Source of the DNA: Lytechinus pictus
Lineage: Eukaryota
Direction of reading: 5' to 3'
Assembly: GCF_037042905.1 (NCBI RefSeq)
Contig: NC_087245.1
Location: forward strand, 5,458,001 to 5,522,000
Length of the DNA: 64,000 bases
Shown: positions 1-64,000 of the stretch, in pieces
Position numbering within the stretch: the stretch's first letter is position 1
Layout of the letters: every line of letters begins with the position of its first letter
Made by a program: the position numbers and the translations under genes
Notes under the pieces: model-generated
Database searches by the model: none
Seen by the model: the letters and a program-made list of their open reading frames with translations, nothing else
Told to the model about the DNA's origin: nothing

Positions 1-467
1 TCTCATCTGTGAACAGAACTCTACGCCATTGCTGTCTGGTCCATCTGACATGCTCCCGGGCCCAGTTGAGACGAATTCTTCTGTGAGCAGGGGTGAGTGG
101 GACACACTGAGCTGGCCGTCTGGCATGCATATTGGCTCTGTGAAGTCGGTTACGGATTGTTTGAGTGGAAACAATCACTCCAGTTGCTGCAGCGAAGTCA
201 TTGTTGAGGCGGCGTGCACTGTGAAAGCGGTTGCGGAGGCTGAGATTCGTCAAGTAGCGATCATCTCTAGGGGTTGTCGAAACTGGTCGGCCACTGCGGG
301 GTCTCTCGGAGTATAGCCCTGTCTCTCGGTGTCTTTGATTTGCTCTGCTAATGACACTGTGTGACACGCCCATCATTCTGGCTACTCTTCGCTGACTGAG
401 GCCAGCTTCCAGCATCCCTAGGGCTCTGGCTACATCTGTTTCACTTAGGTGGTGTCTTGGCATTGCT
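1..467 (-). CDS. 5' part of a second, inverted copy of the same Tc1 transposase (ATG at 463-461), running off the left window edge
   Basis: 1-467 is the reverse complement of 791-1257; I found two substitutions (pos 58 and 367), giving NWAREH vs NWAWEH and GVSH vs GMSH. Confidence 0.93.
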
Positions 468-471
468 ATCC

Positions 472-805
472 AGCTGTCCAGGATGCCATCAAACACAATG
501 AAATCAATTTCACACATGCAGTTCTTTCATGTCTCTTGCATCATTGCAATGTGCCCGTACAAAAGTGGCTTCCAAAGCATTTTCTGTCTTTAGTCTCTAC
601 AATCAACAACTTGCTGACAATAGCAATGCCAAGATACAGCTGTCCAGAATGCCATCAAACACAATGACATCAATTTCACACATGCAGTTCTTTCATGATG
701 TCTCTGGCATCATTGCAGTGGGCCATAAGACAAGTGTCTTCCAAAGCATTTTCTGTCTTTAGTCTGTACAATCAACAACTTGCCTACAACAGCAATGCCA
801 AGACA
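472..805 (+). repeat. Diverged ~166-bp direct duplication of the Tc1 5' leader plus start codon
   Basis: Units begin CAGCTGTCCAG at 472 and 638; both end ...AGCAATGCCAAGA (ATG at 626 and 795). Confidence 0.9.
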
Positions 806-1823
806 CCACCTAAGTGAAACAGATGTAGCCAGAGCCCTAGGGATGCTGGAAGCTGGCCTCAGTCAGCGAAGAGTAGCCAGAATGATGGGCATGTCACACA
901 GTGTCATTAGCAGAGCAAATCAAAGACACCGAGAGACAGGGCTATACTCCGAGAGACCCCGCAGTGGCCGACCAGTTTCGACAACCCCTAGAGATGATCG
1001 CTACTTGACGAATCTCAGCCTCCGCAACCGCTTTCACAGTGCACGCCGCCTCAACAATGACTTCGCTGCAGCAACTGGAGTGATTGTTTCCACTCAAACA
1101 ATCCGTAACCGACTTCACAGAGCCAATATGCATGCCAGACGGCCAGCTCAGTGTGTCCCACTCACCCCTGCTCACAGAAGAATTCGTCTCAACTGGGCCT
1201 GGGAGCATGTCAGATGGACCAGACAGCAATGGCGTAGAGTTCTGTTCACAGATGAGAGCAGATTTTCCCTTGACCACAATGATGGACGTTCGAGAGTCTG
1301 GAGGCGACCAGGAGAGAGATTTGCAGACCCCTGTATTGCAGAACATGACCGTTATGGGGGAGGCAGCGTCATGGTGTGGGGAGGCATCACCTACGCCAAC
1401 CGTACTCGTCTCTACGTGGTCCCAGGGGGAGCAATGACAGGAGTGAGGTACAGGGATGAGGTCCTTGAACCTATAGTGGTGCCATTTGCAGAAAATGTGG
1501 GACAAAACATCATTTTCATGGATGACAATGCCCGTGCCCACCGAGCTAGGGTGGTGACCGAGTTCCTTGAGGGCCAGGGGATTGAGCGTATGGAGTGGCC
1601 AGCGAGGTCCCCGGACTTAAACCCGATAGAGCACGTCTGGGACATGATGGGGAGGAGTCTCGAGCAGCTCGAAGCCCATCCACTTGGACTGCAGCAGCTG
1701 GGTGTGGCTCTGGAGGCTGCATGGGATGCACTGGACGTCAGAGACATCAATCGCCTCATCAGCTCCATGAGACAGCGCTGTGAAGCCGTTATTGCTGCAG
1801 GAGGTGGTCACACTCGTTACTGA
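795..1823 (+). CDS. Tc1/mariner transposase, Tc1 DD34E class, intact ORF (342 aa from ATG 795)
   Basis: N-terminal paired-like HTH with GRP motif (RSGRP); catalytic motifs VLFTDESRF, FMDDNARAH and SPDLNPIEHVW, with 34 residues between the second D and E; C-terminal GGHTRY. Confidence 0.97.
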   Translation: MPRHHLSETDVARALGMLEAGLSQRRVARMMGMSHSVISRANQRHRETGLYSERPRSGRPVSTTPRDDRYLTNLSLRNRFHSARRLNNDFAAATGVIVSTQTIRNRLHRANMHARRPAQCVPLTPAHRRIRLNWAWEHVRWTRQQWRRVLFTDESRFSLDHNDGRSRVWRRPGERFADPCIAEHDRYGGGSVMVWGGITYANRTRLYVVPGGAMTGVRYRDEVLEPIVVPFAENVGQNIIFMDDNARAHRARVVTEFLEGQGIERMEWPARSPDLNPIEHVWDMMGRSLEQLEAHPLGLQQLGVALEAAWDALDVRDINRLISSMRQRCEAVIAAGGGHTRY

Positions 1824-2057
1824 ACTGCCTGAAAGACACTCAGACATTCGTTTTTACCACTTCATGTCGGTAGCTGATACCCCTCGGGGCCCACTTTTCA
1901 GGATGTGCAGTGATGCGAGAGACATTGTGCAACAACTGAAACCACCCATGCGTGAAATTGATTACAGCGTGTTTAAGGACATTTAGGACAGTTGTACTGA
2001 GGTATTTCCAGAAATAAAACACCTTGTATAAAATCTTTATGTACGTTTTAAAAAGTG

Positions 2058-2083
2058 GTCCTTAACTTTTTTTGAGTAGTGTA
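2058..2083 (+). mobile_element. Right terminal inverted repeat of the Tc1 element plus TA target dinucleotide
   Basis: GTCCTTAACTTTTTTTGAGTAGTG|TA; the reverse complement TA|CACTACTCAAAAAAAGTTAAGG is a Tc1-type end; AATAAA at ~2013 precedes it. Confidence 0.8.
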
Positions 2084-2992
2084 TAATGTCAAACCAGTCA
2101 AAATAACATGTAATCAGTAATCAGTGCCAATTTACCAAGAAATTATCGTAAGGTAACTTGTTCGAAGAACGGCTATGGGGGCTGCCATCTTACGCTCTAA
2201 AAAACACTGCGCATGCGCTACTATCTTGCGCAATTTGCTGCTGACGAAGGCTGAGGAAACCCATTATTTCGCCATGTTCTGCACTACATTATGAGCGAGC
2301 CAGCTGATTCTCGAGCTCGCTGCAAACTTTGTGACTCGGCCTCAAGGTTTGTGATCATTCCCAACCAATTAAAGAATGAGTCATCAGACTAAAATATAGC
2401 TCCAAAGGTAGTGTGAGTGAAGCTACTAGCGAAACTTAGTAAGAATTAGCAGATCCATGTCTATGATGGCAATAAGAACTGATGTCATGAATTTGCTGAA
2501 AATAAACTTATAGACAGAGGCTACATGTATGTGTGTTTACTACATGATTTTCATTGTGTATTACCGTCATAAAAGAATAATTATATAAAAATTGAGCTAA
2601 CAGTTTTTTCTATTGGGCAAGGAAATTCGGGCAAGTGATAAAAAAAAAGTGTGGAGGTCTGTTTTTATATATTACATCAAATTTTGAACATCCATGATCA
2701 TCTAAATTGTTTGGCTTGGATTAATGCAATTTACAAATTGATGTCTTGGGAAAATTTACTGATTTATGTTTACTGTGTTTTTTGTTTTCTTTATTACAGC
2801 AAGAAATTTATTCATACAATGAACACAGTTGCAGGCCTGAAAGTGTTAGATTATTTATTTTTGTTCATTTATATTTTCATTAAGCTGTATACTTGCAATG
2901 CTTGTGTCATTATAGCAGCACATTTCATGCTTCCTAGATATATTATTTTACTAAATGCATCTACTTCTTTTCATTATTTTTGTATTTTACAG

Positions 2993-3065
2993 AAGCCCAC
3001 ACAAACATTCAGCAAAGATCCCAATGTAGTCTCTTCACAACAAGAAGAAGATGATATCGCTAAAG
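2993..3065 (+). CDS. STAM: Internal exon of signal transducing adapter molecule (ESCRT-0), start of the UIM
   Basis: ttttacAG|...|GTAAGA; 73 nt, phase 0 to phase 1; translates KPTQTFSKDPNVVSSQQEEDDIAK(A), matching the STAM KDP..EEDDIAKAIELSL UIM region. Confidence 0.85.
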
Positions 3066-3234
3066 GTAAGAAAGGAAGGGCATTCACGCAAAACTAAAAT
3101 AATACATGCTGGTGGTGTGATGACATTCTAATGTCTGTCATTCGTCACATTGGATGAAGAGAAGTGGATGATCATTTCACTTAAATACAGGTCAAGTTTA
3201 AGATATAAAACTCAGTCAAAGGTCACAGCTCATA

Positions 3235-3420
3235 GGCCGGTATTCTCAAAGGAGGTTTAGTTAGCCCGGGTTAAAATTTAAACCATGGACTAATTAGCCC
3301 GGGCTAAATTTTAGTCCATGGTTTAAACCTCGGCGGTATTCACCAACGGTGGACTAACTAAACCATGGTCACTGAGCATGCTCAGTTACAGGATGATTTC
3401 TGAGCATGCTCAGTGCAAAC
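3235..3420 (+). mobile_element. Left end of a PIF/Harbinger-like element with palindromic subterminal motifs
   Basis: Starts GGCCGGTATTCTCAAAG, similar to the terminus of the MITE at 14609; followed by repeated palindromic TAAACCATGG / TTAGCCCGGG / CTGAGCATGCTCAG motifs. No matching right end found. Confidence 0.5.
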
Positions 3421-4531
3421 TTTTGTTGCATATTAATTAATTAATTAATAATCATGGAGGATACAGGAATTAATAATCGCGGGTGAGCAGACGATCGATA
3501 ATTTAAATTTCTGAAGTTCACTTTTAGAAACTGAAAAGTACCACTTTTCCTGCCTTAAAATCTATGAAGCATATAAAGTGATACAAAAAAACTCTACCCA
3601 ATATTAAAAAAAGCACAGGATAGACAGTACATAACACAGAAGCATTGAGAAATCTTAACCAAAAATCATGTTTCCCAAGTTCAAACAGATCCGCAGCGCT
3701 GAAGTGAATAGTCCCATACAAGCAAACTTGTGTCCTGACGATTACGTTGCCAAAACTTGGAAGTTAGTTGAACTTGACAAAATGGTAATCTAGATCTACA
3801 TCAAGGTTTAAAGATTTTCATTACCTTAATTGGTACAAACTCAATCGTATTTCAGAACACGTAGTTGTGGCATTAATCCTTAGCAATTCACATAGGAAGT
3901 GATGATTTCGTTTACCCAATTTCCGTCAAGAAGTGGGGTAGACTTTAGATCTAATTCGATCTCGTTTAAAATCGAGTTCAAAATGGGCGCTATAAATATG
4001 GGATGACCGATGACCTGGCGCAGACTGCTTTAATTTTGTTATTGAGAGAGTTCAAGAGTCATCAATCAGACTTTCTCCGCACACGAAAGTCAAGACTTTT
4101 CCTTTATTTTCTTTCACAAAGAATTTCCCATTTATTTGGTCTTCTACATTGTTAAAATGGACTGTGGGGGGAAACAAAATCTGAAAATGCCACATCTACG
4201 TTAGATATGAAATGCTTAAATTTTGGTATGATTGATCAATTTATTTGATGTTTGTTCATGATAAATTGTTGCCATTATTTTTATCGGCGTATAACCAACT
4301 GGATGGAAGGCATATATATAGCTGTACTGGATTTACTAAGTTGACTCGATTAAACAGATCTACACCCCTCCCTCAATATACGGTACTCCCTCTCATACCC
4401 TTCCAGAAACTTTGAAAAAACTATAGATGTGGATTTGATTTTATTGATTAAAAGTAGCATAGGCCGCGAGGCATGATAAGCCCACAATTTTGAGGGAAAC
4501 AAACATGGTTTCGAGCAAAATTTCTTAAAAT

Positions 4532-4957
4532 CAGTGGCAGCACCATGATTTTTTAAATGGGGGGGGGGTGCAAAATAATTTTTTTTTTTTTTGGGGGGGG
4601 GCAGAAAGCACCATAAGCATTTATTTTCTGGGGTCGGGGTTATATACATGCGTAAATATTTCGAAGAATCTCGAAAGTGAGGGAACAAAGCAACAAAGCT
4701 ATAGTCATGGGGCATTTGAGAAACTGTTCGAAGCTAGATCCAATCGTGCACACTTTTTGTGAATTTTTGAAAATTTTCAGTAAAAACAGGAAGTTGTCTA
4801 AATTTCGGCTAACGTGCCCCCCCCCCTTGCATACATTTTTTTTTTGCTTGTATTTACCATGCATTTTTTTTTTTTTACAGTTTTTAAATATTTTATTTGG
4901 GGGAGGGGGGCTACGGTCCGGACTGGGGAGGCAAATGCCCCCTTGGTGCCGCCACTG
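4532..4957. mobile_element. MITE with CAGTGGC-type terminal inverted repeats (hAT-like)
   Basis: CAGTGGCAGCACCA ... TGGTGCCGCCACTG; G/C-run interior; no clean TSD. Confidence 0.65.
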
Positions 4958-6496
4958 AATAAAAGTCGTGGGTGGGGGAAGCATGATAATAAATGATTAA
5001 TTTATAACTATCAGCCATACATTACTATTCCTTACTCAGTAACCAGCAACAGAACGTCCCATCTTCCGTAACTGACTTAACTTATTTAAAAATATTAGTA
5101 ACAATTCAAATTCATTGCTTCATATATTTTATAAATTATATTAAATCAGCTGTGATGGCAATTAAAGGAAAATATAACCTTTGTCTGAAAGCAGAAAAAT
5201 CAAACAATGAGATAAACTCAAGTTAGAATTAAAATGTTAATTGAGCTTCAAGTTATTTCAATAGCTGAGCATAAAAAAGTGAATGGGGAGGGATGGAGAT
5301 TCCTAAGCCTGACTCATGCACCATTCATCAACTGTCATCTTTTTCATCTGCTAACTACCTGAAGCAAATATGAATAAAGGATAGTTAATGAAAGAAATGA
5401 CATCCTCTCACAATCTTCATAACCAATTTATGTTGATCAAACAATAGTTCACCAGAGTAATAACACTTTAATTAAATAATGTTGAAGGAAACTCATATCA
5501 CCACATTTATGAAAAAAAAAACAATTGCTACAAAGCTTGTAATATTCAGAAATTTTAATATGAATTCAACATTTACAGACCAGAATTCAAACAGTAGTTG
5601 GTATGTAAATAAAATCATCAACCAATAGTATCTTGGAATCCCTTGATTTGATTGGCTGTAGGTTTTTACCATGGTACTTACCATTCAACAGTTCCATGGT
5701 TGTAGACCACAAGATGTTAACATATGCATAAACAAAACATCATTTAATGATATTTTAATTTATCTTGAATTTATCTACATAAACATAAAAATAAATTGCA
5801 GGAATTATATTCTTGAATTTACCCTATTGACTCTTTAAACAACTTATATTGGACTCTCAATTCAAATAGTGAGACTTATTCCACCTATTCTTCCAAGAAA
5901 AATTACCAAGCCTACTGAACCTGGATCTACTCTGCAACCAACAAACCCCTCAAGGTATTGTAATTTTATTCAAATGCTATAAAGTCCATCATATACCGGG
6001 TAAATGAATTGATTTTGAAAACATTTTCATGTGAATTTGCCTTGTTGCAAATATGACAAAATTCATGTGACAATTTAGATAGTGGAAAATACGTGTACAT
6101 TTATAAACACATAAAGATATTCATCAGCCCAATTCTAAGAAAAATTGTTATACCGTACAATGGATTACACATGAATACAATAAACAATATGAAATATATA
6201 TAATAAACAAATAATTAAATACATATATAAAATATAACTGTATAACCTGAAATTGAACAATGCACCACTGTACTTCAAAAGCAAGCATCTTCTTTCTTCA
6301 ACAATGAAATAGTATGGGAAACTAATTTTGTAAATTGGGTTGTGATTGAAATGCATGCTCAATAGCACAAAATACATTAGAGATCTTGGGTTACATATTA
6401 TTTGAATAGTCCAGGATATATTGGGATGAAAACTTGAAAGCCCAAAACATTGTAGGAAAAACACATTTACTGTTTTTATTCTCATTAAATTATAGG

Positions 6497-6754
6497 AATA
6501 CAGAAACCAGACCATCTGCCAAGAGAAGTTTGCACTATCTAGAACAGCTGGAACCAAATACAAAGACAAAAATTCTCAGTCCAGCACAAGAAGTAATGAT
6601 TGAATTGGCAAGAGAGGAGCACGCATGGCTCAAACGTGAGCATGAATTAAGAGTTGAAATCCTTCAGCTAGAAATAAGAACTGCACAATACAAGGGAGAG
6701 GAAGCTCGTAGATCACTTAACAAGGTCAACGCTAATATGAATTCAGATCCTTAA
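6497..6754 (+). pseudogene. Terminal exon-like segment encoding a coiled coil of the type found at the C-terminus of Harbinger-associated Myb/SANT-like proteins
   Basis: EVMIELAREEHAWLKREHELRVEILQLEI; AG acceptor at ~6495; a degraded upstream exon-like segment (~5802-5955) and a stop-interrupted N-terminal remnant (~3453-3710) lie inside the Harbinger-like end. Confidence 0.45.
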
Positions 6755-7520
6755 CCCTAACTAGGCCGGGCTTTTTTGGCTGTTCTGTGGCCGGGGGGGG
6801 GGGGTTGATTCAACCCCCCCCTGAGATCTTGGCCGCCGATCGCGCGAGCGCCGCAAAAATTTGCACGCTGGTAGTGTGCGATGTAATCTACAAGGCTGTA
6901 TGGTAAAATTTTCCAAAATAATGAGATTTTATTTTATATGAATTAATTATGCTAATTTATGCATAAATCATACTTTTTGCTCTAATTCACTAAATAAAGC
7001 TCCTAGTATGCTAATTTTTGGTAAAAATATTCTTTGTAGCATTCTTAACAATCACAATTGAAAAAAACTTCGGTTTGGAAATCAATTTCTTATGTATTTT
7101 ATTGTTTTATGAATTTCTTATGTATTTCTTTGTTTTTCAACCTTTTGTTTTTCTTTGTTTTTTTCACCAAATTTATTGCACAACCTTTTTGAAGAATAAT
7201 TATGCTAAAATCAATTGATTTCAGCTGTTCAAAGTAAAAATAATCATATCTTTATGAATAAGATGAGAAAACTCAATTTGCATTGACTTTGTACACAAAA
7301 TCACGTTTTTGAACAATTTTTGGTCTGACATGCACTTATGAAATGTTGCGTAATTTTTTAACCGCGTACCCAGGCGTCGTAAATTTGGTCTCAAAAGATG
7401 CGCGAGACTTAAAAGTATAAACTCTGCGAGTGGCGTGGTCAAAAAATTTCGCGCGGCGGAATGAACGCAGAAAATGTTGAGGGGGGGGGTTGATTCAACC
7501 CCCCCCCGGCCATTTTAGGG
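6755..7520. mobile_element. piggyBac-like MITE
   Basis: TTAA|CCCTAACTAGGCCGGG ... CCCGGCCATTTTAGGG|TTAA, with GGGGTTGATTCAACCCC palindromes near both ends; inserted at the stop codon of the preceding exon. Confidence 0.9.
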
Positions 7521-7729
7521 TTAAACTATCTTGTAATAATAATTTAACTATTTCATATATTACAAATTAATAATAATTTGGAATAGTATAAATATGTGTA
7601 TTTAACTATGCATGCCATAACATTCTTAGCTTATCTACTTGTCTACTACTACTGTTCATTAAATCTTTGTTAAAAAAATCCTTTGATTGAAGTTAACTAG
7701 AGTATAATTATTTTTTCCCTTCTCATCTA

Positions 7730-8200
7730 CTTTTTTGTTCACATGGTTACTCTTTGCAATTTGAACACAAAAGTATGAGCAGAAATAATATATATTTATT
7801 GAATGATAAATATTTGTATTGAATTTGTATATACCGCATTGGAAGAATGAAATATAATATATTCTATACAAAAATAAAATACACTACTTTGTTCATAATT
7901 ACTCATTGCAAATTGAACTCTACAGTTTATCATATGAGTAGAAATAATGTTTTTCAAATGATAAATGTTTGTGTATTGAATTTGCACATCGGAGAAATGG
8001 AATATGATATACACTTTTTGTTCACATAGTTACTCTTTGCAATTTGAACATGAGTATGACCAGAAATAATCTATATTTATCTATATTTGTATTGAATTTG
8101 TATATACAGTATTGGAAGAATGAAATATATGTATATATCAGATTGAAGGAATTAAGTTTATATTCTATATGACAAAATAAACAACTTTGTTCACATAGTT
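7730..8200 (+). repeat. Diverged ~145-bp tandem repeat (about 3 units, ~285-bp dimer period)
   Basis: TTTGTTCACAT..TTACTC motif recurs at ~7734, 7888, 8017 and 8186. Confidence 0.6.
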
Positions 8201-11200
8201 ATGCAAGCTGCGTTTCCATTCTTTAAATTTCATATATTGGTGATTACAAATAAATCTGCTAAATTCAATAATTTGACCAAAAATCTCTTTAATAGTAAAA
8301 AATGTACAAAAGATGCAAACAATACATCTTTTGCATGTTTTATTCTGGAAAAAAATTCAACTTGAGCAATTATCATGTTATGGAATATGCTTCATCAACA
8401 TGCTTGAAGAAATCAGGAGAAACACACAATAGATTGATCCACTACCTGTCGTAAACTAGTCAAAGGCCTCGTGAAGTATTGCCTGCATTACGCAATTTAA
8501 TATAGCAGCAGTGCTGACTTTGAAAACAATTACTAGTGCATATGTATGAATAATTTTCCAAAAAGAGAGAAATAAAAATTCATCTGATAAAAATACTACA
8601 TTGCTTAACTTAAAAAGACATAAGAAGCTTGATTTTTTTTATTACTTGATACAAATTTTGGATGTACAATGATCATCTCCAGTTTCATTTAATATGATAT
8701 AGTATTCTTTTTTTTAACAATAAAAAACAAATTCTCATCAAAGATAATTAATCTCAAATGACCTTTGACTTCATCCAATGACATGAAGTTATCCTAATAT
8801 AATTCCTGATACAATGATATCCATGATTTCAATAATACAAACCGATAATTTCCAAATTATCTTGAAAATTTCAAAATCTTATTAACCTTTTAATACCAAT
8901 TATTTGACCTCTACATACCCGTTGACCTTTGTTATCTCCAAAAATTACATTCATCCATATATCAAAACTTTAGTACCCTTATGTCCTAGTTTCATGTAAT
9001 ATATATCTATACATATCTATATACTTTCAAAATTATGTCATTTTAAAAAATAACCTTTTTAAAAATTCAATGTTGACGACGCTGCTGCGCGTATAGAAAA
9101 AGGCTATTGTATGCAATGGTGACAAGGCAAAATTATCAGTCACCGTTTGCTCGAGTCATTCAAGATGGTTTTGAAACTAAAGCAAAAAGGAAAGTTACAT
9201 TCAAGAGTTTACAACATTGAAAGAACACTGAAAAAACCAACAATTCTATGAATGCTACGGCTAACCAGGTGTGCTTGGTGTACATATGAGATATGTTTAC
9301 ATCAGGAGTGAATGGTGGGAAACAATAAATGCCAATTAGTGTATAAGCTGTTCGCGAGCAGGGTTTCATGCAGCTACTATCTTATCACATTCCATGTAAA
9401 TTTGAGTATTATTACTGGATATATGCTCATCATGACCATGATGCAGCTGACAAAGGAAAAACTAGATAAAGATCATATTCCACTGAACTATTACCTACTT
9501 GGTTGATTATAGATTATGAAATAGTATCGGATGAAGGATTTGATATTTACAGATTGAGATAAAACAAAATAAGATTTAAAGATAAATGCCAGCTGTGGTA
9601 ACAACCTCAAAATGAGTTTTTACAGAATCAGATAAAATGAACACCATGGTGTACGTTTGTATGAATAAACTAAAAATTTGACGTGTCCAAAGGACACAGA
9701 TGCCCCCACTTAACGCCAAGTTACTACGCAAAAACCAACTTGTATATATGAGCTGTGACCTTTGACCTGCGGACTCCGCAATCAAACTTAGCCTGCATTT
9801 TGGTGTCGTCTACCTACACCCCACAATTTATAAAAATCTGTTGAATATTTCATAAGTTATCATGGTGAAACCAACTTGCTCATTTAATAAGCTTTGACCT
9901 GCGGACTTCAAATTCGAATTTAGTCTGTATTTTGGTGTCATCTACCTGCACACCCACATTTTTAAAAATCTATTAAATATTTTTCAAGTTATTGCGCAGA
10001 AACCAAGTGAGGGGTCGGACGGACGGACAGGGGCAACGCTTAATGCTCCCTGCGGACTTCGTCTGCGGGGGCATAAAAATATGTGCCGAAGGATTCTGGA
10101 AGAAATTGTGTAATTGCAAAGAAATTAGCAAAATGAGAACGGGATTTGGGTCAAATGTTGGGCATTTTTCAAAACAATAATAATATACTTTCCCACATGT
10201 GCTTATCTGAGTTGCTGATCTTGAGTGTGATTTTTCATTTTTCAGCTTAGATTCAGGATGTCACAAACTTTAGTTTATGTAACTGTACCAGACCTAGATC
10301 CACAATGTTATAGTGACAATTAAGTTTGGTATGCAGACTTTCTCGTAAAGTCAGTGTTAACTGCAATCACTTTCATTTATTAAGCCCTAATATATAATAA
10401 AATGTAGCTGCGTGAAACCCTGCTAGCTGGAAATATAAATATAAAAAAATAATAAAAATAATATATTAATATATGAATTATCCTCTCATAAAAAATGCCT
10501 GATTTTCGTAAATTGATAAAAAAACTAAATCAAACATACACTTAATGGGACAGTTGTTTACATGTGACATCCCATGTCTTGGTCACATTGCCTATGAGGC
10601 TATGATATTGATCCATAGGCTTAAATATTGATCTGTGATTCAAAATGTTCTTTTTCAAACTTCATTGATTTAATTCTTTGTTTTATACAATTCAACTGCA
10701 GGTTAAATTGCTATTGAATTGTTACAGGCAGTGTTGAAAGGTGCAAAATACTGTGTGATTAAAAGAAAAAAACTTTGACACCTCATAAATCTCCAATTTG
10801 AGGAAAAAAATGTACCATGAACACAATATGTGTGACCTGATATAGTATTTTCTCCTAAATAATTTGATACCATATTTATGTAGTATAGCTTTAAACTCAG
10901 TATAGCTTTAAATTTGGATAAACAGAAGGTATTCTTTGCTTTAATGTAAATTTTGATTTGCGCCAACGTAAGTCATGACTGCATTTAATGAATCAAGATG
11001 TCAATGAAGTCATAATCCTACAAGGGTTGCAGTGACATCCATTACAAAAACCCTCTTTCAATAATTCACATTAGAATTGTTTAATAAACACTTTTTAGCA
11101 TAAAAAAAAAAAAGTTAATTTCATTGAAAATGGGTTTGCAATGCTTACTGCAAGTCGTGTAGGATGATTTTAAACTTTATTGGCGCGAAAGTAAGGGACC

Positions 11201-11583
11201 GTCTGGATTCATTCATTGCAATGGCCCCTTTCGCGCGAATAAAATTTTACATCACAGTAAAGAATACCTCCTGATTATCCAAGTGTAAACACACACTACA
11301 TAAATTATTTGGGAGTGTTGATGACATATTTTCCCCTTAAATTGGGGATTTCCCCTCAGACCTAACCAATATTTTTAATTATTTTTTTCTGCTATTTTTA
11401 CAATGTACTTTTTGTCAGGGTGAACTTTCCCTTTAACTTTAAGCTGAAGAGATAAGCAGATCCACCCTTTGATTAGAAAATGATTTGTTTTAGAGCAGAA
11501 AATGAGAACACAGGGATCGTTAAAGTTCGAAAGATATTGGAGAAGAAAAATTGAAATTATCAGGTGTGCCACTGACTGTACTA

Positions 11584-12550
11584 CAGTGCGTATAAAAAAA
11601 AGTTTACACTTTGAAAAAGCACTGGCAATTAAAAAATATATAACATGTGGGTAATTTTGTCACATATAATCTTGGGTTTGGGTCTCATCTATAATCCAAT
11701 GAAAGTAAAAGTTTTGACAGAATGTTACACTTGAGTGAGCACTGTCCATTTTTGTAAAGCTCGCAAAAATCTGTTTGCGCAGAAATGCTTGTTTTCACGC
11801 CGTGTCAAGGGGAAAGGGCGAAATCAAACTTACCCTGCGAAACATTTCTCATAAATTTCCCTTGCACTTTAGTCAATTGAAGTAAAACGGATACGTTCAA
11901 GCATTTTGTAACAATTTTGCCACCCAAATTGAAGTTTCAACACTTAGTAAGCACAACCTTTACCCTTTTTGTGCCAGCTGGATCTGAGGACATAACTGAA
12001 TCTGAACAAAAGTTTATATCAGACATCTCCAGCATTTTTTCACTAAGTTATCATTTAAAGTGGGTTTACATTTCAATTTTTCATTTAATACTTGTTTCTC
12101 CACACTTCTCAAGCTGGACAATGATTAACAAAATGAAAATCAAGCCTAAGCCATTTCATGTAAATCACAGCTCAGTGTAAAGCAAATATCGTCACGATGG
12201 CCTCAGTGTGTGGTGGGGCGAAATGCACTATTCGAAGTGTTTTGGGCAGTAAACAAGTCAAAAAAGGTAAAATATATCTTCAAATCAATTTTACTAGCTA
12301 AATTCCATGTGTTCTTCATGATTAAAGTCTACTTTTATTCGCATAACTATTTCAAAGTTCTGCGCAAATCATTTTTCACTAACTTTTCAAGTGGTGCTCA
12401 CTCAAGTGGAAATGTTTTTCGACAGTTATATCGTCATTTGCTTAAATGGATCTGTACCAATGTTAAAATGTGGAAAAATCTTCAGGATATTACAAATGTA
12501 TAATTTTACAGGATTTTTTCAAAGTGTAAACTTTTTTTTGATACGCACTG
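11584..12550. mobile_element. Tc1/mariner non-autonomous element (MITE)
   Basis: TA|CAGTGCGTATAAAAAAAAGTTTACACTTTGAAAAA ... TTTTTCAAAGTGTAAACTTTTTTTTGATACGCACTG|TA. Confidence 0.92.
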
Positions 12551-14608
12551 TAGAGAAGTACATGTATGGAAATCATCTAGAATGAACCATTTCCTACATG
12601 AAATAAAGGTTTTCAATGGCTGAAAATATGTTGAAAAAGTCTGAATTCAGACTTTAATCTGAAGTGGCATTCTTGGATCACTAATATAAGATTAAATTCC
12701 AAATTTCCAATTTTAGTATATTTTGACGTAGGACTGTCACCAGGACGGGCAACTGTCATGTATTTACCATTTCCTCAAGTTCAACACTTTTCTCTCTGGG
12801 CTGTGGTGTAATCAAAACATCACATTCCCAGGATCACATTACACAGCATATTAGTAGATGTCCTACAAAAAAAATGCCACTGGTAGAGAGCTTCAGATAG
12901 AAAAGCAGTTCAGATATTTTATTCATTTGATGTTTTTTTTAATTTTATTGAGGCAAATGTGACCAGGCATGTGAAAACTGACAAATATGCCGCACTGTGT
13001 GATTTTCAGTAGAGGGGCTTTAAAAGTTACTTTGGTTAGAATGGTCAAATTTCAATTTTTACTATTTTGTTTCTCTATTTCTATTTTACTAGTTAGACTG
13101 TCTTTTTTTCTATGGGCTATAATAATTAATGTACCTAACACACCCTAATCACTGTTTTGACAGTTAATAATTTTGCCTTTTTAATGTTGCAATTTATTCT
13201 ACTTCTTGCAAACCAAATAATTCCCCTTATTTTGAACTCCAATAAATTGAAAGTAAATGATGTCTATTGTTGAAACTTCTCTGTAATCAAGAACAGGACG
13301 TGCCTAATGAGTGTGGCAAATTTGGAGCCCATTTGATGACCCCTTGTAGAAAAATTGGAATGAGTGCTAATCCACTTTTTGTCACCTTGCACAATAGTAC
13401 AAGGGTAAGTTTGCTTCAATAGACTTTAAATCTTATTTTCTCTCAAGTGACATTCTACAGTAGTCAATGTTATTTTGATGAGGGTTTGGAACATTCAAGT
13501 ATGTCATGTAACATCTTAAAGCCGAGATTCTCCTCTTTCAGTAGGGATATTTAACAGAAAATCTTACACCTCTTAAAATTGCATGTATTGGTGATTTTTC
13601 AACTTAAAATATCTGCCATGTGTATCACTATGGAAAATAATCATTGAACCACCAATTACACAAGTTGTCAGTGCTGATATTTTCAGGGAAATCCTTGGTT
13701 TGATAGGCAACTGACTGTTACTATGGTAACTGTCCGAGACAACTGTTCAGTGCTGACAACTTTCACGAACTGGTGATGGTCTATTATTATAGCTGTCACA
13801 CCAAATGGTGAGAGCTATCCTTGTGCAATCTCTCACTCAAGAGATTTGCAATGGTGCTAAAAGCAGCCAAGTTACGATGTTCACAGATAAACTGTAATTC
13901 TACAAGTATCTATTCATTCTGTCACATTTGTGTGTGTGCCTCTCTCTTTCTCTCCCTTCCATGCTCCATTTTGAAGGGGAAGTTCATCCTCCTGATAAGT
14001 TGGTTTTAATGAAAGAAAAAAATATGAAGGTTTAACAAAAATCTGAATACAATAATTATGAATTTCTATTTTTTTAATTAAGAGTAATATAATAATTAAA
14101 AAAAAATTCTAATATTTGAACAGTTCCTGGTGACTGCAAGTACTTTTGCCATAGAAGAAAGGCATATATGAAATGAGAAGTCTGATATTAAATGCACTGA
14201 TAAAATCATTTAGCAATTTTCAACGAACTTGAAGTTTGTTTAATTCATATGGGACAGGTTCACTCATGTGATATCACAAAATTAAAACTTAAAATATCCA
14301 TAACTCTTTGACAGATTTTCTATAAACCTGCATCAATATTTTCATTTTCTTTTTCTGCTTTCATTAAAACCAAGTAAATGCTATGGTAAATTTCCCCCTT
14401 CAACTCACATGAACCTTGATCAATGAATTCAAATGGATTGTCACTCTTGTAATCCAATCATAATTAGTCATTACATTATGCATTTTAATTCATTGTTTTT
14501 TTCACAGAATTATTTACAGATGTATTCTTCTTTTATCAAAGACTTTCAACATATTCAATTTTCTTTTTTTTAGTAAAAAATTAGAGTACGAATACATAAA
14601 AATACATA

Positions 14609-14907
14609 GGCCCGTATTCTGAACTCGGGATTAAATCAAACCCTGGTTAATAGTTGTGGTTTAAGTATGGAGAGCCATTTGGGGCACAAATCCCTAACAA
14701 TACACATCCAATTTATTGACTCATATGACACCCAAATCGTTCATAATTGTCTGAGAATGATAGCTGAAGTATTTTGAAGTATTTTTCCGCCTTGTGAAAG
14801 CAAAAGGAAACAAAACAGTAAAACAGAAATTTTGAATTTTTGGCTCCCCATAATTTTAGCACAGATTTAGATCGTGGTCTAAGTTAAACTCGACTTCAGA
14901 AACGGGC
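14609..14907. mobile_element. Harbinger-like MITE
   Basis: GGCCCGTATTCTGAACTCGGG ... CTCGACTTCAGAAACGGGC imperfect TIRs. Confidence 0.7.
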
Positions 14908-16103
14908 AATAATGTGCCTGCTTTGCAGACTGACTTTGTAAGAAAAGATGAAATACTGTCATGGATGCTCCTTATTGCCCGCTCATAATAAATGATCATT
15001 TAAGTGATCACATGATTGGATGTGTGATGGCAAACAGAGTTATCACATAGTACAATAAATGCCACAGACAAATAAATTGAAGGAAACTTTATAAAAAAGA
15101 TTCCAGATAATATTGCAAAATACATAAATGCTCAGATTCTGATTTGATGGATAATAGAATTCCTTTTTCCAATGAGGGTTATGATACGATTCCCTGATCT
15201 AATTTCAATAGAATAATCGCGGTTGATTGAAATTACCCTATAAAACTATACTGTACATACGATACACCCTGGATTTGCAAGGAAAGCGGTCAGGAAAAAT
15301 GTTAAAATATAAACGCAACTTTATCCCGCCTAAAGGAACCTTTTCTTCCATTATGGTGATGATCCTGTAGCCCTTAAATGTTGTTATCTACACTTAACCA
15401 CATGATGGCGCTTTAGAAATATCATGTAGAGCAATTGATAAGGGAGTTTAGCCAACACCTCACACAATTTATTCTAAAATCCAGTTAACAGAGTACACAA
15501 GTCTCCATTCTCATTTAAAGAAAAACAAAATTTCCATTAAATCTATTGCTCTCTATTTTTCTTCATAAGACTGTTCATATACAACCTTTTCAGCAACCTT
15601 TTTATGCAATTGGTTTTGGGATAATTGTTAGGGAGAGATCACTTTGTTCATTTCCATCACCGACATGCCCCCCCCCAAAAAAAAAAAAAAAAAAAGAAGA
15701 GGGAATGCCTTTTCTTCTTTTGCTTTTTTTTTCTTCAATTGGTTATTACTATCAGTACTTATTATTCTCACACTGATATATAACTTTCTTGTATTTTGGA
15801 CATCTAAATATAAACTACCAAAGAATTTAAACAAACTTTTTTTTATACAAATAGAAGAGAAAAATTTGTGCTGCAATCTGCAATCATTATTTTCCTTACA
15901 ATATAATTTAGTCTTCCTGCTTTCAATCTTTTTCACATTATCATCATATTGGGAATAATAAAGCAAATTGCAGTTTTGCTTTGATAATTGTAGCTCATCT
16001 AAAAGCATCAATGCTATGCAAAGATTCACTCCACCAAAATCTCACAGAATAGTTCATGAAGAATGTTTGAGAAAGCGAACAAAGGCAGGATGATTTGTCC
16101 TCA

Positions 16104-16227
16104 TCATCTCGATGTTTCTGTCTTTGCCTTTTGTTTGTCCTTCTGTCTCACTCCCGTCTCCCTGAATTCCTTCCTTTCAGCTAAATACTCTTTCTTGCAC
16201 ATTTCAAAGAACTCCTTATCCTGGTAG
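16104..16227 (-). CDS. CMC1: CMC1 (COX assembly mitochondrial protein, twin CX9C) last coding exon
   Basis: cttgcAG|c, then YQDKEFFEMCKKEYLAERKEFRETGVRQKDKQKAKTETSR*; matches the CMC1 C-terminal pattern C.KEYL.ER.EFR.TG; the phase-2 junction fits the previous exon. Confidence 0.95.
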
Positions 16228-16604
16228 CTGCAAGATATTAACAATTATAACATAAAAGCACATCAAGGTTCATATCACTTGAAAATCCAAGGATGAGGAC
16301 CAAGTTATAAATGCTCCAGACACAAGACTATTATTACACATTACCAAAAACTGTAGAGAAACATGTTTATAGAACATAAATATTGCATTATTCTCCAGAT
16401 ACCATACCATGCACTTTACTTGAGTGTGTCCCAAGAAAATTGAAAGAGCAGGCAAGCTAGCAGATACATGTATGTACCATTATGATTTCATATCAAGAGG
16501 GGCGGAGTTTCAGGCAAAGCCTTTCTCACCCCCCCCCCACAACAGTGTTGTTGCTGCCTAACCCTTCCCTACTTAGAGCCTGGATAAATAATGAAAATAC
16601 ATAC

Positions 16605-16695
16605 TATCCACTAATACAGTCCTTTAGTGCTCTATTTTCCTTTCGACATGAAAATGCCATGGTCAGTCCTTTCTCCTTACAGCATCTAGTGAATT
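16605..16695 (-). CDS. CMC1: CMC1 internal exon (91 nt)
   Basis: caccAG|...|GTATGT; (E)FTRCCKEKGLTMAFSCRKENRALKDCISG(Y); contains the second CX9C (CRKENRALKDC). Confidence 0.95.
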
Positions 16696-17439
16696 CTGGT
16701 GAAATAAGATAAAATAATATATTTTGAAATATTCATTATGTAGAACTACATGATTATGACAAAATATGACTGTTACTACTACTACTACTAATAATAATCC
16801 GCTTTTATATCTATAGCGCTTAATACAAATGCCCATTATTCTCATAAAAATATATTCCACTTCATTCTTTGTCACATGAAAGCAAACTTACAAATCTTCT
16901 GGTTTCTTGGTTAGGATCCAATAGCAATAATAATGTTATCCCACATCTCACAGTACATTTTCAATTGTTTTATGACAAGTATAATACTGGAAATAATAAA
17001 TAGTCTGCAGGGTGGGTATGATTGCTTTATAAGTTACCATTATCATTACAAAGTCATAGCAAACAATAAAACAAATCACATAACTACTTTATCATCACTT
17101 CTTTCAGAAAGTAAACAAAAAAGATGTGCTGATTATAAAAAATAAAAACATTTCAAAGTTATAGATGCTGAAAATCTATGATATCAATTATTTGAACATT
17201 GATAACAATGGTAAAAGACAATTGCATATCTTTGGTTGTTATCATACCCAATTTCATTACTTTCATATTTTTTTCATGAAAGGGAAATCATCAACCCTAT
17301 TCCTCTATTAGTCTACTTCCCCTTACTTTCATTTAAAAAATATTGTCCACTTTTTCTCTTGTTAGTAATGCTGAAATGAAGAGATGTAATAGCTAGGGAG
17401 GATTTTGTCTTTTGTGAAAAAGGTTTAGGAAGATTTTAT

Positions 17440-17930
17440 AAATCTCTGTAGTTGTCCGATGTTACGACTGTCTTGTCATTGGTTTTCAAGGGGCCTAGGC
17501 GCACTTGCAGTCCACGTGTGCCAAGTCTAACCCATTATGTGTTTATGCATGAGACACCTGCATAAGGGACTATTGCTCATCCCCTCAAATCTCTTTCTCA
17601 TGCATATATCCCAAATGCATGTAAATTATACACAATGTCTGTGATCTCATGCCGAGTCACAGTTAAAAAAAACTCATAGAAGATCTTACATATTTTTGGT
17701 CTTTGAAATTCCAGATAATACTTTAGAGCAGTGGCGGACGCAGACCAATGTCATACAATGAAAGTATCCGGCCCATGCATAAACATAATACAACCGCTTT
17801 TGTCCCCAGATAATTGGGCCGGAGAAATGCATTCAGTTCGGATTTTAGAGGCTGTATGAATATCATCAATAATACACATGGGACATTTGCAGGACTGTTC
17901 TGTTCGCTATACGGTAGACCCCAATATTTT
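17440..17930 (-). mobile_element. Highly degraded LINE (RTE-like) 3' ORF remnant in a CMC1 intron
   Basis: More GC-rich segment with frameshifted motifs loosely resembling CLRSILGI and LRW.GHV; weak. Confidence 0.3.
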
Positions 17931-18214
17931 CCCTAAAGTGATTTATTTTCAAAATGCAACTTCTACTTCGAGTATTTGTTTATCACTCTAAATAATGAAG
18001 ACTGAGGGTACTTAAAGAAAACATGGAAAAGGATCAATATACCACTCAAACAAAATAGAGATAAATGGCAAACTGTGTGTAGCTTATCACAAATTATAAA
18101 TTCATAATTGTTCGGAGCTGTTAGAACCATCATCATTGATAACTGTTCACTTTTTATATGTTGCTTTTGTAATTTGCTAAAAATCAAATTTCAACTATTA
18201 TAGTTATTTCTTAC

Positions 18215-18319
18215 CATCAACATACTCTGAACATCGTAGTTTTGCTTTCTCCCTCATCTTTTTTGGGATAAGCACCTCAACTTCTACTTTTCTAAGGAAT
18301 TCCTCATCCTCTTGCCAAG
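18215..18319 (-). CDS. CMC1: CMC1 internal exon (105 nt)
   Basis: tttttAG|...|GTAAG; WQEDEEFLRKVEVEVLIPKKMREKAKLRCSEYVD, matching CMC1 LR.VE..VLIPK.MREKAK.RC; with the next exon it forms the first CX9C (CSEYVDEFTRC). Confidence 0.95.
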
Positions 18320-20166
18320 CTAAAAACAAAATAAAAAGAATAAAATTGTATTATTACTATCTCTGTTTTATGTGGCGATGCATCTGCATTTTCAGCTTGT
18401 TTTTTTAACTTCGTATAATGAATGTCAGGCTTCTTAACCACTGCGCAAATTATTTTGACCGCGCCACTCGCAAACTTTTCATTGTCACATCTTGTGCAAC
18501 TTTTGTGATAAAATTTGTGATGCCGAGGTACGCAGTTACAAATTACGCAACAAGATATGCAAGTGCACGTCGGACCGAAAATTGCTCAAAAACATGATTT
18601 CATGTAGGGGGGGGGGTGCCTGGACACTTTAAAATTTTGAAGCAGTTTTTGTCTTTGGATTACACAAAAAATATGAATTAAATGGCAGTTTAAAATCAAT
18701 TGTTCGGACAAATAACAACTGGGTATAACAAAGTCGATACAAAATGCGTTTTCAGCTAATATTCATAGAAAGAGTTTTTTTTGCGACAGCACCATAAAAA
18801 AGGCCCAGCCCAACCCGACTCTTCTCCTAACTTTTATTTTTTTTATCACTTAGTTCGAAATAGGGTGGCGGTTCCCATATTCACCTGTTCACTTCTCAGG
18901 AATTGTCAAAAAACATGCAAACTGTAGTATGGTAAGTTGGAAAGTTAGACTTAGACTTTGAGTCTTGTGTGACTCTCGTCTGCTAAATAAAAAAAACATC
19001 AAGCCATAGAAGTTGTGTGTTGTTTATGTTGTGGACGCCAGAAGTGGCGTCGCAGCATGAGCAACCCACTAACTTTTTAGTTAAAAATCCACTGCCACAC
19101 GCGGTTCCTTGTGCGAGGTTAGTATACTGATACTAACCTCGCACTAGTGTGAGATACTAAATAAGGTAGGACAACGAAACAGCATTTCTACTAAAAAGCA
19201 TTACCTTAATATGTTCTTTATTAGCATTATTATTATTATCACAGACATTGATAAAAACTTACCTCAAAATTTCCTCAATAAAATCATGTAAGCATATTGG
19301 TCCATCCCTATATGCTATACTGTGTGGGCTAGTGGCTAAAAATAGGCATTTCCTACTTCATGCTGACCTAGGAGTAGGACTGCTTGAGCCTCTGAGAGGA
19401 GCAGTGGAAACATGTCACATCAATAGATAATCAACTTTGCTGCCAGAAAATGTGAAGATGTCGCTAAGTTTAACTTTTGAGGCCAACTCACCTATTTGAC
19501 TTTTTGGACACATGTCTACAGCATAAATCTCAATTCAATTCAATTCTATGGTTTATTCAATTCCAATTAAAATCAATACAGAGTATAGATTAGAATACAG
19601 TTATAACAAATACAATGTAGGATGGGGGGGGGGGGGGTCAAGTGTCCGGATACTTTATATTTTTGAAGCCTTCTTTTTTTGTCTTTGGATTACACTAAAA
19701 ATATGAATTCAATGGAACTTATAAATCATCTTCTATTTGTTCTCTATAATATTTCCTTGATGAAACTTCGCTAGTAATTTTTTCCAAATGACTTTCTAAA
19801 ATTGATCGTCCGGACACACAATAACTGGTTAAACAATCAATAAGGCAAGAAAGTAAGGTACATGTAAAATAAGTAAATAAACAGATACAAATGACAATAA
19901 CAAAATACGATATTGAAATTGGGTGGTCATAAAAACTTATAATCAAAGTTTGTCGAGATAACCACCCTTATAATTATATAAATAAAATAAGCCAAATTTA
20001 GTAAAATGCTAATTTGAAATGAAATTTATTAAATAATTTAAATCATTTGATAATACATGTACATGTAGACTCTAGTTAAATAAAACAAGTTTAACTGCAC
20101 AAACCCAACACATAAGCCACAAGGGCAGTAATAATCCTTACTTTCACACACTATTGTATTGATTAA

Positions 20167-20702
20167 AGTAGGACGAGTCCACCCCAACACATAGTTGATT
20201 TGAATGACAAGAGAAAAATCTAACAAACATAACACTGAAAATTTCACCAAAATGTAAAATAAGAAAGTTATGACATTTTAAAGTTTTGCTTAATTTCACA
20301 AAATAATTATATGTACATTCTGGTCGGTATGCAAATGAGGAGACTGATGATGTCATCCACTCACTATTTCCTTTGTACTTTATTATATGAAATATTCTAA
20401 TTTTCTCCTTATGTGGAATTAGCCTTGTTTAATACTATATGCTTCAGTCAAGTTGGCTGTTATTGTCAAATCTGTAAAAAATGAAATAATGTACAATTCA
20501 AACAATAAAAAACAAAAGAAATACTAGTAGTGAGTGAGGGACATCATCAAATTTAAAACAGTGTTTGTGGAAAAGACTAAACTTTAATCAAAAAACTTTC
20601 TTATTTTCCATCTGATTTTGATGAATTTTTCGGTGTTATGCTAGTTTGATTTTTCTCTATTTCTTAATTCAATTCAACATTTTTTTGAGGTGGACTTGAC
20701 CT
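20167..20702. mobile_element. TTAA-flanked MITE (Kolobok-like)
   Basis: TTAA|AG..GACGAGTCCACC ... GGTGGACTTGACCT|TTAA, with inverted subterminal blocks. Confidence 0.7.
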
Positions 20703-20857
20703 TTAAATATAGACTCTAGATCTAGTTTTAATTTCCTGCAAAGAAAGCATTTGTTGAACTGATTGATCTTATTTCTAGCCTACCTAGTCCTAGACGGTAG
20801 TAGATCTAGAAATTCATGATGTTTGTCTAAAGTATATCTAGGCTCCAGTTAACCCAG

Positions 20858-21249
20858 GGACTAGGGTAGATTGTGGTCTCAATAACTTGGAAAGAAAATT
20901 GTGAAAACAGAAATTATGCACTTACGATTATATGGATGAAGGTCTATCGTGTGGCAGTATCCCGACATCAAGGCACAGACTGGTACCTCAAAAAAAACGA
21001 AAAAAGTTATCTCCTACCCCAGTCTCGATCGGCCATTTTGTTATGAATTTTGAAAGAATTACGGTAGGAGAGGTATCGTGACAGAACTTTTCGTTTTTTT
21101 GAGGTTCCAGTCTGTGCCTCGATGTCAGGATACTGCCACACGATAGACCTTCATCCATATAATCGTGATAAGGGCATCATTTCTGTTTTCACAATTTTCT
21201 TTCCAAGTTATTGACATGCATGATTGAGACCACAATCTACCCTTGTCCC
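20858..21249. repeat. ~390-bp imperfect palindrome (arms ~160-185 bp, loop ~45 bp)
   Basis: GGGACTAGGGTAGATTGTGGTCTCAAT/ATTGAGACCACAATCTACCCTTGTCCC; TCAATAACTTGGAAAGAAAATTGTGAAAACAGAAAT/ATTTCTGTTTTCACAATTTTCTTTCCAAGTTATTGA; ACGATTATATGGATGAAGGTCTATCGTGTGGCAGTATCC and its reverse complement. Confidence 0.92.
21018..21036 (-). CDS. CMC1: Candidate CMC1 first coding exon (MADRDW + phase-1 G)
   Basis: caaaATGGCC context, 19 coding nt, donor G|GTAGGA, phase compatible with 18319. An alternative start exon (ac ATG TGT CCA AAA AGT CAA ATA G|GTGAGT, ~19492-19515) is also in phase. Confidence 0.4.
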
Positions 21250-21282
21250 GTGTCTATGTCTAAATGCAGCTGGAGTAGAGTC

Positions 21283-21425
21283 AGCCAACAATAAGCTAGC
21301 CAACAGCAAGCCAGCCAACAGTTCCAGCCAACAATATCGCGATGTAAGATAGATCAGATACAGGATTTTGCGCACGAAGAGAAGCGTGCATGCATTCTTG
21401 TACAAATCAAACAAACGGGGTCAGG
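21283..21425 (+). repeat. Left terminal inverted repeat (143 bp) with four AGCCAACA motifs
   Basis: Reverse complement of 49384-49522, differing by 2 substitutions and one 4-bp indel. Confidence 0.95.
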
Positions 21426-21426
21426 T

Positions 21427-24400
21427 GGGGTTTCCCTTCTTTCAATTTGTAAAGAAAAACAACGGGCTAGTGCTTAAATTTTAGTAGCCCACACCCCTAT
21501 ATACTCTATGTGTTTTCGTATATTGAGGAGTAAATTTCAACTAAAAGTCCTCTTTATAAAATACAATTGGAAGATTGCTCCTGAAATATATTTTGGGTGT
21601 GTGGAGGGGGGTTTCCCTTCTTTCAATTTGTATAAAGAAAAACAACGGGCTGGTGCTTTAGTTTTAGTAGCCCACACCCCTATATACTCTAGGTTTTTTC
21701 GTGTATTGAGGAGTAAATTTCAACTAAACGTCCTCTCTATACAACACAATTGGAAGATTGCTCCTGAAATATATTTTTGGTGTGTAGAGGGGGGTTTCCC
21801 TTCTTTCAATTTGTAAAGAAAAACAAGGGGCTAGTGCCTTCGTTTAAGTAGCCCACACTCATATACATTCCTATATATTCCACGCTTTTATATATATTGA
21901 GGAATAAATTTGAACTAAAAGTCCTCTTTATAAAATACAATTGGAAGAATTGCTCCTGAAATTTATTTTGGGTGTGTGTATAGGGGGGTTTCCCTTCTTT
22001 CAATTTGTAAAGAAACACAACGGGCTAGTGCTTTAATTTTAGTAGCCCACACCCCTATATACTCTATGTTTTTTCGTATATCGAGGAGTAAATTTGAACT
22101 AAAAGTCCTCTTTATTAAATACAATTGGAAAATTGCTCCTGAAATGTATTTTGGGTGTGTGGAGGGGGGTTTCCCTTCTTTCAATTTGTAAAGAAAAACA
22201 AGGGGCTAGTGCCTTAGTTTTTGTAGCCCACACTCATATACATTCCTATATATTCCACGTTTTTATATATATTGAGGAGTAAATTTGAACTAAAAGTCCT
22301 CTTTATAAAATACAATTGGAAGATTGCTCCTGAAATATATTTTGGGTGTGTGGAGGGGGGTTTCCCTTCTTTCAATTTGTAAAGAAAAACAAGGGGCTAG
22401 TGCCTTAGTTTTTGTAGCCCACACTCATATACATTCCTATATATTCCACGTTTTTATATATATTGAGGAGTAAATTTGAACTAAAAGTCCTCTTTATAAA
22501 ATACAATTGGAAGATTGCTCCTGAAATATATTTTGGGTGTGTGGAGGGGGGTTTCCCTTCTTTCAATTTGTAAAGAAAAACAAGGGGCTAGTGCCTTCGT
22601 TTAAGTAGCCCACACTCATATACATTCCTATATATTCCACGCTTTTATATATATTGAGGAATAAATTTGAACTAAAAGTCCTCTTTATAAAATACAATTG
22701 GAAGATTGCTCCTGAAATTTATTTTGGGTGTGTGTAGGGGGGTTTCCCTTCTTTCAATTTGTAAAGAAACACAACGGGCTAGTGCTTTAATTTTAGTAGC
22801 CCACACCCCTATATACTCTATGTTTTGTCGTATATTGAGGAGTAAATTTCAACAAAAAGTCCTCTTTATAAAATACAATTGGAAGATTGCTCCTCAAATA
22901 TATTTTGGGTGTGTGTAGGGGGGTTTCCCTTCTTTCAATTTGTAAAGAAAAACAACGGGCTAGTGCTTTAGTGTTAGTAGCCCACACCCCTATATACTCT
23001 ATGTTTTTTCGTATATTGAGGAGTAAATTTGAACTAAAAGTCCTCTTTATTAAATACAATTGGAAGATTGCTCCTGAAATATATTTTGGGTGTGTAGAGG
23101 GGGGTTTCCCTTCTTTCAATTTGTAAAGAAAAACAAGGGGCTAGTGCCTTCGTTTTAGTAGCCCACACTCATATACATTCCTATATATTCCACGTTTTTA
23201 TATATTCGAGGAGTAAATTTGAACTAAAAGACCTCTTTATAAAATACAATTGGAAGATTGCTCCTGAAATTTATTTTGGGTGTGTGTAGGGGGGTTTCCC
23301 TTCTTTCAATTTGTAAAGAAAAACAACGGGCTAGTGCTTTAGTTTTAGTAGCCCACACCCCTATATACTCTATGTTTTTTCGTATATTGAGGAGTAAATT
23401 TCAACTAAAAGTCCTCTTTATAAAATACAATTGGAAGATTGCTCCTGAAATATATTTTGGGTGTGTGTAGGGGGGTTTCCCTTCTTTCAATTTGTAAAGA
23501 AAAACAAGGGGCTAGTGCCTTCGTTTAAGTAGCCCACACTCATATACATTCCTATATATTCCACGCTTTTATATATATTGAGGAATAAATTTGAACTAAA
23601 AGTCCTCTTTATAAAATACAATTGGAAGATTGCTCCTGAAATTTATTTTGGGTGTGTGTATAGGGGGGTTTCCCTTCTTTCAATTTGTAAAGAAACACAA
23701 CGGGCTAGTGCTTTAATTTTAGTAGCCCACACCCCTATATACTCTATGTTTTGTCGTATATTGACGAGTAAATTTCAACAAAAAGTCCTCTTTATAAAAT
23801 ACAATTGGAAGATTGCTCCTGAAATATATTTTGGGTGTGTGTAGGGGGGTTTCCCTTCTTTCAATTTGAAAAGAAAAACAACGGGCTAGTGCTTTAGTGT
23901 TAGTAGCCCACACCCCTATATACTCTATGTTTTTTCGTATATTGAGGAGTAAATTTGAACTAAAAGTCCTCTTTATTAAATACAATTGGAAAATTGCTCC
24001 TGAAATGTATTTTGGGTGTGTGGAGGGGGGTTTCCCTTCTTTCAATTTGTAAAGAAAAACAAGGGGCTAGTGCCTTAGTTTTTGTAGCCCACACTCATAT
24101 ACATTCCTATATATTCCACGTTTTTATATATATTGAGGAGTAAATTTGAACTAAAAGTCCTCTTTATAAAATACAATTGGAAGATTGCTCCTGAAATATA
24201 TTTTGGGTGTGTGGAGGGGGGTTTCCCTTCTTTCAATTTGTATAAAGAAAAACAACGGGCTGGTGCTTTAGTTTTAGTAGCCCACACCCCTATATACTCT
24301 AGGTTTTTTCGTGTATTGAGGAGTAAATTTCAACTAAACGTCCTCTCTATACAACACAATTGGAAGATTGCTCCTGAAATATATTTTTGGTGTGTAGAGG

Positions 24401-27400
24401 GGGGTTTCCCTTCTTTCAATTTGTAAAGAAAAACAAGGGGCTAGTGCCTTCGTTTAAGTAGCCCACACTCATATACATTCCTATATATTCCACGCTTTTA
24501 TATATATTGAGGAATAAATTTGAACTAAAAGTCCTCTTTATAAAATACAATTGGAAGAATTGCTCCTGAAATTTATTTTGGGTGTGTGTATAGGGGGGTT
24601 TCCCTTCTTTCAATTTGTAAAGAAACACAACGGGCTAGTGCTTTAATTTTAGTAGCCCACACCCCTATATACTCTATGTTTTGTCGTATATTGAGGAGTA
24701 AATTTCAACAAAAAGTCCTCTTTATAAAATACAATTGGAAGATTGCTCCTGAAATATATTTTGGGTGTGTGTAGGGGGGTTTCCCTTCTTTCAATTTGAA
24801 AAGAAAAACAACGGGCTAGTGCTTTAGTGTTAGTAGCCCACACCCCTATATACTCTATGTTTTTTCGTATATTGAGGAGTAAATTTGAACTAAAAGTCCT
24901 CTTTATTAAATACAATTGGAAAATTGCTCCTGAAATGTATTTTGGGTGTGTGGAGGGGGGTTTCCCTTCTTTCAATTTGTAAAGAAAAACAAGGGGCTAG
25001 TGCCTTAGTTTTTGTAGCCCACACTCATATACATTCCTATATATTCCACGTTTTTATATATATTGAGGAGTAAATTTGAACTAAAAGTCCTCTTTATAAA
25101 ATACAATTGGAAGATTGCTCCTGAAATATATTTTGGGTGTGTGGAGGGGGGTTTCCCTTCTTTCAATTTGTAAAGAAAAACAAGGGGCTAGTGCCTTCGT
25201 TTAAGTAGCCCACACTCATATACATTCCTATATATTCCACGCTTTTATATATATTGAGGAATAAATTTGAACTAAAAGTCCTCTTTATAAAATACAATTG
25301 GAAGATTGCTCCTGAAATTTATTTTGGGTGTGTGTAGGGGGGTTTCCCTTCTTTCAATTTGTAAAGAAACACAACGGGCTAGTGCTTTAATTTTAGTAGC
25401 CCACACCCCTATATACTCTATGTTTTGTCGTATATTGAGGAGTAAATTTCAACAAAAAGTCCTCTTTATAAAATACAATTGGAAGATTGCTCCTCAAATA
25501 TATTTTGGGTGTGTGTAGGGGGGTTTCCCTTCTTTCAATTTGTAAAGAAAAACAACGGGCTAGTGCTTTAGTGTTAGTAGCCCACACCCCTATATACTCT
25601 ATGTTTTTTCGTATATTGAGGAGTAAATTTGAACTAAAAGTCCTCTTTATTAAATACAATTGGAAGATTGCTCCTGAAATATATTTTGGGTGTGTAGAGG
25701 GGGGTTTCCCTTCTTTCAATTTGTAAAGAAAAACAAGGGGCTAGTGCCTTCGTTTTAGTAGCCCACACTCATATACATTCCTATATATTCCACGTTTTTA
25801 TATATTCGAGGAGTAAATTTGAACTAAAAGACCTCTTTATAAAATACAATTGGAAGATTGCTCCTGAAATTTATTTTGGGTGTGTGTAGGGGGGTTTCCC
25901 TTCTTTCAATTTGTAAAGAAAAACAACGGGCTAGTGCTTTAGTTTTAGTAGCCCACACCCCTATATACTCTATGTTTTTTCGTATATTGAGGAGTAAATT
26001 TGAACTAAAAGTCCTCTTTATAAAATACAATTGGAAGATTGCTCCTGAAATGTATTTTGGGTGTGTGGAGGGGGGTTTCCCTTCTTTCAATTTGTAAAGA
26101 AAAACAAGGGGCTAGTGCCTTAGTTTTTGTAGCCCACACTCATATACATTCCTATATATTCCACGTTTTTATATATATTGAGGAGTAAATTTGAACTAAA
26201 AGTCCTCTTTATAAAATACAATTGGAAGATTGCTCCTGAAATATATTTTGGGTGTGTGGAGGGGGGTTTCCCTTCTTTCAATTTGTATAAAGAAAAACAA
26301 CGGGCTGGTGCTTTAGTTTTAGTAGCCCACACCCCTATATACTCTAGGTTTTTTCGTGTATTGAGGAGTAAATTTCAACTAAACGTCCTCTCTATACAAC
26401 ACAATTGGAAGATTGCTCCTGAAATATATTTTTGGTGTGTAGAGGGGGGTTTCCCTTCTTTCAATTTGTAAAGAAAAACAAGGGGCTAGTGCCTTCGTTT
26501 AAGTAGCCCACACTCATATACATTCCTATATATTCCACGCTTTTATATATATTGAGGAATAAATTTGAACTAAAAGTCCTCTTTATAAAATACAATTGGA
26601 AGAATTGCTCCTGAAATTTATTTTGGGTGTGTGTATAGGGGGGTTTCCCTTCTTTCAATTTGTAAAGAAACACAACGGGCTAGTGCTTTAATTTTAGTAG
26701 CCCACACCCCTATATACTCTATGTTTTGTCGTATATTGAGGAGTAAATTTCAACAAAAAGTCCTCTTTATAAAATACAATTGGAAGATTGCTCCTGAAAT
26801 ATATTTTGGGTGTGTGTAGGGGGGTTTCCCTTCTTTCAATTTGAAAAGAAAAACAACGGGCTAGTGCTTTAGTGTTAGTAGCCCACACCCCTATATACTC
26901 TATGTTTTTTCGTATATTGAGGAGTAAATTTGAACTAAAAGTCCTCTTTATTAAATACAATTGGAAAATTGCTCCTGAAATGTATTTTGGGTGTGTGGAG
27001 GGGGGTTTCCCTTCTTTCAATTTGTAAAGAAAAACAAGGGGCTAGTGCCTTAGTTTTTGTAGCCCACACTCATATACATTCCTATATATTCCACGTTTTT
27101 ATATATATTGAGGAGTAAATTTGAACTAAAAGTCCTCTTTATAAAATACAATTGGAAGATTGCTCCTGAAATATATTTTGGGTGTGTGGAGGGGGGTTTC
27201 CCTTCTTTCAATTTGTAAAGAAAAACAAGGGGCTAGTGCCTTCGTTTAAGTAGCCCACACTCATATACATTCCTATATATTCCACGCTTTTATATATATT
27301 GAGGAATAAATTTGAACTAAAAGTCCTCTTTATAAAATACAATTGGAAGATTGCTCCTGAAATTTATTTTGGGTGTGTGTAGGGGGGTTTCCCTTCTTTC

Positions 27401-30268
27401 AATTTGTAAAGAAACACAACGGGCTAGTGCTTTAATTTTAGTAGCCCACACCCCTATATACTCTATGTTTTGTCGTATATTGAGGAGTAAATTTCAACAA
27501 AAAGTCCTCTTTATAAAATACAATTGGAAGATTGCTCCTCAAATATATTTTGGGTGTGTGTAGGGGGGTTTCCCTTCTTTCAATTTGTAAAGAAAAACAA
27601 CGGGCTAGTGCTTTAGTGTTAGTAGCCCACACCCCTATATACTCTATGTTTTTTCGTATATTGAGGAGTAAATTTGAACTAAAAGTCCTCTTTATTAAAT
27701 ACAATTGGAAGATTGCTCCTGAAATATATTTTGGGTGTGTAGAGGGGGGTTTCCCTTCTTTCAATTTGTAAAGAAAAACAAGGGGCTAGTGCCTTCGTTT
27801 TAGTAGCCCACACTCATATACATTCCTATATATTCCACGTTTTTATATATTCGAGGAGTAAATTTGAACTAAAAGACCTCTTTATAAAATACAATTGGAA
27901 GATTGCTCCTGAAATTTATTTTGGGTGTGTGTAGGGGGGTTTCCCTTCTTTCAATTTGTAAAGAAAAACAACGGGCTAGTGCTTTAGTTTTAGTAGCCCA
28001 CACCCCTATATACTCTATGTTTTTTCGTATATTGAGGAGTAAATTTCAACTAAAAGTCCTCTTTATAAAATACAATTGGAAGATTGCTCCTGAAATATAT
28101 TTTGGGTGTGTGTAGGGGGGTTTCCCTTCTTTCAATTTGTAAAGAAAAACAAGGGGCTAGTGCCTTCGTTTAAGTAGCCCACACTCATATACATTCCTAT
28201 ATATTCCACGCTTTTATATATATTGAGGAATAAATTTGAACTAAAAGTCCTCTTTATAAAATACAATTGGAAGATTGCTCCTGAAATTTATTTTGGGTGT
28301 GTGTATAGGGGGGTTTCCCTTCTTTCAATTTGTAAAGAAACACAACGGGCTAGTGCTTTAATTTTAGTAGCCCACACCCCTATATACTCTATGTTTTGTC
28401 GTATATTGAGGAGTAAATTTCAACAAAAAGTCCTCTTTATAAAATACAATTGGAAGATTGCTCCTGAAATATATTTTGGGTGTGTGTAGGGGGGTTTCCC
28501 TTCTTTCAATTTGAAAAGAAAAACAACCGGCTAGTGCTTTAGTGTTAGTAGCCCACACCCCTATATACTCTATGTTTTTTCGTATATTGAGTAGTAAATT
28601 TGAACTAAAAGTCCTCTTTATTAAATACAATTGGAAAATTGCTCCTGAAATGTATTTTGGGTGTGTGGAGGGGGGTTTCCCTTCTTTCAATTTGTAAAGA
28701 AAAACAAGGGGCTAGTGCCTTAGTTTTTGTAGCCCACACTCATATACATTCCTATATATTCCACGTTTTTATATATATTGAGGAGTAAATTTGAACTAAA
28801 AGTCCTCTTTATAAAATACAATTGGAAGATTGCTCCTGAAATATATTTTGGGTGTGTGGAGGGGGGTTTCCCTTCTTTCAATTTGTATAAAGAAAAACAA
28901 CGGGCTGGTGCTTTAGTTTTAGTAGCCCACACCCCTATATACTCTAGGTTTTTTCGTGTATTGAGGAGTAAAATTCAACTAAACGTCCTCTCTATACAAC
29001 ACAATTGGAAGATTGCTCCTGAAATATATTTTTGGTGTGTAGAGGGGGGTTTCCCTTCTTTCAATTTGTAAAGAAAAACAAGGGGCTAGTGCCTTCGTTT
29101 AAGTAGCCCACACTCATATACATTCCTATATATTCCACGCTTTTATATATATTGAGGAATAAATTTGAACTAAAAGTCCTCTTTATAAAATACAATTGGA
29201 AGAATTGATCCTGAAATTTATTTTGGGTGTGTGTATAGGGGGGTTTCCCTTCTTTCAATTTGTAAAGAAACACAACGGGCTAGTGCTTTAATTTTAGTAG
29301 CCCACACCCCTATATACTCTATGTTTTGTCGTATATTGAGGAGTAAATTTCAACAAAAAGTCCTCTTTATAAAATACAATTGGAAGATTGCTCCTGAAAT
29401 ATATTTTGGGTGTGTGTAGGGGGGTTTCCCTTCTTTCAATTTGAAAAGAAAAACAACGGGCTAGTGCTTTAGTGTTAGTAGCCCACACCCCTATATACTC
29501 TATGTTTTTTCGTATATTGAGGAGTAAATTTGAACTAAAAGTCCTCTTTATTAAATACAATTGGAAAATTGCTCCTGAAATGTATTTTGGGTGTGTGGAG
29601 GGGGGTTTCCCTTCTTTCAATTTGTAAAGAAAAACAAAGGGCTAGTGCCTTAGTTTTTGTAGCCCACACTCATATACATTCATATATATTCCACGTTTTT
29701 ATATATATTGAGGAGTAAATTTGAACTAAAAGTCCTCTTTATAAAATACAATTGGAAGATTGCTCCTGAAATATATTTTGGGTTTGTGGAGGGGGGTTTC
29801 CCTTCTTTCAATTTGTAAAGAAAAACAAGGGGCTAGTGCCTTCGTTTAAGTAGCCCACACTCATATACATTCCTATATATTCCACGTTTTTATATATATT
29901 GAGGAGTAAATTTGAACTAAAAGTCCTCTTTATAAAATACAATTGGAAGATTGCTCCTGAAATATATTTTGGGTGTGTGGAGGGGGGTTTCCCTTCTTTC
30001 AATTTGTAAAGAAACACAACGGGCTAGTGCTTTAATTTTAGTAGCCCACACCCCTATATACTCTATGTTTTGTCGTATATTGAGGAGTAAATTTCAACAA
30101 AAAGTCCTCTTTATAAAATACAATTGGAAGATTGCTCCTGAAATATATTTTGGGTGTGTGTAGGGGGGTTTCCCTTCTTTCAATTTGTAAAGAAAAACAA
30201 CGGGCTAGTGCTTTAGTGTTAGTAGCCCTTACCCCTATATACTCCAGTTTTAAGAATATTGAGGAGTA
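21427..30268 (+). repeat. Satellite array 1: ~47 monomers of type A (~181-184 bp) and type B (~190-193 bp) in higher-order repeats
   Basis: Diagnostic variants recur at 2600/2045-bp steps and at a 4645-bp period (e.g. ORF-track pairs 22706/27351, 23578/28223, 24416/29061). Confidence 0.97.
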
Positions 30269-31059
30269 TGTAAAAAAAAATTTCCTGATAAATGAAGAGA
30301 GCGATCGTATTTTTGAAGGGGGTGACCCTTTTTATTCAATTTTACAGTGCGTATCAATAAAAACGGGACAGTTATGAAACGTCGATCAAAATACCCTTTT
30401 GAATTATGATGTCTATATTTTGATGTTCATAGATGCTCTGAAATCTTATCGATCAAATTCAATATTTTTTTTTTAATTTGTTCATGCTTGAGTGCACACG
30501 AGATGGTTTTGTCGGGGGTTCAAATATAGGACTGCGCTAAGTGGTCGGAAATGAAGTGTATGGTTATAAGACTTCTTGCCAATCAGCAGATTATTTTTGC
30601 CATAGTTTTCATATTTTGGTCGCAAATGTCACGTACAAAGCTGTATATTTACTTTACTTTTTCATTTTAATAAATTATTTTTTTAGCAATGAACATTCTT
30701 TAATACTAACATTTTTTGTCAATCAAGAATGATCCAATTTGTAATTAGGAATTTGAGAGCTTGTAATCAATTCAAACCATTTTATTTTATGCAACAAGCA
30801 GATAAATCCTTTTCTGTTAGAATTGATAATTTAATATCCTATCTAACACACAATTATATATTTTTTTTTAACCCACCATGGGCATTTATTATATACATAA
30901 TTGAACATTCAAAATCACATCACATGTTTACATATTTCTTTTTCAAACAAATATTCCAAATTTAGTTCTCGACAATCTTTTCCTGTTTTGTTTCTTATAA
31001 GTATACATTTATAAATGCACCAAAAAGCAATTAATAATTGCTTTTTGGTGCATTTATAA

Positions 31060-32176
31060 TGATTTGAATAAAGTACAGCAAATTCACCCTATTAACAACT
31101 AACAATTAGGGGTTTGGTGAATGATAACATCTGTTCTCGTTGTGAAGTAGAGGAAGATATTCATTACGCTTTCATTTCTTGTGATTTGAACAAACCATTC
31201 TTTGAATTTTTGAAAAAAATAATCCAGCAAATATTTCATAAAGATTTAGAAATCAATCATTAAAATTTTGTTTAAACATGAAGAAGACGAAAAATTAGTT
31301 TTACTTCTGACTATCGCACTTTGTTGCATTCACAAAGTCATCGTTTTAAGAAACATGAGTGGAAACGAAAAGAGAGGCAATCCCAGAAGGAAAAACCAGT
31401 ACGGCTGGACCAGTTACACCAGTAAAATTTAATTGGTAACTCTGGAAATTGGAACAAAATATACTTGTCTGCTATAAGCTGGACCAGTAATTTTTTGATG
31501 GTCAAATTTAACTGGACCAGTATAATTTTAACTGGACCAGTAACAAATATACTGGTCAAACTAACTGGACCAGTAATAATTTTACTGGTCCAATTGAACT
31601 GGACCAGTACAAATTGTGGTGGACCAGTAATTTTACTGGTCAAATTATACTGGACCAGTACAATTTTTGCTGGACCAGTAATAATTTTACTGGTCAAATT
31701 AAACTGGACCAGTACAATTTTTGCTGGACCAGTAATAATTTTACTGGTCAAATTAAACTGGGCCAGTACAATTTTTGCTGGACCAGTAATAAATTACTGG
31801 TCAAATTAAACTGGACCAGTACAATTTTGGCTGGACCAGTAATAATTTTACTGGTCAAATTAAACTGGATCTGAAATTCATATTTTTAAGAGAAATAGAA
31901 AGAAGAATAGAAATGAAACCTCGGTACAGGAAAATATATGTTCATCTACCCAAAGAAATTATGGAATATATTTGAAACACTGTGAATTTCATGTTTCCAT
32001 TTAATGTTTTTTTAAATTTATGTTAAAGATTACGTAAGATTATTGCACAATTACATTATTATGTAAATTTTTGTTTTAATTTCTGAAATTTCCTGTAATG
32101 TCATGTATGCTCATTTTCATAATGTGTTATGTTGTTTTGTTGTAAATAAAATCCTCTAATTGAGGCCAAAAAAAAA
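31060..32176 (+). mobile_element. 5'-truncated L1/Tx1-type LINE 3' end
   Basis: GLVNDNICSRCEVEEDIHYAFISC resembles the ORF2 C-terminal zinc knuckle; the frame resumes after the insert (LKFIFLREIERRIEMK...EYI*); AATAAA ~32145 and A-tail ~32168-32176. Confidence 0.7.
31382..31868 (+). mobile_element. EnSpm/CACTA-like deletion derivative made of ~54-bp CTGGACCAGT repeats
   Basis: AT|CCCAGAAGGAAAAA ... CTGG|AT; 2-bp duplication; removing it restores the LINE frame RGN-LKF. Confidence 0.65.
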
Positions 32177-32689
32177 TGCAATTAGGCATTTCTTGGGTTG
32201 ACTTTTATTAATTATTAAATATGCAATCCTAAAAAATAACTTTTTTTTTAAGTAACTAAATAAGTTTGTGAGTTAATTTTGAAACATAATTTTAAAAACA
32301 ATGGCAAAGATAATGAAAATGTTAAGTGGAAGTTTACTGCTTAGCAGGAAGTCTAATGACCATATATTTTGTTTCCTCTCATTTCTGCACAAACCTATTT
32401 TTGAACCCTTGACAAATCTCGTGTTTGTTCAAGCATGAACAAAATTCATTTCTCAAAATTGCATTTAAAATATAAGGTTTCAGAGCATCTATAAACATCA
32501 AAATATAGACATCATAATTTGAAAAGAATTTTTGATCGACTTTTCAAAACTGTCCAGTTTTTATTGATACGCACTGTATTGATAGAATGAAGGGGCTTGT
32601 CCTTTGATAAGGTTCACTGGCCCTCTCTTATTATTTGCGCCCTTTTAAAAAGTATTTCTTTTTTACTATTGAGGGGTGAATAAAAATGA

Positions 32690-33310
32690 AAGTATTCTTG
32701 ACTGAAAAGCAAAAGTGAAGATTGCCCCTGAAAAAAATTTCGGGTGTTTGTGGAGGGGAGTTTTCCTTCTGTCAATTCGTTTATAAAGGGGGGGGGGGGG
32801 GGTTAGTGCCTACATTTCAGTAGCCCACACTCCTATATATTATTTATATCCTTTTTTTGTCCTTATTTTAGTGTTGACAGTAATTGGGGATTAAATAAAA
32901 TTAAAAAACCTCCTGATAGCAAACGGAAATATAGCTCCTAAAAGACCATTCGGTTGTTTGTAGGAAGTTTATTAAACCTCATTTCAATTTTTGGATACTA
33001 AGAAGGGCTAGGGCTGATTTTTTTTAGTTGCCCGCACTCCTATAATATACTCGATGTTTTAAAAATATTGAGAATTATATAATGGAAAAAGATTGCCTGT
33101 TGAAAGCAAATAGAAAGATTGCTCCTGGTAGAGCTTTCAGTTGTTTGTAGGGGGTTTCACATATTTGCAATCTAGGGTTACAAACAAGGGGCTAGTCCTA
33201 AAGTAAAAAAAAAATAGTGATCCCACCCTCCTGGGAAGATTGATCCATAAAGAAATTTCTGGTATGTGGAGCGAGTTCCCTAATTCCTTCAATACGTTTA
33301 TATTAACAAG
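32690..33310 (+). repeat. Three to four highly decayed satellite monomers
   Basis: GATTGCCCCTGAAA..GGGTGTTTGTGGAGGGG, GTAGCCCACACTCCTATATA, GATTGCTCCTG..GTAGGGGGTTTC, AACAAGGGGCTAGT and GGAAGATTGATCC match monomer landmarks. Confidence 0.8.
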
Positions 33311-33654
33311 TGGCAAGTGCGCGTACACACACACACACAAACACACAAACACACACCATCACACTGACACACCCTCACACGGACATATATACATATATAT
33401 ATATATTCATATTTTTTATTTATAACTTCGAGGAAATTGAAAAAAAAAATGGTTGGAATTTATGAGGGCTCCAGCCCACAAAAGCCCTCCCCCTCTCCAT
33501 CTGTACGCCAGTGTTGATAACAAAAGAGAGTCAGAATAACAGCTATAGAAACAAGTGACCAAGCGAGAAAATTTCTTGGGTATTGAAAGTTATTTTGCAT
33601 TATACACCACTTAAATAGCCTATACAGTGCGAATTATATTTTTGTTTCACAATG

Positions 33655-33810
33655 CTCTTTTTCGCGTATTATCTTACTTCAAAACAAAACAAAGTGGGGT
33701 TAATGGGGGAGAAGGCTGTAGCCCCCTTAACCCTATCTAGCCTCTCTTTTTCGCGTATTATCTTACTTTCAAACAAAACAAAGTGGGGTTTAATGGGGGA
33801 GAAGGCTGTA
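33655..33810 (+). repeat. ~88-bp direct duplication at the inner edge of array 2
   Basis: TTTTCGCGTATTATCTTACTT..AAACAAAACAAAGTGGGGTT.AATGGGGGAGAAGGCTGTA occurs twice. Confidence 0.9.
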
Positions 33811-33814
33811 TGGT

Positions 33815-36800
33815 AATAAAAGTAAAGCACTAACCATTTGTTTTTCTTTACAAATTGAAAGAAGGGAAACCCCCTACACACACCCAAAATATATTTCAGG
33901 AGCAATCTTCCAATTGTATTTTATAAAGAGGACTTTTAGTTGAAATTTACTCCTCAATATACGAAAAAACATAGAGTATATAGGGGTGTGGGCTACTAAA
34001 ACTAAAGCACTAGCCCGTTGTTTTTCTTTACAAATTGAAAGAAGGGAAACCCCCCTACACACACCCAAAATATATTTCAGGAGCAATCTTCCAATTGTAT
34101 TTTATAAAGAGGACTTTTAGTTGAAATTTACTCCTCAATATACGAAAAAACATAGAGTATATAGGGGTGTGGGCTACTAAAACTAAAGCACTAGCCCGTT
34201 GTTTTTCTTTACAAATTGAAAGTAGGGAAACCCCCCTACACACACCCAAAATATATTTCAGGAGCAATCTTCCAATTGTATTTAATAAAGAGGACTTTTA
34301 GTTGAAATTTACTCCTCAATATACGAAAAAACATAGAGTATATAGGGGTGTGGGCTACTAAAACTAAAGCACTAGCCCGTTGTTTTTCTTTACAAATTGA
34401 AAGAAGGGAAACCCCCCTACACACACCCAAAATATATTTCAGGAGCAATCTTCCAATTGTATTTTATAAAGAGGACTTTTAGTTGAAATTTACTCCTCAA
34501 TATACGAAAAAACATAGAGTATATAGGGGTGTGGGCTACTAAAACTAATGCACTAGCCCGTTGTTTTTCTTTACAAATTGAAAGAAGGGAAACCCCCCTA
34601 CACACACCCAAAATATATTTCAGGAGCAATCTTCCAATTGTATTTTATAAAGAGGACTTTTAGTTGAAATTTACTCCTCAATATACGAAAAAACATAGAG
34701 TATATAGGGGTGTGGGCTACTAAAACTAAAGCACTAGCCCGTTGTTTTTCTTTACAAATTGAAAGAAGGGAAACCCCCCTACACACACCCAAAATATATT
34801 TCAGGAGCAATCTTCCAATTGTATTTTATAAAGAGGACTTTTAGTTGAAATTTACTCCTCAATATACGAAAAAACATAGAGTATATAGGGGTGTGGGCTA
34901 CTAAAACTAAAGCACTAGCCCGTTGTTTTTCTTTACAAATTGAAAGAAGGGAAACCCCCCTACACACACCCAAAATATATTTCAGGAGCAATCTTCCAAT
35001 TGTATTTTATAAAGAGGACTTTTAGTTGAAATTTACTCCTCAATATACGAAAAAACATAGAGTATATAGGGGTGTGGGCTACTAAAACTAAAGCACTAGC
35101 CCGTTGTTTTTCTTTACAAATTGAAAGAAGGGAAACCCCCCTACACACACCCAAAATATATTTCAGGAGCAATCTTCCAATTGTATTTTATAAAGAGGAC
35201 TTTTAGTTGAAATTTACTCCTCAATATACGAAAAAACATAGAGTATATAGGGGTGTGGGCTACTAAAACTAAAGCACTAGCCCGTTGTTTTTCTTTACAA
35301 ATTGAAAGAAGGGAAACCCCCCTACACACACCCAAAATATATTTCAGGAGCAATCTTCCAATTGTATTTTATAAAGAGGACTTTTAGTTGAAATTTACTC
35401 CTCAATATACGAAAAAACATAGAGTATATAGGGGTGTGGGCTACTAAAACTAAAGCACTAGCCCGTTGTTTTTCTTTACAAATTGAAAGAAGGGAAACCC
35501 CCCTACACACACCCAAAATATATTTCAGGAGCAATCTTCCAATTGTATTTTATAAAGAGGACTTTTAGTTGAAATTTACTCCTCAATATACGAAAAAACA
35601 TAGAGTATATAGGGGTGTGGGCTACTAAAACTAAAGCACTAGCCCGTTGTTTTTCTTTACAAATTGAAAGAAGGGAAACCCCCCTACACACACCCAAAAT
35701 ATATTTCAGGAGCAATCTTCCAATTGTATTTTATAAAGAGGACTTTTAGTTGAAATTTACTCCTCAATATACGAAAAAACATAGAGTATATAGGGGTGTG
35801 GGCTACTAAAACTAAAGCACTAGCCCGTTGTTTTTCTTTACAAATTGAAAGAAGGGAAATCCCCCTACACACACCCAAAATATATTTCAGGAGCAATCTT
35901 CCAATTGTATTTTATAAAGAGGACTTTTAGTTGAAATTTACTCCTCAATATACGAAAAAACATAGAGTATATAGGGGTGTGGGCTACTAAAACTAAAGCA
36001 CTAGCCCGTTGTTTTTCTTTACAAATTGAAAGAAGGGAAACCCCCCTACACACACCCAAAATATATTTCAGGAGCAATCTTCCAATTGTATTTTATAAAG
36101 AGGACTTTTAGTTGAAATTTACTCCTCAATATACGAAAAAACATAGAGTATATAGGGGTGTGGGCTACTAAAACTAAAGCACTAGCCCGTTGTTTTTCTT
36201 TACAAATTGAAAGAAGGGAAACCCCCCTACACACACCCAAAATATATTTCAGGAGCAATCTTCCAATTGTATTTTATAAAGAGGACTTTTAGTTGAAATT
36301 TACTCCTCAATATACGAAAAAACATAGAGTATATAGGGGTGTGGGCTACTAAAACTAAAGCACTAGCCCGTTGTTTTTCTTTACAAATTGAAAGAAGGGA
36401 AACCCCCCTACACACACCCAAAATATATTTCAGGAGCAATCTTCCAATTGTATTTTATAAAGAGGACTTTTAGTTGAAATTTACTCCTCAATATACGAAA
36501 AAACATAGAGTATATAGGGGTGTGGGCTACTAAAACTAAAGCACTAGCCCGTTGTTTTTCTTTACAAATTGAAAGAAGGGAAACCCCCCTACACACACCC
36601 AAAATATATTTCAGGAGCAATCTTCCAATTGTATTTTATAAAGAGGACTTTTAGTTGAAATTTACTCCTCAATATACGAAAAAACATAGAGTATATAGGG
36701 GTGTGGGCTACTAAAACTAAAGCACTAGCCCGTTGTTTTTCTTTACAAATTGAAAGAAGGGAAACCCCCCTACACACACCCAAAATATATTTCAGGAGCA

Positions 36801-39800
36801 ATCTTCCAATTGTATTTTATAAAGAGGACTTTTAGTTGAAATTTACTCCTCAATATACGAAAAAACATAGAGTATATAGGGGTGTGGGCTACTAAAACTA
36901 AAGCACTAGCCCGTTGTTTTTCTTTACAAATTGAAAGAAGGGAAACCCCCCTACACACACCCAAAATATATTTCAGGAGCAATCTTCCAATTGTATTTTA
37001 TAAAGAGGACTTTTAGTTGAAATTTACTCCTCAATATACGAAAAAACATAGAGTATATAGGGGTGTGGGCTACTAAAACTAAAGCACTAGCCCGTTGTTT
37101 TTCTTTACAAATTGAAAGAAGGGAAACCCCCCTACACACACCCAAAATATATTTCAGGAGCAATCTTCCAATTGTATTTTATAAAGAGGACTTTTAGTTG
37201 AAATTTACTCCTCAATATACGAAAAAACATAGAGTATATAGGGGTGTGGGCTACTAAAACTAAAGCACTAGCCCGTTGTTTTTCTTTACAAATTGAAAGA
37301 AGGGAAACCCCCCTACACACACCCAAAATATATTTCAGGAGCAATCTTCCAATTGTATTTTATAAAGAGGACTTTTAGTTGAAATTTACTCCTCAATATA
37401 CGAAAAAACATAGAGTATATAGGGGTGTGGGCTACTAAAACTAAAGCACTAGCCCGTTGTTTTTCTTTACAAATTGAAAGAAGGGAAACCCCCCTACACA
37501 CACCCAAAATATATTTCAGGAGCAATCTTCCAATTGTATTTTATAAAGAGGACTTTTAGTTGAAATTTACTCCTCAATATACGAAAAAACATAGAGTATA
37601 TAGGGGTGTGGGCTACTAAAACTAAAGCACTAGCCCGTTGTTTTTCTTTACAAATTGAAAGAAGGGAAACCCCCCTACACACACCCAAAATATATTTCAG
37701 GAGCAATCTTCCAATTGTATTTTATAAAGAGGACTTTTAGTTGAAATTTACTCCTCAATATACGAAAAAACATAGAGTATATAGGGGTGTGGGCTACTAA
37801 AACTAAAGCACTAGCCCGTTGTTTTTCTTTACAAATTGAAAGAAGGGAAACCCCCCTACACACACCCAAAATATATTTCAGGAGCAATCTTCCAATTGTA
37901 TTTTATAAAGAGGACTTTTAGTTGAAATTTACTCCTCAATATACGAAAAAACATAGAGTATATAGGGGTGTGGGCTACTAAAACTAAAGCACTAGCCCGT
38001 TGTTTTTCTTTACAAATTGAAAGAAGGGAAACCCCCCTACACACACCCAAAATATATTTCAGGAGCAATCTTCCAATTGTATTTTATAAAGAGGACTTTT
38101 AGTTGAAATTTACTCCTCAATATACGAAAAAACATAGAGTATATAGGGGTGTGGGCTACTAAAACTAAAGCACTAGCCCGTTGTTTTTCTTTACAAATTG
38201 AAAGAAGGGAAACCCCCCTACACACACCCAAAATATATTTCAGGAGCAATCTTCCAATTGTATTTTATAAAGAGGACTTTTAGTTGAAATTTACTCCTCA
38301 ATATACGAAAAAACATAGAGTATATAGGGGTGTGGGCTACTAAAACTAAAGCACTAGCCCGTTGTTTTTCTTTACAAATTGAAAGAAGGGAAACCCCCCT
38401 ACACACACCCAAAATATATTTCAGGAGCAATCTTCCAATTGTATTTTATAAAGAGGACTTTTAGTTGAAATTTACTCCTCAATATACGAAAAAACATAGA
38501 GTATATAGGGGTGTGGGCTACTAAAACTAAAGCACTAGCCCGTTGTTTTTCTTTACAAATTGAAAGAAGGGAAACCCCCCTACACACACCCAAAATATAT
38601 TTCAGGAGCAATCTTCCAATTGTATTTTATAAAGAGGACTTTTAGTTGAAATTTACTCCTCAATATACGAAAAAACATAGAGTATATAGGGGTGTGGGCT
38701 ACTAAAACTAAAGCACTAGCCCGTTGTTTTTCTTTACAAATTGAAAGAAGGGAAACCCCCCTACACACACCCAAAATATATTTCAGGAGCAATCTTCCAA
38801 TTGTATTTTATAAAGAGGACTTTTAGTTGAAATTTACTCCTCAATATACGAAAAAACATAGAGTATATAGGGGTGTGGGCTACTAAAACTAAAGCACTAG
38901 CCCGTTGTTTTTCTTTACAAATTGAAAGAAGGGAAACCCCCCTACACACACCCAAAATATATTTCAGGAGCAATCTTCCAATTGTATTTTATAAAGAGGA
39001 CTTTTAGTTGAAATTTACTCCTCAATATACGAAAAAACATAGAGTATATAGGGGTGTGGGCTACTAAAACTAAAGCACTAGCCCGTTGTTTTTCTTTACA
39101 AATTGAAAGAAGGGAAACCCCCCTACACACACCCAAAATATATTTCAGGAGCAATCTTCCAATTGTATTTTATAAAGAGGACTTTTAGTTGAAATTTACT
39201 CCTCAATATACGAAAAAACATAGAGTATATAGGGGTGTGGGCTACTAAAACTAAAGCACTAGCCCGTTGTTTTTCTTTACAAATTGAAAGAAGGGAAACC
39301 CCCCTACACACACCCAAAATATATTTCAGGAGCAATCTTCCAATTGTATTTTATAAAGAGGACTTTTAGTTGAAATTTACTCCTCAATATACGAAAAAAC
39401 ATAGAGTATATAGGGGTGTGGGCTACTAAAACTAAAGCACTAGCCCGTTGTTTTTCTTTACAAATTGAAAGAAGGGAAACCCCCCTACACACACCCAAAA
39501 TATATTTCAGGAGCAATCTTCCAATTGTATTTTATAAAGAGGACTTTTAGTTGAAATTTACTCCTCAATATACGAAAAAACATAGAGTATATAGGGGTGT
39601 GGGCTACTAAAACTAAAGCACTAGCCCGTTGTTTTTCTTTACAAATTGAAAGAAGGGAAACCCCCCTACACACACCCAAAATATATTTCAGGAGCAATCT
39701 TCCAATTGTATTTTATAAAGAGGACTTTTAGTTGAAATTTACTCCTCAATATACGAAAAAACATAGAGTATATAGGGGTGTGGGCTACTAAAACTAAAGC

Positions 39801-42800
39801 ACTAGCCCGTTGTTTTTCTTTACAAATTGAAAGAAGGGAAACCCCCCTACACACACCCAAAATATATTTCAGGAGCAATCTTCCAATTGTATTTTATAAA
39901 GAGGACTTTTAGTTGAAATTTACTCCTCAATATACGAAAAAACATAGAGTATATAGGGGTGTGGGCTACTAAAACTAAAGCACTAGCCCGTTGTTTTTCT
40001 TTACAAATTGAAAGAAGGGAAACCCCCCTACACACACCCAAAATATATTTCAGGAGCAATCTTCCAATTGTATTTTATAAAGAGGACTTTTAGTTGAAAT
40101 TTACTCCTCAATATACGAAAAAACATAGAGTATATAGGGGTGTGGGCTACTAAAACTAAAGCACTAGCCCGTTGTTTTTCTTTACAAATTGAAAGAAGGG
40201 AAACCCCCCTACACACACCCAAAATATATTTCAGGAGCAATCTTCCAATTGTATTTTATAAAGAGGACTTTTAGTTGAAATTTACTCCTCAATATACGAA
40301 AAAACATAGAGTATATAGGGGTGTGGGCTACTAAAACTAAAGCACTAGCCCGTTGTTTTTCTTTACAAATTGAAAGAAGGGAAACCCCCCTACACACACC
40401 CAAAATATATTTCAGGAGCAATCTTCCAATTGTATTTTATAAAGAGGACTTTTAGTTGAAATTTACTCCTCAATATACGAAAAAACATAGAGTATATAGG
40501 GGTGTGGGCTACTAAAACTAAAGCACTAGCCCGTTGTTTTTCTTTACAAATTGAAAGAAGGGAAACCCCCCTACACACACCCAAAATATATTTCAGGAGC
40601 AATCTTCCAATTGTATTTTATAAAGAGGACTTTTAGTTGAAATTTACTCCTCAATATACGAAAAAACATAGAGTATATAGGGGTGTGGGCTACTAAAACT
40701 AAAGCACTAGCCCGTTGTTTTTCTTTACAAATTGAAAGAAGGGAAACCCCCCTACACACACCCAAAATATATTTCAGGAGCAATCTTCCAATTGTATTTT
40801 ATAAAGAGGACTTTTAGTTGAAATTTACTCCTCAATATACGAAAAAACATAGAGTATATAGGGGTGTGGGCTACTAAAACTAAAGCACTAGCCCGTTGTT
40901 TTTCTTTACAAATTGAAAGAAGGGAAACCCCCCTACACACACCCAAAATATATTTCAGGAGCAATCTTCCAATTGTATTTTATAAAGAGGACTTTTAGTT
41001 GAAATTTACTCCTCAATATACGAAAAAACATAGAGTATATAGGGGTGTGGGCTACTAAAACTAAAGCACTAGCCCGTTGTTTTTCTTTACAAATTGAAAG
41101 AAGGGAAACCCCCCTACACACACCCAAAATATATTTCAGGAGCAATCTTCCAATTGTATTTTATAAAGAGGACTTTTAGTTGAAATTTACTCCTCAATAT
41201 ACGAAAAAACATAGAGTATATAGGGGTGTGGGCTACTAAAACTAAAGCACTAGCCCGTTGTTTTTCTTTACAAATTGAAAGAAGGGAAACCCCCCTACAC
41301 ACACCCAAAATATATTTCAGGAGCAATCTTCCAATTGTATTTTATAAAGAGGACTTTTAGTTGAAATTTACTCCTCAATATACGAAAAAACATAGAGTAT
41401 ATAGGGGTGTGGGCTACTAAAACTAAAGCACTAGCCCGTTGTTTTTCTTTACAAATTGAAAGAAGGGAAACCCCCCTACACACACCCAAAATATATTTCA
41501 GGAGCAATCTTCCAATTGTATTTTATAAAGAGGACTTTTAGTTGAAATTTACTCCTCAATATACGAAAAAACATAGAGTATATAGGGGTGTGGGCTACTA
41601 AAACTAAAGCACTAGCCCGTTGTTTTTCTTTACAAATTGAAAGAAGGGAAACCCCCCTACACACACCCAAAATATATTTCAGGAGCAATCTTCCAATTGT
41701 ATTTTATAAAGAGGACTTTTAGTTGAAATTTACTCCTCAATATACGAAAAAACATAGAGTATATAGGGGTGTGGGCTACTAAAACTAAAGCACTAGCCCG
41801 TTGTTTTTCTTTACAAATTGAAAGAAGGGAAACCCCCCTACACACACCCAAAATATATTTCAGGAGCAATCTTCCAATTGTATTTTATAAAGAGGACTTT
41901 TAGTTGAAATTTACTCCTCAATATACGAAAAAACATAGAGTATATAGGGGTGTGGGCTACTAAAACTAAAGCACTAGCCCGTTGTTTTTCTTTACAAATT
42001 GAAAGAAGGGAAACCCCCCTACACACACCCAAAATATATTTCAGGAGCAATCTTCCAATTGTATTTTATAAAGAGGACTTTTAGTTGAAATTTACTCCTC
42101 AATATACGAAAAAACATAGAGTATATAGGGGTGTGGGCTACTAAAACTAAAGCACTAGCCCGTTGTTTTTCTTTACAAATTGAAAGAAGGGAAACCCCCC
42201 TACACACACCCAAAATATATTTCAGGAGCAATCTTCCAATTGTATTTTATAAAGAGGACTTTTAGTTGAAATTTACTCCTCAATATACGAAAAAACATAG
42301 AGTATATAGGGGTGTGGGCTACTAAAACTAAAGCACTAGCCCGTTGTTTTTCTTTACAAATTGAAAGAAGGGAAACCCCCCTACACACACCCAAAATATA
42401 TTTCAGGAGCAATCTTCCAATTGTATTTTATAAAGAGGACTTTTAGTTGAAATTTACTCCTCAATATACGAAAAAACATAGAGTATATAGGGGTGTGGGC
42501 TACTAAAACTAAAGCACTAGCCCGTTGTTTTTCTTTACAAATTGAAAGAAGGGAAACCCCCCTACACACACCCAAAATATATTTCAGGAGCAATCTTCCA
42601 ATTGTATTTTATAAAGAGGACTTTTAGTTGAAATTTACTCCTCAATATACGAAAAAACATAGAGTATATAGGGGTGTGGGCTACTAAAACTAAAGCACTA
42701 GCCCGTTGTTTTTCTTTACAAATTGAAAGAAGGGAAACCCCCCTACACACACCCAAAATATATTTCAGGAGCAATCTTCCAATTGTATTTTATAAAGAGG

Positions 42801-45800
42801 ACTTTTAGTTGAAATTTACTCCTCAATATACGAAAAAACATAGAGTATATAGGGGTGTGGGCTACTAAAACTAAAGCACTAGCCCGTTGTTTTTCTTTAC
42901 AAATTGAAAGAAGGGAAACCCCCCTACACACACCCAAAATATATTTCAGGAGCAATCTTCCAATTGTATTTTATAAAGAGGACTTTTAGTTGAAATTTAC
43001 TCCTCAATATACGAAAAAACATAGAGTATATAGGGGTGTGGGCTACTAAAACTAAAGCACTAGCCCGTTGTTTTTCTTTACAAATTGAAAGAAGGGAAAC
43101 CCCCCTACACACACCCAAAATATATTTCAGGAGCAATCTTCCAATTGTATTTTATAAAGAGGACTTTTAGTTGAAATTTACTCCTCAATATACGAAAAAA
43201 CATAGAGTATATAGGGGTGTGGGCTACTAAAACTAAAGCACTAGCCCGTTGTTTTTCTTTACAAATTGAAAGAAGGGAAACCCCCCTACACACACCCAAA
43301 ATATATTTCAGGAGCAATCTTCCAATTGTATTTTATAAAGAGGACTTTTAGTTGAAATTTACTCCTCAATATACGAAAAAACATAGAGTATATAGGGGTG
43401 TGGGCTACTAAAACTAAAGCACTAGCCCGTTGTTTTTCTTTACAAATTGAAAGAAGGGAAACCCCCCTACACACACCCAAAATATATTTCAGGAGCAATC
43501 TTCCAATTGTATTTTATAAAGAGGACTTTTAGTTGAAATTTACTCCTCAATATACGAAAAAACATAGAGTATATAGGGGTGTGGGCTACTAAAACTAAAG
43601 CACTAGCCCGTTGTTTTTCTTTACAAATTGAAAGAAGGGAAACCCCCCTACACACACCCAAAATATATTTCAGGAGCAATCTTCCAATTGTATTTTATAA
43701 AGAGGACTTTTAGTTGAAATTTACTCCTCAATATACGAAAAAACATAGAGTATATAGGGGTGTGGGCTACTAAAACTAAAGCACTAGCCCGTTGTTTTTC
43801 TTTACAAATTGAAAGAAGGGAAACCCCCCTACACACACCCAAAATATATTTCAGGAGCAATCTTCCAATTGTATTTTATAAAGAGGACTTTTAGTTGAAA
43901 TTTACTCCTCAATATACGAAAAAACATAGAGTATATAGGGGTGTGGGCTACTAAAACTAAAGCACTAGCCCGTTGTTTTTCTTTACAAATTGAAAGAAGG
44001 GAAACCCCCCTACACACACCCAAAATATATTTCAGGAGCAATCTTCCAATTGTATTTTATAAAGAGGACTTTTAGTTGAAATTTACTCCTCAATATACGA
44101 AAAAACATAGAGTATATAGGGGTGTGGGCTACTAAAACTAAAGCACTAGCCCGTTGTTTTTCTTTACAAATTGAAAGAAGGGAAACCCCCCTACACACAC
44201 CCAAAATATATTTCAGGAGCAATCTTCCAATTGTATTTTATAAAGAGGACTTTTAGTTGAAATTTACTCCTCAATATACGAAAAAACATAGAGTATATAG
44301 GGGTGTGGGCTACTAAAACTAAAGCACTAGCCCGTTGTTTTTCTTTACAAATTGAAAGAAGGGAAACCCCCCTACACACACCCAAAATATATTTCAGGAG
44401 CAATCTTCCAATTGTATTTTATAAAGAGGACTTTTAGTTGAAATTTACTCCTCAATATACGAAAAAACATAGAGTATATAGGGGTGTGGGCTACTAAAAC
44501 TAAAGCACTAGCCCGTTGTTTTTCTTTACAAATTGAAAGAAGGGAAACCCCCCTACACACACCCAAAATATATTTCAGGAGCAATCTTCCAATTGTATTT
44601 TATAAAGAGGACTTTTAGTTGAAATTTACTCCTCAATATACGAAAAAACATAGAGTATATAGGGGTGTGGGCTACTAAAACTAAAGCACTAGCCCGTTGT
44701 TTTTCTTTACAAATTGAAAGAAGGGAAACCCCCCTACACACACCCAAAATATATTTCAGGAGCAATCTTCCAATTGTATTTTATAAAGAGGACTTTTAGT
44801 TGAAATTTACTCCTCAATATACGAAAAAACATAGAGTATATAGGGGTGTGGGCTACTAAAACTAAAGCACTAGCCCGTTGTTTTTCTTTACAAATTGAAA
44901 GAAGGGAAACCCCCCTACACACACCCAAAATATATTTCAGGAGCAATCTTCCAATTGTATTTTATAAAGAGGACTTTTAGTTGAAATTTACTCCTCAATA
45001 TACGAAAAAACATAGAGTATATAGGGGTGTGGGCTACTAAAACTAAAGCACTAGCCCGTTGTTTTTCTTTACAAATTGAAAGAAGGGAAACCCCCCTACA
45101 CACACCCAAAATATATTTCAGGAGCAATCTTCCAATTGTATTTTATAAAGAGGACTTTTAGTTGAAATTTACTCCTCAATATACGAAAAAACATAGAGTA
45201 TATAGGGGTGTGGGCTACTAAAACTAAAGCACTAGCCCGTTGTTTTTCTTTACAAATTGAAAGAAGGGAAACCCCCCTACACACACCCAAAATATATTTC
45301 AGGAGCAATCTTCCAATTGTATTTTATAAAGAGGACTTTTAGTTGAAATTTACTCCTCAATATACGAAAAAACATAGAGTATATAGGGGTGTGGGCTACT
45401 AAAACTAAAGCACTAGCCCGTTGTTTTTCTTTACAAATTGAAAGAAGGGAAACCCCCCTACACACACCCAAAATATATTTCAGGAGCAATCTTCCAATTG
45501 TATTTTATAAAGAGGACTTTTAGTTGAAATTTACTCCTCAATATACGAAAAAACATAGAGTATATAGGGGTGTGGGCTACTAAAACTAAAGCACTAGCCC
45601 GTTGTTTTTCTTTACAAATTGAAAGAAGGGAAACCCCCCTACACACACCCAAAATATATTTCAGGAGCAATCTTCCAATTGTATTTTATAAAGAGGACTT
45701 TTAGTTGAAATTTACTCCTCAATATACGAAAAAACATAGAGTATATAGGGGTGTGGGCTACTAAAACTAAAGCACTAGCCCGTTGTTTTTCTTTACAAAT

Positions 45801-48800
45801 TGAAAGAAGGGAAACCCCCCTACACACACCCAAAATATATTTCAGGAGCAATCTTCCAATTGTATTTTATAAAGAGGACTTTTAGTTGAAATTTACTCCT
45901 CAATATACGAAAAAACATAGAGTATATAGGGGTGTGGGCTACTAAAACTAAAGCACTAGCCCGTTGTTTTTCTTTACAAATTGAAAGAAGGGAAACCCCC
46001 CTACACACACCCAAAATATATTTCAGGAGCAATCTTCCAATTGTATTTTATAAAGAGGACTTTTAGTTGAAATTTACTCCTCAATATACGAAAAAACATA
46101 GAGTATATAGGGGTGTGGGCTACTAAAACTAAAGCACTAGCCCGTTGTTTTTCTTTACAAATTGAAAGAAGGGAAACCCCCCTACACACACCCAAAATAT
46201 ATTTCAGGAGCAATCTTCCAATTGTATTTTATAAAGAGGACTTTTAGTTGAAATTTACTCCTCAATATACGAAAAAACATAGAGTATATAGGGGTGTGGG
46301 CTACTAAAACTAAAGCACTAGCCCGTTGTTTTTCTTTACAAATTGAAAGAAGGGAAACCCCCCTACACACACCCAAAATATATTTCAGGAGCAATCTTCC
46401 AATTGTATTTTATAAAGAGGACTTTTAGTTGAAATTTACTCCTCAATATACGAAAAAACATAGAGTATATAGGGGTGTGGGCTACTAAAACTAAAGCACT
46501 AGCCCGTTGTTTTTCTTTACAAATTGAAAGAAGGGAAACCCCCCTACACACACCCAAAATATATTTCAGGAGCAATCTTCCAATTGTATTTTATAAAGAG
46601 GACTTTTAGTTGAAATTTACTCCTCAATATACGAAAAAACATAGAGTATATAGGGGTGTGGGCTACTAAAACTAAAGCACTAGCCCGTTGTTTTTCTTTA
46701 CAAATTGAAAGAAGGGAAACCCCCCTACACACACCCAAAATATATTTCAGGAGCAATCTTCCAATTGTATTTTATAAAGAGGACTTTTAGTTGAAATTTA
46801 CTCCTCAATATACGAAAAAACATAGAGTATATAGGGGTGTGGGCTACTAAAACTAAAGCACTAGCCCGTTGTTTTTCTTTACAAATTGAAAGAAGGGAAA
46901 CCCCCCTACACACACCCAAAATATATTTCAGGAGCAATCTTCCAATTGTATTTTATAAAGAGGACTTTTAGTTGAAATTTACTCCTCAATATACGAAAAA
47001 ACATAGAGTATATAGGGGTGTGGGCTACTAAAACTAAAGCACTAGCCCGTTGTTTTTCTTTACAAATTGAAAGAAGGGAAACCCCCCTACACACACCCAA
47101 AATATATTTCAGGAGCAATCTTCCAATTGTATTTTATAAAGAGGACTTTTAGTTGAAATTTACTCCTCAATATACGAAAAAACATAGAGTATATAGGGGT
47201 GTGGGCTACTAAAACTAAAGCACTAGCCCGTTGTTTTTCTTTACAAATTGAAAGAAGGGAAACCCCCCTACACACACCCAAAATATATTTCAGGAGCAAT
47301 CTTCCAATTGTATTTTATAAAGAGGACTTTTAGTTGAAATTTACTCCTCAATATACGAAAAAACATAGAGTATATAGGGGTGTGGGCTACTAAAACTAAA
47401 GCACTAGCCCGTTGTTTTTCTTTACAAATTGAAAGAAGGGAAACCCCCCTACACACACCCAAAATATATTTCAGGAGCAATCTTCCAATTGTATTTTATA
47501 AAGAGGACTTTTAGTTGAAATTTACTCCTCAATATACGAAAAAACATAGAGTATATAGGGGTGTGGGCTACTAAAACTAAAGCACTAGCCCGTTGTTTTT
47601 CTTTACAAATTGAAAGAAGGGAAACCCCCCTACACACACCCAAAATATATTTCAGGAGCAATCTTCCAATTGTATTTTATAAAGAGGACTTTTAGTTGAA
47701 ATTTACTCCTCAATATACGAAAAAACATAGAGTATATAGGGGTGTGGGCTACTAAAACTAAAGCACTAGCCCGTTGTTTTTCTTTACAAATTGAAAGAAG
47801 GGAAACCCCCCTACACACACCCAAAATATATTTCAGGAGCAATCTTCCAATTGTATTTTATAAAGAGGACTTTTAGTTGAAATTTACTCCTCAATATACG
47901 AAAAAACATAGAGTATATAGGGGTGTGGGCTACTAAAACTAAAGCACTAGCCCGTTGTTTTTCTTTACAAATTGAAAGAAGGGAAACCCCCCTACACACA
48001 CCCAAAATATATTTCAGGAGCAATCTTCCAATTGTATTTTATAAAGAGGACTTTTAGTTGAAATTTACTCCTCAATATACGAAAAAACATAGAGTATATA
48101 GGGGTGTGGGCTACTAAAACTAAAGCACTAGCCCGTTGTTTTTCTTTACAAATTGAAAGAAGGGAAACCCCCCTACACACACCCAAAATATATTTCAGGA
48201 GCAATCTTCCAATTGTATTTTATAAAGAGGACTTTTAGTTGAAATTTACTCCTCAATATACGAAAAAACATAGAGTATATAGGGGTGTGGGCTACTAAAA
48301 CTAAAGCACTAGCCCGTTGTTTTTCTTTACAAATTGAAAGAAGGGAAACCCCCCTACACACACCCAAAATATATTTCAGGAGCAATCTTCCAATTGTATT
48401 TTATAAAGAGGACTTTTAGTTGAAATTTACTCCTCAATATACGAAAAAACATAGAGTATATAGGGGTGTGGGCTACTAAAACTAAAGCACTAGCCCGTTG
48501 TTTTTCTTTACAAATTGAAAGAAGGGAAACCCCCCTACACACACCCAAAATATATTTCAGGAGCAATCTTCCAATTGTATTTTATAAAGAGGACTTTTAG
48601 TTGAAATTTACTCCTCAATATACGAAAAAACATAGAGTATATAGGGGTGTGGGCTACTAAAACTAAAGCACTAGCCCGTTGTTTTTCTTTACAAATTGAA
48701 AGAAGGGAAACCCCCCTACACACACCCAAAATATATTTCAGGAGCAATCTTCCAATTGTATTTTATAAAGAGGACTTTTAGTTGAAATTTACTCCTCAAT

Positions 48801-49136
48801 ATACGAAAAAACATAGAGTATATAGGGGTGTGGGCTACTAAAACTAAAGCACTAGCCCGTTGTTTTTCTTTACAAATTGAAAGAAGGGAAACCCCCCTAC
48901 ACACACCCAAAATATATTTCAGGAGCAATCTTCCAATTGTATTTTATAAAGAGGACTTTTAGTTGAAATTTACTCCTCAATATACGAAAAAACATAGAGT
49001 ATATAGGGGTGTGGGCTACTAAAACTAAAGCACTAGCCCGTTGTTTTTCTTTACAAATTGAAAGAAGGGAAACCCCCCTACACACACCCAAAATATATTT
49101 CAGGAGCAATCTTCCAATTGTATTTTATAAAGAGGA
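33815..49136 (-). repeat. Satellite array 2: ~85 nearly identical 181-bp monomers, inverted relative to array 1
   Basis: Exact 181-bp period (84 ORF copies from 33874 to 48897); past the diverged first partial unit I saw only four SNVs (34223, 34284, 34549, 35860). Confidence 0.99.
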
Positions 49137-49383
49137 GATTCATCACCTCAAACAGCAAAATAGCCCTAATCCTTCCGCCAGTCAAAATATAGTCCAAAAT
49201 TTGTAATATTTCTTTCCAATTTGGGAAAAGGAAGTTCAGTAATTACCAAAAATAGAATCAGTGTTAGATGGAAAATCATATGCATACACTTTGTCAATCA
49301 GCAATATCAAAAAAAAAAAAATAGCGATGGGTTGGCTCGAATGAATATCTATGGCCTGCCACTAGAGATTAGGCCTGTGTAGC

Positions 49384-49522
49384 CCTGACCCCGTTTGTTT
49401 GATTTGTACAAGAATGCACGCTTCTCTTCGTGCGCAAAATCCTGTATCTGATCTATCTTATATCGCGATATTGTTGGCTGGAACTGTTGGCTGGCTTGCT
49501 GTTGGCTGGCTTATTGTTGGCT
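49384..49522 (-). repeat. Right terminal inverted repeat (139 bp)
   Basis: Reverse complement of 21283-21425. Confidence 0.95.
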
Positions 49523-49788
49523 CACTTGACATAGGCCTAAATGCACGGTGGACTCCTGGCCGGAGCTCCCTGGGTTAGGCTCCAGTAGACAGGAATAACC
49601 GTCGTTTCTGGGGATTTATTTAACAATTTCTGACATTTTACTATTGTATTACTATTGGTGAGTGGAGCCAACGTAGTTCAGCGGAACAACCGAAATACAG
49701 AGACTGTCTGAAGTGTGAAGCTTTTGGTCTCGGCTCTATCTAGTACCGGGCTGTACTAAGTAATACGTATGGCAGTGTATCCTATTGC

Positions 49789-50637
49789 CGGACACCTTTA
49801 TTTCAGTGCTTTAAAAATGACAACTAGAGGAAATACAATCAAGAAAAATTCACACTTGCTATTCCAAATATTATGAAAATTATGAATATGATAAAATTAT
49901 TTTATATTTGCCAACCATTTTCTTTGCATCGCACTTGCCGCATACCCCTCCACGAAAAACAATTATTTTCGTGCGCGACAAATTACATCATGATTCTGGA
50001 CGCGCGCCGGACGGGTAAAGATATCCTTGATTATAATGATGTAAGAACAAATTTTTGTGATTTTTTTCTTCTTATATCATATCATGAGTAAATTCTAAGT
50101 ATTATTTGCTTTTTTTTATATCGAATCTGAGCAGATGTTGGTAATAAATTCGTGTTTGATAACTTATTTTATTTTGTCTTGTTAGCTGCATGTTCCATGG
50201 CACTTTCCAATAATAATATGCTCGCGTTCGTAACGTGACGCTCATCAAGTTCTATCGATGCGCTGCCGATCGACGGCTCTACTCACGGTAAACCTCGCGC
50301 ACTGGTACCTTGAGAACTAGCCGTCGACGATCACCCACAATACACCACACCTCATCATTCGATCAAAGGAGTGGACGAGATTGAAATTCGGCAAATCAGG
50401 CCCATATTTCCGTTAGAAAATATATCAATTGTTAATACAAAACTATGTTATATGATATTTTAAGCATTTTCTGTCATTTTTAGAGATAATTAGGTAAAAG
50501 CTGGATTTTTCGCCTTGTTTTTGCAATCTTGTTCTATGTATTGCTCTGAGAAATTGAATTGCGTAAGTCTTACGGTACGAATTTGTTTTAGAACGCAGTA
50601 ATATGCGCGTCCGGAATCATAATAGTGTCCGGTAATA
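49789..50637. mobile_element. Degenerate inverted-repeat element
   Basis: TATTGCCGGACAC/GTGTCCGGTAATA and ATGATTCTGGACGCGC/GCGCGTCCGGAATCAT inverted pairs. Confidence 0.4.
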
Positions 50638-51204
50638 CAATACGATATACGTGACTATACTAATAGTACGGTAGCCTAGCCTAAATTTCTAAAAGTGAAG
50701 TTCAAATTTCAGTCTTCAGACGTGCAAACATGACCATTCCCCGCCCCTCCCCCGGCCGCGCGTTTCCGTTTTACACCCTGGCGAAGGCAATTTCCGTAAA
50801 AATAGCTACAAAGCGACTAGTGAAGAGTCTACACACGTCGCTGGTTAGATATGCACATAACACTGCACCGCATGCAATCTACACAGCCACTGAAAATAGC
50901 ACAGTGTTCAGTGGCTACGCGGCCACGGCACTTAATGTACAGAGAGCAGTCATATGGATTAAATCCGAACATATTTTGCCGTGGCGTTTGTATCCCGATG
51001 CACAAGGAGGTGAAAAACCTACAATTCGGGCAAAAAAAGTAGCCAAAATTAATTTAGAAAGCAGTAATAATAATGTTAAGACAAGAATAATAACAATAGT
51101 ACAAAACGAAGGAGAATCTACAGCATCATACAAGTCCAGTTGTTTTAAATTGTTTCAAAATGATTCTAAGCGATGAATTAAAATCCCAATATACTGCTTC
51201 TGCA

Positions 51205-51212
51205 ACGACTAT

Positions 51213-51255
<43 letters not shown>

Positions 51256-51960
51256 GACTAATTATAACAATGATGATAATAGACTACTACTACTACTACT
51301 ACTACTCACTCGATCATAGTACTACTCACTACTATACTACTACTACTAGTACTACTACTACTACTACTACTACAATTCTTACATGTAATGATAATATTGA
51401 TGATGATAAGAAGAAGAAAACTTGGAAGAAGAAGGTCAAAGGCGAAGAAGAACAAGAACAAAAAAATTTAATACTTATAAATAATTAATAATATACTACT
51501 ACTACTACTACTACCAATAATAATAATAATCTTACATGTACTACTACTATACTATTTCTATACTACTAATTCTGTTCATAAAAACAATGGCGCTAACAAT
51601 AATAATAATAATAGTAGTGATAATAATAATAGTAATCATGATAATATTGACAAACTATGTAATTAATAATTAATAACAGTTTCAAAATGATGCTAATGAT
51701 AATAAAGTATACTACTTCTACGACATGATAAAAACATAACAATAATAATAATAATTATAATCATAATAATAATAACAATAATAATAAATTATAATAATAT
51801 TGATAATATATAACTACATTAACTACTCTATTGTACTATTACTACTACTACCACGACGACTACTAATAATACTAATTGAATAATACTACTAAAATAATCA
51901 CCACTACAACTAATTATAATTATAATATGAAAACAAAGTAAAAACTACTTGTATAGCAAT
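51205..51960. repeat. (TAC)n/(TAA)n microsatellite and low-complexity tract
   Basis: Runs of TACTAC, AATAAT and GAAGAA. Confidence 0.95.
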
Positions 51961-54900
51961 TTATAATCAACAAAATCATAAAAAGTGTTGTCCAGTTAGT
52001 TTCCCCTTAAAGGGATCGTCCAGGCTGAAAATATTTCTATTTTAATAAATAGAGTAAAATTCACAGAGCAAAATGCTGAAAATTTTATCAAAATCGGATA
52101 ACAAATAATGAAGTTCCAGTTTCATCAATATGATAGCTGTTCTGTTGTCGCGATAATGAGAACTGGTAACAGATGGACAGACAAACGGTGCACAAACAGA
52201 TGGAAAACATGATGCTTCCAGCAACTTCACTGTAGTAAAAAAATCCAATCACTGTTATTGCAGTAACATTTACGGTAAGACAGACAGATTTTATTATGGA
52301 ACACCTGATACCATGGTTATCAGGTGTTCCTGATAAAAAGCACTGCTTTTTAGTGGATCCCTCCATTTTCTCAGAATTTTGTTTTATAATGGTTATGATA
52401 TTTTTCTTATATATAATACTCTGTTACTTACTGTTACTTATAGATAAATATCATATATTGTACATGCCTCAATTTATTTTGCCTGTATGATAAGTTCATT
52501 GTAACTATTTTGACCACATGCATTACTTTGTTCTGTTGATAATGCAATAAAATAAATTGAATTGAATTGAATTAATGGTGTAGACTGGAGGCATAAAAAG
52601 AAAATAGATTCTTAAATTTATATATTTTTCATATTAACTGTTTTGATAAGTTTTGTCATTTTTTAGGACTTTCACTATACCTGCATGCCCCGAATATACC
52701 ATCTTCAAACTACAGTACTTTACATCAAACAAAGTTTAATTTCTTGCCAACAACTGAAAACATAAATTTTATTTGAACACATATTCATCAAACTTGTAAG
52801 AATCTTAATCTTACATTACAATGCATCAACAAACATTGTCTTACTCTTATATACCTATAATAATGATTGCTTTTCTTTCATATAAAAATAAACAAAAAAA
52901 GGTCTATTTTACATCCTACTCATATAATAATGCAGTGTCATACCACAACATGCAACAATGGTGACGGAATATGTTATTCTTCTTCCATGACAGTGAGAGG
53001 GCAAATTACCAGCAATTCGGCAAAGGCAAATGATCAAGGCAAACGTTCGTGTTGAACATGCATTTGTATATGTTCTGCATATTTCTTCGGTGCGGACTTT
53101 TAAGTTTTGCATCGCGTGCGCGCCCAGCTGATAATGTACACCAACGAACGTAGAGGGCAGCAACACACAAGCGTCAAGGCCCTATATAAACAAGGTTGCG
53201 ACAACAGGGGTCAAAGGTCAAATTTGAAGGATCTCGAATAGTTCCAACCGGGCCTTTTTGTCGACTGCTACCATTGGAAATGCGTGCAAAATTTTGAATC
53301 ATTTTTTATAATTATATCGGAAATCGACGTTAGAAATTCATTTTTACACTGCACATCCATATCAATATATTAGCGACCACCTAAATTTATCAAATTTGTA
53401 CAATCTTATAACAAAATCCGTGAAATATCGTTGATTTGAAAAATGGCAACCGAGTTCGTCGCAAGCCGCAAATGCTCACTGCTGCTGGTAGCGAGCGGGA
53501 CGCTGCACTAATTTTCCCCGGAACTGTCGGGCTGGATGTAAGGTTCTGCTGGCCCCCCACGGGTCGTTTGGAGAGCGAGAGGTGAGTATGTACCGGAATG
53601 TCATGTGGTGCCATAAATACTAGTTTCATGTCCTAAATTCTTATTGTAGATTTTGCGCCGTTGAAAATTTAGCTGAATTTGATTTTTTTTACCAGAGCAC
53701 TCAAAAACATGAATGATTATTTTGAGCATATCTTTGTGCTTGTCTTTCTTTACTAGTTTGAGTTTGACTGAGTGGGCCCTTATTCCTTAATTTATTTATT
53801 TTTTATTTTATTTCTGATATTTAACATGTTTAAATAGGCCACAGGGCGGCACATATCATCAACTTGGTGGTTTTCCATGTGGCCCTATTAACAAAAAGTA
53901 CAGCAAAAAATGTTACTAGATCTATTAATAATACCAAATAGATCTAACGTTAGATCTAGATCTACATGCAGTGAGTTGAAATAAACATGACAAAATGTAC
54001 AGGCAAAAAATGTATGCAAACATGTTATAAGAAAGATTATTGGTATCCTTAATTGGGAATTATGTTCATTTAATATTAAAATCAACTCCTATGACAATTT
54101 GAATCAAGCTTGTGAATTTAGATTTTGAAGATGAAACATATATTGCCTATTAATTGATGGAAAGTGAGATAAGTGCTGTGCAGAATGCAGATATTCAATT
54201 CTACTAACCTTATTTTTAATAAGAACAAAATTAATTTCAAGAATTCAATTCATTTTGGGGGCTTGGGGCCAATGCATAAAATGAATTTACAACCAGGACT
54301 GTACCAATTAGTGAAGTGCTTTATCCAGTTTAGATCAAAAGAACATAAAAAAAGAAAGTAAATATTTATTCATTTCAATCACCACACAGCACAAGGTTTA
54401 CAGGATAACGTTAGGTTACTTATAATTATAAAATTTTACATTGGATAAGTGGTCTTGTCAGTTGTCACCAGAATAAGGCTAGTGCTAGTTTCCCCTTATA
54501 TTCCTATCGCTACAGAATTTTTCATAGCGTTCTTAATATTTCTACCCTTTATGCCCTGTAAAAACATACCATGGTGTTCTTTGGATTTTATACCATTTCA
54601 ATGCCTTACATACATGTACCTCGTTGCTGTCGAGATCAACATGCTTTATTTTATTTTCATATATGATACAGGCCAGGGTTATCCTTATAGTTGCCACCGT
54701 GATGTAAAACTATTCCGAAGGAAAGTGAAATACCCAAGTAGGCCTAGTACAGTACTAGACCAAAAGCTTTAGTATCTGTATCTGGTTGTTTTGCTGAACT
54801 GTGTTGGCTTCTCTCACTTAGTAAAATGTCAGAAATTGTTAAATAAATCCCTAGAAATGGTTATTCCTGTCTAGCCTAATACCAATTTGGCTATAAACTC

Positions 54901-55512
54901 TTTGTTGTGTACTGGGTGAGTTCAATTCTCACGAGGCATATTCGAACATCATTGACCACCAAGTCTATGATAACCCTAAATGCTTTCATGGTGTCAGTAC
55001 ATGGACAAATGAGTTTAGTAATCCAGTTGGTTTGCATGTAGCTTCCTTTTTTTTTTTAATATTACTTTCATTTCTGCACTGCCAATACTTTGCACATTTT
55101 CTAGACCAAAAATCTTCAATCTCTGTACCATCTCAGATGTTGTTCTGGAAGTTTCCATGGCAAAAAAGAATAGTGTAGCAAAAAACATCTGAGATAGTGT
55201 AGTAGGTTTCATGGTCATCATGTATCTTTCTTGGGCAAATGTTGGTCCTGAAAAGGACCACCCAATCTTGACGTTGCGACAAGTGTGTTCTTGTTGTCCT
55301 ACTCATGCCTTGTGTACTGAAAGCCCTCTCGCTCAGACAGCAAGTATTGTATGTGCTAGTCCTTACGTGGAGCCACACTTAGAACAAGTTTCATTCGGTC
55401 TGTGCCTGCAGACTAAACTAATGTGGCCATGGCACCTCCTCACCCATCCAACGCCATATAAAGTTCATATTGGCATTAAAATGTATTTGCTTAATAAAAC
55501 AACCTCTTTACA

Positions 55513-55930
55513 CCCTTGTAAAAAAGTACTGCGATTACCGCGGTACTACTGCGGTACTACCACAGTACTACTGCGGTACAATTGAAGTACTTGTAGTACC
55601 GCGGTACTACCGCGGTACTACCGTGGTACTTATGCAGTAGTACCGCAGTACAATTGAAGTACTTGTAGAACCGTGGTACTATCGTGGTACTACCGTGGTA
55701 CTTATGAAGTAGTACCGCAGTACAATTGAAGTACTTGTAGAACCGTGGTACTATCGTGGTACTACCGTGGTACTTCCGTGGTACTTATGCAGTAGTACCG
55801 CAGTACAATTGAAGTACTTGTAGAACCGTGGTACTATCGTGGTACTACCGTGGTACTCTTGCAATAGTACCGCGGTACAATTGAAGTACTTGTAGAACCG
55901 TGGTACTATCGTGGTACTACCGTGGTACTC
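55513..55930 (+). mobile_element. Left end of an EnSpm/CACTA-like transposon with a subterminal tandem array
   Basis: CCCTTGTAAAAAAG terminus followed by 72-bp units (GTACAATTGAAGTAC at 55576, 55648, 55720, 55803, 55875) built from 11-bp CCGTGGTACTA subunits. Confidence 0.65.
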
Positions 55931-56429
55931 CTAATCACTAAATATGGCTCAGAATATGCTTATTATCTGTATCAACATCCATTTTTACTAAATAAACTGG
56001 TTTTTAACATTACAAATTGTGATAGCCAACAAATTCCTCATGTATTTCTTGGTTTTTAATTTCTTATGTATTTGTTTGATATTATATTTTTTTTGTTTTT
56101 CTTTTTATGGAAAAAAAATTGAACATTATTCAACAACTTTTAGCCCCAAATCAAATGATTGCAGTGATGAAAAAGAAAAATAATGAGGGTTTTGACTATT
56201 CTTTGAAAAAAAAAACAATTCCCACAGGATTTGTACACAAATCACAAAATTTGGCCAGTTATGGTCTGCACTGACTAACTAAAAGCTCGTAATTTCAGAA
56301 CAGTATACCCGTTCATCACAAACGTAAAATTGGTCTCAACAGATGCACAAGACTTCAATGAAAAAACTCATGAAGTTAGTGATCTATAATTAAGCTACAC
56401 GGGATAATTGTTTGACAATCGTGATCACC

Positions 56430-56544
56430 TGAAGGACGCATGCGCGTATCTCGAAAAATCACGTGACGCGCGTGCACCTTTTTTATTGGATCGTAGAAAG
56501 GCGCGCGCGATCGTCTATTTTTCATTCAAGATCTCAGCCTCACT
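56430..56544 (+). promoter_or_regulatory. CpG-rich promoter-like segment upstream of ATG 56545
   Basis: GCATGCGCG, E-box TCACGTGAC (~56459) and GGCGCGCGCG in an otherwise CpG-poor background. Confidence 0.45.
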
Positions 56545-56746
56545 ATGCCGCCACCAGCTTCAGACGAGTTCTTCTGTCTTTTTGAATTTGAAAGCGATGA
56601 CAGCGTCGAAATTGGACCATTTTCTTGGATATTAGACACGGACAAGGATGTGGATCCTGAAAGCTATGTCGATCAAGCTGTTGAAGTTATGTGGGTCAGT
56701 GGCAGCAAAACGGAGAAGTATCGAGCAACAGTGTTGGCTGTAAATA
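56545..56746 (+). CDS. Exon 1 of a spliced gene (BEN-protein-like N-terminal domain; probably a transposon accessory protein)
   Basis: MPPPASDEFFCLFEFESDDSVEIGPFSWI...VEVMWVSGSKTEKYRATVLAVN; donor A|GTAAGT, phase 1. Confidence 0.8.
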
Positions 56747-57452
56747 GTAAGTCCGTACGGTGTACCCATGCAACTCAGTCCCATGCATCATGCATGCATT
56801 ACTATACGATAATTGTGGTCATACATATTTACAATGACGTACATGTCAACGAATAATGTCAAAAATACATATTCTCTGCATAAAATCAAATTGAAAATTA
56901 TATGATCGGCTGCACAATCTCATAATGAACACATCTGATGTCATACAATATTTAAGTCTAAAGAATTTAACGTAGGCCTACATATTTTTCTTCAAGTTCA
57001 AATCGACTTTCAAATAGGCCTAGATCTAAACCTTCCAAAAAGAAACTGCGTCTGCGAAGCCGAAGACAAACGTGTGCATGGCCATGGGAATGTAACATTA
57101 TTGTTGACATGCTCACTCACTGCCACCATTCCTAATCCTATATATTCTTGTCATATGTGTAAAACACCTTGTGTATGTTAGTAGATCTACTTGTGACTCA
57201 TTATTAACCCATCAAGGACGAGAGCTATTTAAAGCCTAAAGGCTAAAGGCCAAATTGATCATTGTTTTCCTCTACAAATTGGCAACTCGTATTTGTCGTA
57301 AATTTTGTTGGCCATTATTCGTTAAAATATCACTACCATCCCACAAATATGCGGGGCTTAGCCTTAGGCACTGATGGGTTAACAGTCAATTGACATGGTC
57401 CATTGACTTGTAGGGCCTACCACTACCAGTATTACAGTCAATGTACTATTAA

Positions 57453-57948
57453 AGGGGAAGTTCACCCTGACAAAAAGTTTATTGTAAAAATAGCAGAAAA
57501 AATAATAAAAAATATTGCCGAAGGTTTGAGAAAAATTCATCAAATAATTAAAAAGTTATTGGAATTTCAATTATTTGATTTGTGACGTCATATGCGAGCA
57601 GCATTCCTACATAGCGAATGGTAAAAAATCAATGAAATGTCATTTTCTCAGAAAATTGAAAATGGTTTTCACTGTACCTTTTGTATATCAATAGACAAAT
57701 CATTTCACACCCGATCATGAATAGAAAACGAAATTAAGTCATCAGGAACCATACAAAATTTGAAATTCATGCATTTTATATTACATGACACATGGGGCAG
57801 CTGCTCGTTTATGACGTCACAAATCCAAACTTTGAACTCTAATAACTTTCTTACTCTTTAACAGATTTTCCTCAAACCTTCACCAATATTTTTTACTATT
57901 TTTTCTGCTATTTTTACTACAAAGTTTTCTTCAGGGTGAACTTCCCCT
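57453..57948. mobile_element. TTAA-flanked MITE (Kolobok-like); a right-end fragment of the same family lies at ~11368-11436
   Basis: TTAA|AGGGGAAGTTCACCCTGA ... TCAGGGTGAACTTCCCCT|TTAA. Confidence 0.92.
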
Positions 57949-57992
57949 TTAATTAGATCTATATTGATTCAAATTGTTATTTTGGTAAAAAA

Positions 57993-58541
57993 AGGTCTAC
58001 AATTGCACACCCCCCTGGCATTTCAACAAATATTTGGCCGATTGAAATTTGCACAAATTGATGCTCTAACTAATAATGATTGATATGTGACAAAAATTTC
58101 AAAGAAATTCGAAGGCGGGAACTCACGATATCGCCTTATCGGTGTCAACATGGCAATGGCTGCGATTGCGATGCCGATGGAGAGTAGTTGTTGCCTCCGA
58201 TCGTACAACCAATTGTGATGGATCACAAACAATTATAACGCTGTGAGTGTGATAACATTAACAAGACTTTTTACATTTTTTTCTGTTATTTTTTCCCTTA
58301 TAATTTATATTCATAATGGAAAAAAGTTTATCACATGTTATGATCAGCGTTATTATTGTTTGGGATTGATCACAATTGGTTGTACGATCGGAGGCAACAA
58401 CTACTCTCCATTGCGATCGCATTGGATGTCGATGCCGATATCGTAATGTATTAATCATTATTAGAGCATCAATTTGTGCAAATTTCATCTCAATCGGCCA
58501 TACACTTTTGAAATGCCAGGGGGGTGTGCAATTGTAGACCT
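57993..58541. mobile_element. Nearly fully palindromic MITE (Harbinger-like AGG terminus)
   Basis: AGGTCTACAATTGCACACCCCCCTGGCATTTCAA and its exact reverse complement; internal arms GGAGAGTAGTTGTTGCCTCCGATCGTACAACCAATTGTGAT also inverted. Confidence 0.9.
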
Positions 58542-58778
58542 TTAGGCTTTACCGTTATTTTTGTTAACTGAATTTGACTTTGTATTTGAATGTTCTACTA
58601 GCTACTCTTCTATATTATAAACATTGTCTGTGATTTATGTTCTGATGTTCGTACATTGCCATGATGTTGGTATATTGCAGTGAGTGCGATGTAAACAGTG
58701 GCACTGACCACATGATCACGTAGTACTAGTAAATTTCCAAGACCAAGCCTCACATGCATTATCAACATGTCTGTTATT

Positions 58779-58919
58779 TAACTCCGGGCATCGCTAGCAG
58801 ATTTTTTTTTTTTTTTTTTTTTAAATTATTTTAAAGCAGTTTTTCGCTGCGCATTACTCCCATTAGACATTTTTGGCTCCGGATCACTAGCGCTGTCGCG
58901 CTAGCGATCCCCGGAGTTA
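58779..58919. mobile_element. Short MITE with TAACTCCG termini
   Basis: TAACTCCGGGCATCGCTAGC ... GCTAGCGATCCCCGGAGTTA. Confidence 0.75.
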
Positions 58920-58928
58920 CATGTCTGT

Positions 58929-59230
58929 TAACTCCGAGGATTGCCACGCGATCCGAATCCACTCAAAAGTGAACAAAAAAAGTTCACATTTGTGCAGCTG
59001 AATTCAGCTTTAAAATAATAAAATCATGCAATACTTAATTACCACCAAAATATGACGCAATATGCTAGCTTTGCTGTGCCTCCATAAAAGAATCGGATTT
59101 CCCCCTCCATTCGGCACAAATTCAGTCATTTAATGGCTTCCGAGACTTCCCTCCCGTGGCCAACTGCACAAATGTGAACTTTTTTAGTTTTTTGTTCACT
59201 TTTGAGTGGATTCGGATCGCCCCAGAGTTA
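58929..59230. mobile_element. MITE with TAACTC termini and 7-bp TGTCTGT flanking repeat
   Basis: Inverted arms GCGATCCGAATCCACTCAAAAGTGAACAAAAA; TGTCTGT at 58922-58928 and 59231-59237. Confidence 0.8.
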
Positions 59231-59533
59231 TGTCTGTATGTGTGGCGCTGACGAGCTGCATGAATGATGAGGTAGGTACTAGAAATTGACAATCTGACAT
59301 AAACATGATTATGTGCATGATTATTTTTTAGAAGTGCCCTAGCCTGTTAAAAAAATTTTTCGGGGTCTCCCTGATATGTTAAAGCAATTATCATGATTAT
59401 GGAGACATTTGAAAAGTGATTTTTGTATTAATTATTTCCATAAACCAAACCAAATGAGGAGTGGGAAAGCTCCAAGTGAGTTTGTTTGAAATTGTATAGT
59501 TAATTTTTTAATTTGTTTCAAAATTGTTTAAAG

Positions 59534-59706
59534 GATCCAAGGATAATCTCATCAGAAAAAGGAACAAGATGTGTGACGGGCAATCAATGGAGACTGATAA
59601 GGAAACTGGGAGAGGGAAGAGAAAGAAGAAACCAACACGCACATACATGTATTCATCTTCGGAGTTGGAGACGGATGATGAGGAGCCTCAACCAAAAGAA
59701 ACAAAG
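59534..59706 (+). CDS. Exon 2 of the same gene (basic NLS-like and acidic tract)
   Basis: Phase-1 acceptor fits exon 1; SKDNLIRKRNKMC...GRGKRKKKP...ELETDDEEPQPKETK; donor AAG|GTGTGT. Confidence 0.8.
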
Positions 59707-60168
59707 GTGTGTGTACATGTGTCATATGATATCCCAACACTGGAAGTAATTTTTGATGACTGACAGATTAACAAAATCTTTCTATCCAGTTATCATTTAC
59801 AAACTCATCAACAAACATAGTCAATAAATCCTTTACAGTTTACAGAAATAACATTGTTGGCTTTGTTTCAATATTATGCAGCTCAATCATATTTATAAAC
59901 AAATGTTCTGGTTAAAATGTATAAGGAGGGATATTTGTTTTCAATTTGTAGAAACAGAATAACATGTTTTTGCTCTTTTTTTAAATTTCTTGGGTGCTTA
60001 ATACAGATGGTTCTAAGCGTCTACATATTGCTAAATTTTTCTTCATGAAGTAACTGCAATCGCCAATGGTTGTGTAACTTGTGTGCCTAGACAATTCCCA
60101 AGATGCTAAACAGTACTATTTAAAAAAAATCATAAAATTGTTTTTACTTCTATCTTTTCCTTTTTCAG

Positions 60169-60246
60169 AAATCAAAATCAAAAATTTCACAGTGCAATGA
60201 GATGGCCAGGGATCTCAGGAAGCAAATGTTTGGTGCCAATGAAACG
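60169..60246 (+). CDS. Exon 3 of the same gene
   Basis: Pyrimidine tract tttcctttttcAG; KSKSKISQCNEMARDLRKQMFGANET; |GTATGT; 78 nt, phase 0/0. Confidence 0.75.
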
Positions 60247-60399
60247 GTATGTGCAGCTATTTAAACACCTTGGAATTGCAACTTGCAAGCGTGATTAATC
60301 TAAGGTACCTGTTGATGCATAGTAAGCTATAAGTTTGTTCACATATGCAAAGTGTCCTAAAATCACTGTTATATGACAATTAACTAAATGCTCAGTCCT

Positions 60400-63101
60400 G
60401 GGCAAGTCCAAGATAACGCGCGTGTTACGTATGGGACATTTCAGAGGCTTTTATTTCCAGAAAAATGGTGTAAAGGAACTTTGATTGCATTGAATTTAAC
60501 CATGGTGATTGATATCCAGGAGAAGTGTATTCATGTAAAAAATTGTGAGAAATGACCTTGACAATGAGATTTTAGAAGAGAAAATGTGTGCTGTTACGTA
60601 TGGGACCAGAAGAAAAGAGATTTTTTAAATTTCTTTTTTAAGTTGAAATTGCTCAGAAAGTATTTCATTTAAAACCTTGAAACTCACTGTGATAAAAGTC
60701 ACAGCACTCAAGTTTACCAAGGATAAATTTCATGTAAAAAGGCAGAAAGCTCTAAGTACAGGCTCTGATTAAAGACAGATATGACGTGTTACGTATGGGA
60801 CATTTTTTCCCCTATTCGTTTAGTGTGTGGAAAGCGTATATTGGATTTTTGGTCTGGTTACCAAAGTGAAATAAGCTGTAATTAATCAGATTTGTTTGCA
60901 AATTGTCAGGAAAATGAAATTCCAATAAAATTTACAACCATAATCATATTTGATTATATTTTTCATTTTTATCTATTTTGTTTCATACGGGCATGCTGCT
61001 AATCAACCACTAACTGATTTGAACATGTATTTACTAGTGCTAATTATTATAGAAGTTTTGATGATATTTTTTTGTTTTTTTTATTTGGGGGTGGGGGCAA
61101 TTTTTATACATTCACTGGGCTTTTAAGTTGTATAATTAAACTGTGTGAAAATGCCTTTTCTATTGTTCAAGAAGAACCACTTGAGTAATACCAGCTATAG
61201 ATCTACAAACAAGTATGATCATTCTGTGCGAATATAATGAACCACCGTGCACCGTTCTTGGTCTATATTAGTGTATTTTCCCTAAATATGAAATGCCATG
61301 AAACAGTTGCATGATTTCTAAAATGAAAGCATACACACCCTTGCTTTTATCAAATACATCTTTACTACCTGTAGATTTAATCTTGAACAGGGGGGCCACA
61401 ATATGAAATAATACACAGTTAAAATTCTTGATGTTGTCACAGTTTCTAACAAAACTTTTCTGAAAGGCTATTTTTTATGGGCATCTTCTGCATCATCACA
61501 TAATTTTTGTAAAATTTGTTCTTTTTTTTTTTTTGTTATCCCTCTTCACTGTATTTATCTTACTCAGTAGCTACACTTTCCTCTGTAAAGATGTGAATTT
61601 CTTGATTGGTAGTAACTGGTGGAGGTAAAAAAAAAAAATCTGTCTCTGGTTCATTAGCAAAGCTGAACTTTGTTTTGCAAGACTTGTTTTCTTCCTCATG
61701 ATTCCGAGGCTGACAGTAATGGCAACTGTCTGATTGTCATATATTTTCACCTTTCTTACAAATTAATAAATAAGAGGGTATTTTTAAATCAAATTATAGC
61801 ATTCTTTCAATCTGAATCAGGTTCTTCTGGATGGCTTAATGTTGTTGCATTTCTTGAAGAACAAATGTGCTCCTTCATATTCAGATTGTTCTCAAATGAA
61901 GTGATGACTTCTGTATGGATTATGCTCTACCTAAATTAATATATTTTACACATTTCATGCTGATTTATTTTACCTACCTCTCCCCATTTAGAATGCAGCA
62001 GTCTAGTATTGTCTCAAGACAGTGGCTGCAAGATTGGGATGCATGCTGCAGGCTCATTGACCATTCATGTACTGAGAAACTATTGATGCCTGCTGCATGT
62101 ACATTCGCATGCAATATATATGGGGATGTCCCATACGTAACACATTGTCACATACGTAACATTATTTCATTTGCTAATTAAAAATGGGTCTAATTGTTAT
62201 TTCTTTTCTTTCTAACCAGTATCTAACTTCTTAACACAATAAATTAGAACTTCCCAGAATAGCACTGCAATAACTTTTACAAATTCAGAAATAAACTAAA
62301 AAAATGTCCTCAATTTGTTACGTATGGGACAATCGCTGATAGGACGCGACCTAATTTGCATAATTAATTGCGTCGTGCATAAATTTTCATACCAAATTAA
62401 AATAGATGATGAACCTCTTAGGTCCACATATTAATAAAATTTCAATTGTGTTCCTTTAAAGGTGTAGATCAGTAGTGGTTTAGGAACTCGAAATGTATTT
62501 GAAATCAGGTTAATGGGTATTTATATAAAGAAAACATCATTAAAGAACTATCGTGGAATTTTGGACACCTAATTTTACTTCTGTGTGATTTTATGAATGA
62601 AAAAAGGTTGATCTTGTATCCATCGAAGAGCGAAAATTCGTTCGTAAAATTCAAATATCAATACACACGGCCGTTATCGACTTTTGTACGTGGGCCACGT
62701 ACAAAAGTAAATATCTGTTTTCTTTGATATTTCAGCCATTTCTGAACCGATTTTGATCAAATAAACGTGACATTTGTTTAAAATTAATGATCTTACTTCA
62801 GTATTTTTAGTTATTTTCATTCCAGCTCCCAAAATAGTTAAATGGTTCCAACGCCCTCTCGCCCACTACTGATCTTCCTCTTTAAATAATAATGATTTTT
62901 TATATTTGTCCCATACGTAACACAGCATTTCTAATTTATGCAAATTAAGTCACTGAAATTTGCATAAATTTGCATGATACAATTTATTCCTTCACAGAAT
63001 TTTAAATTTCAACTATCATGCTTCAAAATGACACCAAACATTTCAATGTTGAGCAAAGATGAAATTTTGTCTTCTCAGGGGACCTTATCTTGGACTTGCC
63101 C
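60400..63101. mobile_element. Sola2-like non-autonomous DNA transposon in intron 3
   Basis: TCCT|GGGCAAGTCCAAGATAA ... TTATCTTGGACTTGCCC|TCCT (4-bp TSD, GRG terminus); six copies of TGTTACGTATGGGAC in both orientations. Confidence 0.8.
62460..62881. mobile_element. TTAA-flanked MITE nested in the Sola-like element
   Basis: TTAA|AGGTGTAGATCAGTAGTGG ... CCACTACTGATCTTCCTCT|TTAA. Confidence 0.75.
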
Positions 63102-63382
63102 TCCTATTGATTGCTACAATTTTAACACATTTGAATGAATCCTTTAAAATTTTCATTGAACATATTTAGCTAAGTAATTAAACATTATAAATGTACAAAG
63201 TCAATATATTTAGTTAGATAAGTATGCTAATTGCCATGTAAAATCTTACAAATCCTAATTCACAGTGAAACCTTGTTATTGGTCAAAATTAACTAAATCC
63301 TGTTATGACGAGGTAATTGCGCTGGTTCACATTCATAAACCATACTTTTTAACTAGTGTCCGATTTGTTATCATTCTGACAG

Positions 63383-63551
63383 AAAAAATCAAATGGACGT
63401 ACGGCAACGGGAAGTGGAACAAGTGGTGAGATAATTGACCTGAAAAAGCAGTTGGAGAAATCAAGGAGAGAGACTGAGGATCTGCAGGTGAAGCTGACTA
63501 AGGAGAAGGCAGTTAGGGAAAAGATACAGCAACAGCTGTTGTTTTTGCAAG
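63383..63551 (+). CDS. Exon 4 of the same gene (coiled coil); gene continues beyond the window
   Basis: ctgacAG|KKSNG...EIIDLKKQLEKSRRETEDLQVKLTKEKAVREKIQQQLLFLQ g|GTACAG; phase 0 to 1. Confidence 0.78.
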
Positions 63552-64000
63552 GTACAGTATTTCCTCCCATTATTTAGTATTCAAATGCTTGGACAATACC
63601 TCATAGTCATATACCTCACATATTCGTTAAACAAACCTTTAGTTTATGGTGCCCTTTTGAGCCCATTTAAATAATTCATGTTGAATAGTTGGTAAAAAAA
63701 AAAGTTGGAATGAGGGGACTTGTTCCATATGTTAACAACTCTGTATAAGCCTTCTGAACTTTGTGAAATTCATGGAGTGGCTTCTTTTTCTGAGGTATCC
63801 CAATCTCTCAAAGAAGTTTTCTACTTTTTTTTATCTGTGTCATGATCTTATGTTTGTATTAAATCTCCAGCTCTCTTCTCCATTCTAGAGTATTCAGCTT
63901 CGGTTTGGCAAATTTTTCTTCATATAATACCTTCATAGTTTTAAATAGTTCAATTTTTAGTGGTATGAATAAATATCTATGTTATTTTGTTTTTGTTCAA

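Follow-up and report, generated by a model that had tools for sequence, protein, structure and literature searches.

Positions 21269-49536 of the window, by which we mean the whole 64,000-nucleotide stretch of Lytechinus pictus DNA analysed here, hold what we consider, with a probability of about 0.88, to be one copy of a young family of non-autonomous foldback DNA transposons, with about 41 copies in the L. pictus genome. An initial annotation of the window had already read the structure as a non-autonomous foldback transposon. This reading is now supported by further copies, target-site duplications, empty paralogous sites, a plan shared between copies and a core free of transposase. The structure as found in the window is far beyond chance.

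Anatomy of the element

The anatomy is constant within the family: the element begins with an L-type terminus, followed by a 143-bp subterminal repeat with four AGCCAACA motifs, a satellite array, a 3.5-kb core, an inverted array, a 247-bp segment, a second subterminal repeat and an R-type terminus. Its parts and its immediate flanks are as follows.

21260..21268, + strand: left copy of the target-site duplication, CTAAATGCA; the homology of 29 other copies begins directly after it, at 21269
21269..21282, + strand: L-type terminus, GCTGGAGTAGAGTC; the family majority reads GCCGGAGTAGAGTC
21283..21425, + strand: left subterminal inverted repeat, with four AGCCAACA repeats at 13-15-bp spacing (21283-21340)
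21427..30268, + strand: left array of the 181-bp satellite; 47.6 units, 88% matches, higher-order blocks (Tandem Repeats Finder)
30269..33816, + strand: conserved non-array core ("middle segment"), about 3.5 kb, 92-98% identical to other copies
30343-30586 / 32337-32578: internal inverted duplication in the core, 240 bp
31479-31869: 54-bp tandem repeat in the core
about 32667-33199: degenerate satellite units in the core
33817..49136, - strand: right array of the 181-bp satellite, in inverted orientation; 84.6 units, 99% matches (Tandem Repeats Finder)
49137..49383, - strand: R-side-specific segment of 247 bp, non-satellite, between the right array and the right subterminal repeat
49384..49522, - strand: right subterminal inverted repeat, with AGCCAACA repeats as on the left
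49523..49536, - strand: R-type terminus, reading inwards GCCTATGTCAAGTG
49537..49545, + strand: right copy of the target-site duplication, CTAAATGCA, in direct orientation
49560..49567, + strand: target-side motif CCGGAGCT, with its CCGG core 14 nt past the duplication and 24-27 nt from the element end, the geometry that insertions of the family favour

The positions that the initial annotation gave for the 9-mer, the 14-nt ends and the inverted repeats are correct to the base. The two subterminal repeats differ at two substituted positions and by a 4-bp indel; near 21384, the left one has a private insertion of 4 bp. Their AGCCAACA motifs recur with a 15-bp period (Tandem Repeats Finder) and are presumed to be candidate binding sites of the transposase. 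When the outermost 14 nt are aligned as an inverted pair, 7 of 14 positions agree in the window copy and 8 of 14 in the family majority. The L terminus of the window copy has a C>T change of its own at base 3, and this copy may no longer be mobile.

The arrays measure 8.8 kb on the left and 15.3 kb on the right and run in opposite orientations. A period of 372 was also scored by Tandem Repeats Finder in the left array (21427-30268). The 99% matches of the right array indicate recent local expansion. The description of the satellite as nucleosome-sized is a statement of its unit length alone.

The 247 bp of non-satellite DNA at 49137-49383 are an addition to the earlier description. This segment belongs to another, dispersed family of repeats, for which there are 1848 first-look candidates; whole or in part, it adjoins 33 of 33 R ends among the matches listed. 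The core also holds (AC)n.

A young family in the genome

A genome-wide search with the subterminal pattern returned 77 matches, against 0 for the reversed control, and the terminus pattern gave 74 matches against 1 for its control. The matches are arranged as convergent L and R ends. They make up 39 complete copies, each with one L and one R terminus, and two unpaired ends, at C9:8.96 Mb and C3:67.55 Mb. The inverted pairing of ends around the satellite, foreseen from the window copy, is thus found genome-wide. At least 17 contigs carry the family, at about 40 loci. Its 39 complete pairs range from 3.2 to 54.7 kb (median 18.1 kb) and add up to 792 kb.

Querying with the left end produced 40 scored matches, 34 of L type and 6 of R type. 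All 30 L ends compared start at the identical base, with unrelated flanks on the outside and satellite inwards; R ends number at least 33 in the genome. Mean identity is 98.8% among L ends and 96.8% among R ends (30 copies each). All four short full copies compared repeat the window copy's sequence of parts and its core, the latter at 92-98% identity, and copies differ chiefly by array length.

Because identical 9-mers stood beside L ends far apart, giant inversions and alternative transposition had at first been considered. Pairing with the R ends showed every such site to be a complete element that has its own duplication.

Target-site duplications and empty sites

The flanking 9-mers vary among copies and agree within a copy. 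The 9-bp duplication is exact in 19 of 22 L-R pairs, and also in the 3.2-kb copy; of the three remaining pairs, one shows a 7/9 match, one has an altered R end and one is read as a 10-bp duplication. As other copies bear other 9-mers, CTAAATGCA is not an internal part of the element.

The initial annotation had proposed to look for an empty site, and such sites were found for another copy of the family. In four of four empty paralogous sites compared, the sequence runs ...ACTTCCGGTGTCGCAACCTTGT-TTATATAGG-GCCTTG with the 9-mer present once, while it is double in the occupied state. At three occupied paralogues, in which both orientations of the element are represented, the 9-mer adjoins the element. 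The window's own insertion is probably the result of mobility as well, judging by its 9-bp duplication and the family pattern.

In two cases, a pair of unrelated sites carries an identical 9-mer with no homology between the flanks. Such shared 9-mers are not accounted for by simple random target choice.

The 181-bp satellite as cargo

All 100 scored matches of the 181-bp satellite fall inside listed members of the family (39 of 72 first-look candidates were scored), and the 72 candidates fit roughly two arrays per element. Among scored matches, the satellite is therefore found only inside these elements, and it follows that two further arrays, inverted relative to each other, are set down with every transposition. 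For the same reason, the earlier proposal that the element carries and seeds satellite arrays holds.

Coding content, mechanism and superfamily

The core (30269-33816) contains no open reading frame of 152 aa or more; the longest stop-to-stop frame, of 151 aa, runs across a tandem repeat. Four core frames compared with Pfam matched no family above cut-off. The same scan gave nothing above cut-off for 31096-31263, considered as a remnant of a LINE ORF2 zinc knuckle. The ORF and Pfam scan thus agrees with the initial annotation, which had seen no transposase in the 3.5-kb spacer, and since the core has none, the copy is non-autonomous.

The MULE transposase with the same ends that the annotation had suggested searching for did not emerge. 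Genome-wide, the 74 ends matched by the terminus pattern all belong to the family itself, hence no transposase-bearing element with the same ends was found. The genome contains 17 MULE-domain hits, and one of them, a locus with an 894-aa ORF at C4:3.10 Mb, has neither AGCCAACA nor matching inverted repeats. The pattern AGCCAACA-N(4-9)-AGCCAACA occurs 260 times; among the 100 matches listed, seven are isolated singles outside family ends, and the rest lie in family ends.

As no transposase with these ends was found in the assembly, we can only infer the superfamily and the cut-and-paste mode. We propose that a DDE transposase supplied in trans would bind the AGCCAACA repeats, cut at the GCC termini and make a 9-bp staggered cut in the target, a length suggestive of a Mutator-like enzyme. 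The transposase, or a bound host factor, would recognise the ACTTCCGG motif and thereby fix the position of the cut. After insertion, array length might change by unequal exchange, slippage or gap repair, and the 3.2-kb core-less hairpin copy would be a deletion derivative.

It is very improbable that the structure reflects an assembly artefact, in which satellite was falsely folded back, or a segmental duplication with inversion and no mobile element. Array lengths may be wrong, because inverted arrays of such length and 99% identity are difficult to assemble, and read mapping covered the right junction and its flank rather than the arrays; against this, 39 independent copies show the same ordered parts between unique flanks, with copy-specific 9-bp duplications and paralogous empty sites. 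A relation to Galileo, of the P superfamily, was rejected on the length of the duplication, which is 7-8 bp in Galileo and 9 bp here. Helitrons have asymmetric ends with a 3' hairpin and, to our knowledge, rolling-circle elements make no target duplication. Helentron derivatives of invertebrates carry tandem repeats, according to an excerpt of PMC7492417, and non-autonomous carriers of satellite-like repeats of this type are described in oysters. The 9-bp target duplication and the paired inverted ends speak so clearly against such a carrier that we regard it as hardly credible.

The mobilising transposase could also come from outside the Mutator superfamily, for instance from Merlin or from an undescribed family, which would make the elements foldback-like in shape only; we think this rather unlikely, though a real prospect. 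Merlin makes 8-9-bp duplications. No MULE with these ends appeared with the terminus pattern or at the one MULE locus inspected, and although the 143-bp inverted repeats are near-identical, the outermost 14 nt agree at 8 of 14 positions in the family majority, unlike the long inverted repeats typical of MULEs. On the other side, the duplication lies within the 9-11 bp of Mutator/MULE elements (9 bp in 19 of 22 pairs, with one pair fitting 10 bp). Table 1 of PMC6446971 gives 9-bp duplications for Rehavkus and for the majority of MULE groups, and foldback elements with 8-10-bp duplications are usually assigned to Mutator according to an excerpt of PMC4079207. We regard Mutator/MULE as a tentative assignment, with the 9-bp duplication as the sole ground for it, because no transposase-bearing element was found to share the ends.

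A target motif at a fixed distance

CCGG is the top position-specific 4-mer in the sequence flanking the elements. It stands at -27, counted outwards from the element end, in 20 of 60 flanks, or in 18 of 58 once two paralogues are dropped; in rotation controls (n=2000) the largest positional count was 8. The consensus around it is ACTTCCGGY. Columns that were not used for selecting the sites agree as well, with A at -31 in 13 of the 18 and T at -29 in 14. In 15 of 22 pairs the motif or a near variant lies on exactly one side of the element, eight times beside R and seven times beside L; it is missing at about one third of sites. The exact 8-mer ACTTCCGG has no occurrence in the 64-kb window. 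Altogether, these data show that insertion leaves 14 nt between the CCGG core of ACTTCCGGY and one edge of the duplicated 9-mer, next to either end of the element.

Read on the opposite strand, ACTTCCGGY corresponds to RCCGGAAGT, the class I ETS site. We tentatively suggest, at somewhat less than even odds, that integration is positioned to the base pair by this ETS-type site, 14 nt from the staggered cut, through a module of the transposase or through tethering by a host ETS factor, and that it delivers kilobases of a private satellite of nucleosome length beside such sites.

The more specific version, in which a host ETS-family factor at promoters tethers the transposition complex and the transposase does not read the motif directly, seems unlikely to us. 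Apart from the consensus itself, it would fit a repeat family that was hit three times, whose duplicated 9-mer, CCTATATAA, is TATA-like and stands 14 nt away from CCGGAAGT; the 50 bp adjoining the element have a GC content of 50% and undepleted CpG. However, the GC-rich zone is less than 100 bp wide, the other duplicated 9-mers are not TATA-like, and coding exons were detected in none of 60 flanks of 1.5 kb: the 60 ORFs of at least 90 aa that these flanks contain gave no host protein domain in Pfam, but low-complexity hits and one reverse transcriptase. The L terminus, moreover, reads GCCGGAGT; its closeness to the motif is in keeping with a transposase that recognises the sequence itself. A comparison of 49137-56900 with one RNA run and three contig sets at 85% likeness revealed no start sites, no signal of an empty site and no piece bridging 49384-49545; the mapping was swamped by dispersed repeats, and 92% of the RNA reads continue into unlike sequence. 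A promoter context of the motif is not supported.

The same repeat-swamped reads lend no support to 49560-49660 as a 5' exon with a GT donor at its end. No tRNA-like gene was reported by ARAGORN for 49500-51000, and 12 flanking loci gave no Rfam match at gathering thresholds.

Positioning by the motif, as proposed here, has counterparts in other kinds of elements. Tn7 inserts at attTn7 via TnsD, and Ty3 at the start sites of Pol III; as in the present family, the distance in base pairs between insertion point and recognised sequence is fixed, and the element may lie in either orientation. Tn7 is, however, a bacterial transposon and Ty3 an LTR retrotransposon, both with known targeting proteins, whereas the family described here would be a eukaryotic element of cut-and-paste type. 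In a limited literature search, fixed-offset, motif-tied insertion was not found described for natural eukaryotic DNA transposons; the papers listed dealt only with reviews, integration-site profiling and engineered targeting.

Relation to known foldback elements

Foldback transposons with arms built of repeats have been known since the 1980s, sea urchins included, and the element class itself is not new. The family has long inverted arms of tandem repeats, variable in length (3.2-54.7 kb in whole copies) between conserved ends and around a conserved core. It also has copy-specific duplications (19/22) with a single 9-mer in 4/4 empty paralogues, and lacks coding capacity (core frames of at most 151 aa, no Pfam family), as expected of this class.

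The closest in host are the TU elements, whose outer domain consists of short (~15-bp) tandem repeats. They share with the present family a sea urchin host and modular arms, made of an outer domain, an inner repeat domain and a shared, deletable middle segment; the ~15-bp outer repeats and the 15-bp period of AGCCAACA are likened by description only. Multi-kb arms of 181-bp satellite, a fixed asymmetry between L and R termini and motif-linked targeting are not known features of TU. In FB of Drosophila melanogaster the duplication is 9 bp, as here, and the arms are built of short repeats (10-31 bp) that extend to the termini; in the present family the 181-bp units come after a unique end of 157 bp, and the two termini are unlike each other.

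FB and Tm1 of root-knot nematodes, both foldback elements in an excerpt of PMC3169594, resemble the present family in their tandem-repeat arms of variable length and mostly non-coding copies. TU elements, on which Hoffman-Liebermann et al. reportedly published in Mol Cell Biol in 1985, were described in Strongylocentrotus purpuratus (Liebermann et al. 1983 Nature 306:342, as cited in an excerpt of PMC4079207). The same excerpt presents Tetris of Drosophila virilis, a non-autonomous foldback element with tandem repeats in long inverted arms and 8-10-bp duplications, for which no transposase was found and which was placed in Mutator by duplication length. Tetris thus ties a transposon to a satellite as the present family does (PMC4079207). 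It differs, as far as that excerpt goes, in having three structurally complete copies against 39 here, in repeats that also form an emerging satellite of their own, whereas all scored satellite matches here lie inside elements, and in that no target motif is described for it (PMC4079207).

Implications

Few satellites offer as clean a case as this one, which, as far as matches were scored, occurs solely as the cargo of a transposon, with about 0.8 Mb over about 40 loci. Its dispersal by transposition can therefore be separated from local array growth (3-55 kb; one arm of 85 units at 99%). And because the copies are young, with L ends 98.8% alike, insertion polymorphism and change of array length could be tracked in populations.

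If positioning by the motif is true, the family would represent a natural system of motif-guided DNA integration in an animal. The recognising protein, if found, would reveal how a DDE-type element attains motif-guided integration.

Structure of the window copy

The element occupies positions 21269-49536 of the window, between two copies of the target-site 9-mer CTAAATGCA (21260-21268 and 49537-49545). Its ends are of two types, named L (at 21269) and R (at 49536); their outermost 14 nt, just inside each 9-mer, are identical at 7 of 14 positions when read as an inverted pair. Next to them lies an inverted repeat, 21283-21425 and 49384-49522, whose arms differ by two substitutions and one 4-bp indel. 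The indel arises because this copy has a private 4-bp insertion in the subterminal repeat; a C>T change in its L terminus (GCTGG for GCCGG) is equally private. The interior is organised as follows.

Interior parts of the window copy (arrays from Tandem Repeats Finder)
21427-30268: left satellite array, 181-bp unit, 47.6 units, 88% matches
30269-33816: 3.5-kb non-array core
33817-49136: right satellite array in opposite orientation to the left, 181-bp unit, 84.6 units, 99% matches
49137-49383: 247-bp non-satellite segment, between the right array and the right inverted repeat

All of the 9-mers, 14-nt ends, inverted repeats and opposed arrays lie as described in the initial annotation, to which we add the 247-bp segment and four AGCCAACA motifs, spaced 13-15 bp apart in the subterminal repeat. 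With 85 units at 99% identity, the right arm must have expanded locally.

The 247-bp segment is part of a separate dispersed repeat (1848 first-look candidates) that is also present at loci devoid of the satellite, for example as two copies 1.45 kb apart in locus L065.

Elsewhere in the window, a tandem repeat made of TACCGTGGTAC-like 11-mers, with periods of 72 bp and 155 bp, spans 55536-55929; (T)ACCGGTA(C) strings like those found there recur in many of the flanks of foldback copies. Open frames at 56497-56856 (containing MPPPASDEFF...), 59512-59763 and 63380-63577 resemble exons of a gene on the + strand, and RNA read depth over them is low. Positions 1-2000 have 51% GC, compared with about 34% elsewhere, and a 169-bp unit is repeated twice at 471-803. 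Many RNA reads and contigs match rightwards from about 49586 or 49656 and diverge on the left side; another dispersed repeat therefore begins some 40-110 bp right of the insertion.

A foldback family with its own satellite

We searched the whole genome (812 Mb, 368 contigs) for the ends of the family. Of the 40 scored matches to the left-end query (93-100% identity), 34 are L-type and six R-type, the latter alignable only from query base 20; the right-end query gave 33 R-type ends with the terminus GCCTATGTCAAGTG. All 30 fetched L ends start at the same base, window 21269, with the majority sequence GCCGGAGTAGAGTC, and all 30 enter the satellite, while their flanks are mutually unrelated save for scattered dispersed repeats. 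Pattern searches with the subterminal and terminal sequences returned 77 hits against none in the reversed control and 74 against one in the control, respectively. Apart from two unpaired ends, every hit belongs to a convergent pair in which an L and an R terminus share a contig. The 39 complete pairs measure 3,155-54,674 bp (median 18.1 kb, 792 kb in total), and the terminus search of the assembly revealed no other element type with these termini. The inverted pairing of ends around the satellite, expected from the single copy, is thereby found genome-wide: the window element is a member of a family and not a single oddity. Mean identities of 98.8% for L ends and 96.8% for R ends (30 copies each) show that this family is young.

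In four out of four short full copies (8.4-9.6 kb), the order of parts is that of the window: R end, 247-bp segment (partial in one), array, core, inverted array, L end. Their cores are 92-98% identical to that of the window, in which we found neither a long ORF nor a Pfam domain. The smallest copy, L070 (G000 C14:23506759-23509913, 3.15 kb), consists of two 1.5-kb satellite arms that form a near-perfect hairpin; it lacks the core and the 247-bp segment, yet retains both an L and an R terminus, with a 9-bp target duplication of its own, CCCGACGAA.

A 1.8-kb array piece taken from another copy matches the arrays of many copies colinearly, at 89-98%, so the arrays are inherited with the element rather than formed at each site. 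All 100 matches of this piece fall inside the coordinates of listed elements, and the 72 first-look satellite candidates are consistent with about two arrays per element. As far as this search extends, with 39 of the 72 candidates scored, the satellite is private to the transposon family. The common anatomy, the duplications and the location of the satellite matches all bear out the reading of a foldback element that carries satellite arrays.

Target duplications and empty sites

Copy-specific 9-bp duplications had been predicted. Among 22 elements with both flanks available, the flanking 9-mers are identical on the two sides in 19, and they differ between elements; the 3.2-kb copy, additional to these 22, likewise has an exact 9-mer. 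The three exceptions are a 7/9 match, a pair that on our reading fits a 10-bp duplication, and a copy with an altered R end.

The copy at 76.1 Mb of contig C3 is flanked by a dispersed repeat, for which at least 153 first-look candidates were counted (90-99% identity). In all four unoccupied members fetched, the repeat reads ...ACTTCCGGTGTCGCAACCTTGT TTATATAGG GCCTTG, followed by unique DNA; in the three occupied members, TTATATAGG adjoins the element. Both junctions were read at C3:76.1 Mb (element order R..L) and at C20:13.07 Mb (L..R), with TTATATAGG on each side, and the L junction alone at C3:79.46 Mb; the downstream flanks of the three differ. The unoccupied members are paralogous empty sites, and the occupied ones show that the same nucleotide of the repeat was struck independently at least twice. 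These empty sites belong to the repeat beside another copy, rather than to the site of the window insertion.

This repeat (L042:1051-1500, G000 C3:76125497-76125946; empty copies L071-L074) is a recurrent landing site for 3 of about 41 family copies. On the other strand, the sequence of its end is CAAGGC-CCTATATAA-N14-CCGGAAGT, a TATA-like box and then an ETS-like site. We found neither an ORF nor an Rfam match in its last 1.5 kb.

A motif at a fixed distance from the insertion

Motif-linked target choice, absent from the initial annotation, is the most interesting result of this analysis. We read 60 flanks (30 L, 30 R) toward the element; in 20 of them (9/30 L, 11/30 R) the first base of CCGG lies exactly 27 nt from the element end, a count that becomes 18 of 58 once two paralogues of one site are dropped. 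CCGG ranks first among position-specific 4-mers, and the adjacent top 4-mers are overlapping pieces of this motif; across 2000 random-rotation controls, the highest count at any position was 8, with a mean of 4.75. Columns outside the selection follow the consensus ACTTCCGGY as well, with A at -31 in 13/18 and T at -29 in 14/18 (positions counted outward from the element end). Reverse-complemented, this consensus gives RCCGGAAGT, the class I ETS site. In 15 of 22 pairs, exactly one side carries the motif or a close variant of it (CTTCCGC or CTTCCTG, or else CCGG at -28 in the pair with the 10-bp duplication), eight times on the R-end side and seven on the L-end side. In the right flank of the window copy, CCGG occupies 49560-49563, 14 nt past the duplication; the 64 kb do not contain the exact 8-mer of the motif.

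Selection after insertion could not produce such an offset, which reflects the mode of target capture. The flanks do not support the motif as a mark of promoters: 60 ORFs of at least 90 aa, from 60 flanks of 1.5 kb, gave no hit to a host protein domain, and GC content falls from 50% over the 50 bp nearest the element to 42% over the following 50 bp and then to about 38%, leaving a narrow GC-rich zone. In the L terminus, the sequence GCCGGAGT falls one base short of the motif, a hint that the end-binding module of the transposase may recognise the target as well.

Identical duplications occur in two pairs of unrelated sites whose flanks show no homology: TACCGACCG at two sites on C3, and AAATAATGG on C7 and on C3 (8/9 on one side of the C3 site). 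The chance of one such shared 9-mer among 23 known duplications is about 0.002. In addition, 5 of 15 motif-bearing sites have CTTG no more than 9 nt past the duplication, in the flank opposite the motif, against a 2.2% per-window background, a post hoc count.

Relation to known elements

A search for a MULE transposase with the same ends had been suggested. The genome has 17 MULE-domain matches; the one locus fetched, L075:2147-4831 (G000 C4:3097446-3100130), has no AGCCAACA motifs, no matching inverted repeats and no ends like those of the foldback family. Its open frame, intact over 894 aa, encodes a MULE transposase domain and a C-terminal CxC...CxH stretch, SWIM-like by eye; the locus may represent either an autonomous MULE or a domesticated gene. 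The 9-bp duplication of the foldback family fits the Mutator and Rehavkus groups (PMC6446971, Table 1) and agrees with Mutator being the usual placement of foldback elements (PMC4079207). We regard this as a resemblance, not as membership.

Altogether, the interpretation of the element as a foldback transposon, of the kind represented by FB, TU and Tetris, is supported, and the class is already known. TU elements were reportedly found in another sea urchin in 1983-85, and our family could be identical with them. With Tetris it has in common the link between transposon and satellite; Tetris has three complete copies (PMC4079207), against 39 complete pairs here. What our family brings to this class is a satellite cargo of its own and an insertion site linked to a motif at a fixed offset.
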